From IMG/VR virus record IMGVR_UViG_3300009682_000003, positions 1 to 64,000 of that record: a DNA stretch of 64,000 bases, one strand, 5' to 3'. This document shows, piece by piece, positions 1-64,000 of the stretch. The position numbers were made by a program, and so were the translations under genes. The stretch's first letter is position 1. Every line of letters starts with the position of its first letter. This stretch comes from a virus. Its lineage: Duplodnaviria; Caudoviricetes. The notes under the pieces were generated by a model, which saw nothing but the letters and a program-made list of their open reading frames with translations, had not been told where the DNA came from and did no database searches.

Positions 1-1
1 C

Positions 2-382
2 GATGCCAGTGGACGGGTCGAAGGCCTCCACGATGCGAACGTGCGTCGCGCGTGAGGGCTTACCGTACAGCGCCAAGTCGCCTGGCTCTGGCACGTCCAC
101 CGCGGGTAGCTGCTTGTACATGGCGTCGGCGTTCATGGCGACGGTGATGCCCGCCTGCCTCGCGCACTGGATGACCAGGCCCGAGCAGTCCAGGCCGTAC
201 CCGGCGCCGCCGTGGCCCCCGCCCCACTGGTACGGCGTCGAGGCCTCGACGTGCTGGCGCGCGCAGTCGAGCACGTCGTTGCGCCATGTGCGAGGCGCAG
301 GCTTCGCCGCCGCGGGCCTCACAACAACCAGGACGCCGACGACCAGGGCGGCGGCTCCCGCGGCCACGATCCAAGCTCTCAC
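2..382 (-). CDS. NlpC/P60 peptidoglycan endopeptidase with N-terminal TM (truncated by window edge)
   Basis: Hand translation from GTG at 382: MRAWIVAAGAAALVVGVLVVV...PYQWGG...GLDCSGLV...PGDLALYG...THVRIV (Cys/His catalytic motifs); not in the ORF track. Confidence 0.85.
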   Translation of the reverse strand, partial: MRAWIVAAGAAALVVGVLVVVRPAAAKPAPRTWRNDVLDCARQHVEASTPYQWGGGHGGAGYGLDCSGLVIQCARQAGITVAMNADAMYKQLPAVDVPEPGDLALYGKPSRATHVRIVEAFDPSTGI

Positions 383-765
383 CTCTTGGCTCGATCGTAG
401 GGCGTGCCGTCCGGCTTCTTGATCCAGTTCCACAACGGGCTTGCAGACGGCGGATCGGGCCACGACGCTGGAATCATGATCCGCTCGCCAGCCCACGCGC
501 TGAACGCGCACGTCCCCGTGTTGTCCAGCTCGAAGCCGGACGCGAAGTCGTAGTTCGCGTTGCGAAGCTCTGTCCACAAATGGGGCGCCCCGACCCACAT
601 TGCGGCTATTTCCGAGGGCCACTTGTCTGCGGGAGGAAAGAGCGCATACGGCTTGCGGTTGTAGATCGGCGTGCTGACGGAGCATTTCGTCGCCCGTCGC
701 TCCCCGGCTCTTGCGAAGGGAAAGGCACCGACCTGGCCTCGATTGCGATCGTCCATGCTGCTCAC
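379..765 (-). CDS. LysM-like domain protein (paralog of the second domain of 29175..30071)
   Basis: EIAAMWVGAPHLWTELRNANYDF...GERIMIPASWPDPP; GTGA overlap with upstream stop. Confidence 0.7.
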   Translation of the reverse strand: MSSMDDRNRGQVGAFPFARAGERRATKCSVSTPIYNRKPYALFPPADKWPSEIAAMWVGAPHLWTELRNANYDFASGFELDNTGTCAFSAWAGERIMIPASWPDPPSASPLWNWIKKPDGTPYDRAKR

Positions 766-1259
766 CTGAAGTAGCCTTCCTGCTTGCAATGGCGGCTGCT
801 CGGCTTCTTGTACGCGCAGTAGCGCGACCAGGCCGTCGCCCACACCTTCCCCTCGCCGTAGGTCGGCATCGCGCGCCTTGTCTCCCAGGCGTAGCGCTCC
901 ACCTCCCACGGCCTGTCGATCTTGCGGCGCAGCTCGTCCGTGCACAGGACGGCCCCCCACACCTCCGCGCCGTCCGCGTTCCTGCCCGTGGGGATGAAAG
1001 CGATCAGGCCAGCGCGCACCGTGCCCAGGGGCACGACGTCGCGCGTGATCTGGTAGGGCTTGCCTCTTTTCTCGCCGCGGACCAGCGCGACCGAATCTTG
1101 CCAGAGCACGTATGCCATGGTCCCGGCGTCGGCCCGCTCGTTCTGCCCGCGAGGCGATCGGTCTAGGACGAAGGCCGGCAGGTCGTCGGGCGCATCGATC
1201 GGCGGCATGTCCACCAGGCGGAACGGTCGCAGCCGATCGACGAGCCAGACCCGGGCCAC
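762..1259 (-). CDS. hypothetical protein
   Basis: Coding-like 3' part of ORF 762..2030; GTG just after upstream stop. Confidence 0.55.
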   Translation of the reverse strand: MARVWLVDRLRPFRLVDMPPIDAPDDLPAFVLDRSPRGQNERADAGTMAYVLWQDSVALVRGEKRGKPYQITRDVVPLGTVRAGLIAFIPTGRNADGAEVWGAVLCTDELRRKIDRPWEVERYAWETRRAMPTYGEGKVWATAWSRYCAYKKPSSRHCKQEGYFR

Positions 1260-1261
1260 GG

Positions 1262-2704
1262 TCAGCCCTCCTTGGCCTTCTTCGAGGCCTTCTTCGCGGG
1301 CTTCGTGCGCGGCTTCGCCGGCTTCCTGACGGCAGCAGCCTTGGCGGGGCGCTTCGAGGCCTTCTTCGCCGGCTTCTTGCGCGCCTTGGAGGCCTTCTTC
1401 GCCGGCTTGGAGGTGGCAGCCTTCGAGGCCTTCTTCGCGGGCTTCTTGCGCGGCTTCGCCGGCTTCTTGGCGGCAGCCTTGGCGGGGCGCTTCGAGGCCT
1501 TCTTCGCCGGCTTCTTGCGCGGCTTCGCCGGCTTCTTGGCGGCAGCCTTGGCGGGGCGCTTCGAGGCCTTCTTCGCGGGCTTCTTGCGCGGCTTCGCCGG
1601 CTTCTTGGCGGCAGCCTTGGCGGGGCGCTTCGAGGCCTTCTTCGCGGGCTTCTTGCGCGGCTTCGAGGCCTTCTTCGCCGGCTTCTTGACCGGAGCTCGA
1701 ATGACGCCGACGACGACCAGCGTGCCCATGTTCTCGCGGGCCTGGCGGGTGAGCTCGGTGGACACGCGGCCTTGCTTCGCCCAGCCGGTGGGGGGCGTTC
1801 CCGGGAACTCGACGAGCAGGTTGTGCTCGTCCTCGACTCCCACGACCTTTGCCTTGCGGTAGGCCTGCTCGTGGGGAACCCAGACCTCGACGTCGTCGCC
1901 CACGCCCACCTCGGATACGCCCTCGCGCGTCGACCTGGCCTTCGGCGGCACCGAGCCGGCCTTGAAGCAGGCGTCGCGCGTGCTGTCGTAGTGCGAGCCC
2001 TTGTGCCCCTTGTGCAAGGTGCAAGTGCACTCACCGTGCACTGCGCCGCAGTACCCTCCCTTCGCTGGCGTCGACTCGCACGAGCACTTCGCCTTGCCCT
2101 CGATGTCGACCTTCCAGGTGTCGCCGCTTCCCGGCAGCGCCTCGATCCTCCCGACGCGGCCCTTGCCGTCCTCAAACCGAGAAGAGCCAGGCACCGGGTG
2201 GAAGCCCTGCTTGATCAGGTGATCGAAGGCCTGCTGGTACGTCATCGAGCTGCCGGTGGACTCCTTTGCCCGGCGCGCCTTCGGCTTGCCGCCAGACTTG
2301 CGGCCCCAGTGGGCGTCGAGGGAGCGATTCCAGCGCTTCTTGAGGTCCGCCATGCTCATGCGCAGCGGGTAGCCGTCGAGGTTCAGCGGGCCGTAGTAGC
2401 CCGCGATGGTTTCGAGCACGAGCACGCGATCGGCAACGTCCTTGCTCTGCGCCGCGGCAAGCAGCTCGCTCTTGGGCATGTCGACCGAGCTTGCGGGCTC
2501 GGTGATCATGTCGTGCGAGTAGTACGCGCTCACGTCGTCGGGAACGGTGGCTCGGTACACCTCGAACTCCCCGAGCTGCTCGTAGTCCTCCGCAAACCAG
2601 AACTCCCAGGTGATGCCCGAATCCGTCTTGTAGACCACGCCGCCGCCGTGAGTGAACGGGTCGCGGTCCCCCGTCGTCATGAGGATCGTTCGTCTGGTTG
2701 CCAT
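1262..2704 (-). CDS. Multidomain protein with histone H1-like Lys/Ala/Pro-rich C-terminal tail
   Basis: Globular N-terminus, Cys/His cluster, then repeats of KPAKPRKKPAKKASKRPAKAAAK. Confidence 0.8.
   Translation of the reverse strand: MATRRTILMTTGDRDPFTHGGGVVYKTDSGITWEFWFAEDYEQLGEFEVYRATVPDDVSAYYSHDMITEPASSVDMPKSELLAAAQSKDVADRVLVLETIAGYYGPLNLDGYPLRMSMADLKKRWNRSLDAHWGRKSGGKPKARRAKESTGSSMTYQQAFDHLIKQGFHPVPGSSRFEDGKGRVGRIEALPGSGDTWKVDIEGKAKCSCESTPAKGGYCGAVHGECTCTLHKGHKGSHYDSTRDACFKAGSVPPKARSTREGVSEVGVGDDVEVWVPHEQAYRKAKVVGVEDEHNLLVEFPGTPPTGWAKQGRVSTELTRQARENMGTLVVVGVIRAPVKKPAKKASKPRKKPAKKASKRPAKAAAKKPAKPRKKPAKKASKRPAKAAAKKPAKPRKKPAKKASKRPAKAAAKKPAKPRKKPAKKASKAATSKPAKKASKARKKPAKKASKRPAKAAAVRKPAKPRTKPAKKASKKAKEG
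1283..1690. repeat. 69-bp tandem repeat (three near-identical copies 1441-1647 plus degenerate flanks)
   Basis: gcttcttgcgcgg recurs at 1441, 1510, 1579 and 1648. Confidence 0.95.
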
Positions 2705-2750
2705 GGGCGCAAGAGTACCACCGCGATTTCTTGCGCGTCTACACAACCGA

Positions 2751-4238
2751 TCAGCCCGAGCCCTCGATCTCGGCCACCAGCCCCTTCGAGGTCGCCCACG
2801 CGACGATCAGGTCGTGCAGCATCCACCCGTACTGGTAGTTGATCTCGTCGCGCATCTCGATGTGCCTTCCGGCGAGCACCTCGCCCCACTCGGGCGGCGT
2901 CGGCACCTGGAGCAGGTCGCCCCGCCATCCGGCTGTGGACAGGAAAGCCTCGGCGTCTCGGGCGAGAAAAGCTGGGCACAACGCAACGGGCGCTGAGTCG
3001 AGCGACACGACCGCTGCGCTCTTGGCTTCGAGGTAAGGGTAGCGGTCCTTGGGCCTGTCGCCCAGTGCCTGCATGCGCTCGGGCGTGATGTCGCGCTTCC
3101 AGAGCTTCGCCCGCATCCCGATTGCGTCTGCGAGCGCCAGCGTGTTCTTGATCAGCGGCACCATTTCCCCCATGTAGCCCGTCTCGCTGATCGGAGGGCC
3201 AAGCACCCACTCGTGCGCGCTTACGACGCCGTGGTCGTTGAGGTAAGGCGACGCTTCCCACGCCCCCGTGAGCTGCTCGAACAGTACGATGGCCCCGCCT
3301 TTGATGAACGACGACACGCCGCCCGTCCAGGCGTCGCTCTTGTAAACCACGATGGGCCAAGCACCGCGACGCTTCTTGTACGGCGACAGTCCTTCGAGCA
3401 CGATGCCGAAGCGCAGCACGAGGCACAGCGGCCCGAACGGCGTCGCCGGGATCTCGCCCACCGCGATGCTTGGGAACAGCAGCCCGCCGCACGCTCGGAT
3501 CGCCTTCGCCGCTCCCATGATCTCGGCGCGGTCGAGGCTCAAGCAGTGCGTCGCGATGAGGTCCATTCCCCAACGCTTCGGCTCTCGCCGGCTTGGAACG
3601 AATTTCGTTCGCGTCTTTCCCACCACGGCTCCCTCGGTGGAGCGAACGACCGGGGAGTGCATGCACGGGTCGACGCCGAGCAGCTTCGGCTCGCCCCAGC
3701 CAGGCCACCAGCTCTCGGGCTTGGAGCCGTCGAGCTCCACCTCCATGAGCCCGTCAGGTGCGCGCCCCTCGAACATGCGTTGAGCCTTCGCGTTCCAGAA
3801 CGGCGTCGCGCGGTCCCCTGGGTTCCAAGGCGCGCCCTCGGAGGGCATGATCGTGACGTGCGCCGACTCGGTGCCGAGCATTTCGGCGGCGATCCCCTCG
3901 ATTGCCGAGCACACCTCGCTGTAGTGCGCGTCGGGCTCGGACATGGTCTGGCCGGCGCCACCGTCGACACCGTACCCTCGCGGGTCGCTGCGCGCGTCGA
4001 GCCCCAGGGCTCGTTGCATCTCCACGTCGAGGAAGTGCCGGCGGTTGTTGAACATGCCCTGCGTCGTACGAAACAGGCGGTTTTCGATGCGCAGCGCTGG
4101 GCCGCGGAACGCAAACGACGGCTCGTCTCCCCTGTACCAAGCAAGAACCTCGGTGGCACCGAACAGGTCGAGTCCCCGCCAGCCCTGGAGCCGGCGCGCA
4201 AAGGTCATCATGTTGGCGGTGGGGCTCTTCGTCGTCAT
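2751..4238 (-). CDS. hypothetical protein; C-terminal half possibly ART-like/polyvalent-protein domain
   Basis: Long coding-like ORF; motif LIATHCL...GGLLFPSIAV...FGPLCLVL...VYKSDAWT. Confidence 0.6.
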   Translation of the reverse strand: MTTKSPTANMMTFARRLQGWRGLDLFGATEVLAWYRGDEPSFAFRGPALRIENRLFRTTQGMFNNRRHFLDVEMQRALGLDARSDPRGYGVDGGAGQTMSEPDAHYSEVCSAIEGIAAEMLGTESAHVTIMPSEGAPWNPGDRATPFWNAKAQRMFEGRAPDGLMEVELDGSKPESWWPGWGEPKLLGVDPCMHSPVVRSTEGAVVGKTRTKFVPSRREPKRWGMDLIATHCLSLDRAEIMGAAKAIRACGGLLFPSIAVGEIPATPFGPLCLVLRFGIVLEGLSPYKKRRGAWPIVVYKSDAWTGGVSSFIKGGAIVLFEQLTGAWEASPYLNDHGVVSAHEWVLGPPISETGYMGEMVPLIKNTLALADAIGMRAKLWKRDITPERMQALGDRPKDRYPYLEAKSAAVVSLDSAPVALCPAFLARDAEAFLSTAGWRGDLLQVPTPPEWGEVLAGRHIEMRDEINYQYGWMLHDLIVAWATSKGLVAEIEGSG

Positions 4239-4285
4239 GCCCACGAGGCTACCACGGAGGTGCGAGCGGCGTGTATCCTTGCGGC

Positions 4286-5194
4286 ATGGCGCGCAGCAAG
4301 GTGTTCGACCGCAGCAAGTGCAAGGAAAAGAAGCACCCCGAGGTGGAGCTGAAGGGAGAGCCCTTCCTGCCAGACTATGACGCGATCGTGATCAGCACGA
4401 GCGGCGGCAAGGACAGCGAGTGCGCCATGGATCTCGCGGTTGAGCGCGCGAAGCAGCAAGGCGTCCTTGAGCGGGTGCTCGCCGTGCACGCGATCTTGCC
4501 CGACGTCGAGTGGCCCGGCGTCGAGGAACTCGTCGAGAAGCAGGCGAGGTTCTTCGGCGTGCCGGTGGTGTTCGTTCAGAGCGACCAGAAGTGGAGGTCG
4601 TGGCTCGACTACGCGATCGAGCGCAAGCAGTGGCCCGGTTTCGGCACGCGCTACTGCACCAAGCAGTGGAAGTACACGCCGGTCAACACGCTGTTCACCG
4701 CGCTTCGGAGGAAGTTTCAGGCGGCAACGGGCGTCAAGCAAATCCGCATCCTGCACGTCATGGGCCTGCGCGCCGAGGAGAGCGACGAGCGCGAGTGCCT
4801 GTACTACTACTTCCACGTCACCGACCCGAGCCGAACGAACTCGGTCAAGCACACCGACACCTGGCTGCCGGTGTTCCGCTGGACGACGGCGCAGATCTGG
4901 GACCACATACACAAGCGCAAGCTGCCGTACCACCCCGTGTACGATCAGGGCATGGCGCGCCTGTCGTGCGTGTTCTGCCCCCTCGCAGGCAAGCAGGACA
5001 TAGTCACCGCGGCGGCGCTGAACCCCAAGGCCTTGCAGGTCTACGTGGACGCGGAGAAGAAGATCGGCAAGCCGATCAAGCCGAGGTTCTGGCTGCGCGA
5101 CGTGCAGAAGTCGCTTCGCGCCGGCAAGGTGCCCGTCGTCGAGAGCAGCTACGAAGAGCTGTACTGCTGGCAGTGCCCAGGCATGCTGGGGTAG
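4286..5194 (+). CDS. PAPS reductase family (PP-loop) protein, phage type
   Basis: VISTSGGKDS PP-loop, GLRAEES, WLPVFRWT, RLSCVFCP. Confidence 0.9.
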   Translation: MARSKVFDRSKCKEKKHPEVELKGEPFLPDYDAIVISTSGGKDSECAMDLAVERAKQQGVLERVLAVHAILPDVEWPGVEELVEKQARFFGVPVVFVQSDQKWRSWLDYAIERKQWPGFGTRYCTKQWKYTPVNTLFTALRRKFQAATGVKQIRILHVMGLRAEESDERECLYYYFHVTDPSRTNSVKHTDTWLPVFRWTTAQIWDHIHKRKLPYHPVYDQGMARLSCVFCPLAGKQDIVTAAALNPKALQVYVDAEKKIGKPIKPRFWLRDVQKSLRAGKVPVVESSYEELYCWQCPGMLG

Positions 5195-5216
5195 CCTGCC
5201 CGGCGTGAAAATCTGC

Positions 5217-5840
5217 CTACGAACGCCACGCGGTGTTGCACGCGATCTTGCGGAAGCCGAACGTCCACGGCTCGCCGTACACCTGCACCTGCGTGTCTCC
5301 CATCGGAGCCCCTGGACACTTCTTGCGGTCGATCGGCATGAGGATCGGCTTGCCTCCCGCGTGGTTTACCTTGATCCGCATCCGAAACGTGCCGTCGATC
5401 GTCTCGCACTTGGGGAACGTGCCCTCGACCTCGGGCGTCGCGTGCCAGCCGTCAGGCCAGCGCGTGAACCTCACGTAGTGAGGCGGCGCGCCGGGGGCGC
5501 CAGCGTTCATTCCAAACCACGTCCACATGAGCATGGGTAGTTCGTTCTTGGACCGCGGCGCCTTGCCTTCCTCGACGACGAACGAGCGGAAGTGCCACGG
5601 GCCAGCGGGCGAGCGGCCAGCCGGCACGTAGACGCCGCGCTCCAGCGTGCGCCCGAAGATGGCGCGCAGGTTTGCCGGGGCGTCGAGCGGCACCTCCCGG
5701 TGGGGCGAGAAGAAGCCATGCGAGCGCGCGACGACCACGCCCGGCGTTGGGTGGGGGGCAACCAGGATCGTGCTCCCAAGGGCCTGCCGGGCCTCGCGCG
5801 AGGCCCAGAGCGCGGGCGTTTCGAGGTTCAATTCTCTCAT
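5217..5840 (-). CDS. hypothetical protein
   Basis: Coding-like ORF in the minus-strand run. Confidence 0.55.
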   Translation of the reverse strand: MRELNLETPALWASREARQALGSTILVAPHPTPGVVVARSHGFFSPHREVPLDAPANLRAIFGRTLERGVYVPAGRSPAGPWHFRSFVVEEGKAPRSKNELPMLMWTWFGMNAGAPGAPPHYVRFTRWPDGWHATPEVEGTFPKCETIDGTFRMRIKVNHAGGKPILMPIDRKKCPGAPMGDTQVQVYGEPWTFGFRKIACNTAWRS

Positions 5841-5886
5841 GCGGCGATGGTACGCCGCGCCGGGCCTCGTCCACCAGCTCGGAGTG

Positions 5887-7137
5887 CTACCCCACGACCG
5901 CAAGGCGCCAGGCCTCGCCGTCGTGCGCGTACACCTCGGTGCCAGGCGCTACGCGGCCCAGTAGCCAAGCCTCCGAGGTGACCGAGCCTGGGTCGCCGTG
6001 CAGTATCACGCGCCCCGGAATGTCCAGGGGCTCGACCTCGACGTCCAGGCCAAGCTCCTCGACCCATTGCTGCACCGTGGGAACGACGATCGTGGAGCCG
6101 GGCAAGGAAACGGTCGATCCGCGCCAGTCGAGCTCCACCGTGCCGCGCGACCGCCGCAAGGCCTCGAACCCGTATCCCCGGTCCTGGTTGAGCCCGCCTC
6201 GATCAAACCTCGGCACGCCCGCGACTACGAGGCGCCGCCAGACGCGGGAGCCGGGCGCTACGGCCTGCGAGGCGAGGCTGCCTGGCGTGTCCGTCGCCGC
6301 GAAGATCTCGGAGCCCTCGACGAACGCCTGGGCGGGCTTCGCCATGGCGTGCAACGGGCCAGACTTATCGGGCCAAGGCAGGTACAGCTTGACCATGCCG
6401 GGCTTGCCGTTCGGAACGGGGCCTTCGAGCGCAAGCACAGCGCGGTCGTTGGCCTCCATCGGCGCCTCGATGGCCCAGGTGGTGGCGGGAATGCCCACGC
6501 GCGCCCCCGTCTCGACGTCGACCATGGCGCACGGCACGCCGATCGTGCACCGTGGCTCGTCCCTGGGGCCTGACGGCCTCCTAGCGGGCGCCTGGGCGGC
6601 TGGGGCGGCAGCGGGAGGCTTCCGGCCCTTGGCGGGCTTCCTGGGCCTGCTCGGGGGCGGTGGGGCCTGCTCCTCGGGCTCGTCCTCGGGTTCCTCGGGC
6701 TCGCCTGGCTCGGGTCCGACGATGGCCGCGTGCCCTGGCGCTGGTTTGGGCTTCGGCGGCTCCGGGGGCGGGTCGGCCTTGCACCCGGTCTTGCGCCAGT
6801 AGATGGGGGCCTGCCAGGTGTGCTCGACCTTGCCGGCGCGAGCGAGGTTCCAGATCGCCGTCTCGGGGTTCTTGCCTGCCGCGGTGTCGCCCTCGATGTT
6901 AGCGATTTCCACGGCGAGGCGGTGGAACGTCCTCGGGACGCAGTCGCTCAGCGCACGCAAGATCTCCTTTTCCCACTGCTCGACAGGCGATTTCGCAGCC
7001 GCTCGCCAGGCCGTCGCGCTCACCTTGCCGCGGCCCGTGCGCTCGGGGTCGAGCCGGGACCGGATCATGATCACGTACTGCGACACGCCGCTCAGGTCTG
7101 GCACTTCGCTCGACCACTCGACCTTGGGCTTGGCCAT
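5887..7137 (-). CDS. hypothetical protein with N-terminal winged-helix-like segment and Pro-rich linker
   Basis: EILRALSD...TFHRLAVE...AIWNLARAGKV; PEPPKPKP linker. Confidence 0.65.
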   Translation of the reverse strand: MAKPKVEWSSEVPDLSGVSQYVIMIRSRLDPERTGRGKVSATAWRAAAKSPVEQWEKEILRALSDCVPRTFHRLAVEIANIEGDTAAGKNPETAIWNLARAGKVEHTWQAPIYWRKTGCKADPPPEPPKPKPAPGHAAIVGPEPGEPEEPEDEPEEQAPPPPSRPRKPAKGRKPPAAAPAAQAPARRPSGPRDEPRCTIGVPCAMVDVETGARVGIPATTWAIEAPMEANDRAVLALEGPVPNGKPGMVKLYLPWPDKSGPLHAMAKPAQAFVEGSEIFAATDTPGSLASQAVAPGSRVWRRLVVAGVPRFDRGGLNQDRGYGFEALRRSRGTVELDWRGSTVSLPGSTIVVPTVQQWVEELGLDVEVEPLDIPGRVILHGDPGSVTSEAWLLGRVAPGTEVYAHDGEAWRLAVVG

Positions 7138-7156
7138 GGCTCGTTTCCTTGCAGGT

Positions 7157-7630
7157 TCAGGCAATCATCGTGGCGGCGTGGCTCGAGCCCATCGACTTGC
7201 CCACGCGGTTGATCAGCTTGACGAACGACTTGTTGCTCAGCGCGTGGGGGCCGCGAGCCCGGCGCACCAGCCACACCGCGTCTGCGGGCGAAGCCCTTGT
7301 CAGGAACATGATCGCGAGCGCGGTCACGAGCCCTGAGCGGTTGCGCCCCATCGCGCAGGTGACCAGCACGGGCTCGCCCTTGCGAACCCAGTGCGCGACG
7401 TGTGCCGCGCACTTCACCGCAGAAGCCGACTCGTCCTCTCTCACCGGAGGCCCGCTGTCGTCGATGTGGCATCGGTGCACCCGCATGCCAGGGAAAGCGC
7501 TGTCGGGCGGTTGGATCTCCCACGCGGTGAGCACGAGGTGCTTCCAAGGCCCTTTGATCCCAGGCCTCGGCGCTCCACCCATCCACAAGTCCTTGATCAC
7601 GAGGTCGGCGTCGACCGCTTGCTTCCCCAC
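7157..7630 (-). CDS. Dual-specificity/PTP-family phosphatase
   Basis: CX5R signature VLVTCAMGRNRSG. Confidence 0.85.
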   Translation of the reverse strand: MGKQAVDADLVIKDLWMGGAPRPGIKGPWKHLVLTAWEIQPPDSAFPGMRVHRCHIDDSGPPVREDESASAVKCAAHVAHWVRKGEPVLVTCAMGRNRSGLVTALAIMFLTRASPADAVWLVRRARGPHALSNKSFVKLINRVGKSMGSSHAATMIA

Positions 7631-7639
7631 GTTCCCTCC

Positions 7640-8035
7640 CTAGCCTCGGCTTGTGACCATGATCGCGATCCAGCCGATGAACACGCCCCCGAGGATGCCC
7701 CCGACAATCGCGGCTGCGGGGGCGACAGCCTCGCGCGGGTAGCACGCGGGCGTGCCCTGGTACTCCTTGTCCGCGAGAACTTCGCGCGGGCATAGCCCCG
7801 TGGCGAGGGGCACCGCGCCCATGACTGGCGACAGTTGCCTCTTGCGGAACGCCTCGCGGATCTCGAAGCGAAGCTCGGGGGGGGCCTCGGCGTATCGAGC
7901 AGCCAGGCACGCGAACTCTGGCCAGTTCACTTCGCCCTCTCGCGCCCCGAACGACAACGGCCCGTCTCCCCAACCTTCGCGGATCGCGTCCGCCAGCGCT
8001 CCCGCCTCGTCGAACGAGCGGACCCAGGCCTCCAC
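7640..8035 (-). CDS. Tail-anchored membrane protein
   Basis: GTG after GGGAG; C-terminal IVGGILGGVFIGWIAIMV; NWPEFACLA resembles DWRELACFA in 25771..26382. Confidence 0.6.
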   Translation of the reverse strand: MEAWVRSFDEAGALADAIREGWGDGPLSFGAREGEVNWPEFACLAARYAEAPPELRFEIREAFRKRQLSPVMGAVPLATGLCPREVLADKEYQGTPACYPREAVAPAAAIVGGILGGVFIGWIAIMVTSRG

Positions 8036-8126
8036 GTCTCCCGCTTTGCCCTGAGCCCTTGCCAGCTCACGAGCGATCACAGCTCGGACCTGACACCAAG
8101 CGTACGGGCTGAACGTCAAGAGCGCA

Positions 8127-8155
8127 TGGACTGGCTGTTCCACGGGCCTTATACT
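8127..8155 (+). promoter_or_regulatory. sigma70-like promoter of the Fis-like gene
   Basis: TGGACT-N17-TATACT, 7 nt before the ATG at 8163. Confidence 0.55.
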
Positions 8156-8162
8156 CGCACCC

Positions 8163-8402
8163 ATGGCACGCGACGCGCAACCGACGACGTTAGCCCAGGC
8201 GCGCGACGCCGCGGACAAGCAGGCGGTGCTTGCTGCGCTTCGCAAGCACGAGGGGCGGCGCGACCTGGCGGCTGGGGAGCTCCAGATCAGCGAGCGCTAC
8301 CTGTACTCGTTGATCCGCCGGCACAAGCTCGACCGCGACCTGCGCGCCATCGAGCGGGAGGCGGGGCGCAAGACCTGGGCGCCTGGTCGACCGGCGGCGT
8401 AG
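8163..8402 (+). CDS. Standalone Fis-type helix-turn-helix protein
   Basis: KQAVLAALRKHEGRRDLAAGELQISERYLYSLIRRHKL. Confidence 0.85.
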   Translation: MARDAQPTTLAQARDAADKQAVLAALRKHEGRRDLAAGELQISERYLYSLIRRHKLDRDLRAIEREAGRKTWAPGRPAA

Positions 8403-8504
8403 GCTCGCGCCCGACCTTGCGGTAGCATGTCGGCATGTGCCAGCCAACCTAGCCGTGTCTCGCGGCAGTTCAAGGCCGCTGCTCGCAGCCGGGATCGCAG
8501 TGGC

Positions 8505-8532
8505 GGTGGTAGCGGCGCTCGTTGCCGCTACC
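8505..8532. terminator. Hairpin between convergent genes
   Basis: ggtagcggc-loop-gccgctacc inverted repeat; no U-tract. Confidence 0.4.
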
Positions 8533-9022
8533 GCAGCGGCAAGGTAACGAGCCTGCCGACAAGCCACCCGCCTGCGTTGCCCACCAGCACGCCGAGCACG
8601 GTCCACCAGAACGAGCCGTCCTTCGCCTTGTAGGCGTACCAGCCGCCGCCGACAGCTCCACCGAGGCTTGCGATCCCGGTGATGATCTCGGAGGCCTCCC
8701 AGCCCTTGGGGTTCGCCTGTTCTTGCTCCCAAGCGGCCTGGATCGCCTGGGCCTTGACCACGTCGTCGGGCGAGCCGTACGAAGAGAAGTCGCAGCCCTG
8801 CGTGTCCACCTCTTGCGTGCAGATCCCGTGCACGTAGTCAAACACGCGCTGGTTGAGCTGGCATGCAACGTCTGGGTCGTCTGGGTTGCGGCAGACGCCG
8901 CAGTGGCAGATCAGTCCAGGGTTGCATCGGTCGTGACTGAAGCAGAACGCGCACTCGGAGCCTGGTGCGATCTGCTCGTACGGCACGCGGTCGGGAGCGG
9001 TGCAGGGGGATTGCCAGGTCAT
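8528..9022 (-). CDS. Cys-rich protein with two C-terminal TM segments
   Basis: Many Cys in N-half; IITGIASLGGAVGGGW and FWWTVLGVLVGNAGGWLVG. Confidence 0.7.
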   Translation of the reverse strand: MTWQSPCTAPDRVPYEQIAPGSECAFCFSHDRCNPGLICHCGVCRNPDDPDVACQLNQRVFDYVHGICTQEVDTQGCDFSSYGSPDDVVKAQAIQAAWEQEQANPKGWEASEIITGIASLGGAVGGGWYAYKAKDGSFWWTVLGVLVGNAGGWLVGRLVTLPLR

Positions 9023-9130
9023 GCCGGCAGTGTACGCCGGATAGGCCAGCCCGCGCGCCCAAATGCGCGAGGGCTGGTGCCGCCCGCGCGGAGCGCCGGG
9101 GGGGCGAGCGCACCGGCTAGCAGCGCGTAT

Positions 9131-9160
9131 AGGCTACGGCGCGCCGTTCGGCGCGGTCAA
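9131..9160 (-). promoter_or_regulatory. sigma70-like promoter
   Basis: TTGACC-N18-TAGCCT on the minus strand upstream of 9022. Confidence 0.45.
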
Positions 9161-9196
9161 GGCACTGTGTGGCACTGGGGGGGGGGAAAAGGCGAA

Positions 9197-9550
9197 CTAC
9201 TCGTTTTCGGGCTCGTCGTCGTCGCCCTCGTAGTCGGGCGCGTGCTTTTCGGCCTCCTCGCCGTAAGCGTCCACGTCCTCGATGCCGCAGCCGATTCCGA
9301 GGAAATGGTCGTCGGCTTCCGCGAGCGACCAGCGCCCGCCGCGAGCGACCAGCGAGGCCGGGATCAGGCCTGCCGCCCCGTCACGCAGCAGCGCAATGGC
9401 TGCGACGGGCTGGTAGTCGGCCTCTCCTTCCTCCGTCCAGAACGCGGCCTGGAAGCCCTCTTGGAGCGGCAGCACGCGCTCCATGGTGAGCTTGCCGAGC
9501 CCGGTTCCCGCGTCCTTCGTCCCCTTGGTTGCCCTTCTCGGTGTCGTCAT
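9197..9550 (-). CDS. hypothetical protein, acidic C-terminus
   Basis: ATGA overlap with upstream gene. Confidence 0.6.
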   Translation of the reverse strand: MTTPRRATKGTKDAGTGLGKLTMERVLPLQEGFQAAFWTEEGEADYQPVAAIALLRDGAAGLIPASLVARGGRWSLAEADDHFLGIGCGIEDVDAYGEEAEKHAPDYEGDDDEPENE

Positions 9551-9762
9551 GGTCCGGTTCCTCCCTTGTGCATCATCGCCGCGCACGGGCGGCACAGTGT
9601 CAGCGTGAGGCCCGATTCGGGCCACTCGACGGTCGTGAAGTCGTCGCCCGCCAGCGCGCGAGCGTCCTCGGGCGTCTGCGCCATCGGGCCTCGCTGCCGG
9701 CACCCAGGCGCCTGGCACGTCACCGCGCAGGCCTGGACGGTTTCGACGTTGTGCTCAGCCAC
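9547..9762 (-). CDS. small CxxxxC hypothetical protein
   Basis: Coupled small ORF. Confidence 0.5.
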   Translation of the reverse strand: MAEHNVETVQACAVTCQAPGCRQRGPMAQTPEDARALAGDDFTTVEWPESGLTLTLCRPCAAMMHKGGTGP

Positions 9763-9991
9763 CGTTCTGCTCCTTCTTTGCGGCGCGCCGCACCCTGCGC
9801 GACACGTCGGCGTACACGTTCGCCGTCACGAGCGCCAGGGCCATGTGCTCTGGCGCCACAGCGTCTGCGCCCTCGCGCGTTGCCGCGCGCTCCGCTGCGG
9901 TGCGCAGGGCTTGCGTAGCCAGGTCGAGCCAGTGCTCGGCCACGGGCGTCCAGTTCCTACGATTGCGTTTCGTCTGGTTCTTCTTCGGCAT
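9755..9991 (-). CDS. hypothetical protein
   Basis: Coupled small ORF, basic N-terminus. Confidence 0.5.
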   Translation of the reverse strand: MPKKNQTKRNRRNWTPVAEHWLDLATQALRTAAERAATREGADAVAPEHMALALVTANVYADVSRRVRRAAKKEQNGG

Positions 9992-10023
9992 GTGTTTCCC
10001 CTTCTGGGCGCCATGGGCGCCCG

Positions 10024-10287
10024 CTATCGAACACCAGGCAGCGCACCTTGCGTCTTGCGGTGCCACCTGTAGACCGCCACGACGGCGCGCATGGGCACCC
10101 AGCGCGGCTGGGCCTCCTCGCCGTGGTGGGGCATCACTCGCACAGCGGCAGCCTTGCCGCCGCGCCTCCCTCCGCAGTACCTCCAGCGGTGGCCGTCCTG
10201 AAAATAGTGCACAACGTCGCCCTCCTCGGGCAGGTCGTGCACCAGGACGAAGACTCGGCCACGCGCCTTGATCTGCTCAGCGACCAC
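10024..10287 (-). CDS. hypothetical protein
   Basis: GTG start after AGGTGAG. Confidence 0.55.
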   Translation of the reverse strand: MVAEQIKARGRVFVLVHDLPEEGDVVHYFQDGHRWRYCGGRRGGKAAAVRVMPHHGEEAQPRWVPMRAVVAVYRWHRKTQGALPGVR

Positions 10288-10290
10288 GTC

Positions 10291-11454
10291 TCACCTTTCG
10301 TCCTCGCTCTCGCCCCCGTAGGCCAAGGGCTCGGTGAGCACCGTCGCGCGCATATCGATCCCGAGCTGCCGGTGCCTGACCGTCACACGCACCGCCCCGC
10401 GCCACACCGATTTGCCGGTTGGCGCGATGTCAGCGCGTCCGCACTCGCTCACCTCGATCTCGCCGCCGTCGTCCGCCAGAGCCGCCGCACGCATGGACGC
10501 TTGCCCCTCGACGAGCGCGTCGCGCACCGCGTATGCGTCGTCGCTCGGCACGCGCTCGGGCACCTCGAAATCGTAGGTGTCCACGTACGTCGCCCATTCG
10601 GGGCGCCAGTTCGGCAGCGCCTCCCGTGCGAGTCTCTGCGCCTCCTTGCCGAGCGCCTGGGTGAGGTAATCCGCCACCTCGTCGAGCGCACCGCTGCGCC
10701 CCTCCGCGGCAGCCCGCCGCATCCTCGCGGGCAGATCTGCCTGCTCGACGATCCACGCAAGCGCGTTGTCGATCCTGGCCTGCTCCTTTGCCTGCTCTAT
10801 CTCGCGGCGCGCGTCCTGCTTGCGCTTCGCCTTCTCGATCCGACGCGCAAGCGCTTCCTTGAAGGCCTGCGTGTCCTTTGCGCTTCCCAACACGTCGCGC
10901 CCACCGACAGACCAGACCTGGCGGGCGTTGGTGTTGAACCGCGCCATGTCCCCCGCGTCGTGGTCGTGCGGCACACTGGTTGCGACTCCGTCGATCGTGA
11001 CGACGGCGTCGTCGGGCGCCGCGAGCCACGCTGCGAGCCACGACGCCTCCCGCTTCGTCTGCTCGTCGATGAGCCGTTGCCGCTCGTTCTCCTCCTGCTC
11101 GATCCGCTGCGCGGCCAGCGCGAGCTGCTCGTCCACACGCACCGCCTTGGCCGCGGGAGCGATCGACAGTACCGCGCGGAGCTGTTGATTGACCTCCTTG
11201 TCTGCCTGATAGCTGGTCTTCGCGACCGTGCCGTCCGGGTTGATCACGCAGCGGGCTTGCGCCCACGCCTTGAGCGTGGCCACAGCATCGACGGCGATCG
11301 TCCTCTGAGCGATCGGCCCGTACTCCTCGATCCACTGCGCTCGCTCGACCATGTCCGCCGGCACCACACTGTCGGCTTCCACCAAGTACTCGACCTGCGC
11401 CAGCCGTTCCTGCGCCTCGTCCTTCTCGTCCCTGCACTCGATCTGCTCGTCCAT
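10291..11454 (-). CDS. hypothetical coiled-coil protein
   Basis: GGAGG RBS; E/Q/A/R-rich helical composition. Confidence 0.7.
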   Translation of the reverse strand: MDEQIECRDEKDEAQERLAQVEYLVEADSVVPADMVERAQWIEEYGPIAQRTIAVDAVATLKAWAQARCVINPDGTVAKTSYQADKEVNQQLRAVLSIAPAAKAVRVDEQLALAAQRIEQEENERQRLIDEQTKREASWLAAWLAAPDDAVVTIDGVATSVPHDHDAGDMARFNTNARQVWSVGGRDVLGSAKDTQAFKEALARRIEKAKRKQDARREIEQAKEQARIDNALAWIVEQADLPARMRRAAAEGRSGALDEVADYLTQALGKEAQRLAREALPNWRPEWATYVDTYDFEVPERVPSDDAYAVRDALVEGQASMRAAALADDGGEIEVSECGRADIAPTGKSVWRGAVRVTVRHRQLGIDMRATVLTEPLAYGGESEDER

Positions 11455-11573
11455 CTGTGCCTCCCGCCCGTCTCGGGCTGGTCGAGCCGGTCACCGTGAC
11501 CGGCCCCGCGCTGCGAGCGCGGCTACTGCCCCCCCACGCGGGCGTCGAGGGGCAGACGTCGCGCGCGCAGCGG

Positions 11574-11870
11574 CTACGCCCACCAGGGGTTCCGCGCCCA
11601 CTCGACGAACGCTGCGCGGTTCTGCGCGTCCCAGGTGGCCATCGCCTGGTCGACGTCGAAGTAGCCGCAGCGGCGGCGCTTGGCCGCTCGCGGGTTGTAG
11701 ACCATGAGGACGAACTGCGCGGCGCACACCGCGCCGTCCGAGGCCGCAGCACTGCGCGCCCAGCGCGCGAGCTTGTCCGCGTTGAACGGCAGCACGCCGT
11801 CCGCCGCTTCGAGTACGTGGAACGACAGCGCAAGCGCCGTCAGCTTGGGGTAGTGGTTGATCTGGTTCAT
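11574..11870 (-). CDS. hypothetical protein
   Basis: Coupled ORF. Confidence 0.6.
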   Translation of the reverse strand: MNQINHYPKLTALALSFHVLEAADGVLPFNADKLARWARSAAASDGAVCAAQFVLMVYNPRAAKRRRCGYFDVDQAMATWDAQNRAAFVEWARNPWWA

Positions 11871-12658
11871 GCTCGCTTGACCTCCCAACGTTCAGCGCCG
11901 AACGGCAACGAGCCGCCGGCCTTCCGCCTCAGTGCCTCTCGGGCGAGCGCGACGACGTGCTCGCGCTCCGCGTCCTCGCTCGCCCTCACCTGCACCGCCC
12001 CCTCGTAGGTGCCGATGCTGTATCGTACGATCCAGGTCGCGACCTCCTCGACCGGCAGCCGGGCCGGGGGCGCCTGCGCCGGCAGCTCGACAGACCAGCG
12101 CTCGTGCGCGTTCCAGACCGGCGGTGTCTGCCCCTCGGCCTCGAACGCTCGGATGAGGGCGCGGCGCGCGATGCGCTGCACCTCGTCGGGCGCAGCGTCC
12201 GCAGGGGCCTGCACCTCGACCGTGCCCGAGCTGGTGGCGCCGTCCCGGGAGCACGACGTGCACTCGTAGTGGGCGCGCCAGGTGACCGCAGGACGGCGCC
12301 GTGGGCGGGGGGGCGCAACCTCGCCCACGACGCGCCTTGCGTCGCGCCAGGCGGCGCTCTCGGCCCAGCCCTGGGCCTCCAGGTATCGCGCCAGGTGGCG
12401 CACGACCTGGGGCTTGGTCGAGCCCTGCGCGCGGTGCTCGCGGGCCATGAGCCGGGCTGCCCCGATCGCCTCTTCGCGGCGCTCAACCTCCCGATCGGAC
12501 TCGGCGCCGTGGTCGCTGACCACGACCTGAAGCGAGGCCGTGACGGTGCTCGCGATCCAGGCCTCGACGGTAGAGCGGGGCGCCCTGCTCTTGCCGTACA
12601 GTCCCCCGATGGCCCTGAGCTGCTCGTCGTCCAGCTCGAACGTCATGCGGACCTTCAC
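11867..12658 (-). CDS. hypothetical protein (RHH-like N-terminus, duplicated small C-terminal module)
   Basis: RMTFELDDEQL; TWRAHY...GTVEVQA and TWIVRY...GAVQVRA. Confidence 0.55.
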   Translation of the reverse strand: MKVRMTFELDDEQLRAIGGLYGKSRAPRSTVEAWIASTVTASLQVVVSDHGAESDREVERREEAIGAARLMAREHRAQGSTKPQVVRHLARYLEAQGWAESAAWRDARRVVGEVAPPRPRRRPAVTWRAHYECTSCSRDGATSSGTVEVQAPADAAPDEVQRIARRALIRAFEAEGQTPPVWNAHERWSVELPAQAPPARLPVEEVATWIVRYSIGTYEGAVQVRASEDAEREHVVALAREALRRKAGGSLPFGAERWEVKRA

Positions 12659-13362
12659 GGCTCGCCCCCTTCCCCGTCGCCCTCGCCGTCGTCCTCGCTG
12701 ACCATGTGCTCCTCGCAGTCGCCGCACATGAGTCGCGCGTCAGGCTTGGCCCAGGCGTTGGCCTGGCAGCCCGGGCAGGTGTACTTCACCTTGCTCTTGC
12801 GCCTCGCGCCGCTCCCGCCGCTGAGCGCCCCCTCGACGCAGGTGAACGGCAGCAGCCAGTCAGCCGGCATGGCCGCGTAGGCCTTTGCGAACGGGCCGTC
12901 CTCGATCACGTAGTGGGTCATGCGCTGACCGACGCGCGCACCGCCGGGCTCGCCCGTCGCGCTTGGCATGAGGCCGATCTGCTCCATCTTGTTCGCCCAC
13001 TCGGCGTTGTGGTAGCCCGATCGGCTCGGCTTGCCGAAGTCCTGCTGCCACTGGTGCGCCATCTCGTGAACGATCGTGCTCGCGACGTCGCGCGGATCTC
13101 GCGCCGCGAGCGTCGCGGGGTTCAGGCTGATCTCGTGCAGCCTGGTCTTGCCCTTGCCGCCCTCGCCGGTCTGCGGCGTCCAGCGATCGGGGGCGAAGAA
13201 GCCGAGCACGCGGGGGCTCTTGCCGCGCGAGAAGTTGAGCATGACCGGCTGGAGCTTGCCGGCGAAGATCTGCTCGTTGAAGTAGTGCCAGATCCGCTGG
13301 AAGGCCTCGGCCTGGGTTAGCGTGGGCGCCTCGGCGGCGCGCTTGGCTTGCTGCTTGGTCAT
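12655..13362 (-). CDS. SprT-like zinc metalloprotease with C-terminal Zn ribbon
   Basis: HEISLNP, TIVHEMAHQWQ, CPGC...CGDC. Confidence 0.88.
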   Translation of the reverse strand: MTKQQAKRAAEAPTLTQAEAFQRIWHYFNEQIFAGKLQPVMLNFSRGKSPRVLGFFAPDRWTPQTGEGGKGKTRLHEISLNPATLAARDPRDVASTIVHEMAHQWQQDFGKPSRSGYHNAEWANKMEQIGLMPSATGEPGGARVGQRMTHYVIEDGPFAKAYAAMPADWLLPFTCVEGALSGGSGARRKSKVKYTCPGCQANAWAKPDARLMCGDCEEHMVSEDDGEGDGEGGEP

Positions 13363-13586
13363 CGGTCCCCTCCCTCGGTTCGGAACCAGCCGCCGTTGCG
13401 GTACTCGACGAGGCCCAGCCGCTCCAACGCGCGGAGCTGCTGGCGCACGCTGGCCGGCTGCTCGTCGCCGGCCTTGCCCTCCACCAGGCGCGCGAGCGCG
13501 GCCTCGCGCCTGCGCCGAGCTGCGGCTTGCTTGTTGGCCTTGGCCTGGCGGTTCACCGCCGCGCCGATCTGCATCACGTCCTTCAT
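13359..13586 (-). CDS. small winged-helix-like protein
   Basis: VRQQLRALERLGLVEY. Confidence 0.5.
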   Translation of the reverse strand: MKDVMQIGAAVNRQAKANKQAAARRRREAALARLVEGKAGDEQPASVRQQLRALERLGLVEYRNGGWFRTEGGDR

Positions 13587-13969
13587 GACCGTCCCCTTTC
13601 GTCTTCGTCGAACGCCGGCTCCAGGTCGTATCCCATCGCGTCGTTGTAGGCCGCGACGCCCAGGCCCATGCCGGCCTGCATCGCGTGCTCGCGCAGGCCT
13701 TCGTCGTCGTCGTCGGGCGTCCGCGTCCAGTCGGGGTTCCGACGCAGCCGGCGGTCACCGCCCGTGCCTTCGAGCACGACCCACTCGCACGGGATCGGCT
13801 TGCCGTCTGCCCACCGAGGGGGCGACGCGAACACGGCCTCGGCCTCCGCGAGCGTGGCGTACTCGTCGCCCGTGATGCAGTCGTCGTTGCCCTCGTCCGG
13901 GTGGCTCTGGAAGTAGAGCACCGCGTACGGCTTGTCCTGCCACACTTCGATCTTGACTTTGGCCATCAC
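13583..13969 (-). CDS. hypothetical protein
   Basis: Coupled ORF, acidic. Confidence 0.6.
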   Translation of the reverse strand: MMAKVKIEVWQDKPYAVLYFQSHPDEGNDDCITGDEYATLAEAEAVFASPPRWADGKPIPCEWVVLEGTGGDRRLRRNPDWTRTPDDDDEGLREHAMQAGMGLGVAAYNDAMGYDLEPAFDEDERGRS

Positions 13970-14214
13970 TTCACCTCTTCAAAGATTTCTAGGAACCGAC
14001 TGGGGCTCGTGTATTGCTCGTTGACGCGCGGGGCGACCTCGAAGCGCCCGCGCCCGAGGTAGGTGCCGCGCTTGAACAGCGGCTCGGTGTAGCGGTAGAC
14101 GACGATCGGAGCGCCGCCGATCGTGTGATCGATCCGCAGTACGAGGCAGAACCGCTGCACGCCTTGCACGAGGCGGCGACGCTTCCACCGCGTGCCGGGC
14201 TCGATCCTGGCCAT
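13966..14214 (-). CDS. hypothetical protein
   Basis: GTGATG overlap; MARIEPGTRWKRR. Confidence 0.55.
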   Translation of the reverse strand: MARIEPGTRWKRRRLVQGVQRFCLVLRIDHTIGGAPIVVYRYTEPLFKRGTYLGRGRFEVAPRVNEQYTSPSRFLEIFEEVK

Positions 14215-14453
14215 CACTTCACCTCCTTCGCGTCCTTGGCGGTGATGCGGTCGAGGTTGAGCTGCCAGGCCGTCACGCGGCCCATGCCGGCAGGGAGCGT
14301 GATGCGCAACACGTCGCTCGCGCGAAGCAACCGCGCCAGCGCCTGCTACTCGTCGGCGGCAGGGATCTCGATCTCGACGCGCAGGTGTGCGCAGTCGTGT
14401 CGGTGACCGGGTCGTTCGGTGATGTTTCCGAGGGTGAACTTGTATGTGGGCAT
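14214..14453 (-). pseudogene. 80-codon gene interrupted by in-frame TAG at 14346-14348
   Basis: MPTYKFTLG...EIPAADE*QALARLL...KEVK; frame continues to a TGA coupled to the next start. Confidence 0.55.
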
Positions 14454-14547
14454 GCTGTCCTCCTGCGCTGGTGCGCGTCACACGGGCCTGACGTGGCCCG
14501 GCTGCTGCCCCCCACCGCTCGGGTCGAGGGGCAGCCGCCGAGCGGCG

Positions 14548-15471
14548 TCACAGCCCCGTGGCCTCGCGCACGGCGCGAACAACCCCGGCTGCGACCGGCG
14601 GGCACACCGCGTTGCCGATGCCCAGCACGGCGTCAGCACGGCTGCTGCGCGGCCACTGGTAGCTGTCGTCAAAGCCCATGGCCCGCGCGTACTCGCGGAT
14701 CGTCAGCGGGCGGTACTTCGAGCCCCGCACGACGGCCCACTGGTCCTTGGTCGTGATGGTGCGGATCGGCTCGTGCACCGGGACGCCGGGGTGACCCGTG
14801 ACGTGCTGCACCAGGCAGTCGCGGCCCGAGCGAGCCTGAGCGGACCTGATGCGAGCCTGCGCCCCGGGCGACGCCGCCGTGATGGGGCGCCAGCCGGGCG
14901 CCTTGGGGTCGAGGTGCGGCCAGAACGCCGGCTCGGGCACCTCGGGGTCCGCGAGGCGCAAGCGGCCAGCAGCGCTCCCCCTGAGCCCAACAATGAACAG
15001 GCGCGTTCGGCGCTGCGGCACGCCCCAGCGGCTCGCGGTCAGCAGGTGTTCCGTCAGCGTGTAGCCGAGGGCTGCGAGGGCCTGGCACCACACGTTGAAC
15101 AGGCGCCACTGCTTGAACGAGGGGACGTTCTCCACCACGAGGGCGGCGGGCTCGGTCGCGTCGGCGCAGTCCACCACGGCCCAGGCCGTGGAGCGTAGCT
15201 CGTCGTGGTAGCGCCTGCGCGCCGGCTGGCTCGCCGTCGAGTGTCCCTGGCAGGCCGGCGACGCCAGCAGCACGTCGAACTCGGGCAGCGAGCCCCAGTC
15301 GGCCTGGCGCACGTCCTGGCAGGCGTGCATCGTGTTCGGGTGGTTGGAGGCGTGGGCCTCGACAGCCAGCGGCCAGTGGTTCGCGGCCCAGAGCACCTGG
15401 GCTCCAGCGGCGAGCGCCCCCGAGGTGAACCCACCCCAGCCGGCGAACAAGTCGATACAACGAACGGTCAT
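14548..15471 (-). CDS. DNA (cytosine-5) methyltransferase
   Basis: DLFAGWGG, ASPACQGHS, VENV, GVPQRRTRLF, GNAVCPP. Confidence 0.93.
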   Translation of the reverse strand: MTVRCIDLFAGWGGFTSGALAAGAQVLWAANHWPLAVEAHASNHPNTMHACQDVRQADWGSLPEFDVLLASPACQGHSTASQPARRRYHDELRSTAWAVVDCADATEPAALVVENVPSFKQWRLFNVWCQALAALGYTLTEHLLTASRWGVPQRRTRLFIVGLRGSAAGRLRLADPEVPEPAFWPHLDPKAPGWRPITAASPGAQARIRSAQARSGRDCLVQHVTGHPGVPVHEPIRTITTKDQWAVVRGSKYRPLTIREYARAMGFDDSYQWPRSSRADAVLGIGNAVCPPVAAGVVRAVREATGL

Positions 15472-15775
15472 TCAGGCCTCCCGGCTCCACCGGAGCCAAG
15501 CTCGCCCCCCTCCGTGGGGGCGGTGTCCCGGGCCAACCGACCCGGCCCGGCCCACCGAGGGCCGGTCCCTTGTATGTACCAGGGTTCAGACACCAAGGCC
15601 AGAAAAATGCTTGACAGGCCATAAACCTACGTTTTCGCCTGGTTTTTTTTTCGTTGGAGCTTGGAAGGTGGGGCCGGGAACCGCGCCCCAAGGGGATCAA
15701 GCCGATCCCGTTGGGATCGCCGGCTGGGGACGGGACCGGGAGGCCGGGAGGGAGGGGACCAAGCCCCCCGGCCCG

Positions 15776-16384
15776 TCACCGTGCGTCGTACGATACACGG
15801 AGCAGGTGCGGGTCGAGCTGTTCGTCGGTCCACCCGCCCACGGTCGCCCAGCGGTCCCCGAGAGCCACCCGAGCAGCCGAGGCGCGCAGGCCCCGCCAGC
15901 AGGCGCCCCCTGCGTACGCTGCAAGACGGTGCAGGTGCGGGTTAGACCTGCACTGGCCGTACGAGCTGCGAAGCACCGTCAGGCCCACCGCGGCGCACTT
16001 GCGTGGGTCGTCCAGCAGCTCTGGCCCGGTCCACCCGCGGGTGTAGGTGTTCGCGGTCCCTCGCTTCCCGAGGTTGATCTGCATGTAGCACCAGCTCCGT
16101 CCGCCGTCGTTCCACCCCACTTTGGCTAGGCGCGCGCGCTCGGCCCCCGTGGCAAGGACGATCTCGCTCCAGCCCGACTCGTACTTGCTCACGGCGAGCA
16201 TGAGCGCGGCTGTCCGCTTGCGGGCGTTCGGCCCCTGGAACACGGGCGCCTCGTCGGGGTTGTACGCTGCCCAGGCGACAGCGCCGGCCCACTGCTCGTA
16301 CCTGGCTCGGGCGTCGTCGTCCTGCGGGGGCACCGCGGAGGTCATGAGCCCGAGCAACCATGCTGCGACTGTTGTTAGATCCAT
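15776..16384 (-). CDS. Lysozyme/SLT-like endolysin candidate with hydrophobic N-terminus
   Basis: VSKYESG catalytic Glu motif; DGGRSWCYMQIN. Confidence 0.65.
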   Translation of the reverse strand: MDLTTVAAWLLGLMTSAVPPQDDDARARYEQWAGAVAWAAYNPDEAPVFQGPNARKRTAALMLAVSKYESGWSEIVLATGAERARLAKVGWNDGGRSWCYMQINLGKRGTANTYTRGWTGPELLDDPRKCAAVGLTVLRSSYGQCRSNPHLHRLAAYAGGACWRGLRASAARVALGDRWATVGGWTDEQLDPHLLRVSYDAR

Positions 16385-16463
16385 GCGCGGGTCGTACAGC
16401 CGGCGCGATCAGGGCGCAACCCGCGGTGGACGACTCGACGACCCGGAATTTCGATCCCAGGGG

Positions 16464-16622
16464 CTAGGGGTCCGACGAGAAATCTTGCCCCGCCGACGCA
16501 ACCCCGGTGGGCGCCGCCGCGCACCCGTGGGCGACCGCCGCCATGGCGACGCCGAACACCACGGACACGACCGCGAACACTTTGAGCACCCGCAGGCCCG
16601 TTCGGCTGATCAACGTTTGCAT
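16464..16622 (-). CDS. Small lipoprotein (o-spanin-like candidate)
   Basis: Hand translation MQTLISRTGLRVLKVFAVVSVVFGVAMAAVAHG/CAAAPTGVASAGQDFSSDP; overlaps end of 16610..16990. Confidence 0.45.
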   Translation of the reverse strand: MQTLISRTGLRVLKVFAVVSVVFGVAMAAVAHGCAAAPTGVASAGQDFSSDP

Positions 16623-16990
16623 GCTGCACCTCGCTGCGCGCAGAGCGCGGCTACGTTCTGTTCCAAGGCGCTAACGCGGCGCTGGAGCTCCCGCAAGTCC
16701 CCGGCCTGGTCGGTCGTGTCCTTGCTGCATTCCCGCAATCCGGCCTGCGCTTCGTTGACGCCCCGCTCGAGCGACACGGCGTGGACGACGTGGTCGCTCA
16801 GGCGCTTGTCGAGCGTTTCGACGGATTGCGCAACGCTGCGCAGCGAAGCAAGACTGGCACCCGCGCCGAAGATGACCGGGATCAGCCAAAGCACGAACGG
16901 GATGTACTTGCTTGCGCCCTTGTCGGGCTCGGGGGAGTTGTCTCTTCCAGCAGCCACGACGCTGTACCTACCCGGGCTTCTGTCCGCCAT
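16610..16990 (-). CDS. Membrane-anchored coiled-coil protein (i-spanin-like candidate)
   Basis: TM YIPFVLWLIPVIFGAGASLA followed by heptads and terminal Cys residues. Confidence 0.55.
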   Translation of the reverse strand: MADRSPGRYSVVAAGRDNSPEPDKGASKYIPFVLWLIPVIFGAGASLASLRSVAQSVETLDKRLSDHVVHAVSLERGVNEAQAGLRECSKDTTDQAGDLRELQRRVSALEQNVAALCAQRGAACKR

Positions 16991-17231
16991 TCGGAAAGCC
17001 TCGCCGCAAGTCCTGGGCGACGGACACGCCGCCTACCGCAAGAACGAAGACCATGATCCCGCGACCCGCCCATGCGGGAAGCTGCGCGAGCTGCGCGAGT
17101 GACACGAGCGCCGCGACCAGCGCGACGGCAAGCACGACCCAGGCGCCATCGAGCTTGGGCACCCGGCGGCGCAAGGCGGCGACCGCCGCGATCACGATTG
17201 CCACCTGCTCGGGCATAGACAGGTCGTCCAT
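16968..17231 (-). CDS. Holin-like small membrane protein (2-3 TM)
   Basis: 87 aa, mostly hydrophobic, basic C-terminus, upstream of spanin/lysin candidates. Confidence 0.6.
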   Translation of the reverse strand: MDDLSMPEQVAIVIAAVAALRRRVPKLDGAWVVLAVALVAALVSLAQLAQLPAWAGRGIMVFVLAVGGVSVAQDLRRGFPNGGQKPG

Positions 17232-17250
17232 GCCACCAAGTTACCACCGC

Positions 17251-18642
17251 TCAGGGCTCTTCGTCGTGGGAAAGGTTGTCGAATCGGGTGTACTGCTTCT
17301 CGAACGCGAGCCGGATCGTGTCGGTCGGGCCGTTGCGCTGCTTGGCCACAATCACGTCGCAAGTGCCCTTTGTCTCGGCGTCCTTGTCGTAGTAGTCCTC
17401 GCGGTAGAGGAACGCGACGACGTCCGCTTCTTGCTCAAGCTCGCCCGACTCGCGCAGGTCCGAAAGCATAGGTCGCCGCCCGCCGCGCCCTTCTTCCGGC
17501 CCCCGGTTGAGCTGGCACAGCGCCATGATCGGCACGTTGACGGCGCGGGCCGTGCGCTTGAGCGCTCGGGCGATCGAGCCGACCTGCTCTTGCCGGCTGC
17601 GCGCGGCGGGGTCTTGGGGGTTCATGATCTGGAGGTAGTCGACGACCGCAAGGGCGATGTGGTAGCCCAGCCGCGAAGCCATCGCGACGGATCGCTGGAG
17701 CTTCGCGCGCAGGTCGAGCGGCCCGAGGCCCACCGTGTCGTCCAAGTACATGGGCAGCTTGTAAAGCTCGTTGCGCACGTACTGCATGCGCCCAAGCTCC
17801 TCGTTGGTGACCATGCCCAGCCTCGCTCGGTTCAGGTCGATCCGTGCGCCCTGGCACACCAGCCGCATTGCAAGCTGGTCGCGCGGCATCTCCAGGCTGA
17901 ACACCACGGCTATGTTGCCGTTGGGCGTTGCCGGCTCCCCGAACACCGCGCCCTTGTACTCGGCAACGGTCTTCGCCGCCTGCATCGCGAAGCTCGTCTT
18001 CCCCATGCCAGGGCGCGCGGCGACGAGGATCAAGTCGGTGGCCATCCACCCACCCGTAACCTGATCGAGCCGCTTGAACCCGGTGGGGGCGCCCAGGCGC
18101 ATGCCATCGGAACGCGCGGCGACCTCCATCCGGTCGCTCGACTCCTTGATCGCCACGCTCAGCGGCACCAGCTCCTTGTCGACCTGGCCGCGGGCGACGC
18201 CAGCGATCTTCGCCTCGGCGTCGTCGAGGAAGCTCTGCGCCTCGCCTGGGTGCGCGTAGGCCTCGGCGGCAATCACCTGGCTGGCACGGATAAGCTCGCG
18301 CAGCCGCCACTTGTCCTTGACCCTGTCGCAGTAGGCCTTGACGTTCGAGACGACCGGGACCGCGTCAAGCACCTCCGCAAGGTACACGGCGCCGCCCACC
18401 CGCTGGAGCATTTCGCGATCGGCCAGCCACGACCGCACGGTAAGAATGTCGATCGGAACGCCACGCCCGTGCAGGTCGATCATGGCGTGGAAGATCTTGG
18501 CGTTGGCGTCCGAGTAGAAGTGCTCGGGGTGGAGCGAAGCAATAACCTCGGCGCCGTAGCGCTCGGGGTCGAGAAGGACGGTGGAAAGAACCGCCGCCTC
18601 TGCGGTTAAGTCGTTGGGCGGTACGATGCGTTCGGTTGTCAT
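17251..18642 (-). CDS. dnaB: Replicative DNA helicase DnaB
   Basis: PPNDLTAEAAVL, AARPGMGKTSF, FSLEM, VDYLQ, LCQLNR, LSDLRESGELEQEAD, KQRNGP. Confidence 0.97.
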   Translation of the reverse strand: MTTERIVPPNDLTAEAAVLSTVLLDPERYGAEVIASLHPEHFYSDANAKIFHAMIDLHGRGVPIDILTVRSWLADREMLQRVGGAVYLAEVLDAVPVVSNVKAYCDRVKDKWRLRELIRASQVIAAEAYAHPGEAQSFLDDAEAKIAGVARGQVDKELVPLSVAIKESSDRMEVAARSDGMRLGAPTGFKRLDQVTGGWMATDLILVAARPGMGKTSFAMQAAKTVAEYKGAVFGEPATPNGNIAVVFSLEMPRDQLAMRLVCQGARIDLNRARLGMVTNEELGRMQYVRNELYKLPMYLDDTVGLGPLDLRAKLQRSVAMASRLGYHIALAVVDYLQIMNPQDPAARSRQEQVGSIARALKRTARAVNVPIMALCQLNRGPEEGRGGRRPMLSDLRESGELEQEADVVAFLYREDYYDKDAETKGTCDVIVAKQRNGPTDTIRLAFEKQYTRFDNLSHDEEP

Positions 18643-18698
18643 TGTGCGCAGGCTAGCGTCGCCTGGTGTCCAATGCAACCTGTTGCGTTGGGGGCAGT

Positions 18699-21443
18699 CT
18701 ACTTGGTCTGAATGATCGTGATGTCTGCCAGGACCGGGCCGGGGGCGCCCGCGACCGAGCCGCCCACGGTGAAGCCGAACGGGTTGACGCCGGCAGGGAA
18801 CTCGACGGCGCCGAGAGCTGTGTAGACCATGGCGCTCGCCGTCAGCCCCCCGTTCACGTACGGAATCCACGGGCCGGCGTAGGCCGCGCCAGGGGAGGCG
18901 GCGACCGAAACGTTTTGCAGCCACCAGACGTCGCGATCGATCGCGCCGCTGTTTGGCGCGCTGGTCTGCCCTTGCTGGAGGTGGCACTGGTTTGCGTCGA
19001 TGTACGCGCCGTCCGCGATGAGTTGGTTGAAGTCGCAGTCGCGGAAAACGCCCACCGGGTAGGCCTCGGTCCCGATGCCGGCGATCCTGGTGAGCAGCCC
19101 CGAGTGGCAGTTGTAGCCTTCGCAGATCGTCGGGGGAATGACGAAGGCGAACGCCCCGCCGAGGTCCAGCTCGTTCCACACGCAATGGTAGAGCCTGACG
19201 TGACCGGCCCGCAGCTCGGGCACGTCCGTGTCGCTCAGGTCGTTCGAGAAAATCGACTGGACGTCAACGTAGTAGGCACGGACGTGCGCCTCGTTGTGAG
19301 GCTCGATCCTGTCGACCTCGCAATGGTGGAGATCGACCGCGCCCTCCGCTCCGCTCGGGTGTGCGACGCCCGACAAGTAGTAGACCTCGAGCGTGCCCTC
19401 GTGGTTCACCTCTTGGTAGCCGACGTAGTCGAACTGCGAGATCGTCTGTTGACCGAGGATCAGGCTGTCCCGCACGAGGACGTCGCCCGTCGCGATCAGG
19501 TGCAGAGCAAGGCGCGTCCTCGCCCGGGAAATCACCAGGCACCGCCACAGCAGCAGGGGCAACGTGTCGAAGATGGTCAGGTTGGGCACGTTGCTGCCGT
19601 CGACTTTGATCGCGTAAGCGGGGCTGCCCTCCACCGGGTCGACCTGCTCGATCTGAATGTCCGTGATGTACATGCCCTGGAGGTTGTGCGTGCCCGAGTA
19701 CTCGATCACGGGCACGCTCCCGTCCGCTCCCACGATCGTTGCTCCCCACTTGCTGGTCAGCGTGATGTTGTCCACGCTGGGCCAGGTAATGTTCTCGGTG
19801 TACACGCCGGGTCCGACGAACACCACGTCGCCCGCCAGCGCCGCGTTGAGCGCAGCTTGAACGGTGAGGAACTTGTTGGTCAAGCTGTTGCGCACGCCCG
19901 TTCCGTCGTTGCCGTCCTTGCCGACGAAGACGAAGTTGGCCCACGTTACCGCGCCGCCGCCGCCGGCTGCGTCCACGCGCAGCGTTTCGTTGCCGCCGAC
20001 GTTCTGCGGAGTCAGCGTCACGTTCGATCCAGCGACGAGCTTGGTCGCGAGGAACCCTTCGGTGTTGTCGGTGAGGCTGACGCGCGCCCTGCCACCCACG
20101 CCGCCCTGCTGGTCCTGGCGGGGCTCGTTGGTCACGTCGGGCACGTAGCCGTTGTCCATGCGGTAGTCGTTCGAGCTGTTGTCGAACGCCATGCACGCGC
20201 GCAGCGTGCCCTTGCAACCTGGCTCGAAGCGAAAGCCGTCAACGTTGTTGTACGCGCTGCAACACTCGAAGACGCCGTAGCTGTCGTTGTCGAGGTCGAA
20301 GCCCTCCTCCGCGCAATTGTAAGCAGTGCAGCCGTAGACGTGCGCCGCGACGTAGTCGTCGATGTCGAACCCTTGCGCGACGTCGTGCGCGATGCACCTA
20401 CGAATGATGCCGGTACTCCACGCGCCGTAGGTCGACTGCCACGCGCCAAGCTGGTCCAGCTTGAAGGCCTCCCCTCCGTTGCCCGCCGCCACATTGAACG
20501 CGAGGCAGTCTTCGATCAGGCTGTTGAAGCAGTTTTGTAGCTGAACTTGGCGAGTGGTCTGATTGCCGCCGTCGAACGTGCACCTCGTGATGAACGTCTG
20601 ATCGAACCCGCGTACGTTCAAGGCCGCGCCCTCGATCTCCCAGTCGGCGGCGTTCACGAAATTGCAGTCGATGAACGCCAGCTTGCTCGACATTTCAGTC
20701 GCCGGGTTCGGCGGCGTCGCGTACAGGTTCCAGAAGTACGAGAGCATGACGCCGGGGGCGATGCCGACGACGTCGTGCACGTACAGGTCCGCGAAGATGA
20801 TGCGCTCCACGAGCGAGAACTCCGCGGCGAAGGAAATGAACGCGCCCCGCGAGTTGGCGACCGGGCTGGTTGCGCTGAAAAGCTCGAAGCCGCTGAACGT
20901 CACGTCCTGCGCCCCGTTGGCGAGCTTCACGCATTCCTGCCCGGTGATCTTCGGCGTGTACCCGTCCCCCGCCTTCACGACGTAACCGCCGGCCACCGCC
21001 GGAAGCGTGATCGGGTCGTAGGTAGCGTCGGTTCGTACCTCCAGCACCTGTCCGCTTGCCAGCGAGTCGATCGCCGTTTGAAGCGCTCCGCTTGCCGTGT
21101 CCGTGAGCACGACGTCCGGCACAAGCGACGGCAACGCTTCGACTCGGGCCTCCGCGATCGTGCTCCACCCGCTCTCGCTGTTGCACCCTCCCCCTTCGCC
21201 GCCGCCCGTGGCGTCGATCTGCATCTGCTCGTTGCCCCCGGGGTTCAGCAACGTGAGCGTGACGTTCGCGCCGGAAACCAGCTTGCCGGCGAGGTAGCCC
21301 GCGGTCGTATCGGACGCCTGCACCTTGACAAGCTGGTCGATCCCGCCTGCTGCGAACGCAGCCTCGATGCGGCGGTTCAGCTCGTGCCAAACGTCTTCAA
21401 GGTGCTTGTCGCGGAACGTCGTAAAGAGCCTGCGAAATGCCAT
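18699..21443 (-). CDS. Spike/fibre protein with right-handed beta-helix (pectin-lyase-like) domains
   Basis: Repeats such as CTAYNCAEEGFDL and CSAYNNVDGFRF; GKDGNDGTG...FLTVQAALNAA..GDVVFVGPGVY; shared N-terminal adaptor. Confidence 0.75.
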   Translation of the reverse strand: MAFRRLFTTFRDKHLEDVWHELNRRIEAAFAAGGIDQLVKVQASDTTAGYLAGKLVSGANVTLTLLNPGGNEQMQIDATGGGEGGGCNSESGWSTIAEARVEALPSLVPDVVLTDTASGALQTAIDSLASGQVLEVRTDATYDPITLPAVAGGYVVKAGDGYTPKITGQECVKLANGAQDVTFSGFELFSATSPVANSRGAFISFAAEFSLVERIIFADLYVHDVVGIAPGVMLSYFWNLYATPPNPATEMSSKLAFIDCNFVNAADWEIEGAALNVRGFDQTFITRCTFDGGNQTTRQVQLQNCFNSLIEDCLAFNVAAGNGGEAFKLDQLGAWQSTYGAWSTGIIRRCIAHDVAQGFDIDDYVAAHVYGCTAYNCAEEGFDLDNDSYGVFECCSAYNNVDGFRFEPGCKGTLRACMAFDNSSNDYRMDNGYVPDVTNEPRQDQQGGVGGRARVSLTDNTEGFLATKLVAGSNVTLTPQNVGGNETLRVDAAGGGGAVTWANFVFVGKDGNDGTGVRNSLTNKFLTVQAALNAALAGDVVFVGPGVYTENITWPSVDNITLTSKWGATIVGADGSVPVIEYSGTHNLQGMYITDIQIEQVDPVEGSPAYAIKVDGSNVPNLTIFDTLPLLLWRCLVISRARTRLALHLIATGDVLVRDSLILGQQTISQFDYVGYQEVNHEGTLEVYYLSGVAHPSGAEGAVDLHHCEVDRIEPHNEAHVRAYYVDVQSIFSNDLSDTDVPELRAGHVRLYHCVWNELDLGGAFAFVIPPTICEGYNCHSGLLTRIAGIGTEAYPVGVFRDCDFNQLIADGAYIDANQCHLQQGQTSAPNSGAIDRDVWWLQNVSVAASPGAAYAGPWIPYVNGGLTASAMVYTALGAVEFPAGVNPFGFTVGGSVAGAPGPVLADITIIQTK

Positions 21444-21452
21444 GATAGAACC

Positions 21453-22349
21453 TCACGCAATGGGACCGATCGCCGCAGCGATCCGATCAAAGGCCTCTTG
21501 GACCGTCGAGGGCGGGGAGCCAGACCAGTCAGCGGGAACCGCTGGGGAGTAGACGACGCGAGGGCTCCTCGAAAGGTTGCCGTCGTCGGGTCCGAAGACC
21601 ACGGAGCCGAGGAAGCTGGGCAGCGCCGGGGGGGGCTCGGGAAAGCTGGGGCCGAGCGCGTTGTAGACAAGCGTTGCGCCGGCTTCGCCCGAAAGCCAGT
21701 TCTGCGACCATACGCCGAAGTTGTCGACGCATGCCACGATGGCGCCGTCCGCTGCGTTGACGATCGGCTGCGAGCAAACGCCACCCTGGGGACCGACGAA
21801 CCCGCTGAACGTGCCGGCGACGACGAAGAACTCTCCCGAGGCGACCTCGATCGCAGGGACTGAGCCCTGATTGTCGATCAGCGCGCCTCGATAGGCGGCG
21901 AAGACCTGGGGCACGCCTGCTTGGTCGGGGTAGGTGAAACAAGGCGCGGCGCTCGGGTGAACCCGGAGCTCCAGGCCGTCTGTGATCCCCTTCAGGTTCT
22001 GGAGCACCGCACCGTCCTGCACGTCGAGCACGACGATACCTGTTGGGAGCAACACGGAACCGAGCTGTGCGAACCGCAGGTTGTAGACGCCGGGCGGGAC
22101 CGGAGCTGGAGTGCCGATCGGTGTCTGGCGCGAGGTGTCGACGTACACCGTAGCGCCCTCGACCTGGCCGAGGAACTCCATGACCTCTTCCCAGGTGGCG
22201 ACGGCGTTGCCGGACGAAGGCGCGCCGGGCCTGTACACGATCGTGTCGGAGCTTCCGCGGATCGCGACGTCGATGCGCCGGTTCAGCTCGTGCCAGAGTT
22301 GCTCCAGGTACTTGTCCTTGAACGTCGCGAATAGCCGCTTGAACGCCAT
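21453..22349 (-). CDS. Spike/fibre-like protein 2
   Basis: Shared MAFKRLF...WHELNRRI N-terminus; C-terminal YSPAVPADW...TVQEAFDRIA. Confidence 0.65.
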   Translation of the reverse strand: MAFKRLFATFKDKYLEQLWHELNRRIDVAIRGSSDTIVYRPGAPSSGNAVATWEEVMEFLGQVEGATVYVDTSRQTPIGTPAPVPPGVYNLRFAQLGSVLLPTGIVVLDVQDGAVLQNLKGITDGLELRVHPSAAPCFTYPDQAGVPQVFAAYRGALIDNQGSVPAIEVASGEFFVVAGTFSGFVGPQGGVCSQPIVNAADGAIVACVDNFGVWSQNWLSGEAGATLVYNALGPSFPEPPPALPSFLGSVVFGPDDGNLSRSPRVVYSPAVPADWSGSPPSTVQEAFDRIAAAIGPIA

Positions 22350-22358
22350 GGCTTGCTC

Positions 22359-23360
22359 CTACTTGGCAACCCAGCCGGTGTTGCCGACGCCGCTTTCCTT
22401 CACCCAGAGCGTGAGATCCTTGCCGCCGTTGGTGTCGAGGTACAGGACGCCCGGCGGGGCAGTCACCACGCCCTCGGGGCTGCCGGCGCCCCACCGCAGC
22501 CGAAAAGCTAGCGCGTCGATCGCCCCCTGCGTTTCGGTCGCTCCGAGGTGCGGAGAGGCCGAGCCCTGGAACGCAACACGCGACGCCTGCTCCGCGAGAA
22601 TGATCGTCGCTCCCGCCTGGGGCAGCGCGGTGGCGCCAGCGTTCACCACCACGACTTCCGCGACGGTGTTCGGGAGGCCTTGCACGGTGTTGTCCTGCGC
22701 CGTCGCTGCATCGAGCAGGAACACGACGAGGCCGCTTTGCCGCGACTGGGCCTGGAGCACGCTCGTGCCCGTGGACTCGACCAGCTCGCTGTCGTCTGCG
22801 AGCCACCAGTGGCTCGATCCTCCGACGAGACGGTCGCCAGAGTCGACGGTGAAGAACGGTGCGCCGCCCGTGCACTCGATCGAGCTACCTTCCGCCAGAA
22901 CGTACGTCGGGTTGCCCCCGGTGTTCGAGGCCTGCACGTCCTCGGAGGTGACCACGGGCTGCGTGCTCGCGCTTGTGATGCGCAGCGCCCTGAACTCGAA
23001 GACGCCAATCAGCCTGGCACCGTCTACACACGACAGCGGGCACTTGCCGCCCGCAGCGCCGCGCTGCCTACCGCGCATGATCGTGTACCCGCCGAGGTTC
23101 CACAAACCGGCGCCGACGATCGGCGCTCCCAGCGAGTCGTCAACGAACACAGTCTTGACGCCCGGGATTGCGGCTGCCGCGGCCACCGTCTCTGGCCACG
23201 TCCCATACACGCCGCCTCCCGTCTGCGCTCCCTGTCGGTACACGATGCTCGCAGCGCCCGAGGTCGAGTCGATGGCCGCTTGGATGCGACGGTTCAGCTC
23301 GTGCCAAACGGCTTCGAGGTGCTTGTCGTTGAACGTGGTGAACAGCTTTCGGAATGCCAT
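22359..23360 (-). CDS. Spike/fibre-like protein 3
   Basis: Shared N-terminus; C-terminal GSPEGVVTAPPGVLYLDTNGG...WVKESGVGNTGW fibre-end motif. Confidence 0.7.
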   Translation of the reverse strand: MAFRKLFTTFNDKHLEAVWHELNRRIQAAIDSTSGAASIVYRQGAQTGGGVYGTWPETVAAAAAIPGVKTVFVDDSLGAPIVGAGLWNLGGYTIMRGRQRGAAGGKCPLSCVDGARLIGVFEFRALRITSASTQPVVTSEDVQASNTGGNPTYVLAEGSSIECTGGAPFFTVDSGDRLVGGSSHWWLADDSELVESTGTSVLQAQSRQSGLVVFLLDAATAQDNTVQGLPNTVAEVVVVNAGATALPQAGATIILAEQASRVAFQGSASPHLGATETQGAIDALAFRLRWGAGSPEGVVTAPPGVLYLDTNGGKDLTLWVKESGVGNTGWVAK

Positions 23361-23363
23361 GTC

Positions 23364-23870
23364 TCACCCCTTGCGTGCCTCTCGCTCCATCTTGTCGAGC
23401 CGCTTGTAGTAGTCGGGGATCTCGGTGAGGTGCGCGAGCGCGATCATGCCGACAGCGGGCATGATCATCGACGGGTCTTTGAACAGCGGGGCGAGCGCAC
23501 CGATGTGCTCTTGCTCGACCTCCAGGCCGCGCCTGAACTCTTGCACGTTGAACACGTCCCAGCGCACGCCGAGCCGGTCACCGATTGCCCTGGCGCGCTC
23601 GAGCGTGACGGGCTCGAAAGGCGCTGGGTTCGGCAACGTTTTCCACTCCGCAGGCTCGCCCCAGCTTGCGTTGTCGTCGGGGTCGAGGCCAAGCCTCTTG
23701 AGCCCGGTGCGTGCGTACACCCTTGCGGCGCCAAGGTGGGGCCACCGCGATCGGCCATCGTTGATCTGCTTGGCGAGGTCCGCGGCGTCCTCTCGGTACT
23801 CGTTGCCGCCGACGATCTTGCCGGCGTACACGACCCAGTACCTGTAAGCCTTCATGTTGATCCGCCGCAT
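23364..23870 (-). CDS. DUF5661-like domain protein (C-terminal) with extra N-terminal domain
   Basis: GLEVEQEH...IALAHLTEIPDYYKRLDKME; start could be a few codons downstream. Confidence 0.7.
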   Translation of the reverse strand: MRRINMKAYRYWVVYAGKIVGGNEYREDAADLAKQINDGRSRWPHLGAARVYARTGLKRLGLDPDDNASWGEPAEWKTLPNPAPFEPVTLERARAIGDRLGVRWDVFNVQEFRRGLEVEQEHIGALAPLFKDPSMIMPAVGMIALAHLTEIPDYYKRLDKMEREARKG

Positions 23871-23882
23871 GGCCCGCCCCTC

Positions 23883-24263
23883 TCAGATCCACTCGTATTG
23901 CAGCGTGTACATGATCGACGAGGCGAGGTTGCCCGCGGCCTCGTTGCCCTGGTTCCACTGCGCCACGAGCGACTCGATGAACTTGTACAGATCCGGCACC
24001 GTGCGGATCTCAAACGCGGTCTTCCACGCATACAGCCGATCGGGTCCGCTTTTCACTCCGCGACCCACCGCGCGAGCCGCCGCCTGCGCGGCGACGATTT
24101 CGTCCTCCTCCACCAGCGTCATCCAGTACGCCGGGGGCGAGGGCGACACGAGCAGGGCGCCTTCCTCGTCCTTTGCGTCACGCAAGTGCAGGTCGAAGTC
24201 TGAGAGCGTGGGCATCGTTCCGTACGACATGCTCTCCCACTCTGCCATCCGAAGATTGCGCAT
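23883..24263 (-). CDS. hypothetical protein
   Basis: ATG after GAGG; coding-like. Confidence 0.6.
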   Translation of the reverse strand: MRNLRMAEWESMSYGTMPTLSDFDLHLRDAKDEEGALLVSPSPPAYWMTLVEEDEIVAAQAAARAVGRGVKSGPDRLYAWKTAFEIRTVPDLYKFIESLVAQWNQGNEAAGNLASSIMYTLQYEWI

Positions 24264-24270
24264 GATTTCC

Positions 24271-24537
24271 TCACTGATCGTCCGTGATGCCCCACTGGGC
24301 AAGCTCCTCCATCGCCCTGGCCACTTGCGTGGTGTTCAGGCCGATGGCCAACAGGTGCTCCCGCCACTGCTCCTCGGAAAGGCTGTCGACGTTCACGCCC
24401 GCCTTGTCGAGCTCCAGTGCCGTTTCCCGCACGCGAACCATCGCCTCGTCCTCGAGATCCTCTCCGTCAACCTGGTTCTCAAGCACGAGGTACTTGCCCA
24501 CGATCTGCTGCGCCTTGCGCGGGTCGTCTCGGTTCAC
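24271..24537 (-). CDS. hypothetical acidic protein
   Basis: Coupled ORF. Confidence 0.6.
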   Translation of the reverse strand: MNRDDPRKAQQIVGKYLVLENQVDGEDLEDEAMVRVRETALELDKAGVNVDSLSEEQWREHLLAIGLNTTQVARAMEELAQWGITDDQ

Positions 24538-24538
24538 G

Positions 24539-25768
24539 TCAATGCTCCTCGTAGGCGACCGTCAGGTCGGGCCGCGTCCAGCACGCTCGGCAGCCGTGTC
24601 CGACCGGCGAGCGTTCATCGTTCATGTTCCCGAAAGCGAAGCCGGGACCGCGGGCTCCAGAGCAGCAGCCGCCGACCCACTTGCCCGGCTGGCCCGCCTT
24701 GGGCTTGGCCGCGCCCCCCTCGTGGGGCGGCTTGTAGGCTGGGTACACCCACGTCGCGAGCTGCGGCGCAAGCTCTGGGGGCGCCGAGGCGGCGCTCGAC
24801 GAGTACCCGGCGTAGCCGAGGCTCGGCCCCATCTCGCGAAAGTGCATGGCGCTCGGCCTCACCACGAGGTTCGGGGGGATGCACCGCACGTCTTCGCTCG
24901 TCGGGCACGCCCCCCCTCCCCGCGGCACCCAGGTGCGCGTGGGCGCCCAGATCACCATGGGCGGCACCTCAACGGTGCGCGTGGCGACCGGCCCCGTGGT
25001 GCGCGTGACGATCGCCGGCTGGCTCAGGTTGCGCCCGATCTGGCACCACTCCTCGAAGTAGCGGCGGTTCAGGAAGTCCCCGCAGTCATGCAGCCGAAAG
25101 AAGTACGGGTCTTCGGTGAGCTGCACGTCGGTCAGCTTGCCCTGCTCGGTGAGCTTGGCGATGCGGCGGACGCTGTGCGCCTGCCGGTTGCGGATCGCCT
25201 CGGTGAACACCTCGGCCATGGCGCCTGGCTTCAGGCGCAGCATGTACCTGACGAACTGCCTGCGCACCTCCAGCGTGAGCGCGACGGTCGTGGTTGCGTA
25301 CTGCCCTTTGATGCCGTAGCAGCCGCTGCACACGTAGGTGGCGGGCTTGACTCCGATTGCGTGGGCCGCTGGCGAAAGCGGCATCGCGCGCCGCTCGTCC
25401 TCGCTCAGCATGGGGAAGCCGGGCACGCTCCCGTAGCACGAGCCGCCGAGCTTGGGAGGCCCCGCCGGCAGGTTGAACCCCCAGCACACCATCTTGCCTG
25501 CGCTGCCGAGCAGCTCGACGCTTGCCATGAAAACCTGCGGGTCGCCGGAAGCGTAGGACGACCTGGCGGGTGAGCCGATCGCCTCCCACAGCCCGTACAC
25601 GTCGCCTCGCGTGATGGGCCTCGCAAGCGGGATTTCTGGCACTCCGTTGACGATCTGCATCCTGGGCTTGCTCGGCAAGCAGGACTCGACGAGCTTGCGC
25701 ATGTGCGGCCTGATCGCGATTGCGTGCGGCTGGATCGTCTGCGCCGCGTTTTCGATGCGCGCCCCCAT
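24539..25768 (-). CDS. Gp88-like protein (Cys-rich, radical-SAM-related phage family)
   Basis: CSGCYGIKGQY, FRLHDCGDF, WAPTR, PPNLVVRPS, GCRACW. Confidence 0.75.
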   Translation of the reverse strand: MGARIENAAQTIQPHAIAIRPHMRKLVESCLPSKPRMQIVNGVPEIPLARPITRGDVYGLWEAIGSPARSSYASGDPQVFMASVELLGSAGKMVCWGFNLPAGPPKLGGSCYGSVPGFPMLSEDERRAMPLSPAAHAIGVKPATYVCSGCYGIKGQYATTTVALTLEVRRQFVRYMLRLKPGAMAEVFTEAIRNRQAHSVRRIAKLTEQGKLTDVQLTEDPYFFRLHDCGDFLNRRYFEEWCQIGRNLSQPAIVTRTTGPVATRTVEVPPMVIWAPTRTWVPRGGGACPTSEDVRCIPPNLVVRPSAMHFREMGPSLGYAGYSSSAASAPPELAPQLATWVYPAYKPPHEGGAAKPKAGQPGKWVGGCCSGARGPGFAFGNMNDERSPVGHGCRACWTRPDLTVAYEEH

Positions 25769-25770
25769 GG

Positions 25771-26382
25771 TCACACTCCCGAGCCAATAACGCGATCCTC
25801 TTGGGAACCGCGGTGAAGGATACCCGCAAGGGCGAGAAGGAAGCCACCGAACACGCTGATCGCGATCATCCAGTTGGCGACGTTCACTCCCTGCGCTGCT
25901 GGCTTTGCATCGTACGATACATGGCGCGGTTCGGGCACCCCCGGCAGCACGCCGCTTTGAGCTCCCTGGTCGAGAGCGGCCCGCTGCGCGTTGTAAATTG
26001 GGTCGTAGTAGACGAACGAGGGGCAGCAGTCGCCTGCCCTGTCCGCGCCGGGCTCGCACGGCCTGGTGGGGTCGCCGTCCTGCCAAGGCAGAGTGCCCTT
26101 CGACAACCACCTCACTGCGTTTGCCCGGTTCGAGTCGTTCGACCTGGCGTACCACCAGGCGAAGCACGCCAGCTCGCGCCAGTCGATCGAGTCGCACGCG
26201 CCGCCTTGCATGGTCGCGGCGGCTCCGGGGAACCAGCCGGCAGCTCGGCACACGTCGAGCAGCCGCTGCGCCTCGATCTCCCAGGCGACCACGCCAGCGC
26301 GGCGAAGCTCGCGCGCAAGCACGCGGTCCACTGCGGTCCACAGCGGCGCGTCGAACGTGATCGCCTGGCAGGGGAAGGGCAT
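25771..26382 (-). CDS. Tail-anchored Cys-containing membrane protein
   Basis: C-terminal WMIAISVFGGFLLALAGIL. Confidence 0.7.
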   Translation of the reverse strand: MPFPCQAITFDAPLWTAVDRVLARELRRAGVVAWEIEAQRLLDVCRAAGWFPGAAATMQGGACDSIDWRELACFAWWYARSNDSNRANAVRWLSKGTLPWQDGDPTRPCEPGADRAGDCCPSFVYYDPIYNAQRAALDQGAQSGVLPGVPEPRHVSYDAKPAAQGVNVANWMIAISVFGGFLLALAGILHRGSQEDRVIGSGV

Positions 26383-26385
26383 GTG

Positions 26386-28029
26386 CTACCTCGCGGCCAC
26401 CAGCACGACGCCGCCGACGACCACGACGGCCCCAGCGCCAATCGCGGCCATGCCCCACCCGGTCTTGTACCAGGGGGGCTTCTCGGCCTCGGCAGGCGGC
26501 GGCTCGGTGCCAGGCTGGTTGCCGCTGCGGTACAGCGCCGCGACGTACTGTGGCACGCACGTCGGCCACGGCTGGCACGGGTAGTTGACTCCCTGCGGCC
26601 AGTTGGCCGGGTCCGCCAGGCACTGCGGGAAGGGCGTGCAACCCCAGTTCACGCCCGTGGGAGGCGGCGGGGTGGTGCCGGGGGCGGGCGGCGTGTCGCT
26701 CGGGCACGGGATGGCTGGGAAGCTCTGGTGCATCCAGTCACACACGCATCCGGGGAACGGCTCGCAGACGTGGGGCACTCCTTGCGGCCAGTTGTTGGCG
26801 TCCAGAAGGCACCCGGGGAACGGGTTGCATGCCCAGTTGGGCAAGCCGCCAGGAAGCTGCGGAGGCGGCGTTCCTGGCGGGCCAGGCGTCACCGAAGGCT
26901 GCCACTTGGGGCCGGCGTTCGGGTCGTAAGGGTTCCAGCTCGCAGCCACGAGGGCGGCGCGCGAGGCGTACGCCAGGTCGCCGCTGACCGCAGCGGGGCA
27001 CGAGCTAAGTGCCGAGCTGTAGAGCGAGCTGTAGCTAGTGGCGAGCTGGAGGCACCCGAGCCCGCCGGCTTGGATGATGCCGATCACCTTCTGGCGTTCG
27101 TCCGCGGGGAGCTTGGCGAACTCGTGGCCGAAGCACGCGATGAGGCGCCAGTCGACGACGCCCCCCGCTCCGGTGGCCTTGTCGAAGAGCCTACCCTTCG
27201 CGCCGCAGCCGTCCGCCTCGATGGCAGCGGCCATCTGAGCGGCCTGGGCGGCGTTCACCGCGTCAGTCGCCGCGGTGGTGGCCGTAACGCTGGGGCCACG
27301 AAAGCGCGTCATCTCGCGCATGCACACCTTCTCCACAAGGTCGATGTCCGTCTGCTCGACGGGGGGCGTGGTCCCGGGTGGCGTCGTCCCAGGCGTGGTC
27401 TTCTGGTCGGAGCCGTCGCCGCACGAGGGGATCGTGATCGTGGTCGGCGCACCAGGCCCGAGAATGTTGCCCGGCGTGATGTAGCCGGTGGTGCACGTCT
27501 TGCCGAGGAACGACTTGACCTGATCGGTGGTGATCATGGGTCCGCCGATTTCCTTCATGAGCGCGGACTGGCAGCAGCCGTCCCAAATGCCATCCTGGCG
27601 CAACTTGGTGTAGCCCCGCTTGTACAGCTCGGCCTGAAGCGCCTTGTGGAAGTCGACGCCCGCGCAAGCGATGCCTTCGTTCTGGCCGACGTTGCCGGCG
27701 CCGCGCAGCACGCCCGAGGTGCACGGCCCGGTGCTCTGACCGTAGCCGAAACACGCGAGCCCCACGCCCGACCGAGCCGGCTTCGTCCACGAGATCATGC
27801 GGTCGCTCACCCACCGCAGCAGCGGCACGGGCGGGTCGCGCATCCAGCGCTGCACCTGGCCCGCGGTGAGCCACGGCGTCTCGATCGCGAACTCTTGCAC
27901 GACCTGCGCAGGCCCTCGGGGCCAGCGGCGCGAGATCTGGTCGATGTAGTAAGCGCGGGCAGCGGCGATGTCTGCCGGCGCGTGTTGCCTGCGGGCGATC
28001 CTGTCCGCCCAAACGCTGATGGTGTCCAT
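26386..28029 (-). CDS. Tail-anchored protein with peptidoglycan-binding-like segment and two Cys-Pro-Trp repeats
   Basis: ALQAELYKRGY...DGIWDG; NWxCxPFPxCLxDxxNWPQGV twice; PWYKT + TM. Confidence 0.75.
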   Translation of the reverse strand: MDTISVWADRIARRQHAPADIAAARAYYIDQISRRWPRGPAQVVQEFAIETPWLTAGQVQRWMRDPPVPLLRWVSDRMISWTKPARSGVGLACFGYGQSTGPCTSGVLRGAGNVGQNEGIACAGVDFHKALQAELYKRGYTKLRQDGIWDGCCQSALMKEIGGPMITTDQVKSFLGKTCTTGYITPGNILGPGAPTTITIPSCGDGSDQKTTPGTTPPGTTPPVEQTDIDLVEKVCMREMTRFRGPSVTATTAATDAVNAAQAAQMAAAIEADGCGAKGRLFDKATGAGGVVDWRLIACFGHEFAKLPADERQKVIGIIQAGGLGCLQLATSYSSLYSSALSSCPAAVSGDLAYASRAALVAASWNPYDPNAGPKWQPSVTPGPPGTPPPQLPGGLPNWACNPFPGCLLDANNWPQGVPHVCEPFPGCVCDWMHQSFPAIPCPSDTPPAPGTTPPPPTGVNWGCTPFPQCLADPANWPQGVNYPCQPWPTCVPQYVAALYRSGNQPGTEPPPAEAEKPPWYKTGWGMAAIGAGAVVVVGGVVLVAAR

Positions 28030-28059
28030 TGCCGATCCCCTGGTCTGAAGGGGTCCGGC

Positions 28060-28416
28060 CTAGTCCTCGGGCGGCGTCTGCGCAGGCTTCAACCGCTCGC
28101 ACGGCTCGTTGGCCGGTCCCACGTTCGGCAGCTCCTTACGGTGGCTGCCAACGGTCACGAGCACGACGCAGGCCGCAGAGGCGACCAGCGACGTGCCGAA
28201 AGCGAAAAGCACGATCTGCACCGCCTGGCCGACGAAGGCTGGCAGGTGCGGGTAAGCAAGCCACAGGGCAGCGACGATCGCCCCCACCCAGAACCCGCTG
28301 CACATGGGGCAGCAAAGCAGGGGGGGGTAGATCGATCGCAAGCGCCTCGCGATCACACCCTGCGTGACCACGTAGGTCGCGCCGGCAGCCCCAAGGATCG
28401 CGAGCCATGCAGGCAC
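28060..28416 (-). CDS. DUF1360-like membrane protein
   Basis: TM segments around CCPMCSGFWVG. Confidence 0.65.
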   Translation of the reverse strand: MPAWLAILGAAGATYVVTQGVIARRLRSIYPPLLCCPMCSGFWVGAIVAALWLAYPHLPAFVGQAVQIVLFAFGTSLVASAACVVLVTVGSHRKELPNVGPANEPCERLKPAQTPPED

Positions 28417-28419
28417 GGG

Positions 28420-28626
28420 TCACTCCTTGTCCTTCGCCCCTTCGCCTGGGCACCCGAGGTAGCCGCGGGTCGCGGCTTCGCTCATGAGCATGCCCAGCGC
28501 GAAGGGGGACAGCCGAACTGATTGCCCGTGTTCGGAAAGCACAACGGAGCCGTCGTCCTCGAAGGATGCGTCCGGGCAAGAGGCACAGCCCCCGCCGCAC
28601 AGTGTCACTTTGTTCGCCTTGCTCAT
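28420..28626 (-). CDS. small Cys-containing hypothetical protein
   Basis: CGGGCASCP; coupled. Confidence 0.6.
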   Translation of the reverse strand: MSKANKVTLCGGGCASCPDASFEDDGSVVLSEHGQSVRLSPFALGMLMSEAATRGYLGCPGEGAKDKE

Positions 28627-28643
28627 GCACGCATCCTAACAGA

Positions 28644-29135
28644 TCAGACAGCCGAATTGGGCTCGACCGGCATGTTGATCACGGCCAGAACGTACAGGTT
28701 CGGCGGCGAGAACGTGGAGTACATGCTCGCGTCCTTGACGAATCCGACGAACCGCTTGCCGCCGCTGCCAAACGGGCTGACGTCGAAGGCTGGGTTGCCC
28801 GAGTCGAGCCAGACCGGGTTTCCGTTCACGGGCGACAGGCCGCTTTGGCACCACACGAGGTGCTCTCCGTTGGAGCTGACGGGGCACAGCGCCCCCACGT
28901 CGCAGCCGCCCTTGCGGTCGCACACGCCGATCGCACCCTGCTTCGAGTCGGTGTTGGCGACCATTCCGGCGGTCGTGATCTGCACTGCCTGGCCGTACAT
29001 GAGGCCGAACGGCCCCCCGTTGTACAGCCCGCCCGCCCCGGTGGCGGTGCGGATCGCCTGGCTGATCTTGCGCACCAAGATGTTGAGGTACTGCTCCAGG
29101 TGCTTGTCGGTGTGGCTAAAATTCGCGATGTCCAT
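28644..29135 (-). CDS. Putative vertex/spike-base protein with diverged adaptor N-terminus
   Basis: FSHTDKHLEQYLNILVRKISQAI resembles FRDKHLEDVWHELNRRIEAAF; beta-rich remainder. Confidence 0.55.
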   Translation of the reverse strand: MDIANFSHTDKHLEQYLNILVRKISQAIRTATGAGGLYNGGPFGLMYGQAVQITTAGMVANTDSKQGAIGVCDRKGGCDVGALCPVSSNGEHLVWCQSGLSPVNGNPVWLDSGNPAFDVSPFGSGGKRFVGFVKDASMYSTFSPPNLYVLAVINMPVEPNSAV

Positions 29136-29174
29136 TGCCTATCTCTCCGATGAGGTTGATCTCCAGGCCTACCG

Positions 29175-30071
29175 TCACGCGCGCGCCGGGGCCGTGGGTT
29201 GCAGCCGGGACCGCTCCAGCCGTGCCAGCTCGGTCCTGGTGTCCTTCTTGCGGGTCATCTTCGCGACGACGACGATCCCGAGGATGCCGGCGCCGACGCC
29301 GAGAGCCGCCCACAGGTACGGGCTCTTGTAGATCGGCTCCTTCGCTTCTCCGTTGGTGTAGCCAACCGGCTGCATGCCGGTTCCGGTTCCCGTTCCGGTT
29401 CCCGTTCCGGTTCCGGTTCCCGTGCCGGTCCCAGGCGTCGTGGTGCCGGGTGCCCCGGTCATCTCGATGCGGTCCCACAGCGTGCTGCCCTGCGGCGGGT
29501 CAGGCCACGAGGCGGGGATCTTGAGCTTCGCCCCGTCCCACTGGTTGAACATGCAGGTGACCGTCTCCCCAGCCTTCTGGTAGCTGAAGCCAGCGGGCAT
29601 GTCGTAGTTCGCGCTCTTGAGCTCGTTCCACTTGTTCTGGTTGCCGGTCCAAGCAGCGGCGAGCGCGCCGGGGTACATGCTGTTCGAGGCCGTGTATACG
29701 TACGGCTTGACGTTGGTGATCGCGCTCGGCGTGCACGCGGCCCCAACGGACTGGCCAAGCGCCCCGCGCGACCACGACTCCCTCATGCCGGCAACGCGGC
29801 CCTCGGTGAAGCGCGGAATGACCGGCGCAGGCAGCGAGAACCGCGGCTGCTTCGTCCAGCCGAGCGGCAGGAAGATCGTTTGGCCGTACCGGAAGGCGTT
29901 GTTCGCGAGCGTGAGCACGCGGCCCTGCGGACCCATCACCCACGACTTGGGCAGGTGCGGGTTTGCCAGGACGATCAGCGGCCAGTTGTCCGCATTGCCC
30001 GTGTAGAGCCACGCAATTTTCCGCAGCGTGTCGTTCGGGCGCACGATGTACAGGTTGGGAACGAGAGCCAT
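29175..30071 (-). CDS. Tail-anchored protein with two LysM-like domains and Gly-Thr linker
   Basis: YIVRPNDTLRKIA...WPLIVLANP; second copy ...GAKLKIPASWPDPP; (GT)n; TM then KMTRKK. Confidence 0.8.
   Translation of the reverse strand: MALVPNLYIVRPNDTLRKIAWLYTGNADNWPLIVLANPHLPKSWVMGPQGRVLTLANNAFRYGQTIFLPLGWTKQPRFSLPAPVIPRFTEGRVAGMRESWSRGALGQSVGAACTPSAITNVKPYVYTASNSMYPGALAAAWTGNQNKWNELKSANYDMPAGFSYQKAGETVTCMFNQWDGAKLKIPASWPDPPQGSTLWDRIEMTGAPGTTTPGTGTGTGTGTGTGTGTGTGMQPVGYTNGEAKEPIYKSPYLWAALGVGAGILGIVVVAKMTRKKDTRTELARLERSRLQPTAPARA
29377..29432. repeat. Hexanucleotide repeat encoding (Gly-Thr)n
   Basis: ccggtt/cccgtt array. Confidence 0.9.
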
Positions 30072-30083
30072 TGTCTGGGCCTC

Positions 30084-31463
30084 CTACTTGGCCGCGATTG
30101 CGACCGCTGCGACGACAGCGACGGCGACGACGGTGCCGCCGACGATCCACCACACGGTGTTGTCCTTCTCCTCCTCCTTCGGCTGCTCTGCCGAGGGCGG
30201 AAGGGGGATGTTGTGGTCCTTCGCCCACTGCGGGATGCAAGCGGGGAACGGCGTGCACGGCTGCGGGACGTTCGCGGGCCAGTTGCCCGGCTCCGCGAGG
30301 CACTGGGGCCACGGCGTGCAGTTCCAGTTGGGCACGGGCGACGGCGTCGTCCCGGTCCCGGTTCCCGGCTGCGTCTGGTCCGGGGGCAGCTTCGGGGGCG
30401 TCTCGATGTTTCGGCAGTAGCACGGGTCGACTTGCAGGTCGCACAACGCCTTCTTGAAGAAGTCGACGCCCTTTCCCTCGAAGCAATCGCTGCACGACCA
30501 GATCTCGCGAAGACGACCCGGGTTCGCCGTCGCGCACGCACGCAGCTCCGGGTCTTTGAACACCTCCCAGGCGAACGATCCCCACGGCACCTCGCTCCAC
30601 GCAATTTCAGAGTACGGAGCCGAGGTCCAGTCCACGTTCGCGAAGTCGGGTGCGCCCTCGTTGATGAACATTCCGCCGCCAGGGATTGCGACGGGGGAGA
30701 ACTGAAGCTCGCCCGCTGCGAGCACGCCCTGGCTTACCGCCTGCCGCGGCGCGACCTGTGCGCCAGAGTACAGCGGCGGCTTCGGCACCTTCTGCATGAA
30801 GGCCCAGAACTGCGCCTGGTCCGTGGGGAACTGAGCGGCAATCGCGGCCCACGGCACGTAGCGCCAGGGCACGTCGGCCCACGGGATCGACTGCGCGATC
30901 TGAGGGACCGAACCCGCGGCGCGCGTTGCAAGCACAAACTGGGCTGCGCTCGCAACCATTTTCTGCACGTAGTCGCGCTGCTCCGGGGTCAGCGTGGGCG
31001 CCGCGCCCGTGGGCAGGATAGGCGGCAGCGTCGGAAAGCGATCGTACAGGTACGGCCACCACCCAAGCACCACCTCCGCGACGTAGCCCCAGCTCACGTC
31101 GGCTGGAAGCTGCACGCCGGGAAAGAGCGCTTCGAGTTGCTTGGCGAGGTAGGACGAGAGCGTCACGACCCATTCGTCCTCGTTTGCGCCAACGGCCCCG
31201 CTCGAGCGAGACTTCGCCCAGCTTGCGGGAACCAGCAAGCGCTCACCGTGGTTGAGCTCCGCGAAGGTGCGGAAGCGACGCCGCTCGGGGTCGTGCGCCG
31301 CAAGGCGCTTGCTGAGCATGTTCGCGGCGATCAGCTCAGGGTAGCGCCGCGCGTCGCCCGTGAAGCGCTCCGCGATCTTGCCCACGTCATCGCCGGGCAG
31401 CACGACGGCCCGCCAGGTTGCGACCGCCGGCATTGCCCTCGGGATTCCGTCGTTTGCCCACAT
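30084..31463 (-). CDS. Tail-anchored protein with LysM-like domain, Trp-rich repeats and Cys-Pro-Trp repeat
   Basis: VVLPGDDVGKIAERFTGDARRYPELIAAN...GERLLVPASW; IPWADVPWRYVPW; C-terminal TM. Confidence 0.8.
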   Translation of the reverse strand: MWANDGIPRAMPAVATWRAVVLPGDDVGKIAERFTGDARRYPELIAANMLSKRLAAHDPERRRFRTFAELNHGERLLVPASWAKSRSSGAVGANEDEWVVTLSSYLAKQLEALFPGVQLPADVSWGYVAEVVLGWWPYLYDRFPTLPPILPTGAAPTLTPEQRDYVQKMVASAAQFVLATRAAGSVPQIAQSIPWADVPWRYVPWAAIAAQFPTDQAQFWAFMQKVPKPPLYSGAQVAPRQAVSQGVLAAGELQFSPVAIPGGGMFINEGAPDFANVDWTSAPYSEIAWSEVPWGSFAWEVFKDPELRACATANPGRLREIWSCSDCFEGKGVDFFKKALCDLQVDPCYCRNIETPPKLPPDQTQPGTGTGTTPSPVPNWNCTPWPQCLAEPGNWPANVPQPCTPFPACIPQWAKDHNIPLPPSAEQPKEEEKDNTVWWIVGGTVVAVAVVAAVAIAAK

Positions 31464-31466
31464 GGT

Positions 31467-32339
31467 TCACTGCCCTCCGCAGCCGCAGCTTTCGTAGCTG
31501 AGCATGCCGTCCTCTTCGCCTTCCGCGCTGGCCATCGCCGGGCGAGGCTTGCGCCCGCCGAAGTACACGAGCGCGCCGACGCCGAGCACAAGCCCTCCGA
31601 CCACGAGCGCAGGCACGACGTACGAGGTCTTCTTGGCCGGCTCCTCGTAACCCACGGGCTGCGTGCCTGGCGTGCCTGGCGTCGCGCCGCCAGTGCCGGG
31701 CACGGTGCCGGGCTGCGTCCCGGGCACGGGAAGCTCGCTGCGGGGAACCGCGCCAGTGCAACCTGCCGGCGGCGCGAGCGGGACGAAGGCCGAGCCCTGG
31801 TCGGTGAGCGGCACGGGGACGACGCCCTCGGGCTGCCCCGACGACGGGGCCGTCCACCCGGCGCTGTCGATGCCCGACTGAAAGGCGTTTTGTGCGAGCT
31901 GCTGGATCATCGCGCTGTTGGTCAGCAGGTAGGCGAACAACACGCCGTCGAGGGCCACGACGTTGATGTCGCCCAGGCCCGACTGGATCGCTGCCTGGTA
32001 GGCCTGGAGCCCGAACGCCGCGCTGTTGCAGTCCCAGTTGCCGCTGTACACGTCCGCCGGCACGTAGGGCGCCACGGCCTCGTTGCCCAGGATCGTGGCG
32101 ATCATGTTGTACAGGCTCTGCTTGCACAGGTAGACGGCGTTGTCGCGGCTCGTCTCGACCTTTGCCCAGAACACGCAGTCGCCGTACACGAGCGGCTGGC
32201 GGAACCAGATCGGGAAGGTCACCCGCCCCGGCTTGCTGAGATCGACTTGAAACGCCTGGAACAGCGCCTTCTCGCCCTTGCTGGCGCAGAACGGCGTCCC
32301 GAGCGGCGTCACCTTGATGTCCATGAGGTCAACGGCCAT
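31467..32339 (-). CDS. Tail-anchored membrane protein
   Basis: Pro/Gly/Thr linker then YVVPALVVGGLVLGVGALVYFGGRK. Confidence 0.75.
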   Translation of the reverse strand: MAVDLMDIKVTPLGTPFCASKGEKALFQAFQVDLSKPGRVTFPIWFRQPLVYGDCVFWAKVETSRDNAVYLCKQSLYNMIATILGNEAVAPYVPADVYSGNWDCNSAAFGLQAYQAAIQSGLGDINVVALDGVLFAYLLTNSAMIQQLAQNAFQSGIDSAGWTAPSSGQPEGVVPVPLTDQGSAFVPLAPPAGCTGAVPRSELPVPGTQPGTVPGTGGATPGTPGTQPVGYEEPAKKTSYVVPALVVGGLVLGVGALVYFGGRKPRPAMASAEGEEDGMLSYESCGCGGQ

Positions 32340-32342
32340 GGG

Positions 32343-33161
32343 TCACTCCATCACGTCTACCGTCAGCTCGCCCGCGATGCGCCAGTACCTCGCGCTCTGA
32401 ATGAAGTACACGGCCATTTGCGCGAACTGATCAATGAGGGTTGTCGCTGGGAACAGGTCGCGCGGTAGCGGCGACGGCCTGCTCTCCGGGTTCGTCTGGG
32501 CGACCGACGCCCAGAACGCGATCGTGCCTGGTCCTTCGAGCACCACGCCCAGCGTGGGCGCAGCGCCCGTGAGCGAGGTCCAGGGGAACCGCAGGTCGTT
32601 GAAAGTGCCCCACGGCTGCACGGCTTCGCCTGGTGGCTTGCCCGCGTTGATCGGGATGTACCCAGGCCCGCCGAGCGAGGCGGGCAGTGCTTCGTACAGG
32701 ATCGCTGCGTTCAGGTCGTCCGCTACGCGCGACCATCCGGGGATCTGCCCGGTGCGATCCACGGGCTGCATGCGCGTGCGCGGTTGGAAGGTCAGGTGCC
32801 ACGACACGTTCGCGTCGGGCAGCTTGAAGTGCGGCCCGAGCCTGTGCACGTCGAGCTCCACGGGCACGATCGGCGCGGGCGGCTGCTGGTCGGGAGGAAA
32901 CGGCGCGGCGAGCGTGAGGTACTGTCGCAGGTTCGAGACGCGGAACCTTCCCTGCGGCACCTCGGTCGCCGCCAGGCGCACGAGGTATCGCTGGTCCTGC
33001 GAGGTCGTCGGATCGGGCGGAAGCACGATGCCTAGCGAGCCGCGGTCCCCCACGGCCCACGAGGTTCCGACGAACGACGCCGCCGGGTCGTTGCACCTCG
33101 TCGCGACCACGATCCGTCGAGGCCCGAGGGGCTGCCGATCGGGGACGCAATGGTCGGCCAT
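32343..33161 (-). CDS. Putative minor capsid/penton protein (beta-strand rich)
   Basis: Directly downstream of capsid candidates; soluble, beta-rich; GTGATG coupling; fold inferred. Confidence 0.45.
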   Translation of the reverse strand: MADHCVPDRQPLGPRRIVVATRCNDPAASFVGTSWAVGDRGSLGIVLPPDPTTSQDQRYLVRLAATEVPQGRFRVSNLRQYLTLAAPFPPDQQPPAPIVPVELDVHRLGPHFKLPDANVSWHLTFQPRTRMQPVDRTGQIPGWSRVADDLNAAILYEALPASLGGPGYIPINAGKPPGEAVQPWGTFNDLRFPWTSLTGAAPTLGVVLEGPGTIAFWASVAQTNPESRPSPLPRDLFPATTLIDQFAQMAVYFIQSARYWRIAGELTVDVME

Positions 33162-33799
33162 CACGCCCCCTGGTTGGTCACGTCTTCTGGTGGCAGATAC
33201 CCAAGGCTCCGCAGCCTTGCAACGGCCTCCAGCAACGTGATCTCCGTTAGGCGGCAGCCCATGAGTTCCTGGCAGTGGAAGGTCATGCGGACGATCAGCG
33301 GGATCTCGGTCTGTTCGAGTTGCCGCGTGAGCGTCCAGCGCATCCACGGGGAGCTGTCGCGCGGAAGCACAATGCCCTTGTCGCTCAGCATGCCGTCAGG
33401 CATGGAGTTGCCCGAAGCCGCAAACAGGTTCTCGATCGGCTGGGGCGTGTTGGTGAAGTCCCAGGTGTCGACGCCGTCGATCTTGCCGTACACGTCGATG
33501 TACGGAGTCTCGCGCATTTGCCGATCGAACCAGAACTTCAGCGGGCTTCCGGTTGCGTAGTTCGGGCGCTGGATCGTGTACTGCACGCGCTGCACCCAGG
33601 CGTCCGCGTACAGCCTTGATCGGAAGGCAACCTCGACGAAGTCGTTGACGTTGCCGGTGGTAAACTCGCCTCGCACCTCGTAGCTGTTGGGTCGAAGCGC
33701 AGCGCGGTTCGTCACCAGCACGTAGGCGAGGCGAGGATTGGCGTAGCTGAGCGCGGAGATCTCCGCGGGGGACGCGAGTTGCAGCCTGCTTTCCGTCAT
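33161..33799 (-). CDS. Putative single jelly-roll minor capsid protein
   Basis: 212 aa, beta-rich, first gene after the MCP candidate; fold inferred. Confidence 0.45.
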   Translation of the reverse strand: MTESRLQLASPAEISALSYANPRLAYVLVTNRAALRPNSYEVRGEFTTGNVNDFVEVAFRSRLYADAWVQRVQYTIQRPNYATGSPLKFWFDRQMRETPYIDVYGKIDGVDTWDFTNTPQPIENLFAASGNSMPDGMLSDKGIVLPRDSSPWMRWTLTRQLEQTEIPLIVRMTFHCQELMGCRLTEITLLEAVARLRSLGYLPPEDVTNQGA

Positions 33800-33802
33800 G
33801 TC

Positions 33803-33884
33803 TCGACCTTTCGATCGGCCCGCCGGGGTCGCCCCCGGCGGGGTTCTCCCCCCCCACCTCGCAGGCGCTTACTGATCGCCTGCG
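33803..33884 (-). terminator. Three consecutive hairpins downstream of the MCP candidate
   Basis: 8-bp stem 33860-33884; 10-bp stem with GCGA loop 33819-33842; short stem with GAAA loop around 33803-33816. Confidence 0.7.
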
Positions 33885-33902
33885 GTCACGCGACGGTGTC
33901 GA

Positions 33903-35099
33903 TCAGCCGCCGCAGCCGATGCGGCCCGCGCACAAGGTGTTCAGCACCTCGGTCGTGAGCTTGCCGCTGCCGGCGAGAGCCTGCGCCAGGCTGTTGCACA
34001 CGTTCGGGCTGACCTTGAAGCCCTTGAGCCCGATGCCCAAGCGCAACCGACCAGCGGGAATGCGGGTCTTGGTGCCGCGGGCGGTGCCGGCAATCAGGTT
34101 CTCGTACGTCGGGTAGTTGGCGCCGCTGCCGGCGAAGGGCTCCAGCCCGGTCTGCATCACCGCGGTGCGGATCATGCTGGTGATGTAGTCGAGGTTGCCT
34201 TCGTCGCTGGTGAACTCGATCTTGAGCAGCGTGCCGTTGGTGACCGGAAGCGCGCACGGCAGCTTGTACCAGTACGCGATGTTGGGGTTCGCGCGAAGGC
34301 GACCGAAGCTCACGGGCTCGGGGCCGGGGCGCGTCGGGATGAGGTCGCCTTGCTCCTCGGGGCCGAGCGCCGGTCCCTGCATCGCGTTGGTCGCGACGAA
34401 CCGGCCCACGTCGGGAGCGCCTTCCGTCTCGTCGTTCGCGGCAGCGATGGCGTCCAGCCGGTCGTTGACCTGGCGCTGAATGCGCGCGATGCCGTGGTTG
34501 TTGCGACCGAACCCCTGGTAGTCGATCAGGGCGCAGCAGTTGCCCAGCTCGCTCACGGGCTCTTCGAGGAGCTGCGCGTTGGCGTTCTCGGGGCAGGAGA
34601 GCTTCAGCTTGTAGCCGCGCATGAAGTCCGCAATCGCGTTCCACACCGGGTTGCCGAAGTTGACCTCGGACATTTCGATGCTCGCGCCCTCGGGCAGACC
34701 GAGCTGCGTGGTGTAGATCGCGCCGTTGCGCACGACCTGCGGGCTCGCGAACAGGCCGTCGACTTCGTCGTGCGGAAAAGCCTGAGCGCCTTCGATGTTC
34801 ATGCCCATGCCCTCGCCGTAGGCGTGGACGCAAATCCCGAGCAGAAGGAAGCTGCCCAAGATCTTGAGCGAGTCTTGCGACACCGCGTTGGAGCTTGCGA
34901 ACTTCTTGTTCGACGCGGTGCTCGGGTTCGCGACGAAGATGTTGAGCGGCAGCCTGCCGAGCAGGTCCACGTCGCTCTTTCCGAGCGGCAGCTCGAAGTT
35001 GATCAGGCGGTACTCGACGGTGGGCACGCAGTGCAGCGGCGCTGCAAGGCACGCGTCGAGATCGTCGTAGCACCCAGGAACGATAGTCTTGTCAGCCAT
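33903..35099 (-). CDS. Candidate (double) jelly-roll major capsid protein
   Basis: 398 aa, no TM, alternating beta-strand pattern, GGAG RBS, bracketed by hairpins, central in the structural block; fold not provable by eye. Confidence 0.5.
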   Translation of the reverse strand: MADKTIVPGCYDDLDACLAAPLHCVPTVEYRLINFELPLGKSDVDLLGRLPLNIFVANPSTASNKKFASSNAVSQDSLKILGSFLLLGICVHAYGEGMGMNIEGAQAFPHDEVDGLFASPQVVRNGAIYTTQLGLPEGASIEMSEVNFGNPVWNAIADFMRGYKLKLSCPENANAQLLEEPVSELGNCCALIDYQGFGRNNHGIARIQRQVNDRLDAIAAANDETEGAPDVGRFVATNAMQGPALGPEEQGDLIPTRPGPEPVSFGRLRANPNIAYWYKLPCALPVTNGTLLKIEFTSDEGNLDYITSMIRTAVMQTGLEPFAGSGANYPTYENLIAGTARGTKTRIPAGRLRLGIGLKGFKVSPNVCNSLAQALAGSGKLTTEVLNTLCAGRIGCGG

Positions 35100-35174
35100 G
35101 GTTGTTCTCCGAAAAGGTTGTCGGTCGTCCTGTCAGAAGCCCGCATCGGGCCGTTTGCCCAGGCTCCTGGGCGC

Positions 35175-37286
35175 CTACTTCACCACCATCGACTCGTTGG
35201 TCGCCGGAATGCCTGCCCACATGCGCTTCATGAGGTTCAGGCGGGACAGTTGCAGCTTGCGCGCGGCGTCGACCATGTCGACGATCTCCGCGACGGGTTG
35301 CGCCTCTTCGCCCACGGGTCCGCCCCCGGAGGGCATGTCGGGCTGCATGGGCTCGGCGTAGCCGGGCTGCGCCGCGCCGTTGCCGACCGGCACCTCGTAG
35401 CCGCCATTGCCGGCGGCGCGCTGGGGCCGACCGCTGCGGCAGTCACGCCCGCACTGGCAGTTCACGGACTCGCAGTTGCAGTTGGGGCAGGTTTCCTTGC
35501 CCTTGGTGCCGCACCCGCAGTGCTCGAACCACCCGGGGGCTCCCACCTGGCCGCTGTCCACGCTGCCCTTGGGAGGCTCGCCCACACCAGTGCGCGCGAC
35601 CGGCCCGAAGTCCATTCCACGTCCGCCGAAGCCGGGGACCGGAGGCGGCGGGGCGGGCATCGCCATGGGGCGACCGATCATCCCGGGCCAGCCGGCGGCC
35701 TGACCGTTGCCGCCGTACACGACCTCCTCGGCGCTGGTCGGCGTCGAGGTGGACGGCGGGAGCGCAGGCACGGAGCCCTGCTGCGTCCAGTCCTGCTTGT
35801 CGGCGTACAGCCGGTTCGACCACGTCTTCTCCGCGGGTCCGGTCGCCTTCCAGATCGCCGGCATGATGTGGTCCTGCGTGACCTGGAAGAAGAGCTTGAA
35901 CAGGAAGCCCGCGGCAACGCCGTACATGCCGGCTGCGGCGTACTGCGAGTAGCGCGCGGTGAAGTAGCCGCCGCCGCCGAACACGGCAGCGCCCGCCGCT
36001 TGCGCGAGCATGCGTCCCGCGGAGGCCTTCGTGCGGATCGCCAGCGCGGCCTCGGTGCCGTACTGGGGCTCCTTCGCGTCGGGCTTGGCCATCGTCGCGA
36101 TGGTGCGGTCGACCAACTCTGCGCCGACGACGCCGAACAGGCAGCCGAGGGCCGCGACGCCCATGGTCGTGGCATCCCACTCCACCACCGGGTTTTCCTT
36201 GGGGAACACGCGCTTGATCGAGATCACGGCGTTGCTCTGCGGGGCGAAGTACTTGCCGCTCGGGACCATGCCCTTGGGCGAGCGCTTACCGCGCGTCGTG
36301 GTCGCCTTGGGCTTGGGAGCGCGAGGCGGCTTCGGCGCAGCAGCCGCCGCAGGCGCGGCAGCCGGCGTGCCCATTGCCTGCCAGGCCTTCTCCAGGTTCT
36401 TCATCGCGATCTCGCGGCGCTGTTCCTTCGACAGGCCCTTCTTCGCGGGAGCCTTCTTTTCCGCGACCTCGGATGCCTCGCGTCCGCGGCGAGGCTTGGC
36501 CTTCGCCTTGCCCCTGCTGCGCGTGCCTGCCTTGACGCCGCGCGCGCTCCACGCCTTCTGGAGGTTGCGCATTGCAATTGCGCGGCGCTCGGCCTTGGTG
36601 AGCTTCTTCTTCGCCATGTTCGTGACCCTCGTTGGTTGTGGACTCTCGGCGGCGCGACCAAGCACAGCCGCATGCAACGCACTTGGCGCGTGCGCCGTGA
36701 TTCCAAACCGCGCATACGCCTTCAGAATGTTCTGCCTGATCTTCTCGTACTCGTTGGGCGTGTAGTACCCACGCGGGAACCAAGTGTTGAGAAGCCCCAT
36801 CGCCGCGATTGCGTGTTGGGCGTCGTTGATCGGAAAGCGCCGGTTCTTGGGGTCCGCGAAGGCGCTGTCGGGCAGATCGTCGCGCGCCGCCTTGGTCAGC
36901 TTTTCGTCTGCCTCGCGCGGAGCGATGAGCATGCTGCCTCGCTCGACGACCTCGCCCTTGCGCACCGCCGCGTCTACCACCGCGCGCGCCTCTTCGAGCT
37001 CAAAGCCGGAGTCAACGAGCGCGGCGATGGCGCCCTCGCGGTACATGGCCCCATCCCGAATCGCGCTCATTGCTTCGCCTGCTGGCGCCGTCGCAGCGCC
37101 AACGGGCAGCAAGCTGTCCATCGCGATTGCCCAGTGCTTGCCTTGCACCCCTTGCTGGATCACGCGCTCGTGCATGCTCGACGGCACGTTCGCTCGCGCA
37201 AGAAATCTGCGCGCCGACTCGAGCGTCATCGAGCCTCGCTTGCGGAACTCCGCAACGAGCCGTTTGCGTGCTTCAGCTTCGGTCAT
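35175..37286 (-). CDS. Multidomain basic membrane protein preceding the MCP (DUF6582-like motif, Lys-rich repeats, TMs)
   Basis: DLPDSAFADPKNRRFPINDAQHA; RRAIAMRNLQKAW and RREIAMKNLEKAW; hydrophobic segments; Cys cluster. Confidence 0.75.
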   Translation of the reverse strand: MTEAEARKRLVAEFRKRGSMTLESARRFLARANVPSSMHERVIQQGVQGKHWAIAMDSLLPVGAATAPAGEAMSAIRDGAMYREGAIAALVDSGFELEEARAVVDAAVRKGEVVERGSMLIAPREADEKLTKAARDDLPDSAFADPKNRRFPINDAQHAIAAMGLLNTWFPRGYYTPNEYEKIRQNILKAYARFGITAHAPSALHAAVLGRAAESPQPTRVTNMAKKKLTKAERRAIAMRNLQKAWSARGVKAGTRSRGKAKAKPRRGREASEVAEKKAPAKKGLSKEQRREIAMKNLEKAWQAMGTPAAAPAAAAAPKPPRAPKPKATTTRGKRSPKGMVPSGKYFAPQSNAVISIKRVFPKENPVVEWDATTMGVAALGCLFGVVGAELVDRTIATMAKPDAKEPQYGTEAALAIRTKASAGRMLAQAAGAAVFGGGGYFTARYSQYAAAGMYGVAAGFLFKLFFQVTQDHIMPAIWKATGPAEKTWSNRLYADKQDWTQQGSVPALPPSTSTPTSAEEVVYGGNGQAAGWPGMIGRPMAMPAPPPPVPGFGGRGMDFGPVARTGVGEPPKGSVDSGQVGAPGWFEHCGCGTKGKETCPNCNCESVNCQCGRDCRSGRPQRAAGNGGYEVPVGNGAAQPGYAEPMQPDMPSGGGPVGEEAQPVAEIVDMVDAARKLQLSRLNLMKRMWAGIPATNESMVVK

Positions 37287-37720
37287 GGCCAGACGAAGCC
37301 GCGTTCGTCGACCACGCACCCATCGGGCAACACGAGCATGTAGCCGAGGCCTTGCTCGTGAAAGAAGAACGGACACGGCACACTGAAACGGTGCCTGTAC
37401 CGCCCCTTCCGTTTGCCTCTTCGTGCGTAGTAGAGAACCACGGCATCGTCGAAACGCTGCCAGAGTGGCGAAGGGATTTCAACAGTCGCGCGCGTTAGCT
37501 GTGCTGACTTTCCGAAGTAATTTCGCGCAGCTACAAGCTCACCCTTGCTCAGTCTTGCGCACTCTTGTGCCGCTTTGGTGTACGGGAGCACAAGGAATGT
37601 GCACCTGTCCACAAGCCGTCCCTCAGTGTCGTGCACAAGCCCCCAGTCGTCGGGCAGCTCGATCAGGCCCCCGTCCGCCAGTTCAACGCGAACAAGATCT
37701 CCCTTGACTACGAGAGCCAA
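37283..37720 (-). CDS. hypothetical protein
   Basis: Likely TTG start after GGAGG; ATGA overlap with the next gene. Confidence 0.55.
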   Translation of the reverse strand: MALVVKGDLVRVELADGGLIELPDDWGLVHDTEGRLVDRCTFLVLPYTKAAQECARLSKGELVAARNYFGKSAQLTRATVEIPSPLWQRFDDAVVLYYARRGKRKGRYRHRFSVPCPFFFHEQGLGYMLVLPDGCVVDERGFVWP

Positions 37721-38469
37721 CCTTTGCCTCCAAGGAACCACGGCCTCACGCCAGCGATGAGCAAGCCGCCAGTCGCTACGGCAACGATCGCGAAACCCAA
37801 GGCGGCGCCCTTCGCCGCTACTTCGTCGTCCCACCGCAGCGAGCCGCTCTCCCAGCCTGCAAGAAGCACTGGCTTGATCGTTCCCACGACGCCGCTTGGC
37901 TGCTGCCACGAGTAGCCGTGCGCCACCGCTGTGTTGTACGCCGCCAGGATCTTGTTGACGTAACCGCAGTCGGTCTTGAGCCCCCACTGATCCTCGTCGC
38001 AGCACACGATCGTGCCGTCCTTCTTCTTGCGACAGTACACGCCGCACCGAGGCTTGCCGGCGTTGTAGGCCGCAGCGGAACTCACGAGGTTGCCATTGTA
38101 CCGCTTCAGGTTCGAGGCGATCAGCTTCGCTCCGAGGTCGACGTTGACGAACGGTTCCGTCGCTGCGTCCTTGTCGACCGGCGTTCCGGCTGGGATACCG
38201 GCGAGGCCGTTGTACGTCTCGGGCATGAGCTGCATGAGCCCGAGCGCGCCGGCCCAGCTCACTGCGTTCGCGTCGCCCCCCGATTCGACCGCCATGAACG
38301 CAGCGATGATCGCCTGCGGCACCCCCCTGCGCTCGCTCACTTCGTCGATGATCGAGCGCCAGCGATCCACGCCGGTCGGCCACCGTGTCGTCTGCGGGTA
38401 GGTGCCGCCGACCGAGATCCTGCCATCGGGTTCGAGCACCGCGACGGCCTCCGTGCACGGGCTTTTCAT
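37708..38469 (-). CDS. Lytic transglycosylase (SLT) with C-terminal TM anchor
   Basis: MAVESGG, GALGLMQLMP, NVDLGAKLI, AAAYNAG. Confidence 0.93.
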   Translation of the reverse strand: MKSPCTEAVAVLEPDGRISVGGTYPQTTRWPTGVDRWRSIIDEVSERRGVPQAIIAAFMAVESGGDANAVSWAGALGLMQLMPETYNGLAGIPAGTPVDKDAATEPFVNVDLGAKLIASNLKRYNGNLVSSAAAYNAGKPRCGVYCRKKKDGTIVCCDEDQWGLKTDCGYVNKILAAYNTAVAHGYSWQQPSGVVGTIKPVLLAGWESGSLRWDDEVAAKGAALGFAIVAVATGGLLIAGVRPWFLGGKGWLS

Positions 38470-39275
38470 CGCTTCCACTTCGACCTCCACGCGAGCGCTG
38501 CGAGCCCGGCTGCGACGACCAGGCCCACGCCAACGATCACGGCGGTTCCACCGGGGCCGCCGCCAGGCTTCGCTTGATCCGTCGCCCACGGTGGCGCTCC
38601 CTGCGTCGGAGGGTTCGCCCACCTTTCGATGATCGGGGCAGCGAGCAGCTTTGCATGCTCACCGTGGCTGATCGTCGTCCCGAAGTCGGCGTACAGGAAC
38701 GAGCCTCGCGTGCGAACGCTCAGCGGTTGCGGCAGATCCTTGGGCCAGTAAAGCGCGCCGTCGTCGAGCGGCTCGATGCGCTGGAGCATCCACTTGACGT
38801 ACTCGTTGCACGACGAGTAGTTCGCACCTCCGAAGCCGCTCGCGGTCACGACCATCACGCAATCGCCACGCACCGCGCGCTGAGCCGCTGCCAGGTAGCC
38901 TTCCTTCGTCGCGCCGTAGTAGCTGTCGAAGAGCATCACGGCGGACACGCGATCGGCGCTTTGCTTCAGGATCGGGTTGAGCAAGCCGTGGCCTGCGCTG
39001 AAGCTCGCAAGCGTGACCTTGCCGGCGTCGGTGATGCCCGACTTCGCCAGCAGCGCTCCGAGGATGTCGCTACCGAGCGACGAGGCCAGCCTTCCGAACG
39101 CCGAACTTCCGATGCACGACACGGTGTGCTCGGTCGTCCAGCCTGCCATGCTCCCCGCGCAGTCGTACTGGTCGGAGATCCCCTTGTTCACCACGAGCAC
39201 GACGGTGGGCTGCCGCCACTTGACGGAGCGAAGCTCGCCAGAGATCGGGCCTGCCCACACAACGGCGTCACGCAC
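38466..39275 (-). CDS. Alpha/beta-hydrolase-like protein with C-terminal TM anchor
   Basis: VTLASFSAG nucleophile elbow, VMLFDSYY, late His (SHGEH). Confidence 0.6.
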   Translation of the reverse strand: MRDAVVWAGPISGELRSVKWRQPTVVLVVNKGISDQYDCAGSMAGWTTEHTVSCIGSSAFGRLASSLGSDILGALLAKSGITDAGKVTLASFSAGHGLLNPILKQSADRVSAVMLFDSYYGATKEGYLAAAQRAVRGDCVMVVTASGFGGANYSSCNEYVKWMLQRIEPLDDGALYWPKDLPQPLSVRTRGSFLYADFGTTISHGEHAKLLAAPIIERWANPPTQGAPPWATDQAKPGGGPGGTAVIVGVGLVVAAGLAALAWRSKWKR

Positions 39276-40428
39276 GAGTCACCGCCTGCGCCACCTTCAC
39301 CCCGAGGTAGCCGGCGGCTGCTCCGATTGCGAAGGACAGCGCGGCGCCAGCGGCGCTTGTGCCCTCTTCCTTGGCGCCGGGCACGGTCGGAGGCGTTCCC
39401 GCTGGTGGCGTGTTCGTTGCGGGAGGGGGCGTCGCTCCCGACGCCCAGCGCTTCCAGTTCAAGCTGTAGTCCTGCGTGCCGTTCCAGTCCTGCTTGGGGA
39501 TCGTCACCCCGCCTGGGTTCACTTGTTCGCAGTCGCTGGCGGGCGGCTGTCCGACGCCAGCGATCATGCCGGTGATGCACACGCCCTTGTTCGGGTCTTG
39601 CTCGTTCCAGCGATCGACAACGAGCTTCTCGAACACGCGAGGCAGCACGCGCAGCGCCTGGTACTTGTGGTCGCCCACCCCGGTGGGATCGAGGTTGTTG
39701 AACCCCATGATCACCATGCCGTTCTTCTTGATGTAGTACCTGTCGGGGCTGTGCGTGTAGATCGTTTGCGGATAGGACACGCCGCCGGGCAGCTTGCCCG
39801 CAGGCGCGACATACGGTGGCACCTCGTCCACGTCGTAGGTTCCAGGCGGAAGCTCCTCCCAGTCCTCGGGCCAGTCACCGAGAGCATACAAAAGGATCAG
39901 CGCCGCGGTGCGCGTGGTGCTCGCGAACTTGTACGGCGGGTAGAGCTGGTCACCGATCGCGCTGTGCGTGATGATGCAGTGACGCCTGCCGATCGGCGCC
40001 TTCGAGTCAGCGGGAAGCCCGTTCGCGGCGATTGTGGCGAACTCGATCCACGGAGCGAGCGCTGGGATGCTCACGTTAGACCTGTCCTTGTTCGGCTCGC
40101 CGTTGAATCCGGCGTGGATGCCGTCGATCGCGACCGCGGTGTCTACCAGGCCGGCGTCTTGGCTTTTGAGCAGCTCGCGCACGCCCTGGCACGACTCGCT
40201 GAAGCCGAGCAGAGCAACGCGCGCCGGCTGCACCTGGGTGCCCAGCTTGTCGCGCACGAGCTTGCGGATCGGCTGCGGCCCCCAGCTCGCGACTTGCTCG
40301 CGGTAGCCTCGGTTGGGAGGCGTGGGCACGGTGATGAAAACGACGGGGCGCTGGAACTTCGCCTGCACCTCTTTGGGTACGGAGGCGAAGCTCCACGAGA
40401 TCACGACGTCGCGTTGTTCGGTTGCCAT
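39268..40428 (-). CDS. Alpha/beta-hydrolase-like paralog with C-terminal TM anchor
   Basis: VALLGFSES, AVAIDGIH, IITHS, GDHKYQ. Confidence 0.6.
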   Translation of the reverse strand: MATEQRDVVISWSFASVPKEVQAKFQRPVVFITVPTPPNRGYREQVASWGPQPIRKLVRDKLGTQVQPARVALLGFSESCQGVRELLKSQDAGLVDTAVAIDGIHAGFNGEPNKDRSNVSIPALAPWIEFATIAANGLPADSKAPIGRRHCIITHSAIGDQLYPPYKFASTTRTAALILLYALGDWPEDWEELPPGTYDVDEVPPYVAPAGKLPGGVSYPQTIYTHSPDRYYIKKNGMVIMGFNNLDPTGVGDHKYQALRVLPRVFEKLVVDRWNEQDPNKGVCITGMIAGVGQPPASDCEQVNPGGVTIPKQDWNGTQDYSLNWKRWASGATPPPATNTPPAGTPPTVPGAKEEGTSAAGAALSFAIGAAAGYLGVKVAQAVTRA

Positions 40429-40436
40429 GGCTCACC

Positions 40437-41942
40437 TCACCCGTACATGGGCAGCATGGGGTACGGGCTCGGATAGCCCATCATGCCGCCGTAGCGGCGG
40501 CGCGAAGAGAACGCCGACACCGCGTACACGAGCGCGGCGGCGGCTCCCAAGCCCACAACGGAGATCCCCACGATCTTCGCGGTTTGGGCGAACTCGGTGA
40601 GCGGGTCGTGCTTTTGCGTCTCGGCCTGTGCGGCTGCTTGCTGCTGTGCGGTTTCGCCCAGCGAGCGCATGAGCCGCTCGACCTCTTGGGGCGTGTAGCG
40701 CTTCGACAGCTCGGCCTGGTGCTCGATGAGATCCTTGCGCCTCCTTCGCTCGATGTAGTCCTTCGCGGTGCTCGCGGCGGCAACCACGGCAATGGCGCCC
40801 GCGATCGTCGCGGCGATCACGATGATCACGACGCCGGCTCCGATTTGCGGCGCGGCCCCAACGAAGCCCGCTGGGATCACGCTCGCGACCGTCTGGTCGT
40901 TCGAGGTCAGGATGATCTCTCCGTCTCCCTTTACGTAAACGGCTGGCTCGTACGAGTAGGCGACGGGTCCGGTCCTGCCGGTCGCCTGATCCGTCTCGAC
41001 GCGGCGCTTGCCGTCCGCTGCGTCCTTCGAGTAGGCCGCGGTGACGGTCGCGATCTTGTCGAGGTTGCGCAAGCGGTCCTCGTGCTCTTGTGTCCACTGT
41101 CCCTCGCCGCCAGCGTACACGTACTGGTCGACGACGGGCTTGCCCATCGCTTCGCGCGTCGCGCGCATAAGCAGGTAGGAGCGCACGAGGTCGCCCTGCG
41201 CCTGCCTGAGCTTGCCGTACACCGCAGCAAACGCCGCTTGCGTCGCGGCGAGATCCTGCCCCGTCAAGGGCACCAGCTCAGTTGCCATGGTTCCTCCAGT
41301 TGCTGGCTGGCCTACGCCAACCGCGATGCTCGGTGGGCTCCCAACCCCGACGAAGTCTCCGTTCACCCTCGGCTTGAGAGCCGGCGGCGAGGCGTCACAG
41401 CGGCCCGCCCGATCGCACAGAACTTCCAGCTCGGGGACGCTGACCCAAACCTCTTGCGAGGGAGGCCGGCTCGTGCCGAAAGCGAAGCGCGCGGACGGGT
41501 CCGCGTAGTGCCACTGGTGGCCGTCCCAGGCCGAGGCAAGGACGTGTTCGAGCGCGGTGTCCTCGTAACGGTGCGCGACGACGGCAGCCCTGATCCCGAC
41601 CGATTCCCACGCCGCCACGAGCGCGACGACGAGGTCGTCGCAATCCCCTCCGTTCAGCGTGAGGCCTTCGCAGTCTGCCACCACGCAGTCGGCGGCGACG
41701 ATAAGCTCGGCGTCGACCGGGTCGGGCACGTAGATTTTTTCGCGCACCAGGCCGTCGTAGATCGCGCGCGCTCGCTCGAGCGTCGAGGTGGGAGAACCGG
41801 CCTCCCTGATCTTGTCGATCGCCCACTTGCGCACCCACACGTTGCGGCGACCGCTCGCGGCCTTCTCTGCTGTCTTCCACACCGATCGCCAGGCCCCCAC
41901 CTGGCCTCTTGGGTGCGTGCCCAGCTCGACGCGCGGAGACAT
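40437..41942 (-). CDS. Transglutaminase-like (papain-fold) putative protease fused to a two-TM membrane domain
   Basis: GGDCDDL (Cys), EHVL (His), WHYADPS (Asp); TMs in C-half. Confidence 0.8.
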   Translation of the reverse strand: MSPRVELGTHPRGQVGAWRSVWKTAEKAASGRRNVWVRKWAIDKIREAGSPTSTLERARAIYDGLVREKIYVPDPVDAELIVAADCVVADCEGLTLNGGDCDDLVVALVAAWESVGIRAAVVAHRYEDTALEHVLASAWDGHQWHYADPSARFAFGTSRPPSQEVWVSVPELEVLCDRAGRCDASPPALKPRVNGDFVGVGSPPSIAVGVGQPATGGTMATELVPLTGQDLAATQAAFAAVYGKLRQAQGDLVRSYLLMRATREAMGKPVVDQYVYAGGEGQWTQEHEDRLRNLDKIATVTAAYSKDAADGKRRVETDQATGRTGPVAYSYEPAVYVKGDGEIILTSNDQTVASVIPAGFVGAAPQIGAGVVIIVIAATIAGAIAVVAAASTAKDYIERRRRKDLIEHQAELSKRYTPQEVERLMRSLGETAQQQAAAQAETQKHDPLTEFAQTAKIVGISVVGLGAAAALVYAVSAFSSRRRYGGMMGYPSPYPMLPMYG

Positions 41943-41945
41943 GGC

Positions 41946-42329
41946 TCACCCTCCGTAGCGCAGGTTGATCGTGTGCATCGGCGGGTGATAGCTGCCGGTG
42001 TGGGGCGTAACCGGAATCCAGCCGCACCTGCCCTTGACCAGCACTTCCGCCTCGTCGACCACGGCCTGCGTCGACATGCACTTGCCCTGCACGCAGGTCG
42101 GCAGCCCTGCCGCAACCATGGCGCTCGCGAGCATGAGCGACGCCCTTGCGTCGCCCCCTTGGATAGCCTGGACGAACGGGGCGGCTATCGCCTGGGAGGC
42201 GTCAAACGGGTCAATGGCCCTCGCGCGGGACAGCACAAGGTGCACCCACTGCTTGAGCTCTGGCCGCATCGACGCCTGCCAAACGTCGCTGCCCAACGTC
42301 CTGAACGAGCATGCGCTGCACGGGAACAT
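41946..42329 (-). CDS. Possible inactive transglutaminase-like paralog
   Basis: GGDARASLMLASAMVAAGL...EAEVLVKGRCGWIPVTP parallels the neighbour with Cys and His lost. Confidence 0.45.
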   Translation of the reverse strand: MFPCSACSFRTLGSDVWQASMRPELKQWVHLVLSRARAIDPFDASQAIAAPFVQAIQGGDARASLMLASAMVAAGLPTCVQGKCMSTQAVVDEAEVLVKGRCGWIPVTPHTGSYHPPMHTINLRYGG

Positions 42330-42356
42330 GCCATGACGTTACACCAGCGCTGGCCG

Positions 42357-44318
42357 TCAGCCAATGTTGCCGAGGAGTGACGCGAGCGAGCCCACCATTT
42401 GCTGCGCTGCCGCTTGCTGCTGCGCGGTGGGTTGCTGCGGTGGCGGTTGCTGGGGGGGGGGTTGCTGAAACTGCGGAGCCGGGGGCCTCTGCTGCTGCGG
42501 GGGGACGACTCCAGAGGTGTTCACTTGCGGGATCGCGCGAAGCAACGGAGCGACGTTGCTCACGTACTGGCGAAGCTCGTTGTACCGCTGGTTTGTCTCT
42601 TGGAGCTGCGCGACGAGCTGGCGCGTCTGCTCGCCCTCCGCAGCCTCGGCTTGCTTCTTCATGAACTCGGCGTAGCCCTTCAGCGCGCCGAAGATATTGT
42701 CCATGTTCAGGCCGAGCTGGTCGACCAGCCCCATGGGCTTCTTGGTGACCGGGTCTATCGCGGTGCGCCACCCGTTGCGCTCGATGATGGCCGACTCGTC
42801 GCCCTCTTTCGCCGCCGAGGCGTTCTGCTGCTGCTGCGGCTCGATCTCGCGCATCATGTTGCGCAGGTTCATGACGAGCGACAGCGCCTGCTGCGCCGCC
42901 TCGACCGGGCCTGGCGGCGGCTGCGCCGGCTGCTGAGCTTGCTGCTGCGGCTGCGCCGGCTGCGCCGGCTGTTGCGGCTGCGGTGGCTGTTGCGACCACT
43001 GCTGCTGAACCCACTGTTGCTGCTGCCACGGGGGGAGCTGGAAAACCCAAGGCGGGATCTGTTGCACCCACGGTGGGAGCTGCATGGTCTGCTGCTGTGG
43101 GAACGGCTGCCCGATCTGCCCTTGCTGCCAGGGGGGCTGGCCCCACTGCCCTTGCTGTTGCTGCCAGGGGGGCTGGCCCCACTGCCCTTGCTGTTGCTGC
43201 CACGACTGCTGGGGCGCGCCGAACCCTGGCTGCGGCTGCTGGGCCGCTGCCCTAGCTTGCGCTTGCGCGGACTCCAACACCGAGGAGATCCGGTCCTCCA
43301 AGTCGTCGAGCTTCGCGCGCAGCATTTCGGCCTCTGGGTTGGGCGGCGGCGGCGGCGGCGGCGCTTGTGCAACCCCAGCCGCAGTAGGCTGCGCCGGGTG
43401 TTCGGAGGCCTGGGAGCTGCGCTTCGCGACGTCCGCCACCTGCTGTGCGAGCTGCCACATTTGCCACTGAAGCAACGTCCACTGCTCTCGCTCTTGCGCA
43501 GACTGTTGGGCAGGCGGCTGTCCCCACCCGCCTTGCCCCCACTGCTGCGGAAACTGCTGCGGCGGGAACTGCTGCGGCGGGAACTGCTGGGCCTGCGGCT
43601 GGCTCGGCGTCGGGACCGGCGGCTGAGCAGGCGCCGGGGCCGGGGGTGGTGGCTCGGGAGCTGCTGGCGCGGGCGCCGCAATATCCCGCGCGTAGCTCGC
43701 CAGCTTCTGTGTATCGTACGATGCAGGCCAGGGCTGGTGCATCCACGGGGGCATTCCGTTTCCGCCTTGTGCCCAGGGTGGCGGCTGCATCCAGGGCGGC
43801 ATCTGTGCCCACCACGGTGGCTGCTGCTGCTGCTGCTGCGGCTGTTCCTGCCTCGTCGGTTCCTGTCGGGGAGGTTCGCCCATCATTCGCTCCTTCCAGC
43901 GGCGCTGCGCCTCGGGGTTCGCGGCCTTGACGATCTGGTCCTGCGCTCGAACGATGATGGGGCCGTCGTGGATCTTCCACTCGAAACTTGCTTCCTCGCC
44001 GTTCCAGTACCGCTCTTCGATATGCCGCGTTAGGTCGTCGTACTGGGGCACCGCCGCGAGCGGCAGGCTGAAGCAATGCGCCTCGATCGGCCTCACCTGC
44101 GTGACAACTACCTTGAGCGCGCCGCCGTAGGCGCGCATCACTGGGTTGTATCGCATCGCTCCGCGGTTCTTCCACGACACGCGCGGCTTGCCGGCTTGCT
44201 TCTGAGCGATCACCGACGCGGCGATCTCGCTCTCGCGCTTGGAGTCTTCGTCGAAGTACTCGGGCGTGTCCTGCTCGTCCTGCACCTCGTCGTCTTCGTC
44301 GTCGTCACGCTTCGCCAT
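42357..44318 (-). CDS. Gln/Pro/Trp-rich low-complexity protein with coiled coils
   Basis: Acidic start, folded N-domain, QQQQGQWGQPPW repeats, helical C-part. Confidence 0.8.
   Translation of the reverse strand: MAKRDDDEDDEVQDEQDTPEYFDEDSKRESEIAASVIAQKQAGKPRVSWKNRGAMRYNPVMRAYGGALKVVVTQVRPIEAHCFSLPLAAVPQYDDLTRHIEERYWNGEEASFEWKIHDGPIIVRAQDQIVKAANPEAQRRWKERMMGEPPRQEPTRQEQPQQQQQQPPWWAQMPPWMQPPPWAQGGNGMPPWMHQPWPASYDTQKLASYARDIAAPAPAAPEPPPPAPAPAQPPVPTPSQPQAQQFPPQQFPPQQFPQQWGQGGWGQPPAQQSAQEREQWTLLQWQMWQLAQQVADVAKRSSQASEHPAQPTAAGVAQAPPPPPPPNPEAEMLRAKLDDLEDRISSVLESAQAQARAAAQQPQPGFGAPQQSWQQQQGQWGQPPWQQQQGQWGQPPWQQGQIGQPFPQQQTMQLPPWVQQIPPWVFQLPPWQQQQWVQQQWSQQPPQPQQPAQPAQPQQQAQQPAQPPPGPVEAAQQALSLVMNLRNMMREIEPQQQQNASAAKEGDESAIIERNGWRTAIDPVTKKPMGLVDQLGLNMDNIFGALKGYAEFMKKQAEAAEGEQTRQLVAQLQETNQRYNELRQYVSNVAPLLRAIPQVNTSGVVPPQQQRPPAPQFQQPPPQQPPPQQPTAQQQAAAQQMVGSLASLLGNIG
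43117..43203. repeat. 36-bp tandem repeat encoding QQQQGQWGQPPW
   Basis: ccccactgcccttgctgttgctgcca at 43141 and 43177. Confidence 0.9.
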
Positions 44319-44330
44319 GCGAACCTCTTG

Positions 44331-44684
44331 TCATGGGGGTGTGGGGCAAGGATCTTGATCCCGAATGATCTCGACCTCCTTGCAGGTCGCCGCGGAACCA
44401 ACCGCGATGCTCCCGGTGAACGTGTCGCGCAGCACGGCCTCTTGCTGGCTTTCGAGCGGGTAGTACGCGAAGAACTCGGGCAGCAGCTCGACGCACAGGG
44501 TGCGGACAACAAGCCTCGGAGGCCCTGCCTCGGTCTGCGTCGCATCGGTGTGCGTGATGATCCCTGTCAGCTCCGCGGCCTGCACCGCCTTGCCCAGGTC
44601 CACGTTCTGCACGCGCTGAAGGGCCTGCGCGTCCGTCGCGTACTCGATCTCGAACTTGTGGTGGATGCGTGCGAACTCAGCCAT
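44331..44684 (-). CDS. hypothetical protein
   Basis: GGAGG RBS; coupled. Confidence 0.65.
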   Translation of the reverse strand: MAEFARIHHKFEIEYATDAQALQRVQNVDLGKAVQAAELTGIITHTDATQTEAGPPRLVVRTLCVELLPEFFAYYPLESQQEAVLRDTFTGSIAVGSAATCKEVEIIRDQDPCPTPP

Positions 44685-44973
44685 GACGTTGTCTCCTCCT
44701 CGCGACCTCGCCCAAGACGTGGAGGCCGAACTCAGCCGCCTTGCCCCAGTCGATGTTCAGGCCGCGTCCAGCTCGTAGCATGGCCGAGATCGCGCTCGCG
44801 AGCGATTCCGGCACGACCTCGTTGTCCTCGGCGTTCGCGACCGGGCTCACCCTTTTCGCTTGGATTTGCACTTCCCAGGCGTCTGTGACGCCGCGCCTAG
44901 CAGCGACGACAAGGTACACATCGTGCCCGGGTAGTGCGCGCTCGATGGCTCGCCAGAATCCTTTGCTCCGCAT
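44677..44973 (-). CDS. hypothetical protein
   Basis: MRSKGFWRAIERAL...; overlaps the RHH ORF. Confidence 0.55.
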   Translation of the reverse strand: MRSKGFWRAIERALPGHDVYLVVAARRGVTDAWEVQIQAKRVSPVANAEDNEVVPESLASAISAMLRAGRGLNIDWGKAAEFGLHVLGEVARRRQRHG

Positions 44974-45149
44974 AGCTTCGCTCGCAGTTCCTGTTCTTGG
45001 ATCGCGAGGCGCATCACCGCCTCTTCGATGATCGCACCCAGCGACGCCCCCCCGCGGCACGACTGGAGCTCCACCAGCACCTCCTTGCAGCGGTCGCTGA
45101 TCGTGATGCTGGTGTGGTTCCTGCGGGGCTTGCCACCCGCAGGCTTCAC
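44847..45149 (-). CDS. Ribbon-helix-helix (CopG-like) regulator candidate
   Basis: HTSITISDRCKEVLVEL...SLGAIIEEAV; the 3' overlap with the next gene is doubtful. Confidence 0.55.
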   Translation of the reverse strand: MKPAGGKPRRNHTSITISDRCKEVLVELQSCRGGASLGAIIEEAVMRLAIQEQELRAKLCGAKDSGEPSSAHYPGTMCTLSSLLGAASQTPGKCKSKRKG

Positions 45150-45574
45150 GGCTCGGCCTGCTGCGCCTGGGCGGGCTGCTCTGGCTCGTCCTGTTGCTCG
45201 GGCTGAGCCTCGGGTTCCTGCGGCTTCAGGTCGGGCTGGTCGTCCTCGGGCTCCGTCGAACCGAGCTTGAGGATCTCGCGGGCGATCTCGTTCTCGTTGA
45301 CGAAGCTGTCCTCGCGCACGACGTGGTCGCGCTGGATCTCCGTCACGATGTTCACGCCCGAGGCCGCGTAGGGAGATCCAGGCATGCCCTTGCTGATGAC
45401 CCAGTAGACCTCGTCGCCCTGCTCACGGACGAACGAGGTGATCGCCGTGATGAAAACAGGCTCTTGCGGGTCTTTGTCGGTCGCGGTGGGAAGGGGCTGC
45501 TGCACGCGGTACAGCTTGCCCTCGCGTGTGGTGATTTGTGCGATCTGGCGCCCTAGCTCGATCTGCTCGCTCAT
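45146..45574 (-). CDS. hypothetical protein, acidic/Gln tail
   Basis: ATG downstream of a TTGACA promoter. Confidence 0.65.
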   Translation of the reverse strand: MSEQIELGRQIAQITTREGKLYRVQQPLPTATDKDPQEPVFITAITSFVREQGDEVYWVISKGMPGSPYAASGVNIVTEIQRDHVVREDSFVNENEIAREILKLGSTEPEDDQPDLKPQEPEAQPEQQDEPEQPAQAQQAEP

Positions 45575-45584
45575 GAGGGCATGA

Positions 45585-45611
45585 GACACCAACGGCACAT
45601 TCGGTGTCAAG
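45585..45611 (-). promoter_or_regulatory. Promoter/operator: TTGACA on the minus strand overlapping a GACACC-N12-GGTGTC inverted repeat
   Basis: gacacc 45585-45590 and ggtgtc 45603-45608. Confidence 0.5.
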
Positions 45612-45653
45612 CATGTGGAAACGTGTGCCGGATTAGGCAACGTTTTCCGCCGC

Positions 45654-46742
45654 TTACTCCCCGATGGCGCTCGCTCCCGACCACATTGCGGCCAGGTCTT
45701 CCGGGCTGGCGAACTGTTCTTGCCTCTCGCGGGGCTTGCGACGCTGGACGCGGAACGGAGTGCCTAGCTCGGTGAGCGTCGTGTTGGCGGTCCACAGGCA
45801 CCAGCCGGTCTGGGCGACGAATCCCTCGCGCTTCGCCAGCTTGCGCAACCAGAAGTCGATCACCTTCGACCTCACCTCGTCCTGAGCACTCTCCCCAAGC
45901 GACTTTTCCTGCACCTCGACCCGAGCAAGGTCGTCGGCTCGCAGCCACAGGGTGAGCGCGGCCTGGAGGTCGCGCTGCGTGTGGACGTAGTGCTTGCCGT
46001 GCACCTCGATGAAGATCTCGTCGTACTTGGCAAGCACGCTCTCGACCATCTCCCTTTCCAGAGCCTGGAAAGAGGGAGTGCGCGGAGCGCGATCCTTCAT
46101 CTCTTCATTGGATCTCTTCCTTAAAGAGGTGGCCAGTGCAGGAATTTTCACCTCCCTCCTGAAGTCTGGATCAGGTGGGGTGGTTTTTGACCCACGGTCA
46201 ACCGAGGGGGTAACTTGCCGTTTTTTGTTGGTGTTTCGCTTGCCGCGACCCTCTTGCAGGTGGCACCTGAAGTCTGCTTCAGGTGGTTGCGCGTTCAGGT
46301 GCTTGCGGGTTTTAGCAACGAATCCGGTCGGTTCGGTCCCCGTTGGCTCGAGCGGAACCTCGGTCGGGCCGCTGCCGGCGCCGTCCAGGTTGGCGTCGCC
46401 TGGCTCGCTCGGGAGCGGCCCGCTGTGCATCCACTCGTGCTCCAAGAAGTAGTACAGGCTCGACCTGCCCTCGGCCTTGCGGTCCACCACCTCGATGAGC
46501 CCAGCCTCGCGCAGCTTGCGGATCGACGCGAAGATGGTGCGCTCGCTCACGGCTAGGTCGTCGGCCAGACGAGCCACCGAAGGGTAGGCGTAGCCGTGCC
46601 GACCGGCGTACTGGCAGAGCCTGGCGTACAGGATCTTCTCGTTTGGTGTAAGCTCTGGCTTTGACAGCAGCCAATTTGGGAGGAACGCTCCCGTCCAGAG
46701 CCGATACGGATTGATTGCCCCGCGGGGCGCTTGCCTCGACAT
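45654..46742 (-). CDS. Phage replication initiator with N-terminal winged HTH (HTH_36-like)
   Basis: LTPNEKILYARLCQYAGRHGYAYPSVARLADDLAVSERTIFASIRKLREAGLI. Confidence 0.88.
   Translation of the reverse strand: MSRQAPRGAINPYRLWTGAFLPNWLLSKPELTPNEKILYARLCQYAGRHGYAYPSVARLADDLAVSERTIFASIRKLREAGLIEVVDRKAEGRSSLYYFLEHEWMHSGPLPSEPGDANLDGAGSGPTEVPLEPTGTEPTGFVAKTRKHLNAQPPEADFRCHLQEGRGKRNTNKKRQVTPSVDRGSKTTPPDPDFRREVKIPALATSLRKRSNEEMKDRAPRTPSFQALEREMVESVLAKYDEIFIEVHGKHYVHTQRDLQAALTLWLRADDLARVEVQEKSLGESAQDEVRSKVIDFWLRKLAKREGFVAQTGWCLWTANTTLTELGTPFRVQRRKPRERQEQFASPEDLAAMWSGASAIGE
46149..46301. repeat. Iteron-like repeats inside the initiator gene (candidate origin)
   Basis: CCTGAAGTCTGGATCAGGTG (46158) vs CCTGAAGTCTGCTTCAGGTG (46266); perfect 9-bp inverted repeat 46264-46285; T-rich tract between them. 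Confidence 0.6.
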
Positions 46743-46808
46743 GATCGGTTCCCCTTCGACGCCCCGCCGAGCCACGACGGGGCGCCGCTCTTTCAGCCCC
46801 GGGCTGCG

Positions 46809-47267
46809 CTACAACTCCCCCGCCTCCGCGAAGCTGAAGTATCCCTCCTCGGTCACGATGACGTGATCGACTACGGGAATGTCTAGCAGGTCACCGGCAG
46901 CGACGATCGACCGGGTCACAGCTCGGTCAGCGCTCGACGGCCTGAGTGATCCCGCCGGGTGGTTGTGTGCCACGATCACCTTGGCGGCTCCGAGAACAAT
47001 CGCCGCCCTGAAGATCTCGCGCGGGTAGATCGGTGTGGAGTTGACCGCGCCTCTCGCGACTTCCTCCACCCCGCGCGCCCTCATTCTGGCGTCCAACGCG
47101 AACACGTAGAACGATTCCTGATCGTTCTCCGCAGCGCGCAGTCGCAGCGTCTCCCATACCTCACGCGGCCCGATGATCGGGCCGTCCGACGTGGCAGCTC
47201 GCAAGGCCGACACGTCTCGGCAAACCTTCACCCATCCGTTGGCCGACGTGGTGCAGTGCTTACTCAC
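46809..47267 (-). CDS. radC: RadC-family JAB domain protein
   Basis: QESFYVFALD, PREIFRAAI, VAHNHPAG, PSSADRAVT, DHVIV. Confidence 0.95.
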   Translation of the reverse strand: MSKHCTTSANGWVKVCRDVSALRAATSDGPIIGPREVWETLRLRAAENDQESFYVFALDARMRARGVEEVARGAVNSTPIYPREIFRAAIVLGAAKVIVAHNHPAGSLRPSSADRAVTRSIVAAGDLLDIPVVDHVIVTEEGYFSFAEAGEL

Positions 47268-47865
47268 GGTATGACCTCGCGAACTTCCAGATCAGGTCTG
47301 CCCACTGCTTGTATCCCGATGCGGTCATGTGGATGCCGTCCGACGCCTTGGGCACTTGCAGCGTCGAGCTGTCCATGATGATCACGCGAGCTTCGGCAAC
47401 GGCCTGGCTCGCGCGAATCATTGCGCGCACCTCGTTGACGTGCGGGAGCGGCGCGTTCGGGGGCTCGACCCACAGCACGCGCGTGGCTGCCGCCAGCCGG
47501 CGGACGAGCCGGTCGAGTTGGTCGCGTTCGGACGTCGGATCTTCCATCGCGGCGTCGTTGGTCCCGAGCACGACGATCACGAGCTGGAGGCCTTCGTTGT
47601 CGATGGGCGCGTTGGCGATGATTGAGGACCACTGGGCGATGCGCGTGCCCCCCCTCGCGTCGGAGTACAAGGAAAATCCGTCGCGCGCCGCTAGTTCGGT
47701 CAGCGGCTTTGTAAGCCCCACGGCGAGCGAGTCGCCAATGAGCCCGACGCGCCCCGGAGGGGTGAGGATCGGCTTGCGGTTGCGGTGCCTGACGAGCGCC
47801 CATGCAGCGACACCGAGGGCGACGCCGGCCCCGAGGATCGCTGCGATTCGACCCTTGCTTTCCAC
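47260..47865 (-). CDS. SGNH/GDSL hydrolase with N-terminal TM
   Basis: LIGDSL, LGTND, DGIHMT. Confidence 0.92.
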   Translation of the reverse strand: MESKGRIAAILGAGVALGVAAWALVRHRNRKPILTPPGRVGLIGDSLAVGLTKPLTELAARDGFSLYSDARGGTRIAQWSSIIANAPIDNEGLQLVIVVLGTNDAAMEDPTSERDQLDRLVRRLAAATRVLWVEPPNAPLPHVNEVRAMIRASQAVAEARVIIMDSSTLQVPKASDGIHMTASGYKQWADLIWKFARSYRE

Positions 47866-47874
47866 GCGCCGATC

Positions 47875-48129
47875 CTACCCCTCGCTGGGTGCGTTACTCA
47901 AGGGCACATAGGCGTCTCGCACCCTGGACGGCCAACGCTCGGACACGTCCGCGGACAGGCCGAGCCTGCGAACGGCCCTAAGCAGCGTGGTCTTGTGGAC
48001 GCCCAGGCGCTGGGCGGCTGCGCTCGTGTTGCCTTGGCACTCTTCGTAGGCCCGCAGGATCTCCCGTCGCGCCTCGTCGTCGTCGCGCCCCCTCGACAGC
48101 GTGTTGTAGCCCGACCGCTTGGCTGCCAT
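47875..48129 (-). CDS. Standalone Fis-type HTH protein 2
   Basis: ILRAYEECQGNTSAAAQRLGVHKTTLLRAVRRLGL. Confidence 0.85.
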   Translation of the reverse strand: MAAKRSGYNTLSRGRDDDEARREILRAYEECQGNTSAAAQRLGVHKTTLLRAVRRLGLSADVSERWPSRVRDAYVPLSNAPSEG

Positions 48130-48470
48130 CACTCCTCCATGCCGATGTCGTGCAGCGCGCCCTTTGCGTTCGCCGCAAGCTCGTCGATCTGCACGCCGAG
48201 CAGGCTGAAGGCGTCCACCGCAGACCGCAGCTCGCTGCTGATTTCTTCCGAAGGGCGCAAACGTCCCCGCGCGATCTCCAGCGCGTTTGATAGCCCCAAC
48301 GCAATGGCGTAGCTCTTCGTCCACCCGAACACGCCGCCCAGGCGCTCCAGCTCGCGCGCCATCGCGCCGCACTGGGCAGGGGCGCCGCGCTGGGATGCGT
48401 CTCGGAACCGCTCCAGCGCTTCGACCTTGTCCTGCCCCAGTTGCTCGACCAAACGATCCCTCAGTGCCAT
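48129..48470 (-). CDS. hypothetical protein
   Basis: GGGAG RBS; coupled to the Fis-like gene. Confidence 0.6.
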   Translation of the reverse strand: MALRDRLVEQLGQDKVEALERFRDASQRGAPAQCGAMARELERLGGVFGWTKSYAIALGLSNALEIARGRLRPSEEISSELRSAVDAFSLLGVQIDELAANAKGALHDIGMEE

Positions 48471-48487
48471 GCTGTGCTCTCCCTTCG

Positions 48488-48628
48488 TTGACAGACGCAA
48501 TGCAACGGGTAGCATTACTTGCGCCCGTCGTCCACGGGCGAGCGAAGGATCAAGGCCCTCGGTTGTTCGACCTTGTCGAAAACCGGGTGTAGTACGCGCA
48601 GACAGCGCGCACACAACGCGCACACAAC
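48488..48628. promoter_or_regulatory. Divergent control region upstream of the recombinase
   Basis: TTGACA-N16-TAGCAT (48488-48515); inverted repeats 48522-48540 and 48567-48581; 11-bp tandem repeat 48607-48628. Confidence 0.55.
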
Positions 48629-48656
48629 ACGGGAACTACGGGGAAGGTCTGGGGTA

Positions 48657-49613
48657 ATGTCAGCAGAAATGTTGCCGGTTTGCGGGGACGGCTCGCGCGC
48701 TCTGCTTGAGCTGGCTCGCGCGCTCGCAAGCGAGGCCCGCGCTCCCAACACGCGGCGCTCCTACGACTCGGCGCTCCGCTGCTTCGCCTTGTTCTGCGAA
48801 CAGCACTCGTTGGTGCAAGAGCCGCAGCCGGCGCAGGTCTGCGCGTTCGTTGCTTGGCTTGCGGAACAAGGGCGATCGGTCGCGACAGTTGAGCGGGCGA
48901 TGGCGGCGCTCGCGCACGCAGCAACGCAACAAGGCCTTGCAGCGCCCGCGAGCCATCCAGCCGTGTCCGAGGTTCTGGAGGGCGTGCGGCGCGTCCTGGG
49001 GCGTGCTCAGGACCGCAAGGCGGCGGTCCTGGTCACGGACCTGCGGGCCATGAGCGAGGCGCTGGGCGAAGGCCTTGCGGCAACCAGGGACCGGGCGGTG
49101 CTCGTGCTGGGGTTCGCGGCGGCGCTGCGTCGCGCCGAGCTGGTCGCGCTCGACGTGGGCGACCTCCAGTTTGTCGAGCAGGGCGTGATCGTCACGCTGC
49201 GCCGCTCCAAGACCGACCAGCACGCAGAAGGCACGGTCAAGGCCGTCCCCCGGGGCTTGAACGCCCCGACCTGCGCTGTGCGGTGCGTCGAGGCCTGGCT
49301 GGGGGCAGCCCGGCTCGACGAAGGCCCCCTGTTCCGCCGCATCGGCGCGGGAGGCAAGGTGCTACGCCAGCGCATGAGCGACCGGGCCGTGGCTCGCCTG
49401 GTCAAGCGCGCCTGCGCGAACGTCGGGCTCGACCCGAAGCGCTACGCCGGCCACTCCCTGCGTGCCGGCCTGGCGACCGAGGCCGCACGCAGGGGCAAGA
49501 GCGACTGGTCAATCATGCGGCAGACCGGGCACACCAACCCGGCGACGCTCGCGAAGTACGTGAGGGAGGCAAGGCTGTGGGAGGACAACGCGGCAGACGA
49601 CCTGGGCCTGTGA
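48657..49613 (+). CDS. Tyrosine recombinase/integrase (Cre/XerD-like, with N-terminal SAM-like domain)
   Basis: RDRAVLVLGFAAALRRAEL, RRSKTDQ, GHSLRAG, MRQTGH, Y. Confidence 0.95.
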   Translation: MSAEMLPVCGDGSRALLELARALASEARAPNTRRSYDSALRCFALFCEQHSLVQEPQPAQVCAFVAWLAEQGRSVATVERAMAALAHAATQQGLAAPASHPAVSEVLEGVRRVLGRAQDRKAAVLVTDLRAMSEALGEGLAATRDRAVLVLGFAAALRRAELVALDVGDLQFVEQGVIVTLRRSKTDQHAEGTVKAVPRGLNAPTCAVRCVEAWLGAARLDEGPLFRRIGAGGKVLRQRMSDRAVARLVKRACANVGLDPKRYAGHSLRAGLATEAARRGKSDWSIMRQTGHTNPATLAKYVREARLWEDNAADDLGL

Positions 49614-49816
49614 CGCCGATCGTGGGCGACGACCTGCTGCTCGGAACGAGGGTGGAGGCCTGGGCCGACCAGCAAGCCGTGGACATGGTGCTCATGCAGC
49701 GCGCGCTGCGGTTGTTCCCGAGGGCGCAGGTGCCAGGGTTCATGCTGGCCTGGTGCCATGCGATAGGCCACGATCCGGTGGCGCAGGGAGGTGATCATGG
49801 GGCGAAAAGGGGATGA
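49610..49816 (+). CDS. hypothetical protein
   Basis: GTGA overlap with the integrase stop. Confidence 0.45.
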   Translation: MTPIVGDDLLLGTRVEAWADQQAVDMVLMQRALRLFPRAQVPGFMLAWCHAIGHDPVAQGGDHGAKRG

Positions 49817-50498
49817 GTACCGCGTGGACCTCGTCGGGTTCGACGTCGAGACGACCGGGCTCAGGCCGGGCGATCGAGTCGTGCAGATCGGCGTTGTGGG
49901 ATACAAGCTCGACGGCACGGCGCGATGGAGGTGGGAACGGCTGCTGAACCCTGGGACGATCGACTGGGGCGACCCGGGCACCGCGGAAGCGTGCCGGGTC
50001 AACGGCGTGACGCCTGCCTGCCTCGTCGGCGCCCCCTCGTTCTGCGAGGTCGCAGGCGAGGTCGTCAGCCTGCTTGCGTGCGCTCCGCGCGTTTGCTCGC
50101 ACAACCTCACGTTCGATCTGTACTGCCTGGTGGGCGAGCTGTGCCGGGGCGGCGCGCAGGTCGAGCTCCCTTTCAACTCGGCCTGGTGCACGATGATCCT
50201 CGACTACGGCAGGGCGCTGGAGCGGTGGGGCGAAGCGGCAGACAGCCTGAGCTACTCGCTGGCTGCCTGCTGCGCGCGGCGCTCGATCCCGATCAGGCCC
50301 GTGCTCGCCGTGGGGTTGCATGACGGGTTGCACACCGCGGCGTTCGACGCGGACTGCGCAGCGAAGCTGTGGCTCGATATTGCGTCGGAGCGCGAACCAA
50401 CGCGCGAGGAGCTGCTGCGCGCGTCCGTCGCGTGGCGCCAGCGGCTCGAGCGAAAGCGTGCCGAAAGGAAGCGCCAACAGACAGTCGCAACAACCTAG
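49797..50498 (+). CDS. DEDDh 3'-5' exonuclease (DnaQ/epsilon-like)
   Basis: FDVETTGL, SHNLTFD, WCTM, HTAAFDA. Confidence 0.9.
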   Translation: MGRKGDEYRVDLVGFDVETTGLRPGDRVVQIGVVGYKLDGTARWRWERLLNPGTIDWGDPGTAEACRVNGVTPACLVGAPSFCEVAGEVVSLLACAPRVCSHNLTFDLYCLVGELCRGGAQVELPFNSAWCTMILDYGRALERWGEAADSLSYSLAACCARRSIPIRPVLAVGLHDGLHTAAFDADCAAKLWLDIASEREPTREELLRASVAWRQRLERKRAERKRQQTVATT

Positions 50499-50574
50499 CG
50501 AGCCGTGGTAGCCTCGGGGCATGCAGAACGTCGAACAACGGTGGGATGGTTCGGTGGGCGCCTGCCCGCCGCGA

Positions 50575-51090
50575 ATGGCGTGGGCTACTTGCTACCGATG
50601 CGGGCGACCGGGATGCCCCGGCGACTGCCCGGCGGACTCGCTCAGCGGCGTTGCCGGGTGCGGGAGCTGCGGCCTCGGGGCCGTGGGCCTCGGGCCGATG
50701 CCGATCGGGCTCGGAATGGTGGGTCAGGCGACAACCGGCACGGGCGAGGGCATCCCTGCGATGACCGAGCAGCAGCGCGCGATCGTGTGCGAGCAAGCGA
50801 AACGCTTTGGCCGCGGGTACGCGGTCGAGGGCAAGTACGCGGACGCGGAAGGCGCGTGGAACTCCATGTTCGACCTGGCCGCGCAGAGCCTGCCCGCCGA
50901 CATGCTGCCCCGCCTCGAAGCCCTCAAGAACCACCCCGAGGTCGCCAAGATCAAGGCGTGCTTCGTCGCTGGGTTCGACGAGCAGAAGGGCTCGTTCTAC
51001 AGCCAGCCAGCCGGCAAGAAGGGCCTCATGTGGGGCGCGATCGGCGGCTTGGTCGTCGGCGGCGTGGTGACGTGGCTGATCGTTCGGTAG
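50575..51090 (+). CDS. Tail-anchored membrane protein with Cys- and Gly-rich N-terminus
   Basis: CYRCGRPGCPGDC; GLGAVGLG...GMVGQ; LMWGAIGGLVVGGVVTWLIVR; start uncertain. Confidence 0.65.
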   Translation: MAWATCYRCGRPGCPGDCPADSLSGVAGCGSCGLGAVGLGPMPIGLGMVGQATTGTGEGIPAMTEQQRAIVCEQAKRFGRGYAVEGKYADAEGAWNSMFDLAAQSLPADMLPRLEALKNHPEVAKIKACFVAGFDEQKGSFYSQPAGKKGLMWGAIGGLVVGGVVTWLIVR

Positions 51091-51101
51091 CCCGCGGTTG
51101 G

Positions 51102-51404
51102 TTGCCCCTCCAGCTTGTGCTCGCGGTCGAGCCGGCGGCAGAGCTGCTGGGCGTGTCCGCCGTCGCCCGCGGCGATGGGTTCGTCCGCGTGTACGAGCGA
51201 GCAGGCAAGCCCCGCAACGTGCCCGAGGCCTGGAAGCGCAAGCGCTTCGGTTTCGTCTCACGTCACATGGCGCAGGCGCTTGCGCGCGCCGAGCCGTTCT
51301 GGGTCAACGGGCACCCGACGCGCCGGCACCTCGCGCTCGTCATGTGGGCGTACAGCCCGACGCCGGGACGGTTGCGGGCCTGGGCGAAAACGGTGACCGC
51401 GTAG
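51102..51404 (+). CDS. conserved-looking hypothetical protein
   Basis: WKRKRFGFVSRHMAQ...PTRRHLALVMWAYSP; start uncertain. Confidence 0.6.
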   Translation: MPLQLVLAVEPAAELLGVSAVARGDGFVRVYERAGKPRNVPEAWKRKRFGFVSRHMAQALARAEPFWVNGHPTRRHLALVMWAYSPTPGRLRAWAKTVTA

Positions 51405-51420
51405 CTTGGGGAGATCAGGC

Positions 51421-51576
51421 GTGACGACCAAGAAGAGCAAGGACACCTCCAAGGACCAGCGCGGTTACCTGGGCACCTACGATCCGAACAAGCCGCTTCG
51501 CATCGGGTTCAAGGGCTGGCGCGTGATACAGCCGCCGCCCCAACCGAGAGCAGAGCAGGATCGCGTCAGCTCTTGA
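51421..51576 (+). CDS. small hypothetical protein
   Basis: GTG after GGGGAG; 51 aa by hand translation. Confidence 0.35.
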   Translation: MTTKKSKDTSKDQRGYLGTYDPNKPLRIGFKGWRVIQPPPQPRAEQDRVSS

Positions 51577-51811
51577 CAAGGCGCAGGTGCGTTCGGTGCG
51601 CCGCGTGCCACCTGGCGACTTGCCTCTGCGCCTGGGGCAACGCCTCGGCTCCCCCGCATCCGGCGAAGATCACCTCGCTGTCGGACGAGGGGTAGTGCGG
51701 GGCGATCGGTTCCCCCTCGCTGAGCGTCACGATCTTGGCGCTCTTCGTCCTGTTGTCCCAGAACGCGAAGACGTGCCCGTCGCATAGCGCGTGCGTGCCG
51801 GCGTAAGCCAT
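51566..51811 (-). CDS. hypothetical protein
   Basis: GGAGGG RBS. Confidence 0.55.
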   Translation of the reverse strand: MAYAGTHALCDGHVFAFWDNRTKSAKIVTLSEGEPIAPHYPSSDSEVIFAGCGGAEALPQAQRQVARWHAAHRTHLRLVKS

Positions 51812-52501
51812 TCAGCCCTCCAGCGACCAGATCGAGTCTCGGATGATCCCGTCGAGCGTGACGCCCACCAGCGCAAGGATGCGTTCTCGCTCTTGCGGGC
51901 TCGGCGCGTAGGCGACGACCTCGCCTATTGCTTCCCGCAAGCGATGTCTGGAGGGCTCGCACGGGTACTCGATGAACCCGAGCAGCCTTGTGCTGTCGAA
52001 GCGGTGCGCCGACTCGTTCACCCGGTCGCCCTCGTTGCCGCCGATCGCGGTGTACCCGCTGGGCGTGATCCCGCTCACGCGATTGACGTGCCGCCACCAG
52101 GAAGTCTCGGGCTTGCCGGCCTGGGACCGATCGTAGATCGCAAGGTCGCCCAGCTCGGGGAGCCACTCGCCGGAACGAACCAGCGCCGCGGGTCGCCAAC
52201 GGCCCGTCCACGGTCCCGCCGGATCGACGGCGTCCGCGACGGCCTCGACGACGCCCGCGCGATAGCCGTGCGCGGGCAGCTCACCGTCGAGCATCGCTTG
52301 GTGCATGCACCACGACGCAAATGCCATGCACCAGTTGGAGGCCTTGAGCCCGAGGAGCTGCTCGGTCCCATGCCGCCGGCACGGCGCAAGGTACTCCAGC
52401 ACGCGCGGCCCGGTGTTCGATCCGAACGGGTGCTCGCGCACGCCGGCCAGCAGTTCTGCCCGGGCGACGGCAAGCGCTCGCTCGCCCAGGGTGCCGGTCA
52501 C
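51812..52501 (-). CDS. CHAP-domain amidase/endopeptidase
   Basis: SNTGPRVLEYL, NWCMAFASW, GDLAIY, HV, IGGN. Confidence 0.85.
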   Translation of the reverse strand: MTGTLGERALAVARAELLAGVREHPFGSNTGPRVLEYLAPCRRHGTEQLLGLKASNWCMAFASWCMHQAMLDGELPAHGYRAGVVEAVADAVDPAGPWTGRWRPAALVRSGEWLPELGDLAIYDRSQAGKPETSWWRHVNRVSGITPSGYTAIGGNEGDRVNESAHRFDSTRLLGFIEYPCEPSRHRLREAIGEVVAYAPSPQERERILALVGVTLDGIIRDSIWSLEG

Positions 52502-52848
52502 AACGCCTCGCTCACGTCGATCCCGGCGCGGAGCTGTCCCGTTTCGACGAGCCAGCGCGACACCCAGCCGACTAGCACCGCGGCCTCGGGGAGCTGATAG
52601 CCGCCTGACACCACGTCGAGGCGCTTGGGGTCGATGTGCACGGACCTGGCACTCGCGAAGTTGAAGTTGCCGCGCCCTCCGTTGTCGATGTCGTAGTAGA
52701 TCGACTGGGGCTTGAACCAAAGCCGCAAGCGGCGGCTCGGGTCGGTGGCGTGCGGGATCTTCAGCCCGCGTTTCACCTCCCAGCCCATCTTGTCGAGGCC
52801 TTCGAGCACCGCGGCTTGAATCTGCGCGTAGGTTCGTTGCTTGGGCAT
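52498..52848 (-). CDS. hypothetical protein
   Basis: GAGG RBS; coupled. Confidence 0.6.
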   Translation of the reverse strand: MPKQRTYAQIQAAVLEGLDKMGWEVKRGLKIPHATDPSRRLRLWFKPQSIYYDIDNGGRGNFNFASARSVHIDPKRLDVVSGGYQLPEAAVLVGWVSRWLVETGQLRAGIDVSEAL

Positions 52849-52855
52849 GCTCGCC

Positions 52856-53422
52856 TCAGAACGGATTAGACCAGTTGTGGTACTGCTGCGCGGTGATGAG
52901 CCCGTCCTTCTGGAGCGCGTCGGTGTAGTTGTTCCACGCCTCGGCCCGCGCAACGCGATCGATCCTACCCCAGCGCTCGTACTGCGCCTGGACGTGCGGC
53001 AGCACGTACTCGCGGAACTGGGCGAGCGCCTCGGCTTTGGTCATGCGACCGCGGCGACCTTCCTCCGCGAAGCGTCCCTTCTGGCCTGGCGAGCGGCGCA
53101 CGAGGTAGCGCCCCTGGTCGTCCATCGCAACGCTGGTTGCCTCCTCGATCGCGTCTGCCGTCTCGGGGTCGGGCGCCCATTCGGGCGTGTCGTCGCCGCG
53201 GTTGTGCGTCGTGTAGTAGCTGCCGAACCCCACCGCAGAGCTTGCGGCGGCGTCGTAGGCGTCGGGGCTGTCCGCCGCCTTGTATCCCCCGGGCACACCG
53301 AGGTCGGAGAAGTGCCACACCTTGCCGTGCGCGCTGATCGTTCCCTTGTACTGGTCGTGCGTGCCTCGCGTGCCGTAGTACTCGATGTCCACGACCGCGT
53401 CCCCGATGTACCTGCGTGCCAT
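52856..53422 (-). CDS. Two-domain phage hypothetical protein
   Basis: C-terminal MTKAEALAQFR...EAWNNYTDALQKDGLITAQQYHNWSNPF looks like a standalone phage family. Confidence 0.7.
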   Translation of the reverse strand: MARRYIGDAVVDIEYYGTRGTHDQYKGTISAHGKVWHFSDLGVPGGYKAADSPDAYDAAASSAVGFGSYYTTHNRGDDTPEWAPDPETADAIEEATSVAMDDQGRYLVRRSPGQKGRFAEEGRRGRMTKAEALAQFREYVLPHVQAQYERWGRIDRVARAEAWNNYTDALQKDGLITAQQYHNWSNPF

Positions 53423-53434
53423 GCTGGCCTCCTA

Positions 53435-53989
53435 CTACCACATGACGCCAGAGCGCGGCAGCGCCCCGGTGTCGAGGAAGTACTGAATGTCGTGCCGAGC
53501 GTCCGCTGCGAAGTCTGCCCAGCGGGCGTGGCCATGAGTGCCGACGATGCTCATGAAGTAGGAGCGGTTCGGCGTTCGCTTGACCACGAGTGTCTTGCCG
53601 TGTGCGCTGTACTGCACCTGCTGCCCTTGCTTGCGCGGCAGACGCAATCCCTCGCCAGCAAAGTAAGGCTCGATCGTCTCGCGCAGCGCGATCTCCTCGA
53701 ACCGGATCGCGTCGCCCGCGTCCACTGCATGCCAAGCCTTCACGATCTTCCGGTCCCCAGGCCTGCCGTGCCAGACCTCTTCGGTGAGCTCGACGAACCA
53801 GCCGTGCGGGTCATGATGGGAAAGCTCGTAGCGCCTTCTCCTGCCCGGCGGTCCAAACGCGGCGAACACCGCTTGCCCGACGGTGCGTCGGTCGAGCGAC
53901 TGGCCCTCGTGGATCAGGCCCTCCTTCTGCGCAACGTAGGTTGCGGCCCCACCCGCTACCCCGCCCAACAAGAACCACAGGAAACTCAT
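53435..53989 (-). CDS. hypothetical protein with N-terminal TM
   Basis: MSFLWFLLGGVAGGAATY. Confidence 0.65.
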   Translation of the reverse strand: MSFLWFLLGGVAGGAATYVAQKEGLIHEGQSLDRRTVGQAVFAAFGPPGRRRRYELSHHDPHGWFVELTEEVWHGRPGDRKIVKAWHAVDAGDAIRFEEIALRETIEPYFAGEGLRLPRKQGQQVQYSAHGKTLVVKRTPNRSYFMSIVGTHGHARWADFAADARHDIQYFLDTGALPRSGVMW

Positions 53990-54000
53990 GGCATCGACTC

Positions 54001-54486
54001 CTACGTGTACTCAATGAGGCCTGCGCGTTCCAACCGACGCAGCACGAGCGTCGTGTCGAAGCAGCTAAGCCCGGTTCGCTGGGCGATTGCGCCTTTCGAG
54101 GTCGCTCCCGCCCTGATCGCGTCGAGCACGGCCTCGTTCTCGTGGCGCGTGACCGCCATTTGCTGCCAGTGCGGCATCTTCGACCGCTCGGCCTGGGTAG
54201 GCCACTTGCGATCCTCGCGCAGCTCCCACACCTCCTCGACGTCCTCGAAGTAGCCGGGGTCTTCGGCTCTCGCTCCGAACTGAAACGTGAGCGGCACCAT
54301 GCGTCCGCGATGGGGCCACGCTTGCCCGGGGTACCACGCGCCGACCGTGCCATCGGCGGTGTCGTACCATACGACGACGAGCGCCTCAGAGCTTGGGTGC
54401 TCCCAGTATTTGCGCCCGCCGACAGCGCCGAGGTCGGCGCGCGATCGCGACTCGAAGTCGAGTAGCACCGGGGCGACGTGCGTCAT
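54001..54486 (-). pseudogene. Chimeric ORF: N-terminal remnant of a phage family-A DNA polymerase exonuclease fused to a winged-HTH fragment
   Basis: LLDFESRSRADLGAVGGRKYWEHPSSEAL stops matching after about 60 aa; C-terminal IAQRTGLS...LRRLERAGLIE. Confidence 0.55.
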
Positions 54487-55493
54487 GGCTGCGCCTCGGC
54501 AATGCGCGCACGCGCGATCGCTACGTACTCGGGGTTGAGCTCGGCGCCGATGAAATCGCGCCCCTGTTGCAGCGCGGCAAGCGCGGTAGTGCCTGCGCCG
54601 GTGAACGGGTCGAGCACCACGCCGCCGGATTTGCATCCGGCGCGCACGCACAGCGACGCGAGCGTGATCGGCATCATCGCGAAGTGGGCGCATCTGGATG
54701 GGCGCGGGTTGAAGTGCCAAACGGAGCGGAGATTGGCGCCCGCGTCGGGGTCAGACTTGAAACCAACGCCGACCACGTGCAGCGACCCGTCGTTGCGCCC
54801 GCTGCTACGCGAATAGTCTTGCGCGCGCCCCTCGTTTTTTGCTGTATCGTATGCACGCGCTTGCGCGGGATGCAAACGCGCTTCCCGCACCGCATCCACG
54901 TCGTACCAGTACCGCGGCGATTTCGTCATTAGGAACACGTATTCATGCGCCTTCGTCGGGCGATCGCGCACGCTCTCAGGCATGCACGATCCGGCGCGCG
55001 TATCGCCGCTAAAGCCCTTTGCCCAAATGATATCCGCCCGCAGGTACCACCCAGCGGATTGGAGCGCGAACGCCACGCGCCATGGGATGCCTACGAGGTC
55101 TTTGGGTTTGAGATCGCCGAAGTCCTTGAACGCGGATAGCACTGTTCGACTCGCGGAAGGGTGCAGCGATCGCGGCCCAAGCACGCCTCTTCGGCCGTCC
55201 CTACTTTGCTGCGGTCCGCTTACTTTCAGCCCGCTAGTTGATGCGTAGCTATCCCCCAGATTCAGCCAAAGCGTGCCGTCGTCGGCGAGCACGCGATGCA
55301 CTTCGGAGAATACCGCTACGAGCCGCGCAACGTACTCGTCCGGCGTAGTCTCGATCCCGATTTGCCCCGCGACGCCGTAGTCGCGTAGGCCCCAATAGGG
55401 TGGTGACGTGACGCAGCATGCGATCGATTCGTCCGGCAGCGCGCGCAGCACGTCGAGTGCATCGCCCTGCACGATCAACGCTTCGGCTGTCAT
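54483..55493 (-). CDS. DNA N4-cytosine/N6-adenine methyltransferase (beta class)
   Basis: VTSPPYWGLRDY, LWLNLGDSY, WAK, HEYVF, HFA, VLDPFTGAGTT. Confidence 0.95.
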   Translation of the reverse strand: MTAEALIVQGDALDVLRALPDESIACCVTSPPYWGLRDYGVAGQIGIETTPDEYVARLVAVFSEVHRVLADDGTLWLNLGDSYASTSGLKVSGPQQSRDGRRGVLGPRSLHPSASRTVLSAFKDFGDLKPKDLVGIPWRVAFALQSAGWYLRADIIWAKGFSGDTRAGSCMPESVRDRPTKAHEYVFLMTKSPRYWYDVDAVREARLHPAQARAYDTAKNEGRAQDYSRSSGRNDGSLHVVGVGFKSDPDAGANLRSVWHFNPRPSRCAHFAMMPITLASLCVRAGCKSGGVVLDPFTGAGTTALAALQQGRDFIGAELNPEYVAIARARIAEAQP

Positions 55494-55551
55494 AGCGCAC
55501 CCCCGCGCAGCGCGCCCGCTAACAGTCTCGCGCACACGACCGCTAGCGCCA

Positions 55552-55884
55552 TCACGCGCGCTCCGTCGTGAGCGAGTATTGCCCGACGGCGGGCCCCCTT
55601 AGCGGCATCACGGTCGCGATCATGTCCGGCGCGCTCGAGCTAGTAACGATCGCGGGGTCTTCGGCGTCGATCCCGATGTTCAGGTCGAGCCAGTCGCGCG
55701 CCGCCGTGATCTCCGCTCCGTGCCCCTTGCCGTAGTTGCGCTTGCTGAACCGCCCGCTCCAACCGAACGTGCGGGCGATCGAGGGGAAGTCGTGGTCCTG
55801 TTGAACCAGGAAACTTCGACCGTCCTCGTTGCGCACGACGTACGATCCGTAGGGTCCGTCTTCGAGCGTGATCGTGTCGCCCAT
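55552..55884 (-). CDS. Phage hypothetical protein with a probably foreign C-terminus
   Basis: AARDWLDLNIGIDAEDP then AIVTSSSAPDMIATVMPLR (resembles a sliding-clamp C-terminus). Confidence 0.55.
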   Translation of the reverse strand: MGDTITLEDGPYGSYVVRNEDGRSFLVQQDHDFPSIARTFGWSGRFSKRNYGKGHGAEITAARDWLDLNIGIDAEDPAIVTSSSAPDMIATVMPLRGPAVGQYSLTTERA

Positions 55885-56006
55885 GGCGCAGATTGTGCCC
55901 GCGTGTCGCCCCGGAAGGCAAGCGTCGTGGTACATTCGGCGCCATGCGTGGAGAGCACGAGGCCAGGGCGCGCGAAGCAGGCCCTGTTTGTGGCGAAGAC
56001 GGGTGC

Positions 56007-56189
56007 ATGGTCGCGCAGTGCATCCTCGCGATCCGCAACCTGGCGGACGAGGTCGCCAGGCTAAACCAAATCGTCGCGAGGCTTCAGCCGAGCCGCCTGA
56101 ACGCGATCCGCGAGGCGAGCTGGGCCACCGCTGGCGCCATGGTGACGCTTGCCGCCGCGACGTGGTGGTATCTCCAGGTCGTGCGCTAG
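56007..56189 (+). CDS. small coiled-coil/TM hypothetical protein
   Basis: LADEVARLNQIVARL...AMVTLAAATWWYL; start uncertain. Confidence 0.35.
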   Translation: MVAQCILAIRNLADEVARLNQIVARLQPSRLNAIREASWATAGAMVTLAAATWWYLQVVR

Positions 56190-57148
56190 CCCGACACGCA
56201 GCCGTCTTGGATCGCCTCGTCGTCGAACAGGTCGCAGAATGCGGGAGCGTCCGACTCTTCGAGGAACCCGGCGTACTTGCTCCCTTTGCCAGCGGCGTCA
56301 GCCTTGCGCACGCGCTTGATCCACTCGCTCATGCTCCCAGGCCTGCACCGCGTAGGCTTGCGCCAGAGGCCGTCAATGCTGCGTGTCTTCGCCGGGTCGG
56401 CGTTGCGCTCCATGGCCACGATGCGGTCGGCCAGGTCGGGGTAGTTGCGAACCAGCCAGGTGATCTCGTGGGGCTTGGAGGCGGGGCAGTAGAAGCAGGC
56501 GCTCTTGACGGGGACGCGCAAGCCGCTGCTCGCGATCTCGGCCTTGCACTGCTCGCGGTCCCAGCCCCACTCGCGAAGCGGATACCAGTACACGTACCGA
56601 TCGTCGTCTGCGATCTTGCTTCGCCTTGCGTCCGCCGGCCCCGCGTCGTATCCGATCACTTTGATGCACCTACCGCCGGCATCCCAGGTTTCGAGCGCAG
56701 GCCTCCATCCGGCGACGTAGTCGTTCTGCGGGTCGCGCTTCCACTTGAGCGAGCACCCCTTGCGACCGTAAGCCAGGCTCGGCAGGTCGCGCTGCGCCAG
56801 GCACTGGCCTTCCAGCGACGTGTAGGGCCGGTTGGCGAACTGCCCACGGCCAGGCCCGGGGTAGCAAACGGTCGTGGGCAGGGGAAAGCCTACCGCCTTG
56901 CAGAACCTGCCGATCTCGTTCGCGTAGGCGTAGGTGTCAGGCTTTTCGTCGCCCGTGTCCGCAAACAGGATCATGTCGGGCCGGATGCCCATGCGCGCGA
57001 ACTCGACGAGCACCGCCGTGCTGTCCACGCCCATGCCGTACGCCACGATGAGGGGGACCGGGAAGTAGTGCTCCTTGAGCGCGACTTCGCTCGGGTACGG
57101 GGGCTTGCACGAGATCACTCGTGCGTCTCGCTGGGCTCGCGTTGCCAT
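56186..57148 (-). CDS. Second PP-loop (adenine nucleotide alpha-hydrolase/PAPS-reductase-like) protein
   Basis: VAYGMGVDSTA, FADTGDE, CSLKWK, IGYDAG, YPLREWGW, KSACFYCP. Confidence 0.85.
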   Translation of the reverse strand: MATRAQRDARVISCKPPYPSEVALKEHYFPVPLIVAYGMGVDSTAVLVEFARMGIRPDMILFADTGDEKPDTYAYANEIGRFCKAVGFPLPTTVCYPGPGRGQFANRPYTSLEGQCLAQRDLPSLAYGRKGCSLKWKRDPQNDYVAGWRPALETWDAGGRCIKVIGYDAGPADARRSKIADDDRYVYWYPLREWGWDREQCKAEIASSGLRVPVKSACFYCPASKPHEITWLVRNYPDLADRIVAMERNADPAKTRSIDGLWRKPTRCRPGSMSEWIKRVRKADAAGKGSKYAGFLEESDAPAFCDLFDDEAIQDGCVSG

Positions 57149-57150
57149 GC

Positions 57151-57483
57151 TCAGGGCAGCTTGTAGACCTTGACGCACCCGGCAAGGCCTTCGCGACCGG
57201 CCTTGCGAGCGCCGGCAGCGACGCCCTCGTCGTATGCTTCCCAGACGGCGTCGGGATCGCGCGAGCGGTTGAAGTCAGCCGCCGTGAACTCGAACGGCGA
57301 GAACTGCCTGAAGTGCTCGCTTTCGACGCTGCCGACCTCGCCCACGAACCAGTCGAGGAACTCGCCCTCGCTGCCGACCTGGACGTCGCCCTCGTACTCG
57401 TTGAACAGGTCGACAAAGTTTTCCTGGCCGATCGCGTGCCCTGTGTCTTGGCCCATGTCGCGGGCCTCTCGCTTGCTCGCCAT
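57151..57483 (-). CDS. hypothetical acidic protein
   Basis: Coupled ORF. Confidence 0.6.
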   Translation of the reverse strand: MASKREARDMGQDTGHAIGQENFVDLFNEYEGDVQVGSEGEFLDWFVGEVGSVESEHFRQFSPFEFTAADFNRSRDPDAVWEAYDEGVAAGARKAGREGLAGCVKVYKLP

Positions 57484-57560
57484 GCCGGAAGCGTACACCC
57501 CTCACGCCGGGCTTGGCTAGCAGCTCGACGCCCCGCCCGCCGCCGCGGTAGGCTCGGACA

Positions 57561-57929
57561 ATGACGAGCGAACGAGACGCGCTCCAAGGACTGGTCGACC
57601 ACCTCGCGGAGGAGATCTCCACGCCGGCTCACCGCGACCCTTGGACCGAGGTGCAAACCTGGGTCACCCTGCTGCTGCCTGCCCTCACGGACGCGGGCCT
57701 GCTCTGGGAGTACACGGGCGCGTCCAGCGAGGGCGTCATGCTCGACGACGGCGAGACGCTGGGCGGGTTCTGGTTGCTCGATCCCGCAAGCGGGCTCTTC
57801 GTCGGGCTCGAGGACGCCGACGAGGTGCAGGGGCCGTGGATCGCGAAGCTGCGCGAGCAGATCAACGGAGCATCGCGAGCCCAGCTCCGCTTGTACGCTG
57901 CCTGGGCTCACGCGGCGATGCACCGCTGA
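57561..57929 (+). CDS. hypothetical protein
   Basis: First gene of a plus-strand island. Confidence 0.55.
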   Translation: MTSERDALQGLVDHLAEEISTPAHRDPWTEVQTWVTLLLPALTDAGLLWEYTGASSEGVMLDDGETLGGFWLLDPASGLFVGLEDADEVQGPWIAKLREQINGASRAQLRLYAAWAHAAMHR

Positions 57930-57945
57930 CGGCAGAGCCCGGGGC

Positions 57946-58704
57946 GTGTACCATCGCGCCATTGCCGGGTTCGCGTTCTTGCTCACCGTCAACACCCCGG
58001 CGTGGCTCGGCACCGCGCGCGTGCCCCTTTTCATATCGCACAACCGCCTTGTTGCGATCCGCAGCCTCCCTCGCGCCGCCGCGCCCTGGGCGCTGGACAG
58101 CGGCGCCTACACCCAGGTGACCAGCTACGGCGGGTTTTCCACGAGCGCCCGGGGCTATGCCCGGTGCACCAGGCGCTACCGCGACGAGGTGGGGCGCATG
58201 GTCTGGGCGTCATGCCAGGACTGGATGACCGAGCCCGAGGCGCTGCGCGCCACCGGGATGACGATCGAGCGTCACCAGCAGCTCACGGTAGCGAGCTTCT
58301 TGGAGCTTTCCTCGATTGCCCCTGACCTCCCCTGGCTCCCCGTGCTCCAGGGGCAGACCATCGCGGACTACGAACGGTGCCTGCGGCTGTTCGAGGGCGC
58401 GGGCGTCGACCTGCGCCGTTTCCCCTCGGTGGGGCTCGGCTCCGTATGCCGGCGGCAGGGCACGATCGAGGTCGAGCGCATCGTGCGCGAGCTGGCGGGC
58501 TACGGGCTGCGCCTGCACGCCTTCGGCGCCAAGAAGACCGGGCTGCGGCGGTACGTGGACGCGGTCGTGAGCAGCGACTCGAACGCCTGGAGCGCTCGCG
58601 CCAGGTGGGCTGCCGCGGACGGCACCGCCTTGCCGAGCGACCGCAACAGCCTCGCCTACGCACTGCGGTGGCGCGAGGAGCTGCTCGTGGAGCTTGGGCT
58701 GTGA
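57946..58704 (+). CDS. tRNA-guanine transglycosylase-like (DpdA-like) TIM-barrel protein
   Basis: WALDSGAY, QDWMTEP, PVLQG, VGLGSVCRR, LHAFG, SDSNAW. Confidence 0.75.
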   Translation: MYHRAIAGFAFLLTVNTPAWLGTARVPLFISHNRLVAIRSLPRAAAPWALDSGAYTQVTSYGGFSTSARGYARCTRRYRDEVGRMVWASCQDWMTEPEALRATGMTIERHQQLTVASFLELSSIAPDLPWLPVLQGQTIADYERCLRLFEGAGVDLRRFPSVGLGSVCRRQGTIEVERIVRELAGYGLRLHAFGAKKTGLRRYVDAVVSSDSNAWSARARWAAADGTALPSDRNSLAYALRWREELLVELGL

Positions 58705-58955
58705 GCCCGAGGCCGAACGTCCGGGTGCGCAACGTCGAGGGCGCTTGGAGCTGGGCCTCGGGGGCGACGCCCGCCGTAGCCGTCTCGATCGATTGCATCC
58801 CCGACGTGCGTGCCGTGCTCGACAGGAACCAGCTCTGGTTCCGCGGCAACCGCGTGCTGCCAGCACGTATGATCACGCTTGCAGACGTGCCCGATGGCCA
58901 GTATGCGTTTGTGCATGCCGCGGGGAAGGTCTGGGAACTTGTGTTCGTCGGGTAG
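58701..58955 (+). CDS. hypothetical protein
   Basis: GTGA overlap. Confidence 0.5.
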   Translation: MSPRPNVRVRNVEGAWSWASGATPAVAVSIDCIPDVRAVLDRNQLWFRGNRVLPARMITLADVPDGQYAFVHAAGKVWELVFVG

Positions 58956-59129
58956 CACGTACGGGACGGCTGGCGTGTGGGCTGACCACGTCGTCGTCGG
59001 CTCGAGCGAGGCGCGCTGTTCTTGCGGAGCTTCGGCAACGATCCCGAACGGAGCTCCAAGCGACCCGAAGCGCCTGAACGCGATCTGGGACTTCCTCGTC
59101 GAGCACCGGACCTGCAAGCCGAGGCCCAG

Positions 59130-59357
59130 GTGAACTGGCGCGACGACGCAGTGGACGGCTGCAAGGCCGTGCTCATGGGCGTGCTCCGCTCGTCGCCAGC
59201 TCTTCTGCGCAGCGAGGTCGACGGCCTGCGCCCAGCGGTGCGGCACCTCAAGCGGCTTGCCCACTCCCCGAGCGTGGGCCTGGCGCTCTACCACGCCGGT
59301 CACGTCCTTGCCTACGGCGAGCAGGTCGCGCCACGCTGCGACGCGAGCGTGCGCTAG
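59130..59357 (+). CDS. hypothetical protein
   Basis: GTGA overlap with the preceding small ORF. Confidence 0.4.
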   Translation: MNWRDDAVDGCKAVLMGVLRSSPALLRSEVDGLRPAVRHLKRLAHSPSVGLALYHAGHVLAYGEQVAPRCDASVR

Positions 59358-59438
59358 TCGTGCAACAACCTCCGAGGCGTGATGGCTCGCGCGCCGGCCC
59401 CCGTTGACGAGGAACAAACCGGCGCGTAGCATCGGCGC

Positions 59439-59780
59439 ATGGGCGACTACTACTTTTTGACGAGCTGCGTCGGCTGGTCAGGCCGCGGTTGCGGGCCGGA
59501 ACGAGACGCGGGGCGCGACATTCAGCGCATGGTCGATGGCGCGAGGGACGTGTCCCGATCGACGTTCCTGAAGCACGTTGACAGGGGCAACCTGCGCGAG
59601 GTCGAGGCGATGCTCGGGTACGCCGAGCACCCCTCGCAAGGCCTCACCATGGCGGGCGACTGGCACGTCAGCTACCACCGCGGACGGTTCTGCGGGATGC
59701 CCGTGTACTACTTCGTCTGGTCCGCGATCGAACACATTTTCATGCGACCCGAGGACATGCGGCGCGCTGGCGTGGCGTAG
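59439..59780 (+). CDS. conserved-looking phage hypothetical protein
   Basis: FLTSCV...DWHVSYHRG...YYFVWSAIEHIF. Confidence 0.65.
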   Translation: MGDYYFLTSCVGWSGRGCGPERDAGRDIQRMVDGARDVSRSTFLKHVDRGNLREVEAMLGYAEHPSQGLTMAGDWHVSYHRGRFCGMPVYYFVWSAIEHIFMRPEDMRRAGVA

Positions 59781-59786
59781 CGTAGC

Positions 59787-60176
59787 TCACCCCAGGTAGG
59801 GAAGGAGCCTGCGCAGGATCGTGCGCTCGCTGTAATCCACGCCGCGAGGGCCGAGCACTTCCTCCACCTGCCCCTCTTGGAAGAACGCCTCGGCCACGGG
59901 CTTCCACACCCAGATCGCCTGCCCGGCCTCCGAATCGTCCGTCTGCTCGGCTTCGCGCGTCAGGTCGAACTCGGCCAGCCCCACGTACGGCAGCCGGCGG
60001 TTGATCGTCAGCACGTACGCGCGCGGCCCCTGCATGTAGGCGTAGTCGTAGTCGTCGGAGCCGGAACCGTGCTCCAGCTCGTAGCTCCGACCGCGGTACT
60101 TGATCACCGCGTTGTGGTGGTAGTTGTAGTGGCCGCGTGTGTAGCGGCGGCGGTACTTGATCTCGACCTGGCGCAT
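59787..60176 (-). CDS. hypothetical protein
   Basis: Coding-like 3' part of ORF 59787..60629. Confidence 0.55.
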   Translation of the reverse strand: MRQVEIKYRRRYTRGHYNYHHNAVIKYRGRSYELEHGSGSDDYDYAYMQGPRAYVLTINRRLPYVGLAEFDLTREAEQTDDSEAGQAIWVWKPVAEAFFQEGQVEEVLGPRGVDYSERTILRRLLPYLG

Positions 60177-60199
60177 GCGCCGAGAGTACCACCGCTCGG

Positions 60200-60547
60200 T
60201 CAGGGCTTGGCAACCGTCGCGGGCAAAGGCGGGATCGGCATCCACCACTGAGGCTCGTGCTCGGGGTCCACGATGTACCCGTCCAGGTCGTCGCCCCATC
60301 CGAGGCCCTGCTGGTAGCTCATGACCTCGACGTTGCCTTGCGTCGCGGCGAGCACGGGCCGCGCGTTCGGCGGCACCCAGATCTTTGCGTCGAGCCAGCC
60401 GGCTTCCGAGCACATGATCGGCGCCGAGCTTGACGGTGTTTCGACGCCCGGCGCCAGCACGGCAACGACGCCTGGGTTCTCGGGCCTGTCGGGGCAGTCT
60501 CGACCGTGATGCTCGGTCGAGCCGCAGTGCGCGCACTTCCAGCTCAT
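60200..60547 (-). CDS. Zn-knuckle plus DUF551-like protein
   Basis: CAHCGSTEHHGRDC; WMPIPPLP. Confidence 0.6.
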   Translation of the reverse strand: MSWKCAHCGSTEHHGRDCPDRPENPGVVAVLAPGVETPSSSAPIMCSEAGWLDAKIWVPPNARPVLAATQGNVEVMSYQQGLGWGDDLDGYIVDPEHEPQWWMPIPPLPATVAKP

Positions 60548-61119
60548 GGCTTGCTCCCTTCCGGTTCCCCAACGTACACGAGCCCGAGCGTGAACAGGGC
60601 CGTTCGGTCGTCGCCCTCGGGCACCGCAACGACCGGCGGTACGAGCACCAGCTTGCCGCGGTCCTCGCGAAGGTACTGGTCGGTCAGGTCGAGCTGCACG
60701 CAATTCTGCTCGTGGTTGCCCACTGCGGCGTGCACGACGCGAGCGGCCCGCACCCACACCTCGACGTCCAGTTTCGGGTCGCCCTCGACCAGGGCGATCT
60801 TGACCTTGCACGTCGGGTCGTCGCGCGCGTCGAAGGCTGCCGCGAGCACGCGCATGGGGACGCACTTCGACCCGAGCACGAGGTGCAGAGCCCGGGACCG
60901 CATCGTGAACGCCGGCACCTTGCTCGTGCGCCAGGTCGAGCGGGCGGCGACCCACGCGAACCCAACGCCGAGAGCTACCCAGAATGCTTCGCTTCCTCGC
61001 ACGTAGGCGAGCACCGCGGACCAGGCGATGAATGGCAGTGGGATCAGCCACACAAGCCGCCCGAACCAGTATCCCACCTTCGACGAGGCGGGCAGCAGAC
61101 TGTACACTTCCTGGCGCAT
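60544..61119 (-). CDS. hypothetical two-TM membrane protein
   Basis: LVWLIPLPFIAWSAVLAY; FWVALGVGFAWVAA. Confidence 0.6.
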   Translation of the reverse strand: MRQEVYSLLPASSKVGYWFGRLVWLIPLPFIAWSAVLAYVRGSEAFWVALGVGFAWVAARSTWRTSKVPAFTMRSRALHLVLGSKCVPMRVLAAAFDARDDPTCKVKIALVEGDPKLDVEVWVRAARVVHAAVGNHEQNCVQLDLTDQYLREDRGKLVLVPPVVAVPEGDDRTALFTLGLVYVGEPEGSKP

Positions 61120-61141
61120 TGACACCCTCGCTGAATGGCAA

Positions 61142-61342
61142 TCACTCTGCGACGTAGTAGTTCGCCTCACCGAGGGGGCAATTCTCGCGCAGCAGGGCGC
61201 AACACCTACGCACGGAAGCCTCTCCGGTTCCAAATGACTCCTCCGAATGACCGCAACGACTGCACGTCACAATCACGCCGTCAACGTCGTAGCCGTCGTC
61301 GTTCTCCAACGTAGTCTCGTCCACCTCGCAAACGACCTTCAT
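61142..61342 (-). CDS. small Cys-containing hypothetical protein
   Basis: CSRCGH...CCALLRENCP. Confidence 0.6.
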   Translation of the reverse strand: MKVVCEVDETTLENDDGYDVDGVIVTCSRCGHSEESFGTGEASVRRCCALLRENCPLGEANYYVAE

Positions 61343-61346
61343 GGTC

Positions 61347-61532
61347 CTATCCCTCCTTCGAGCACTCTCGGCACAGAGCCCTTCCCTTCGCGTGGAAGTC
61401 GCCCCTGTAGATGCGAGCGTGGCCGCAGTCGAGGTGCACGGTGTGCACTGGGATCTGCCACCACACGTTCGGACCGACGTGCTGCTCCATCGCCGTGTCG
61501 ACCTTCACGACCTTCCTGAACTGCCGCTTCAC
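61347..61532 (-). CDS. small Zn-finger-like protein
   Basis: LDCGH...CREC. Confidence 0.55.
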   Translation of the reverse strand: MKRQFRKVVKVDTAMEQHVGPNVWWQIPVHTVHLDCGHARIYRGDFHAKGRALCRECSKEG

Positions 61533-61738
61533 TCGCCCCCCTTTCCGACCCTCACGACCGATGCTTCGATTTGGTAGCCGTAGTCGTCCTCAACAACGTT
61601 CAGGCTCACGACCGTGCCGTTGTCGAGAACGAACCCGGTGACGTTGCCGACCCACATGCCCAGGTGCGTGTTCCACACGCGCTCTTGGAGCACGCGCACG
61701 ACTCGTTTGCCGACAACGTCTCGGGCACGCATGATCAC
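61529..61738 (-). CDS. hypothetical protein
   Basis: Coupled ORF. Confidence 0.55.
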   Translation of the reverse strand: MIMRARDVVGKRVVRVLQERVWNTHLGMWVGNVTGFVLDNGTVVSLNVVEDDYGYQIEASVVRVGKGGE

Positions 61739-62040
61739 ACCTCCGCTGCGCGTTTCAGCGCGTCAATGAAAGCGTCCTCGTTGGCCGCGGAGCCGGCGGC
61801 GAACATGCCGCCGTTCATGGTCACGATCCCTGCCGGCCAGCCGTTGAACTCGACGTACATGGTGAAGGGCTCGACGACGGGGCCGTGCGAGCACTTGAGC
61901 TTTTCGTCGTGCGGGTTGATCGCGATCCACCACTGCTCGTCGATCTCCTTTTCGTAGCAGCCCTCGGCCTCGCGAATGTTCTTGACGCCTTCCTTCTCGG
62001 TCAGCTTCAGCAGGCACTCCCAGATCACGGGTAGGCTCAT
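61735..62040 (-). CDS. hypothetical protein
   Basis: ATGA overlap. Confidence 0.6.
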   Translation of the reverse strand: MSLPVIWECLLKLTEKEGVKNIREAEGCYEKEIDEQWWIAINPHDEKLKCSHGPVVEPFTMYVEFNGWPAGIVTMNGGMFAAGSAANEDAFIDALKRAAEV

Positions 62041-62645
62041 GCTCCACCTTCCTTCTCTTCGTCGTTGCGCATTGTAGCCTCGGCAATCGAAGTGATCGCG
62101 CACTGTACCAACGACGCCGCAATGGCTCTGTCGCGAACGTTGGCAAGCTCCCTGGCTTCGGACTCGTAGCGCTCACGCCAAGCGGCGAACTTGCGGAGCA
62201 ACGCGAGCGCGGCTTGGAGCTGTGCGGTGCGGGCAAGCTCCTCAAGCTCGATGCACCCATCGTCGTGACGCCCCTTGCGCCACCTGCCAAAGGGCTGATC
62301 GGTCATTTGGTGGCAGTCCCCTGGGCTCCACAAAACGAGCCTTCCGGTCCACGCCTGGAGCACTCCGTCCCAGTCCATGATCGGCATGAAATACGGTGCC
62401 TCTCCCGAGCCAAAGTGTTCGTCGAACGTCACGCCGTCAGGCAGTGGGAAACATGGCCCCCACCATGCGTCGTCGGAGGACTCCCAACCCGGTGGGATTT
62501 CTGGACACGTCGCGGGTCCGTACCCCCCGCGTGTGACCCACCAAGAGCAACGAGCCCCGCAGGCAGGGCAAGGCCCACGCGGTGCAGACTTCTCGTATTC
62601 AGCAAGTATCTTGGCCTCGTAAATCTCTTCCTCGCTTCGGTTCAC
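62037..62645 (-). CDS. hypothetical protein
   Basis: GTGA overlap; CPACG. Confidence 0.6.
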   Translation of the reverse strand: MNRSEEEIYEAKILAEYEKSAPRGPCPACGARCSWWVTRGGYGPATCPEIPPGWESSDDAWWGPCFPLPDGVTFDEHFGSGEAPYFMPIMDWDGVLQAWTGRLVLWSPGDCHQMTDQPFGRWRKGRHDDGCIELEELARTAQLQAALALLRKFAAWRERYESEARELANVRDRAIAASLVQCAITSIAEATMRNDEEKEGGA

Positions 62646-62971
62646 CTTTCACCTCCGTCTGCGTTCGGCTCGAACCTCGGATCGCCTCCCTCGGGCCATG
62701 CGTAGTCGAAAAGCGCAAGCTGCGCCTGGTCGAGCGTGTCGAAGGCCTGGTGCCCACCGCGCCAGCGCGGGAGCATCGACACGGGCATGCACTCGGGCCT
62801 GGGCGGTCGCAGCCATGCGTAGTACAGCCCGTCGCGCAGCTCGACGCCGAACCGGGCGTACCAGACCTTGATCGACAGCACGGTGCGACCGTCGAACTCG
62901 TACCACTCCCACTTGCGCAGAACCCACCTCGTGCGCCACTTCTCGCGGCGCTTGGCCTGGTCGGCTCCCAT
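62642..62971 (-). CDS. hypothetical Trp-rich protein
   Basis: GTGATG overlap. Confidence 0.55.
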   Translation of the reverse strand: MGADQAKRREKWRTRWVLRKWEWYEFDGRTVLSIKVWYARFGVELRDGLYYAWLRPPRPECMPVSMLPRWRGGHQAFDTLDQAQLALFDYAWPEGGDPRFEPNADGGER

Positions 62972-63555
62972 CACTCCTTCTCCGCTTCCAGGCGCTCCCA
63001 GCGCCCGCCACGGCCCGGCCCGAACAGGAACCAGGCGTAGTCGCAGGCATCGGTGGCCTTCTTGCCGCGCTTGGCTGGGCAAATGAACGAGGGCCTGTTC
63101 GCGAACAGGAACAGGTCGGCCTTGTGCTCTGCCCAGAAGGCGCGTCGCTTCTTGGTCGCCCCGAACCCGATGCGGGCGAGGAACGCGACCGTGCCCCCCT
63201 CGTCCACCTCGATGAGCGCCCGCCTCGCCACTTGCTCGACCAGGCCGAACGGCGGGTTGGTGATGATGAGCCCGGCCTTCGGCCACGGCACGCGAAGGGC
63301 GTTGCCGTGCACGCAATCGAAGCCCCGCGCTCGGCACGCCTCGGCGCGCCTCTTCTGAATCTCGATCCCGAGCAGGTCGCTGGCCTGCCACGGGAACACG
63401 CCGCGCAGCTCGTGCAGGATGTTGCCCTTGCCGGCGCACGGGTCGAGCACGACGTCGTGGCACGGCAGCTCGTGGAGGATGGCGCGAACGCACCACCCCG
63501 CGGTGTCGTAGGCGTCGAAGCGGCGCCTCTTGGTTCCCCTGCCCGTGGCGCTCAT
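62971..63555 (-). CDS. Small amino-type (NPPF) DNA methyltransferase
   Basis: DAYDT, VLDPCAGKGNI, GIEI, IITNPPF. Confidence 0.88.
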   Translation of the reverse strand: MSATGRGTKRRRFDAYDTAGWCVRAILHELPCHDVVLDPCAGKGNILHELRGVFPWQASDLLGIEIQKRRAEACRARGFDCVHGNALRVPWPKAGLIITNPPFGLVEQVARRALIEVDEGGTVAFLARIGFGATKKRRAFWAEHKADLFLFANRPSFICPAKRGKKATDACDYAWFLFGPGRGGRWERLEAEKE

Positions 63556-63669
63556 TGTGCACCTCGCCGCGGGCGTGCTATGGTCTGGACTCGTCTGGTT
63601 CGCATGCTGCTTTCACCTCCGTGTGCGACTGAGGCCCCGGCACTTCCCCTTTGCCGGGGCTTCGGCTTT

Positions 63670-64000
63670 TCAGAGCCTGTCTTTGTTGGCTCGGAACGTT
63701 TGCAAGGCAACGGCAAGCGCCTCGACGGCGCTTTCCGGCACCCTCCCTTCCGCGATCATGGTTCGGACCTCTGCCTCGTGCAGGTAGGCTTTCACGAGCT
63801 TGCCGCGCCTCCCTCCCCGGCCCGTCAAGCGATACTGCTTGCCCGTCTCGCCGTCCCCCACGGGCTCGTCCTCGATGAGCCATCCAAGGCGCTTGAGCTC
63901 CAGCAAGCGTGCGCTGTACCTCACGCCCGCCACCGCGTTCAGCTCGTGGAACGAATGCCACTGCTCGTCGCCCAGTAGGCGAAGCAACGCCTCGCGGGCG
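63670..64000 (-). CDS. winged-helix protein (5' end at or beyond the window edge)
   Basis: LLGDEQWHSFHEL...RYSARLLELKRLGWLIE. Confidence 0.65.
   Translation of the reverse strand, partial: AREALLRLLGDEQWHSFHELNAVAGVRYSARLLELKRLGWLIEDEPVGDGETGKQYRLTGRGGRRGKLVKAYLHEAEVRTMIAEGRVPESAVEALAVALQTFRANKDRL

What the first reader, a model, noticed from the sequence alone, without database searches (positions are those of the whole stretch)
18699..44318. Structural module of a large tailless, internal-membrane (jelly-roll-type) virus, probably of Myxococcota
Seen: about 26 kb of co-oriented genes with no recognisable terminase, portal, HK97 capsid, tape measure, sheath or baseplate. In their place are a 398-aa soluble beta-rich gene bracketed by hairpins, two further beta-rich genes, a basic membrane protein upstream, about ten tail-anchored proteins, a membrane-anchored SLT and several spikes. 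Known: PRD1-like varidnaviruses combine a roughly 400-aa double jelly-roll MCP, many small membrane proteins, a virion transglycosylase and vertex spikes, but characterised bacterial members have genomes of roughly 10-20 kb and do not use DnaB plus an HTH initiator. Inference: a temperate tailless virus of more than 64 kb, likely an undescribed lineage.
Basis: partly seen in the sequence, partly recalled or inferred. Interest (0 to 1): 0.88.

Follow-up and report, generated by a model that had tools for sequence, protein, structure and literature searches.

The report
Large tailless jelly-roll membrane virus
This is the structural gene block of an uncultured, roughly 76-kb circular bacterial virus that has none of the genes of tailed phages; it appears to build a tailless, membrane-containing particle from a jelly-roll capsid protein, at about four times the genome size of any described bacterial virus of that kind and with no recognisable DNA-packaging motor.

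Summary
Window 18.7-44.3 kb is one minus-strand block. It lacks terminase, portal and HK97 capsid genes, and carries 8-9 tail-anchored membrane proteins, a membrane-anchored SLT and three spikes with a shared N-terminus.

The window belongs to a 72.7-kb IMG/VR record. Sibling contigs close it into a ~76.2-kb circle with no host flanks. DnaB is the only convincing P-loop protein in the whole genome.

The gene order SLT, ~150 aa, ~550-780 aa, capsid candidate, ~210 aa, ~270 aa is kept in distant relatives, while the replication genes are swapped.

Not supported: an FtsK/A32 packaging ATPase (absent), a Myxococcota host (no evidence) and temperateness (integrase only).

Best reading: an undescribed lineage of large tailless jelly-roll viruses (confidence about 0.5). 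The scan's first readers flagged the same genes of this genome independently (e1-5892309).

The parts
42357..44318 (-). 653-aa acidic protein with a long Gln/Pro-rich low-complexity centre. Candidate scaffold or core protein.
   Evidence: Translation. The N-terminal ~130 residues are conserved in G001 and G002. No Pfam or PHROG hit.
41946..42329 (-). Small conserved soluble protein (107-127 aa)
   Evidence: Conserved in relative L032. Sibling contigs call it at 107 aa.
40437..41942 (-). 501-aa protein with a transglutaminase-like (papain-fold) domain and two C-terminal TM helices. Candidate virion protease or wall hydrolase.
   Evidence: Pfam Transglut_core E 5.7e-5. TM segments 371-389 and 457-475. 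Second most conserved gene, E 1e-51 to 1e-52 against G001 and G002.
39268..40428 (-). 386-aa tail-anchored protein
   Evidence: C-terminal TM. 35-46% identical in G001, G002 and L032.
38466..39275 (-). 269-aa tail-anchored protein
   Evidence: C-terminal TM 244-262. Conserved in G001.
37708..38478 (-). Lytic transglycosylase (SLT) with a C-terminal membrane anchor
   Evidence: Pfam SLT E 7.6e-23. TM 226-244 of 256 aa. An SLT sits at the same position in L004, L012, L030 and L032.
37283..37720 (-). 145-aa conserved soluble protein
   Evidence: Gene call in sibling contigs. Conserved in G001, G002 and L032.
35175..37376 (-). 703-733-aa basic protein (pI 10.1) with DUF6582, Lys/Arg-rich repeats and a central membrane region, directly upstream of the capsid candidate
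   Evidence: The TM-containing part (residues 365-537) is conserved in G001 and G002.
33903..35099 (-). 398-aa major capsid protein candidate with a jelly-roll core
33800..33902 (-). Two stable GC-rich hairpins directly after the capsid candidate gene, without a U tract
   Evidence: RNA fold -58.3 kcal/mol, z -2.85. Not a canonical intrinsic terminator.
33161..33799 (-). 212-aa soluble protein. Candidate minor capsid or vertex protein.
   Evidence: Always directly follows the capsid candidate in relatives. Alignment A3. ESM Atlas model pTM 0.71. The nearest Pfam-named clusters are PM2 coat P2_N/P2_C at score 0.78, which is a lead only.
32343..33161 (-). 272-aa soluble protein whose start overlaps the stop of the 212-aa gene. 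Second candidate shell-associated protein.
   Evidence: Conserved synteny and alignment A4. Fold unknown.
31467..32339 (-). 290-aa tail-anchored protein
   Evidence: TM 240-258.
30084..31463 (-). 459-aa tail-anchored protein with a Cys-rich C-x-P-F/W-P-x-C module before the anchor
   Evidence: Translation. TM 440-458. Conserved in G001 and G002.
29175..30071 (-). 298-aa tail-anchored protein. I infer that the N-terminal domain is LysM-like.
   Evidence: PHROG hits to endolysin and baseplate-hub families at residues 7-56 only. TM 252-270.
28644..29135 (-). 163-aa soluble protein whose N-terminus is a diverged copy of the spike N-terminal module
   Evidence: Translation.
28060..28416 (-). 118-aa protein with three TM helices
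   Evidence: Conserved in G001 and G002.
26386..28029 (-). 547-aa tail-anchored protein with three Cys-rich modules
25771..26382 (-). 203-aa tail-anchored protein
24539..25768 (-). 409-aa Cys-rich GP88-family protein (PF17338) of unknown role, conserved within the block
   Evidence: Pfam E 2.3e-9. Conserved in G001. Called GP88 in sibling contigs.
22359..23360 (-). 333-aa spike or fibre with the shared N-terminal module
   Evidence: Translation. C-terminal PHROG hits of unknown function.
21453..22349 (-). 298-aa spike or fibre with the shared N-terminal module
   Evidence: Translation.
18699..21443 (-). 914-aa spike with a right-handed beta-helix domain and the shared N-terminal module
   Evidence: Pfam Beta_helix E 1.1e-8. 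PHROG 'tail fiber protein' E 3e-5.
17251..18690 (-). DnaB replicative helicase, the only convincing P-loop protein of the genome. Flanks the module and is not part of it.
   Evidence: Pfam DnaB_C E 2.8e-83. Walker A scans.
45654..46775 (-). 373-aa HTH_36 protein. Candidate replication initiator, at the upstream border of the module.
   Evidence: Pfam HTH_36 E 7.7e-14. The same gene borders the module in L004.

Best explanation
The block is the virion module of an uncultured bacterial dsDNA virus with a circular map of about 76.2 kb. The virus has no tail.

Proposed particle (inferred): the 398-aa jelly-roll protein forms the outer shell, probably together with the 212-aa and 272-aa proteins encoded directly behind it. 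The shell encloses a lipid vesicle studded with the virus's own membrane proteins. The three proteins with a common ~30-residue N-terminus are interchangeable receptor-binding spikes docked on the shell, one of them a beta-helix enzyme.

Proposed assembly and entry (inferred): the many tail-anchored proteins have no signal peptide. In the producing cell their wall-directed domains therefore stay on the cytoplasmic face, which becomes the space between membrane and shell. They could reach peptidoglycan only when the particle opens on a new host, as is known for PRD1 P7. These proteins include the SLT, the N-terminal domains I take to be LysM-like, and the transglutaminase-like papain-fold protein.

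Proposed packaging (open): there is no recognisable motor. DNA may be condensed by basic proteins and enclosed during assembly, or a non-P-loop or host motor may be used. The candidate basic proteins are the 703-aa protein upstream of the capsid gene and a histone-H1-like repeat protein at 1262-2746.

Shown here: gene content, conservation, genome closure, the jelly-roll core, membrane anchors.

Inferred: shell role, internal membrane, entry role of the enzymes, packaging mode.
For: 1. The whole genome was examined. Sibling contigs at 99.9-100% identity bridge G000's end to its start through 3,447 bp. Four assemblies of 73.5-76.3 kb are broken at different points and carry no host genes.

2. 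Six-frame HMM searches of this record and of two relatives (72.4 and 33 kb) find no Terminase_6N, Phage_portal, HK97 Phage_capsid, FtsK_SpoIIIE or Pox_A32, while the control genomes respond. Pfam and PHROG scans of the proteins agree.

3. In the Walker A scans only DnaB is a convincing P-loop protein. The other motif matches are a Gly/Lys-rich stretch in the SprT-like protein and ORFs with non-coding composition.

5. It is the most conserved gene between G000, G001 and G002 (E 1e-64 to 1e-66). It defines a family of 115 representatives.

6. The order SLT, ~150 aa, ~550-780 aa, capsid candidate, ~205-226 aa, ~265-330 aa recurs in distant members. Replication genes differ between relatives: DnaB plus HTH_36 here, AAA_25-wHTH in G001.

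7. The region has 8-9 tail-anchored and 2 polytopic membrane proteins, and two more lie in the closing gap.

8. Strong hairpins follow the capsid candidate gene, and a GGAG sits 7-8 nt before its ATG.

9. There is precedent for jelly-roll viruses without a detectable packaging ATPase: the Odin group (PMC5894146).
Against: - No sequence-level link to any capsid family was found.
- The folds of the 212-aa and 272-aa proteins were not established.
- Every well-studied internal-membrane icosahedral dsDNA virus has an FtsK/HerA-type packaging ATPase, and none exists here.
- There is no particle, proteome, lipid or virome-fraction evidence.
- The host is unknown.
Confidence: 0.5

Rival explanations
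1. A capsid-less, vesicle-type element. The DNA is wrapped in a host-derived membrane vesicle carrying the element's own spikes and membrane proteins, as in a pleomorphic enveloped virus or a plasmid that spreads in vesicles. The 398-aa jelly-roll protein would then be a matrix, nucleoid or surface protein and not an icosahedral shell.
For: There is no packaging ATPase of any kind in the complete genome, which such particles would not need. There is an unusual number of membrane proteins. Basic DNA-binding-type proteins are present. The structural similarity to capsid proteins is weak.
Against: - Known pleomorphic membrane viruses have genomes of roughly 7-17 kb and wall-less or S-layer hosts (my own knowledge).
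- This element carries several peptidoglycan-directed enzymes.
- The best structural neighbours are shell proteins of icosahedral membrane viruses.
- The strictly conserved trio of soluble proteins after a strongly structured intergenic region looks like a capsid gene cassette.
Confidence: 0.17
2. A non-viral plasmid-like replicon whose large operon encodes cell-envelope or surface proteins, and which was misclassified as viral by automated pipelines.
For: Assemblies are circularly permuted without host flanks. It has plasmid-like replication genes, DnaB plus an HTH initiator. There is no virus hallmark by sequence.
Against: - There is no convincing P-loop protein other than DnaB. That means no ParA-type partition ATPase and no VirB4/VirD4/TraG-type conjugation ATPase, which is unusual for a 76-kb plasmid.
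- The beta-helix spike and its relatives share exchangeable N-termini, as phage receptor-binding proteins do.
- Wall hydrolases lack export signals.
- No homolog exists in 72,556 plasmid records.
- The block is conserved while replication genes are swapped, which is typical of virus morphogenetic modules.
Confidence: 0.12
3. A tailed phage whose terminase, portal, capsid and tail genes have diverged beyond recognition.
For: Many genes have no annotation at all. One PHROG 'tail fiber' hit and one 'baseplate hub' hit exist.
Against: - Large terminases are P-loop ATPases, and none exists in the complete genome.
- Six-frame searches for terminase, portal and HK97 capsid are negative in three related records, with positive controls.
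- The most conserved structural protein folds as a jelly roll, not HK97.
- The two tail-labelled hits fall on a generic beta-helix and on a short N-terminal domain that also matches an endolysin family.
Confidence: 0.03

Closest known systems
Tectiviridae (PRD1, PR772), Varidnaviria / Bamfordvirae
   Different: The genome is about 76 kb and circular, against about 15 kb and linear with terminal proteins. Replication uses DnaB plus an HTH initiator in place of protein-primed PolB. There is no P9-type packaging ATPase. A double jelly-roll is not demonstrated. There is no sequence similarity.
Helvetiavirae / Singelaviria (P23-77, HCIV-1, HHIV-2, SH1): vertical single jelly-roll capsid proteins
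   Different: The hallmark cassette of ATPase, small MCP and large MCP is not present, because the ATPase is missing. The capsid candidate, at 398 aa, is much longer than the matched capsid chains (135-228 residues). The genome is more than twice the roughly 31 kb of the largest members (my own knowledge). Membership of the 212-aa and 272-aa proteins is untested.
'Odin group' of metagenomic DJR viruses (Yutin et al. 2018, PMC5894146)
   Same: A jelly-roll capsid virus lineage with no detectable packaging ATPase. A small conserved gene next to the MCP is suspected to stand in for it.
   Different: Those genomes fall in the 7-18 kb range and their MCPs are clear DJR proteins similar to STIV and PM2. 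Here the genome is 76 kb and the MCP is not assignable.
Corticoviridae (PM2)
   Same: A circular dsDNA genome, an internal membrane and a tailless particle. The ESM Atlas places the 212-aa protein nearest to clusters with the PM2 coat domains P2_N/P2_C, but at score 0.78, which is below the tool's reliability level.
   Different: PM2 has a 10-kb genome (my own knowledge). No Pfam P2_N/P2_C hit appears for any of 9 family members even at E 10. There is no packaging ATPase.

Membership tests
Varidnaviria / Bamfordvirae (PRD1-like DJR viruses) | Major capsid protein with two jelly-roll barrels in one chain | tested here: inconclusive
Varidnaviria / Bamfordvirae (PRD1-like DJR viruses) | FtsK/HerA-superfamily (A32-like) genome-packaging ATPase | tested here: not met
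   Six-frame searches with PF01580 and PF04665 are negative in G000, G001 and G002, with positive controls. The only convincing Walker A protein in the closed genome is DnaB.
Varidnaviria / Bamfordvirae (PRD1-like DJR viruses) | Single jelly-roll penton (minor capsid) protein | tested here: inconclusive
   The 212-aa protein always follows the capsid candidate. The Atlas model has pTM 0.71, with a weak PM2-coat lead. There is no Pfam or PDB sequence support.
Varidnaviria / Bamfordvirae (PRD1-like DJR viruses) | Virus-encoded membrane proteins within the structural module (sequence proxy for an internal membrane) | tested here: met
   8-9 tail-anchored and 2 polytopic proteins between 25.7 and 42 kb.
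Varidnaviria / Bamfordvirae (PRD1-like DJR viruses) | Lipid membrane inside the capsid | not testable with these tools
   Needs particles: lipid analysis, chloroform sensitivity, cryo-EM.
Singelaviria / Helvetiavirae (P23-77, SH1, HCIV-1) | Two adjacent vertical single jelly-roll capsid protein genes | tested here: inconclusive
Singelaviria / Helvetiavirae (P23-77, SH1, HCIV-1) | Packaging ATPase gene adjacent to the capsid genes | tested here: not met
   The gene upstream of the capsid candidate is a basic membrane protein.
Caudoviricetes (tailed phages) | Large terminase | tested here: not met
   PF03237 six-frame search negative. No terminase PHROG or Pfam hit on any protein scanned. No convincing P-loop besides DnaB.
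Caudoviricetes (tailed phages) | Portal protein | tested here: not met
   PF04860 six-frame search negative, with positive controls. Only this one portal family was searched in six frames. PHROG scans of the large proteins were also negative.
Caudoviricetes (tailed phages) | HK97-fold major capsid protein | tested here: not met
   PF05065 negative. The most conserved structural protein folds as a jelly roll, with no HK97-type structure among the matches listed.
Conjugative or partitioned plasmid | P-loop ATPases of conjugation (VirB4, coupling protein) or partition (ParA) | tested here: not met
   Walker A scans of all six frames of the closed genome.

The most novel reading that the evidence does not exclude
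This is a previously unrecognised high-rank lineage of bacterial dsDNA viruses. It has circular genomes of about 60-76 kb or more. Its jelly-roll capsid protein belongs to neither the DJR (Varidnaviria) nor the vertical SJR (Singelaviria) capsid families. It fills a large membrane-containing particle without any P-loop packaging motor, which implies a new way of enclosing a large dsDNA genome.
Probability: 0.3. Interest if true: 0.92.

Novelty: new variant of a known kind. Interest (0 to 1): 0.78.

Why it matters
Described tailless, membrane-containing bacterial viruses are small. A census of prokaryotic DJR viruses puts them at 7-18 kb (PMC5894146), and large bacterial viruses are assumed to be tailed.

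A recurrent 76-kb circular replicon appears in many independent metagenomes, with relatives in mangrove and coastal sediment samples. If it builds a jelly-roll capsid around a membrane, three things follow:
- It would break that size rule.
- It would add a deep branch to the jelly-roll virus world.
- It would pose a concrete problem: how 76 kb of DNA is enclosed without a terminase or an FtsK-type ATPase.

It also shows that hallmark-gene-based virus finders and taxonomies can miss whole lineages. The 115-member capsid family has no annotation anywhere.

Tried and rejected
Complex prediction:
- Capsid candidate + 272-aa + 212-aa, with the 212-aa protein as the scored partner: no verdict, score 0.30 against a mark of 0.32, controls not run. 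It counts neither way.

Fold searches:
- The first fold, from 8 sequences, was poor (pLDDT 61). It was replaced by the 61-sequence model.
- Foldseek against PDB and BFVD gave nothing at E <= 0.001.

Sequence and profile tests:
- hhalign found no similarity between the two halves of the 398-aa family, or among the 398-, 212- and 272-aa families.
- The PM2 P2 lead for the 212-aa protein got no support from a permissive Pfam scan or a PDB profile search.
- The ESM Atlas was uninformative for the 272-aa protein because its own model is poor.

AAA ATPase as packaging motor:
- The AAA ATPase upstream of the module in relative L032 is rejected as a core packaging motor. It has no counterpart in G000, G001 or G002.
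- G001's two P-loop ORFs are replication-type or AAA+ proteins.

Host assignment failed:
- No tRNA genes.
- No capsid homolog in species-representative genomes by pattern scan.
- The DnaB scan returned only generic ~40% hits to Bacillota MAGs.

Other:
- No canonical promoters or terminators around the capsid gene.
- Literature searches found no description of such a lineage.
Full report
WHAT THE WINDOW IS

The window is bases 1-64000 of a 72,723-bp IMG/VR virus record that CheckV rates 96% complete. GC content is about 67%. GC3-based gene calling shows every gene between 18699 and about 47900 on the minus strand.

I closed the genome. A look-up of the record's last gene returned four near-identical contigs of 73.5-76.3 kb from different samples. 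Each runs from G000's end, through 3,447 extra bases, into G000's start, and each is broken at a different point. The map is therefore circular, or circularly permuted, at about 76.2 kb. One contig of 76,340 bp is 100% identical to G000 on both flanks. No contig carries host genes. The exact protein is indexed in 55 blocks of the assembly collection, so the replicon recurs widely.

CHECKING THE OBSERVATION

The description holds.
- Pfam and PHROG scans of the module's proteins found no terminase, portal, HK97 capsid, tape measure, sheath or baseplate.
- The only tail-labelled hits are a beta-helix match to a tail-fibre PHROG, and a short N-terminal match that also hits an endolysin family.
- The SLT domain is clear (E 7.6e-23) and carries a C-terminal anchor.
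- Eight proteins are cleanly tail-anchored. A ninth has two C-terminal helices, and two are polytopic.
- The 914-, 333- and 298-aa proteins share about 30 N-terminal residues. A 163-aa protein has a diverged copy.
- The protein upstream of the 398-aa gene is basic (pI 10.1) with membrane segments.
- Only the hairpin claim needs correction. The region downstream of the 398-aa gene folds into two strong GC stems (z -2.85), while the upstream one is no better than shuffled sequence.

IS ANYTHING OF A TAILED PHAGE OR A PACKAGING MOTOR HIDDEN ELSEWHERE?

No.
- Six-frame HMM searches of this record and of two IMG/VR relatives found no Terminase_6N, Phage_portal, HK97 Phage_capsid, FtsK_SpoIIIE or Pox_A32. 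Control genomes responded. The relatives are G001 (72,434 bp) and G002 (33 kb).
- A Walker A scan of all six frames, including the 3.4-kb closing gap, finds one convincing P-loop protein, DnaB at 17251-18690.
- The gap encodes two more tail-anchored proteins, a thioredoxin and small unknowns.
- G001's structural module wraps around its contig ends, so that genome is also essentially whole.
- G001's two P-loop ORFs are an AAA_25-wHTH replication protein and a GNAT-AAA+ fusion.
- An AAA protein upstream of the module in another relative (L032) has no counterpart in G000, G001 or G002.

The FtsK/A32 ATPase it hoped to find is not there either.

THE 398-AA PROTEIN

It has no Pfam, PHROG or PDB sequence match. 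An exhaustive profile search found 115 representatives at 50% identity, nearly all 390-470 aa and none annotated.

With a 61-sequence alignment AlphaFold gave a confident model: pLDDT 86.9, pTM 0.86, about 18 strands and four longer helices.

Structure searches returned only jelly-roll or beta-sandwich folds.
- No HK97-type structure appears.

My conclusions are limited to two.
- The protein has a jelly-roll core.
- Its closest solved neighbours are disproportionately shell proteins of membrane-containing tailless viruses.

Single-barrel proteins of 90-180 residues align from about residue 25 to about 365 of the model. I therefore suspect one barrel built from both ends of the chain, with a 150-200-residue insertion. 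This resembles the large capsid proteins of Helvetiavirae or papillomavirus L1 more than a PRD1-type double barrel. I could not trace the topology because no coordinates are exposed, so this stays open.

CONTEXT AND CONSERVATION

The 398-aa protein is the most conserved gene between G000, G001 and G002 (33-35% identity over its full length, E 1e-64 to 1e-66). Next come the transglutaminase-like protein, the 386-aa protein, the SLT and the 272-aa protein.

The order SLT, ~150 aa, ~550-780 aa basic or membrane protein, capsid candidate, ~205-226 aa, ~265-330 aa recurs in contigs of 19-140 kb that carry family members down to E 5e-16.

The replication genes differ between relatives. A conserved morphogenetic block with exchangeable replication modules is the usual pattern for viruses.

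The family has no member among 50,697 deposited phage genomes or 72,556 plasmids. A pattern scan of species-representative genomes found none.

G001 comes from a Mai Po sediment metagenome (PMC6461988). G002 comes from sample 3300017971, a metagenome credited to D. Valentine in PMC7449369.

HOW IT MOST LIKELY WORKS

This section is inference unless marked.

I propose that the jelly-roll protein, probably with the 212-aa and 272-aa proteins, forms a shell around a vesicle carrying the virus's membrane proteins. The start of the 272-aa gene overlaps the stop of the 212-aa gene.

The argument for an internal membrane goes beyond the count of TM proteins.
- The wall-directed enzymes (the SLT, the N-terminal domains I take to be LysM-like, and a papain-fold protein) have C-terminal anchors and no signal peptides.
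- In the producing cell their catalytic parts would therefore face the cytoplasm, where there is no substrate.
- That topology makes sense if the membrane patch is taken into the particle and the enzymes act on the next host's wall, as is known for PRD1's membrane-anchored transglycosylase P7 (my own knowledge).

The three proteins with a shared N-terminus would be alternative receptor-binding spikes plugged into a common socket.

Packaging is the open problem. With no P-loop motor, either DNA is condensed and enclosed during assembly, or an unrecognised or host motor is used. Candidate condensing proteins are the basic 703-aa protein and a histone-H1-like protein at 1262-2746 with KKPAKKASKRPAKAAA-type repeats. 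The ATPase-less Odin group of DJR viruses is a precedent (PMC5894146).

RIVALS

- Vesicle-type, capsid-less particle or plasmid vesicle. This would explain the missing motor and the membrane proteins. It fits poorly with wall-directed enzymes, the capsid-like neighbours of the fold and the conserved three-gene cassette (0.17).
- Plain plasmid. This is unlikely without any partition or conjugation ATPase, and with phage-type spikes (0.12).
- Divergent tailed phage. This is close to excluded (0.03).

COMPARISON WITH KNOWN GROUPS

The element works most like tectiviruses, corticoviruses and Helvetiavirae. It fails one defining test of both the Bamfordvirae and the Helvetiavirae, the packaging ATPase. 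The other defining test, the capsid fold class, is inconclusive. I therefore do not file it in either.

ICTV now separates the two capsid types into different realms (PMC12714852). The placement of this family thus matters at the highest taxonomic rank.

The genome is about four times the upper bound reported for prokaryotic DJR viruses.

- 'Temperate': a tyrosine recombinase exists at 48519-49613, and G002 has a homolog. No integrated copy was seen.
- 'Myxococcota': nothing tested here speaks for or against it.

VERDICT

This is a real, recurrent and essentially unannotated virus-like replicon. Its virion module is best read as that of a large tailless, membrane-containing, jelly-roll virus of an undescribed lineage. 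Confidence in the complete picture is about 0.5. Confidence is much higher (above 0.9) that it is not a tailed phage, and that the 398-aa family is a new jelly-roll protein family.

Noticed in passing
window 1262-2746 (minus strand); L033-L036 about 15380-15790: A 494-aa protein ends in a histone-H1-like array of KKPAKKASKRPAKAAA-type repeats encoded by a ~69-bp tandem repeat. The copy number differs between otherwise 99.9-100% identical sibling contigs, giving products of 411, 480 and 494 aa. It may be a DNA-condensing protein.
   Followed up: partly
window 26386-28029 and 30084-31463 (minus strand); thioredoxin gene in the closing gap (L033 13279-13605): Two tail-anchored proteins carry a repeated Cys-rich module (N-W-x-C-x-P-F/W-P-x-C-L...C-x-P-F/W-P-x-C). 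The genome also encodes its own thioredoxin-fold protein. The virus may form disulfides in virion proteins.
   Followed up: no
G000 72723 -> 1, bridged by L033 10660-14106: The record lacks 3,447 bp of the circular genome. The gap holds a 348-aa and a 296-aa (DUF333) tail-anchored protein, a 122-aa protein, a thioredoxin and small ORFs. CheckV's 96% estimate agrees with 72.7 of 76.2 kb.
   Followed up: yes
window 17251-18690 and 45654-46775 versus G001 47497-48705 (L008 7497-8705): The replication module is swapped between relatives that share the structural block: DnaB plus an HTH_36 protein here, an AAA_25-wHTH protein in G001.
   Followed up: partly
window 57946-58704 (+), 56186-57178 (-), 4271-5194 (+), 14548-15471 (-), 62971-63555 (-): The genome has a DpdA-family protein (E 3e-63), one clear (4271-5194) and one weak (56186-57178) PAPS-reductase/PP-loop-like protein, a C5 cytosine methylase and a probable N6 methylase. 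I saw no recognisable 7-deazaguanine synthesis genes. The DNA is probably heavily modified.
   Followed up: no
window 2-685, 15776-16384, 51812-52720, 47260-47865 (all minus strand): Further wall- or lipid-active enzymes lie outside the module: NlpC/P60-CHAP, a second weak SLT-like protein conserved in G001, a CHAP-like protein and an SGNH/GDSL hydrolase next to RadC.
   Followed up: no
L032 1401-2717: One relative carries a classical AAA ATPase (PF00004, 438 aa) a few genes upstream of the structural block. It is absent from G000, G001 and G002.
   Followed up: yes
window 18699-21443 (minus strand), residues about 40-85 and 455-500: The 914-aa spike contains two copies of a ~45-residue segment (…AGYLAGKLV.G.NVTL…GGNE…D A.GGG). 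The segment also matches proteins in G001 and G002, perhaps as a module boundary for domain exchange.
   Followed up: no

Follow-up and report, generated by a model that had tools for sequence, protein, structure and literature searches.

A membrane-anchored transglutaminase-fold enzyme encoded among the particle genes of a virus, with a possible role in cutting host wall peptides at entry

In tailless phages, the deployment of membrane-borne enzymes at entry is known mainly from PRD1, whose protein P7 is a membrane-associated lytic transglycosylase of the virion that is used at genome entry, the precedent for a tailless phage that carries wall-degrading enzymes in its internal membrane. A glycosidase and an endopeptidase of the papain clan commonly occur together among the wall hydrolases carried by virions, and we know of no transglutaminase-fold partner in PRD1-type phages and of no maturation protease in tailless membrane-containing phages. 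PeiP of Methanothermobacter phage psiM2 and PeiW of the prophage psiM100 are pseudomurein endoisopeptidases of the peptidase class C71 that cut the peptide cross-links of the wall, and pseudomurein, their substrate, is absent from bacteria. The proteases AVP, poxvirus I7L and ASFV pS273R belong to clan CE (Ulp1-like), with the catalytic order His, Glu/Asp, Cys. LapG is a site-specific, calcium-dependent protease that cleaves at small residues, [T/A/P]AA[G/V], within a flexible region (10.1101/198937). The Salisaeta phage SSIP-1 is a tailless, membrane-containing phage (PMC6356626).

The enzyme described in this article is encoded in a stretch of 64,000 nucleotides of viral DNA, here called the window, which comes from an uncultured tailless virus of bacteria without recognisable tailed-phage genes; the enzyme gene sits in the particle-building block (Table 1). 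None of the called proteins of the whole 72.7-kb record carries a Walker A motif. The open reading frame is a genuine gene with a GC3 of 0.84, like that of the neighbouring genes, and its product is the 501-residue protein P0001, the start codon of which is considered right because the N-terminus agrees with the family consensus. This N-terminus is polar (M-S-P-R-V-E-L-G-T-H-P-R-G...) and has no signal peptide, and the strongly hydrophobic segments outside the core are exclusively C-terminal. The full-length model has a pLDDT of 81.8, with values mostly of 79-96 in the middle domain, in which W283 and R313 are nearly invariant, and the P-A-G-F-V-G-A site that follows corresponds to a family consensus P-x-G-x-V-G with a nearly invariant G362.

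Table 1. Features of the enzyme gene and its neighbours (window coordinates)
Feature	Position	Strand	Basis or remark
Whole gene	40437..41942	-	Transglutaminase-like domain, tether, helical/beta domain, two membrane helices, Tyr/Pro/Met-rich tail
Transglutaminase-like catalytic domain, residues 1-185	41388..41942	-	PF01841, model, VIA-align
Catalytic Cys101 codon, in invariant D-C-D	41640..41642	-	Invariant, 93 sequences
His133 codon	41544..41546	-	Invariant, 93 sequences
Asp148 codon	41499..41501	-	Nearly invariant, at least 90%
Motif G-D-F-V-G-V-G-S-P, residues 195-203	41334..41360	-	Conserved in the family; follows the catalytic domain directly
Second copy A-V-G-V-G-Q-P, residues 207-213	41304..41324	-	Disordered tether, pLDDT <70
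Middle domain, residues 223-356	40875..41276	-	Helical hairpin and five strands (model)
P-A-G-F-V-G-A, residues 357-363	40854..40874	-	Adjoins the N-terminal side of the first membrane helix
Membrane helix 1, approximately residues 368-391	40770..40841	-	Hydropathy scan; long helix in the model
Membrane helix 2, approximately residues 457-480	40503..40574	-	Hydropathy scan; helix in the model
127-aa gene, upstream of the enzyme	41946..42329	-	Without Cys and His; upstream of the enzyme also in L002 and L007
386-aa alpha/beta-hydrolase-like, membrane-anchored, downstream of the enzyme	39268..40428	-	Synteny, motifs
SLT lytic transglycosylase, C-terminal membrane helix at residues 270-294	37708..38622	-	Pfam SLT, E 7.6e-23

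Profile, core fold and conserved triad together place the enzyme in the transglutaminase-like superfamily. The Pfam match to Transglut_core (PF01841) is marginal, at 23.8 bits against a curated cut-off of 23.0 (E 5.7e-5, residues 50-149), and the same profile is matched by 6 of 32 long homologues and by P0005/P0009. The deep-alignment model of the N-terminal domain (pLDDT 91.6) has as a VIA-align neighbour 3kd4 (Z 13.1, rmsd 3.4, 148 residues aligned), followed at lower scores by factor XIII, TG3, TG2 and a bacterial transglutaminase (Z 9.4-10.4), by LapG (9.5) and by PeiP and PeiW (8.6-8.9), and Foldseek agrees; the neighbours at similar Z include proteases, cross-linkers, PNGase and acyltransferases. 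The intact Cys-His-Asp triad proposed in an earlier note from the sequence is borne out by the fold models and by its order and conservation in 93 homologues. Additionally, D100 and D102, which flank the catalytic Cys, are invariant or nearly so and may resemble the acidic residues of the LapG calcium site, and inteins directly precede Cys101 in 17 of 152 family representatives. A Pfam scan at E <=0.01 returned PF01841 alone, without PF06035 (BTLCP/LapG, peptidase C93), and an hmmsearch of PDB sequences with the family profile gave only noise against all solved chains. Clan CE chains are missing from the fold lists of the enzyme, an absence that does not by itself exclude that clan.

The family comprises 560 cluster representatives, which are mostly viral and unnamed, and its sole cultured relative is gp34 of SSIP-1 (hhalign 96.6%, E 6e-10; BLASTP 2e-7), annotated in GenBank as a 'structural protein'. 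The enzyme falls in no family of PHROGs or NCBIfam, found no match by tblastn among 50,697 phage records and no relative in a search of viral contigs, and a search of genome contigs with P0155 found nothing. When the genome contigs were searched with the alignment A4, L009 emerged as the single full-length relative, together with 26 partial matches; 14 of the latter were translated and proved to be cellular beta-barrel-plus-transglutaminase-like proteins from Ignavibacteria, Bacteroidota and Spirochaetia MAGs, which are uninformative on the host of the virus. A match to gp13 of the archaeal pleolipovirus GacPV1 was set aside, this protein being an ordinary transglutaminase-like lipoprotein of another subfamily.

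The tether of the enzyme carries a Gly motif with the family-conserved form G-D-F-V-G-V-G-x-P. In a permissive form, located downstream of G-x-D-C-D, this first motif occurs in 70 of 91 homologues, among them short forms with a single anchor helix. A second copy, G-x-[VLMI]-G-[QEDAS], follows within 35 residues in 21 of 106 members, compared with 3.3 +/- 1.8 in shuffles, with a preferred offset of 3-8 residues from the first, and the tandem arrangement is kept across homologues of 25-50% identity. These sequence comparisons confirm the tether motif of the enzyme itself and its conservation. The two V-G-V-G copies differ in their codons, for which reason an origin by recent DNA duplication was rejected. 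A shared C-terminal Gly-Gly end, of the kind that serves as a ubiquitin-like conjugation signal, was sought and not found, and no sortase- or exosortase-type motif is evident directly before the anchor helices.

The conserved tandem motif is consistent with a maturation or tether-release protease that would cut hydrophobic-Gly-hydrophobic-Gly or G-x-hydrophobic-G sequences in flexible linkers, its own tether first, freeing the domain from its anchor, and possibly the linkers of other tail-anchored particle proteins. This reading is a rather unlikely one, although it has several points in its favour: gp34 of SSIP-1 has R-G-M-G-E-P at its domain-anchor junction, the enzyme's is the only domain of peptidase type detected in the block, and LapG is a precedent for the transglutaminase fold as a site-specific protease acting at small residues (10.1101/198937). 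However, the best-conserved copy is ordered in the deep-alignment model (pLDDT 92, residues 191-200) rather than forming a free linker, and because it is modelled as packed on the catalytic domain, the F-V-G-V-G segment may have a structural role. A role in wall hydrolysis leaves the other copy, that of the flexible tether, unexplained. The bolder claim, in which the enzyme would represent a maturation protease, the first for tailless bacterial viruses with a membrane, and would recognise Gly-hydrophobic-Gly strings, release itself and then trim or free other tail-anchored particle proteins, is more doubtful still.

The residue that follows the motif bears on a further alternative, in which the enzyme would be a true transglutaminase or acyl-transferase that cross-links particle proteins by isopeptide bonds or joins them to lipid or wall amines, thereby stabilising the shell-membrane interface of a large particle. 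Cross-linking transglutaminases are among its closest folds, in this virus the residue after the motif is Gln (V-G-V-G-Q-P, A-G-V-G-Q-P), and a tailless particle of 73 kb might require additional stabilisation. In most homologues, however, the corresponding residue is E, D, A or S rather than a conserved Gln, and a conserved Lys or Gln partner was not identified; hydrolases predominate among those microbial members of the superfamily whose activity is known, which likewise counts against cross-linking. We regard this alternative as improbable.

The earlier note had also proposed that many structural proteins of this virus share a cut site of the same type, [GA]x[VLM]G[QA], and had named enrichment over the non-structural proteins as a check. 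In the block 25771-44318 this motif occurs 10 times, compared with 3.3 expected from whole-protein shuffles and 3.9 from 15-residue local shuffles (p ~0.01, approximately 2.5-fold), and outside the block 6 times against 6 expected; the motif was defined on the same sequences in which it was counted. Among other definitions, G-V-G-x-P is in excess in the block (4 vs 0.4 in shuffles), plain Gly-hydrophobic-Gly is not (18 vs 15), and hydrophobic-G-hydrophobic-G is equally enriched in the non-structural genes of the genome (9 vs 4). With a matrix built from the conserved site of the enzyme family alone, the other structural proteins showed no excess (2 vs 2.25). Elsewhere, L007 has 12 occurrences of hydrophobic-G-hydrophobic-G (vs 2.1), and L005 has 6 of G-x-[VLMI]-G-[QEDA] (vs 2.1); for the latter, the pooled count in five related viruses, with the enzyme itself left out of the count, is 12 vs 7.35 (p 0.07), with 3 of the 12 contributed by one internal repeat.

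The individual strings listed in the note are present at the named genes, with the exception of 'GQVGA (379)', as the open reading frame 379-2175 (-) is a shadow frame rather than a gene (GC3 0.49-0.66); furthermore, three of the ten matches in the block (AILGA, AFVGQ and GVVGA) sit within membrane helices. AGVGQP of the 39268 protein is absent from four orthologues, and conservation of TGVGEP/GQVGA (35175) among orthologues is poor. RGALGQ (29175) and GAVGA (30084) are each kept in two of three sequences of their LysM families.

For the protease reading, the excess in the block, in L007 and in L005 and the partial retention in the LysM proteins are favourable, while the null result with the family matrix, the 39268 orthologues, the pooled relatives, the plain Gly-hydrophobic-Gly count and the equal enrichment in non-structural genes weigh against it. 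The explanation with slightly better than even odds is that Gly motifs beyond those of the enzyme amount to compositional noise in a genome with 67% G+C, in which linkers rich in Gly, Ala, Val and Pro, as well as membrane helices, yield such motifs without shared function; it bears solely on the motif and would fit any role of the enzyme. The matches in membrane helices and in the shadow frame, the poor conservation of positions, the lack of replication in relatives and the post hoc definition all fit this explanation, whereas the survival of the block excess in local-composition shuffles (including that of G-V-G-x-P) and the partial conservation in both LysM proteins do not. A cut site common to many structural proteins is not upheld: the excess is modest and post hoc, its positions are mostly not conserved, and it does not recur in relatives.

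The enzyme gene lies within the particle genes, close to others that encode wall-acting domains. The 127-residue protein encoded immediately upstream is probably a shortened paralogue of the catalytic domain, to which it aligns in a profile-profile comparison with a probability of 79% (E 1.6e-5), compared with 1.6% for its single sequence alone. The alpha/beta-hydrolase-like partner has conserved G-F-S-x-x and G-D-H motifs, with weak Atlas leads to esterase/S9 families, and it adjoins the enzyme in the window, L002, L007 and L009, lies one small gene away in L005, and is found elsewhere on the contig in L004. The SLT gene occupies the same position in L002 and L007, and no SLT gene adjoining the enzyme was detected in L005, L004 or L009. 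LysM-type proteins are encoded at 29175 and 30084; the former gives LysM-type matches itself, and its homologue P0156 matches Pfam LysM. The layout of domain, linker and C-terminal helix is common to at least 8 proteins of the block.

On this basis, the reading we favour, to which we assign a probability of roughly 40%, is that the enzyme is a virion cell-wall-peptide hydrolase used at entry. It draws on the fold and triad, the anchor helices, the homology to gp34, the synteny with the SLT gene and the hydrolase-like partner in L002, L005, L007 and L009, the shared tail-anchored layout, the LysM-type matches, and the occurrence of PeiP and PeiW among the structural neighbours. It is preferred over a maturation or self-release protease on account of the conserved neighbours, namely the hydrolase-like, SLT and LysM proteins, all of them tail-anchored; the neighbours are wall-acting, and a wall-cutting role at entry is considered at least as likely as particle maturation. 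Neither the sequence nor the structure of the enzyme has a feature that singles out peptidoglycan as the substrate.

In the proposed mechanism, the enzyme would be a virion protein anchored in the internal viral membrane via its two C-terminal helices; we infer this location from a single GenBank annotation, that of the distant homologue gp34. As there is no signal peptide, the catalytic domain should face the capsid side of the membrane. The enzyme belongs to a conserved string of tail-anchored proteins consisting of the probable Cys-less paralogue, the enzyme itself, the alpha/beta-hydrolase-like protein, the SLT protein and, further on, the LysM proteins, and would most likely act as the peptide-cutting partner of the SLT glycosidase. 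During infection, the membrane and its enzymes would be exposed at a vertex, where amide or isopeptide bonds of host wall peptides would be hydrolysed in a manner resembling the action of PeiP and PeiW on pseudomurein cross-links. Fold, triad, membrane helices, gene neighbourhood and the homology to a structural protein of a phage are shown, whereas the virion location in this virus, the topology, the substrate and the timing are proposals.

The analysis defines a large, almost purely viral and hitherto unnamed family of membrane-anchored transglutaminase-fold enzymes that is tied to the cultured phage SSIP-1 and in which the catalytic triad and a tether motif have now been shown to be conserved. 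Whether the enzyme proves to cut itself or the wall, the outcome would give a function to a protein found in hundreds of uncultured virus lineages. If the reading as a self-releasing protease were true, it would represent a convergent counterpart, on a different fold, of the Gly-specific proteases of adenovirus, poxvirus and ASFV.

Among the closest known systems is SSIP-1, whose gp34 has a homologous catalytic domain with the landmarks Y-V-P-D-P, D-C-D, H-V and D-P, a C-terminal membrane helix, and a Gly-hydrophobic-Gly-x-Pro string in its tether. Unlike the present enzyme, gp34 is 304 residues long, with a single helix and with neither the F-V-G-V-G motif nor the middle domain; its GenBank record does not call it transglutaminase-like, and its enzymatic role is putative. 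By tblastn, the two genomes share no protein beyond a DpdA-like gene and two weak, marginal matches. LapG (PF06035) has the same fold and Cys-His-Asp triad, but it is a secreted periplasmic enzyme of cells, whereas the viral enzyme is tail-anchored, without signal peptide or PF06035 match, and the motifs differ. The analogy drawn in the earlier note with AVP, I7L and pS273R holds in functional terms, as these are cysteine proteases of viruses with internal membranes or jelly-roll capsids that cut particle precursors near Gly, but not in fold or order of catalytic residues, which here are Cys101, His133 and Asp148 on a transglutaminase fold; moreover, those proteases are soluble and their cleavage is proven, whereas the present enzyme is membrane-anchored and its protease role putative. 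PeiP and PeiW are likewise virus-encoded transglutaminase-fold cysteine enzymes, with Z scores no higher than those of many other superfamily members; they differ in that they are soluble, carry pseudomurein-binding repeats and serve tailed archaeal viruses as lysis enzymes, and they have no detectable sequence similarity to the enzyme. PRD1 P7 is a glycosidase, unlike the transglutaminase-fold enzyme, and is the direct analogue of the SLT protein, two to three genes upstream of which the enzyme is encoded.

The transglutaminase-like enzyme is genuine, one of a large and uncharacterised family of viral proteins. An exhaustive HMMER search recovered 560 cluster representatives of this family with E-values up to 1e-3, of which 305 reached 1e-10 or better; many are full-length (460-530 aa). 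Pfam Transglut_core matches residues 50-149 at 23.8 bits, barely above the cut-off of 23.0, and the look-alikes in the Atlas are mainly viral clusters with this domain. Forty full-length members all share D74, P75, D100, C101, D102, G116, H133, P149, and E164 and nearly always keep D148; D74, C101, and H133 remain invariant when short forms are added (93 members). Residues 1-229, modelled from the 93-member alignment (pLDDT 91.6), were structurally aligned with 3kd4 at Z 13.1, with factor XIII, TG3, and TG2 at Z ~10, and with PNGase, LapG, PeiP, PeiW, and CPR-C4 at 9.6, 9.5, 8.9, 8.6, and 8.0, respectively; Foldseek is in agreement. The Pfam match, the family invariance, and the model with its fold alignments thus bear out the intact Cys-His-Asp triad on a transglutaminase fold proposed in the earlier note. 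In the full-length model (pLDDT 81.8), the catalytic domain is followed by a disordered tether (201-218), a helical hairpin with five strands (223-356), and long helices at the C-terminus; by hydropathy, membrane segments lie at ~368-391 and ~457-480, and the N-terminus has no signal peptide.

Two further observations concern the catalytic domain. In 17 of 152 family representatives (P0006, P0007, P0008, P0037, P0057, P0073, P0105, P0107, P0109, P0115, P0116, P0122, P0129, P0133, P0135, P0142, P0144), 150-350 aa are inserted exactly before the catalytic Cys with intein-type junctions (G-D / C-F-x-x-G-T ... D-V-T-V-S-[NQ] / C-D-D-L), and Pfam Hint and LAGLIDADG_3 are matched by single members; the equivalent site is 41640-41642, and the window's own gene carries no intein. 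The cellular proteins closest to the catalytic core (G-G-D-C-D-D-L-T-V), from MAG contigs of Ignavibacteria, Bacteroidota, Chlorobiota, KSB1, and Spirochaetia (L010-L035), have 540-700 aa, a long beta-rich N-terminal part, a C-terminal transglutaminase-like domain, and apparently Glu at the third catalytic position.

Features of the window discussed in the text
Feature	Position	Strand	Remarks
Transglutaminase-like enzyme	40437-41942	-	501 aa
Alpha/beta-hydrolase-like membrane-anchored protein	39268-40428	-	386 aa; conserved G-F-S-x-x, G-D-H-x-Y-Q
Gene upstream of the enzyme	41946-42329	-	127 aa; kept in L002 and L007
Transglycosylase (SLT)	37708-38622	-	
DUF6582 protein	35175-37376	-	733 aa; long Lys/Arg/Ala/Pro-rich stretch, hydrophobic region, Gly/Pro- and Cys-rich tail; kept in L002, L005, L007
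Capsid candidate	33903-35099	-	398 aa; terminal Gly-rich string G-R-I-G-C-G-G
Shadow ORF	379-2175	-	598 aa; GC3 0.49-0.66 (0.8-0.9 in real genes)
High-GC3 gene	1262-2746	-	overlaps the shadow ORF in a different frame
C-5 cytosine DNA methyltransferase	14548-15471	-	ordinary phage-type accessory gene
PAPS-reductase-like protein	4271-5194	+	ordinary phage-type accessory gene
DnaD/O-like replication initiator	45654-46775	-	ordinary phage-type accessory gene

The Gly motif, which the earlier note regarded as a cut site of the enzyme in many structural proteins, holds up in the tether of the enzyme itself, where it is under selection. The string R-P-x-G-D-F-V-G-V-G-x-P is kept by the family directly after the catalytic domain, and a permissive form occurs in 70 of the 91 homologues with an upstream G-x-D-C-D, including forms of 210-280 aa that consist only of the domain, the motif, and one anchor helix. 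Because residues 191-200 are modelled at pLDDT 92 with the deeper alignment (~60 in the shallower model), this first copy is probably packed on the catalytic domain. In the disordered part, 3-8 residues further on, 21/106 members have another copy that fits G-x-[VLMI]-G-[QEDAS], versus 3.3 ± 1.8 after shuffling (maximum 9 in 1000 shuffles), and hydrophobic-G-hydrophobic-G is found in 18/106 versus 1.9 expected. In the window's enzyme the copies read F-V-G-V-G-S-P and A-V-G-V-G-Q-P, and the unlike codons of their V-G-V-G strings rule out a recent slip as their origin. A third conserved string, P-x-G-x-V-G, stands just ahead of the first membrane helix.

Outside the enzyme, however, the motif is weak, poorly conserved, and patchy, and a shared cut site is therefore not established in this genome. 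The regular expression [GA]x[VLM]G[QA], defined on the same sequences in which it was then counted, gives 10 matches in the particle-gene block (25771-44318), three of them within membrane helices, against 3.3 in global and 3.9 in local shuffles (p ~0.01), and 6 against 6 expected outside the block. Low GC3 and overlap with a high-GC3 gene identify the ORF at 379, which the earlier note took as a gene and cited for its GQVGA, as a shadow frame. With a matrix built from the enzyme family only, no further full match was found in the proteome, and the short form showed no excess outside the enzyme (2 versus 2.25). Plain Gly-hydrophobic-Gly is not enriched in the block (18 versus 15), and hydrophobic-G-hydrophobic-G is equally enriched in non-structural genes of this genome (9 versus ~4). 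As for orthologues, A-G-V-G-Q-P of the 39268 protein is absent in four of four by alignment, the sites of the 35175 protein are poorly conserved, R-G-A-L-G-Q of the LysM-type protein 29175 corresponds to R-G-A-V-G-A in one homologue and, shifted, to N-G-V-G-V-G-A-N in a second, and G-A-V-G-A of the LysM-type protein 30084 is I-G-V-G-A in L007 with no counterpart in P0155.

Related virus contigs, counted without the enzyme, give a patchy signal: G-x-hydrophobic-G-[QEDA] reaches 5 versus 1.7 in L005, hydrophobic-G-hydrophobic-G 9 versus 1.9 and Gly-hydrophobic-Gly 19 versus 9.2 in L007, no excess appears in L002 and L004, and three of the 6 matches in L009 (versus 1.9) come from a single internal repeat. 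Pooled, the relatives give 12 versus 7.35 (p 0.07), and less with that repeat collapsed. The repeat, of ~23 aa with G-D-I-G-D-L-A-G-M-T-G-M, is present in at least three tandem copies in a 789-aa protein (L009:18688-21057) and raises the L009 motif counts. In L007, the tail of the orthologue of the 733-aa protein holds three V-G-V-G strings, and the capsid-candidate orthologue (L007:16116-17327) ends in G-R-M-G-V-G-K, a Gly-rich string similar to that of the window's protein; the end of the L005 orthologue differs.

Proteases, isopeptidases, cross-linkers, and acyl-transferases give similar structural scores, so that the fold leaves the chemistry undecided, and the choice between functions was weighed by gene context. 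Homologue contigs (L002 and L007, in part L005) share the order 650-680-aa protein, ~125-aa protein, enzyme, 370-390-aa protein, SLT, ~150-aa, 720-780-aa, and ~400-aa proteins. The hydrolase-like protein, without a match in Pfam, PHROG, or NCBIfam, adjoins the enzyme in the window, L002, L007, and also the divergent 37-kb contig L009, is separated from it by one small gene in L005, and lies on the same contig in L004. The upstream gene, as a three-sequence profile, gives an hhalign probability of 79% (E 1.6e-5) against the catalytic domain, carries Ala/Arg at the Cys101 position, and lacks the His; judged by sequence, it looks like a shortened catalytic-domain copy without Cys and His, whose product may be a pseudo-enzyme partner.

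From this context, a role as cell-wall hydrolase is tentatively preferred (probability roughly 0.4). At least eight proteins of the block have the layout domain-linker-C-terminal helix, among them the SLT protein and two with LysM-type matches. The SLT glycosidase, the LysM-type proteins, and the neighbouring, similarly anchored papain-clan Cys enzyme together match what a virion wall-penetration set usually contains. PRD1, a virus of this kind, carries its transglycosylase in the internal membrane, and the phage enzymes PeiP and PeiW show that a transglutaminase fold can cut wall cross-links. Cross-linking is improbable, since Gln is not conserved at the position that follows the motif. A protease, acting mostly in self-release, is less likely than a wall hydrolase, and a general maturation role less likely still; the protease reading best explains the repeated conserved motif in the flexible tether and finds a parallel in LapG, which has a transglutaminase fold and cuts proteins at [T/A/P]AA[G/V] (10.1101/198937). 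Proteolytic virion maturation, as advanced in the earlier note, is possible but is judged second to the wall-hydrolase role.

The IMG/VR record, of which the window covers bases 1-64000, comprises 72,723 bp with ~67% G+C and a CheckV completeness of 96%, and a GC3-based gene call shows minus-strand genes in a long run. Among the proteins compared with Pfam, PHROGs, and NCBIfam, no family of terminases, portals, HK97-type capsids, or tail tubes was matched, and a Walker A motif is absent from every called protein. In a viral structure library, three unnamed matches precede PeiP of phage psiM2, the best named one. One of the unnamed matches has 304 aa, the length of gp34 of the Salisaeta phage SSIP-1. 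Translated from record JN880423, which labels it 'structural protein', gp34 matches the enzyme-family profile (probability 96.6%, E 6e-10; BLASTP 2e-7). This protein shows the same landmarks as the enzyme, with a membrane helix at its end, and SSIP-1 is a tailless phage with an internal membrane (PMC6356626).

Follow-up and report, generated by a model that had tools for sequence, protein, structure and literature searches.

An Orion-type stand-alone DpdA-family transglycosylase and a nearby PAPS reductase-like PP-loop gene in a virus of the Caudoviricetes

Introduction

Replacement of guanine by a 7-deazaguanine, giving protection against restriction, is the reaction of the phage DpdA1 enzymes (Rosebush, CAjan, 9g) and presumably also of the DpdA described here. 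In the DpdA1 phages folE, queD, queE and queC lie beside dpdA, and about 30% of G is modified (PMC6884629). The third and largest group described is made up of 76 DpdA-only phages, for which host preQ0 has been proposed as the source, and no correlation with YhhQ-type genes was seen across all phage groups (Hutinet 2019, PMC6884629). Mycobacterium phage Orion is the sole tested phage with the type of DpdA that concerns us here. Its DNA contained <6 per million of each 7-deazaguanine, and it had been grown on M. smegmatis, a host without preQ0 synthesis (PMC6884629). In bacteria, DpdA (bDpdA) is represented by the 413-aa protein of Salmonella Montevideo (7ui4). It carries a zinc site of the form CXCX2CX22H as well as a large Ins8 domain, and some of its Asp residues have been shown to be essential (PMC10164549). 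This enzyme needs the DpdB ATPase.

Among PP-loop enzymes, those with a known role alongside TGT-like proteins are QueC, Gat-QueC and Cap9 (PF06508). The PAPS-reductase homologues of phages are the subject of PMC11437467. No paper connecting DpdA with PAPS reductase in phages came up in a literature search, and one for DUF7221 found none either.

Here we describe a locus in which a DpdA-family gene lies close to a PAPS reductase-like PP-loop gene. The window is a stretch of 64,000 nucleotides, positions 1 to 64,000 of the virus record IMGVR_UViG_3300009682_000003; the whole record is high-GC, 72,723 bp long and 96% complete (CheckV). A preliminary description based on the letters of the window had put the two genes forward as a candidate for a novel DNA hypermodification.

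Results

A stand-alone DpdA of the Orion type

The locus consists of four genes.

56186..57178, minus strand: type-2 PAPS/APS-reductase-like PP-loop ATP pyrophosphatase (phrog_424, E 1.7e-24)
57151..57498, minus strand: small ORF of 101-115 aa, upstream of the PP-loop gene, without a family
57561..57929, plus strand: 122-aa ORF that ends 16 nt before dpdA, without a family
57946..58704, plus strand: Orion-type stand-alone DpdA-family guanine transglycosylase, 252 aa from the GTG at 57946 (PF23859)

The plus-strand gene 57946-58704 codes for a stand-alone transglycosylase of the DpdA family, Orion type. Its product matches Pfam PF23859 (E 3.4e-63; 213.8 bits, cut-off 27; profile positions 5-252 of 291) and phrog_1279 (E 1.8e-67), and a six-frame search scored it at 213.2 bits with PF23859. 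All of the TGT-like motifs listed beforehand were located, namely ALDSG, QDWM, PVLQG, GLGS, LHAFG and SDSNAW. The family comprises 2187 representatives at E <= 1e-10, and the relatives are mostly actinomycete. Orion gp20 is 41% identical to the window protein over its full length (E 5e-67) and, like it, is a stand-alone protein of about 250 aa from a phage without que genes; DpdAs of this type are annotated as queuine tRNA-ribosyltransferase or as DpdA-like in about 400 mycobacteriophages. BLASTP finds no similarity between the window protein and the DpdA of Rosebush, a phage in which dPreQ0 has been validated.

Sequence-profile searches of the PDB with the DpdA and PP-loop families returned nothing usable, and folds were then predicted and searched. 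The AF2 model of DpdA (pLDDT 92) is confident outside one C-terminal loop, and its top solved fold is the 7ui4 DpdA (E 1.4e-6, TMq 0.57), followed by >200 TGT and ArcTGT chains. Among viral models, the best match comes from Mycobacterium phage Bella96 (TM 0.89). The bacterial enzyme shares a TIM-barrel TGT fold and three active-site Asp residues with the window protein, although the two are only 14% identical and a sequence profile detects no relation between them. D51 (ALDSG), D92 (QDWM) and D211 (SDSNAW) are invariant across 201 homologues, as are Q135-G136 and C168, and every catalytic and substrate-pocket residue is retained. From motif order and fold, we infer that the three Asp residues correspond to Asp95, Asp130 and Asp256 of bDpdA, the active-site set that provides the general acid/base, base recognition and the nucleophile. 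The viral protein is far shorter than its bacterial counterpart and has none of the Cys/His ligands of the bacterial zinc site. Neither DpdB nor DpdC was noted among the ORFs in a general scan that was not specific to them.

A divergent member of its family

The loop outside the confident part of the model is the one that has lost a Cys/His metal motif (C/H..H..C/E-x-N-C). This C-terminal motif is kept in 193 of 201 DpdA relatives, including the DpdA of a sister virus (L005), and it also separates Orion gp20 from the window protein, which reads GTALPSDRNS at this position and has zero of the four ligands left. Only one other full-length relative (P0236) shares the loss. The site is a conserved accessory structural metal feature rather than a catalytic one, and by its sequence the protein is still placed in the DpdA family, as a divergent member. 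Divergence is also seen elsewhere in the protein: 9 of 83 conserved columns are off consensus (median 3; rank about 5th to 7th of 189), mostly through conservative substitutions (F to Y, E to Q, L to V, W to F), and the terminal branch is long (0.78, in a quick IQ-TREE tree with SH-aLRT support only).

Further copies of the virus come from different samples and number at least six contigs, each ~74-75 kb long; JGI 3300009674, 3300028638 and 3300010345 are among the samples with this virus. The PP-loop gene, both small ORFs and dpdA are identical in the six, save for one base in the start codon of dpdA: in the other contigs the gene starts at 57961, giving 247 aa, with an ATG that reads ATT in this record. 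Because the contigs are identical across the module, no dN/dS ratio can be obtained. The GC3 of dpdA is 0.91, which marks the gene as a long-standing resident of the genome.

Missing precursor genes are the rule for this subfamily

Unlike the DpdA1 phages, this virus has no folE, queD, queE or queC, as had been noted for the window. Over the whole 72,723-bp record, QueC, PTPS/QueD, GTP cyclohydrolase I and radical SAM families gave zero matches (PF06508, PF01242, PF01227 and PF04055). Since the virus is unable to make a 7-deazaguanine, the base that DpdA would insert must come from the queuosine pathway of the host or from uptake. A YhhQ-type preQ0 transporter (Vut_1/YhhQ) was not found in this virus. 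It is encoded in 18/50 viral records that carry this DpdA subfamily, and the YhhQ-type gene lies directly upstream of dpdA on the same strand in 28/80 loci, or 20/52 lineages at 70% identity. QueC is present in just one of those 50 records. Absent que genes are therefore the rule for this DpdA subfamily and not the sign of a new pathway. Of the options raised at the outset, scavenging of host preQ0 or preQ1 has the best support. It is no novelty, as DpdA-only phages are already in PMC6884629.

A PP-loop protein outside the QueC family

The PP-loop ORF at 56186-57178 is 330 aa long (310 aa in public gene calls). Its PP-loop is the variant GMGVDST, a CFYC lies within the protein and the C-terminal tail contains Cys, in agreement with the PP-loop assignment made earlier. 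An ADTGxE-type motif and four invariant Cys residues (C126, C142, C228 and C231) are also present, and the tail has no ECGLH motif. The protein has 1742 homologues, its relatives are spread over many phyla, and many members of the family end in a Cys-bearing tail as well. Against Pfam PAPS_reduct (PF01507) the protein scores 17.5 bits, below the cut-off of 22.5, over its N-terminal 49 residues only, and it is thus a divergent PAPS reductase relative that falls outside PF01507 by Pfam's own rule. NCBIfam and the ESM Atlas gave nothing past 'PAPS reductase-like'.

Aligned with VIA-align, the AF2 model (pLDDT 86) matches PAPS reductase at Z 11.9, APS reductase at Z 10-10.6, YcfA at Z 9.9, TtuA/NcsA at Z 9.3-9.6, Cap9 at Z 9.1 and QueC (3bl5) at Z 7.3. 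The fold is common to CysH and to the Fe-S PP-loop sulfur transferases DndC and TtuA/NcsA, and the Cys set, with its CxxC, is reminiscent of the 4Fe-4S ligands of APS reductase. From these enzymes the viral protein differs in that it has the variant loop, lacks a sulfate-assimilation context and is phage- or prophage-borne beside DNA-modification genes. It is likely to be an Fe-S protein whose Cys tail is mobile, and its chemistry is most likely an ATP-dependent transfer of sulfur or amide onto nucleic acid or a nucleotide. We also considered a QueC identity for this protein and rejected it: PF06508 has no match to it at E <= 0.01, nor any elsewhere in the virus, and the QueC score lies well below that of PAPS reductase. 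What it has in common with QueC, Gat-QueC and Cap9 is the PP-loop ATP pyrophosphatase superfamily only, and QueC ranks below many unrelated members of that superfamily.

The second PP-loop protein that had been reported far upstream was confirmed.

4286..5194, plus strand: type-1 PAPS-reductase/DndC-like PP-loop protein (PAPS_reduct, E 8.6e-15)

It has a canonical SGGKDS loop and an internal CVFC, and PF01507 matches it at 55.6 bits (cut-off 22.5) over profile positions 2-174 of 175; NCBIfam adds weak hits for cysH and DndC. It is 25% identical (E 4e-15) to the type-1 protein that adjoins type-2 proteins in bacterial loci.

The PP-loop gene and dpdA rarely travel together

The PP-loop gene lies two genes from dpdA, as described, with the two small ORFs between them on opposite strands. 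Neither ORF has a match in Pfam, PHROGs or NCBIfam. The one at 57151-57498, which gene calls on other contigs give as 101 aa, has zero homologues in about 250 fetched loci, and the 122-aa ORF has a single homologue there (53% identity), just after a PP-loop paralogue in L008. Apart from that one case the neighbors are without homologues, which rules out a conserved small partner.

A member of the PP-loop family occurs in 1/50 viral records with this DpdA subfamily, and conversely DpdA lies within 10 kb in 1/80 viral PP-loop loci and 8/80 bacterial ones, all eight from Sphingomonadaceae. The sister virus (L005-7) retains the pair: its PP-loop protein is 57% and its DpdA 46% identical to those of the window. 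There too the genes are two apart, but they are convergent rather than divergent and have different genes between them. DpdA recurs with PAPS-like genes in a further minority of islands. Beside this virus and its sister, these are L011 and L252, which combine DpdA with type-1 and type-2 proteins, L090, in which DpdA is followed by PAPS-like ORFs as it is in L135, and L241. Frequent neighbors of the PP-loop gene are a GHKL-type ATPase (22/80), a type-1 PAPS-like protein (20/80 bacterial loci, directly upstream) and Mom (15/80), and C5 methyltransferases are found as well. We conclude that the PP-loop gene (56186-57178) is a mobile unit of phages in its own right, independent of DpdA, with no demonstrated link between the two.

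Genome context

The following genes also bear on the modification and lifestyle of the virus.

14548..15471, minus strand: C5 cytosine DNA methyltransferase (PF00145, E 1.9e-46; TIGR00675 dcm, E 7.7e-41)
48513..49613, plus strand: tyrosine integrase (PF00589, E 6.3e-16)
54483..55535, minus strand: N6/N4 DNA methyltransferase (PF01555, E 1.1e-43)
62971..63612, minus strand: third methyltransferase-like gene (phrog_799 DNA methyltransferase, E 4.5e-34)

The integrase indicates that the virus is temperate. Each of the three methyltransferases counted in the window by the preliminary description is borne out by a profile match. The N6/N4 enzyme has a GC3 of 0.74, against about 0.85-0.9 in the adjoining genes, and sits on a variable island that some copies of the virus have and others lack (six contigs). 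The 'Gp88-like' ORF (24271-24561), on the other hand, has no match in Pfam, PHROGs or NCBIfam, and that assignment is not upheld. The large ORFs of the virus match none of the terminase, portal or capsid families. No tRNA genes were found in the virus, leaving no clue to its host or attachment site, and a scan of 55.5-60 kb for promoters and terminators gave nothing above shuffled sequence.

Discussion

We favor, at a probability of roughly 60%, the reading that this virus encodes a stand-alone Orion-type DpdA that uses a base from the host or from uptake, and that the PP-loop gene is a separate unit. On this reading, DpdA would remove guanine from double-stranded DNA by a TGT-like double displacement and insert a 7-deazaguanine (preQ0 or preQ1) in its place, and the modified viral DNA may be partly protected from restriction. 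The PP-loop gene would travel between phages and prophages as part of DNA-modification islands, its commonest partner being a second, canonical PAPS-like protein, which here would be that of 4286-5194. The negative result for Orion DNA implies that DpdA activity would hinge on a host-supplied precursor; it also means that no member of the subfamily has yet been shown to modify DNA. Further points against this reading are that the virus has no YhhQ, that its DpdA lacks the Cys/His motif, is off consensus at 9 of 83 columns and shows no BLASTP similarity to that of Rosebush, and that DpdA does recur with PAPS-like genes in a minority of islands.

The same result for Orion fits an alternative in which this viral DpdA is inactive, decaying or in a role other than bulk DNA modification, and so do the loss of all four Cys/His positions, the changes at conserved columns, the long branch and the ATT in place of a start codon. 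We consider this unlikely, as the frame is open and identical, with an ATG start, in at least six other contigs, the catalytic and pocket residues are kept, the substitutions are mostly conservative, GC3 is 0.91, and the AF2 model is confident outside the loop without the motif. An action on tRNA, as in TGT, or on protein, as in Cap10, seems highly improbable. The deazaguanylation of type IV CBASS does provide a known combination of a TGT-like Cap10 with a QueC-like Cap9 (bioRxiv 10.1101/2025.04.06.647259), and Cap9 is among the structural matches of the PP-loop model, but the PP-loop protein falls outside the QueC family, and neither a CD-NTase nor another CBASS protein was seen in a general scan of the ORFs that was not specific to CD-NTases. 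The TGT-like protein itself is a minimal barrel of 250 aa that has no tRNA-binding extensions, and its Pfam match is to the DpdA family rather than to TGT.

One option in the proposal that prompted this analysis was that the PP-loop enzymes make or modify the base. In the form considered here, the base used by DpdA would be supplied or derivatized by one of the two PAPS-like proteins or by both, for instance through ATP-dependent thiolation or amidation of a guanine or deazaguanine, giving a new DNA modification. Such a link draws on the proximity retained in the sister virus, on the islands that join DpdA with PAPS-like genes, and on the 8/80 bacterial loci. In Sphingomonas prophages the PP-loop gene, DpdA, a C5 methyltransferase and Mom follow one another in this order on one strand. 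Deazaguanines (QueC, Cap9) and guanine (YcfA) are among the substrates of known PP-loop enzymes. Against this, the association is rare and lineage-bound, the two genes form separate and oppositely oriented units, and there is no QueC signature. PAPS-linked DpdAs are scattered on the DpdA tree, with 32/500 shuffles giving as few changes, and in loci that lack DpdA the PP-loop family is found equally often, next to Mom, methyltransferases, glycosyltransferases and a 2OG oxygenase. The link thus finds little support in our data and appears quite unlikely, and the label of a candidate novel hypermodification overstates the evidence, given that DpdA without que genes is usual and that the PP-loop protein and DpdA are rarely together. 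A more specific version, in which type-1 and type-2 proteins form a two-component enzyme that, in islands with DpdA, makes or derivatizes the guanine analogue that DpdA inserts, is to our mind very unlikely. If true, it would imply a DNA modification outside the eight known 7-deazaguanines and could explain why Orion-type DpdA phages are negative for the known ones.

With a stand-alone DpdA and a base from outside as the preferred reading, this virus is one more in the large DpdA-only class and by itself of little weight. PAPS-reductase-like phage proteins recur in DNA-modification islands, often in tandem, and this offers a starting point for finding their substrate. The DpdA subfamily has roughly 2000 representatives and one tested phage, which was negative. 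The YhhQ-type transporter, as a consistent partner of this DpdA subfamily, supports salvage as a general strategy.

Gene content of the virus

The whole IMG/VR record is 72,723 bp long, 96% complete by CheckV and about 67% GC; the window is its first 64 kb. Three of its genes concern us here:

57946-58704, + strand: DpdA-family protein, 252 aa (Pfam PF23859 'DpdA', E 3.4e-63; phrog_1279, E 1.8e-67)
56186-57178, - strand: type-2 PP-loop protein, 330 aa (310 aa per public gene calls; phrog_424 'PAPS reductase', E 1.7e-24)
4286-5194, + strand: second PP-loop protein, a canonical SGGKDS PAPS_reduct protein (type 1)

Every TGT-like motif named in the preliminary description was found in the product of 57946-58704. 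The PP-loop gene it had noted near dpdA, which has an internal CFYC, lies on the opposite strand with two small, family-less ORFs between them, and the second PP-loop protein at 4286 and the three methyltransferases were likewise recovered. Further genes encode an integrase, RadC, an exonuclease and a DnaB-like helicase. An N6/N4 methyltransferase island at about 54000-55900, with a GC3 of 0.74, varies between copies of this virus: contigs L170, L173 and L175 have it, whereas L171, L172 and L174 lack it and have other genes adjoining. In the presumed virion module (18699-44330), no large ORF matched a terminase, portal, capsid or tail family in PHROGs or Pfam, apart from a weak tail-fibre match.

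The window DpdA belongs to a stand-alone phage subfamily

An AlphaFold model of the window DpdA (pLDDT 92, from an input of 40 homologues) has as its best solved match the bacterial DNA preQ0 insertase DpdA (bDpdA, 7ui4), with bacterial, archaeal and human TGTs ranking next; among viral proteins, one from a mycobacteriophage matches best (TM 0.89). Residues D51, D92, D211, Q135-G136 and C168 do not vary among 201 DpdA homologues. By motif order and fold, the three Asp correspond to the essential Asp of bDpdA, whose mutation kills guanine exchange (PMC10164549). With a GC3 of 0.91, dpdA is well adapted to the virus.

The family is large, comprising 2187 representatives (50%-identity clusters) at E <= 1e-10; of relatives in culture, those of about 400 mycobacteriophages come closest (~43% identity). 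Because Orion gp20 is 41% identical to the window DpdA over its full length, whereas the DpdA of Rosebush has no BLASTP similarity to it, we place the window DpdA in the Orion-type, stand-alone subfamily. Rosebush encodes a full preQ0 pathway and has 28% of its G replaced (PMC6884629). Orion, the sole tested phage of the subfamily, has DNA without dPreQ0, dADG, dG+, dPreQ1 or dQ, which the authors attribute to M. smegmatis not making preQ0 (PMC6884629), and our literature search found no report of activity for Orion-type DpdA. Given both, we infer from fold, residues and a link to YhhQ (below) that the window DpdA may modify DNA.

This copy is divergent. A C-terminal Cys/His motif (C/H..H..C/E-x-N-C), an analogue of the structural zinc site found in TGT and bDpdA, occurs in 193 of the 201 DpdA relatives and is kept in the DpdA of the sister virus, L005. 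At residues about 222-236 of the window protein (58600-58680) all motif positions are replaced (GTALPSDRNS), and the only other full-length relative without the motif is the homologue P0236. An impaired window DpdA would be in keeping with this wholesale replacement, with a long branch on the tree and 9 of 83 conserved columns deviating from consensus (median 3; the changes are mostly conservative), and with the start codon at 57961-57963, which is ATT in this record versus ATG in six other contigs of this virus; at 57946, five codons before the ATT, there is an in-frame GTG. However, the same unbroken frame recurs in contigs (about 74-75 kb) from several samples, and we consider impairment unlikely.

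Proposed salvage of a host precursor

Recognising no queuosine pathway in the window, the preliminary description had proposed a candidate novel hypermodification, with the virus scavenging host preQ0/preQ1 or the PP-loop enzymes making or further modifying a different base. The absence itself extends to the whole record, in which QueC, QueD/PTPS, FolE and radical-SAM families have no match. It is not unusual: DpdA-only phages are the largest published group, with 76 members (Hutinet et al. 2019, PMC6884629), and among 50 whole viral records carrying Orion-type DpdA, QueC occurs in one. The window virus is thus a DpdA-only virus, an already-known kind.

For such phages a host or exogenous source of preQ0 has been proposed (PMC6884629). 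A homologue of the preQ0 transporter Vut_1/YhhQ is present in 18 of the same 50 records. In 28/80 viral DpdA loci (within L098-L165; for example L111:9340-10017) it is encoded immediately before dpdA on the same strand; these loci represent 20 of the 52 lineages that DpdA forms at 70% identity, scattered across the tree. Hutinet et al. found YhhQ uncorrelated with any phage group (PMC6884629). We regard this neighbourhood as good evidence for a salvaged precursor in the Orion-type subfamily. YhhQ was not found in the window virus, which would therefore rely on the host's own precursor pool. Salvage, also the published default, is the best explanation for the window DpdA.

The type-2 PP-loop gene and its association with DpdA

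The type-2 protein has a variant PP-loop, GMGVDST, and its Pfam PAPS_reduct match falls below threshold. Its family numbers 1742 homologues, about 260-310 aa long, and is spread over prophages from many phyla; it has four invariant Cys, a CxxC among them, and in many members a Cys-bearing C-terminal tail. Sulfur transferases and Fe-S APS reductases have a similar layout. In structural alignment the model (pLDDT 86) scores highest against PAPS reductase (Z 11.9), ahead of APS reductases (Z 10-10.6) and then YcfA, NcsA and TtuA (Z 9.3-9.9), with QueC at just Z 7.3.

The two PP-loop types are distinct, since type 1 has the loop SGGKDS and type 2 combines GMGVDST with four invariant Cys and a Cys tail, and they often travel together. 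A type-1 PAPS_reduct gene stands directly upstream of the type-2 gene as a tandem pair in 20/80 bacterial loci (within L176-L255; for example L197:4845-6038, with the type-2 gene next), and both types occur within 10 kb in 7/80 viral loci. The window protein at 4286-5194 is a homologue of the bacterial type-1 partner (E 4e-15), and the virus thus carries one gene of each type, widely separated on the linear map. Other bacterial neighbours more frequent than DpdA are a GHKL-type ATPase (22/80 loci) and Mom (15/80); DUF5983 and C5 methyltransferases also recur. On the viral side, glycosyltransferases and a 2OG oxygenase are among the neighbours. One 50-kb viral contig, L008, carries two type-2 paralogues (6001-6900 and 9578-10525) 2.7 kb apart, and directly after the second lies the sole homologue, among about 250 loci, of the 122-aa window ORF at 57561-57929 (53% identity).

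The preliminary description had also proposed a gene-neighbourhood check, and the pairing it had noted held in part. In the sister virus (L005-7) the nearest type-2 homologue, 57% identical, lies two genes from DpdA, in convergent rather than divergent orientation and with different intervening genes. That virus has several genes in common with the window virus, and on the tree the DpdAs of both are sisters (SH-aLRT 88), so we count the two viruses as one lineage. Elsewhere co-occurrence is weak. DpdA lies within 10 kb of the type-2 gene in 1/80 viral and 8/80 bacterial loci, the latter all Sphingomonadaceae; conversely, of 80 DpdA loci, three carry within 10 kb an ORF that hits the type-2 profile and a further three a type-1 protein. 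The type-2 family appears in one of the 50 whole viral DpdA records, which gave three distant PAPS-like matches besides. A Sphingomonas prophage (L241:8283-15974) encodes on one strand a GHKL-type ATPase, a type-2 PP-loop protein, DpdA, a large C5 methyltransferase and a Mom-family protein, a dense DNA-modification island. The idea that DpdA inserts a new base made by the PP-loop enzymes draws its support from a minority of island architectures and, against such weak co-occurrence, is very improbable. Instead, we read DpdA as an occasional co-resident, not an obligate partner, of the type-2 PP-loop gene, itself part of a gene pool that assorts into phage DNA-modification islands.
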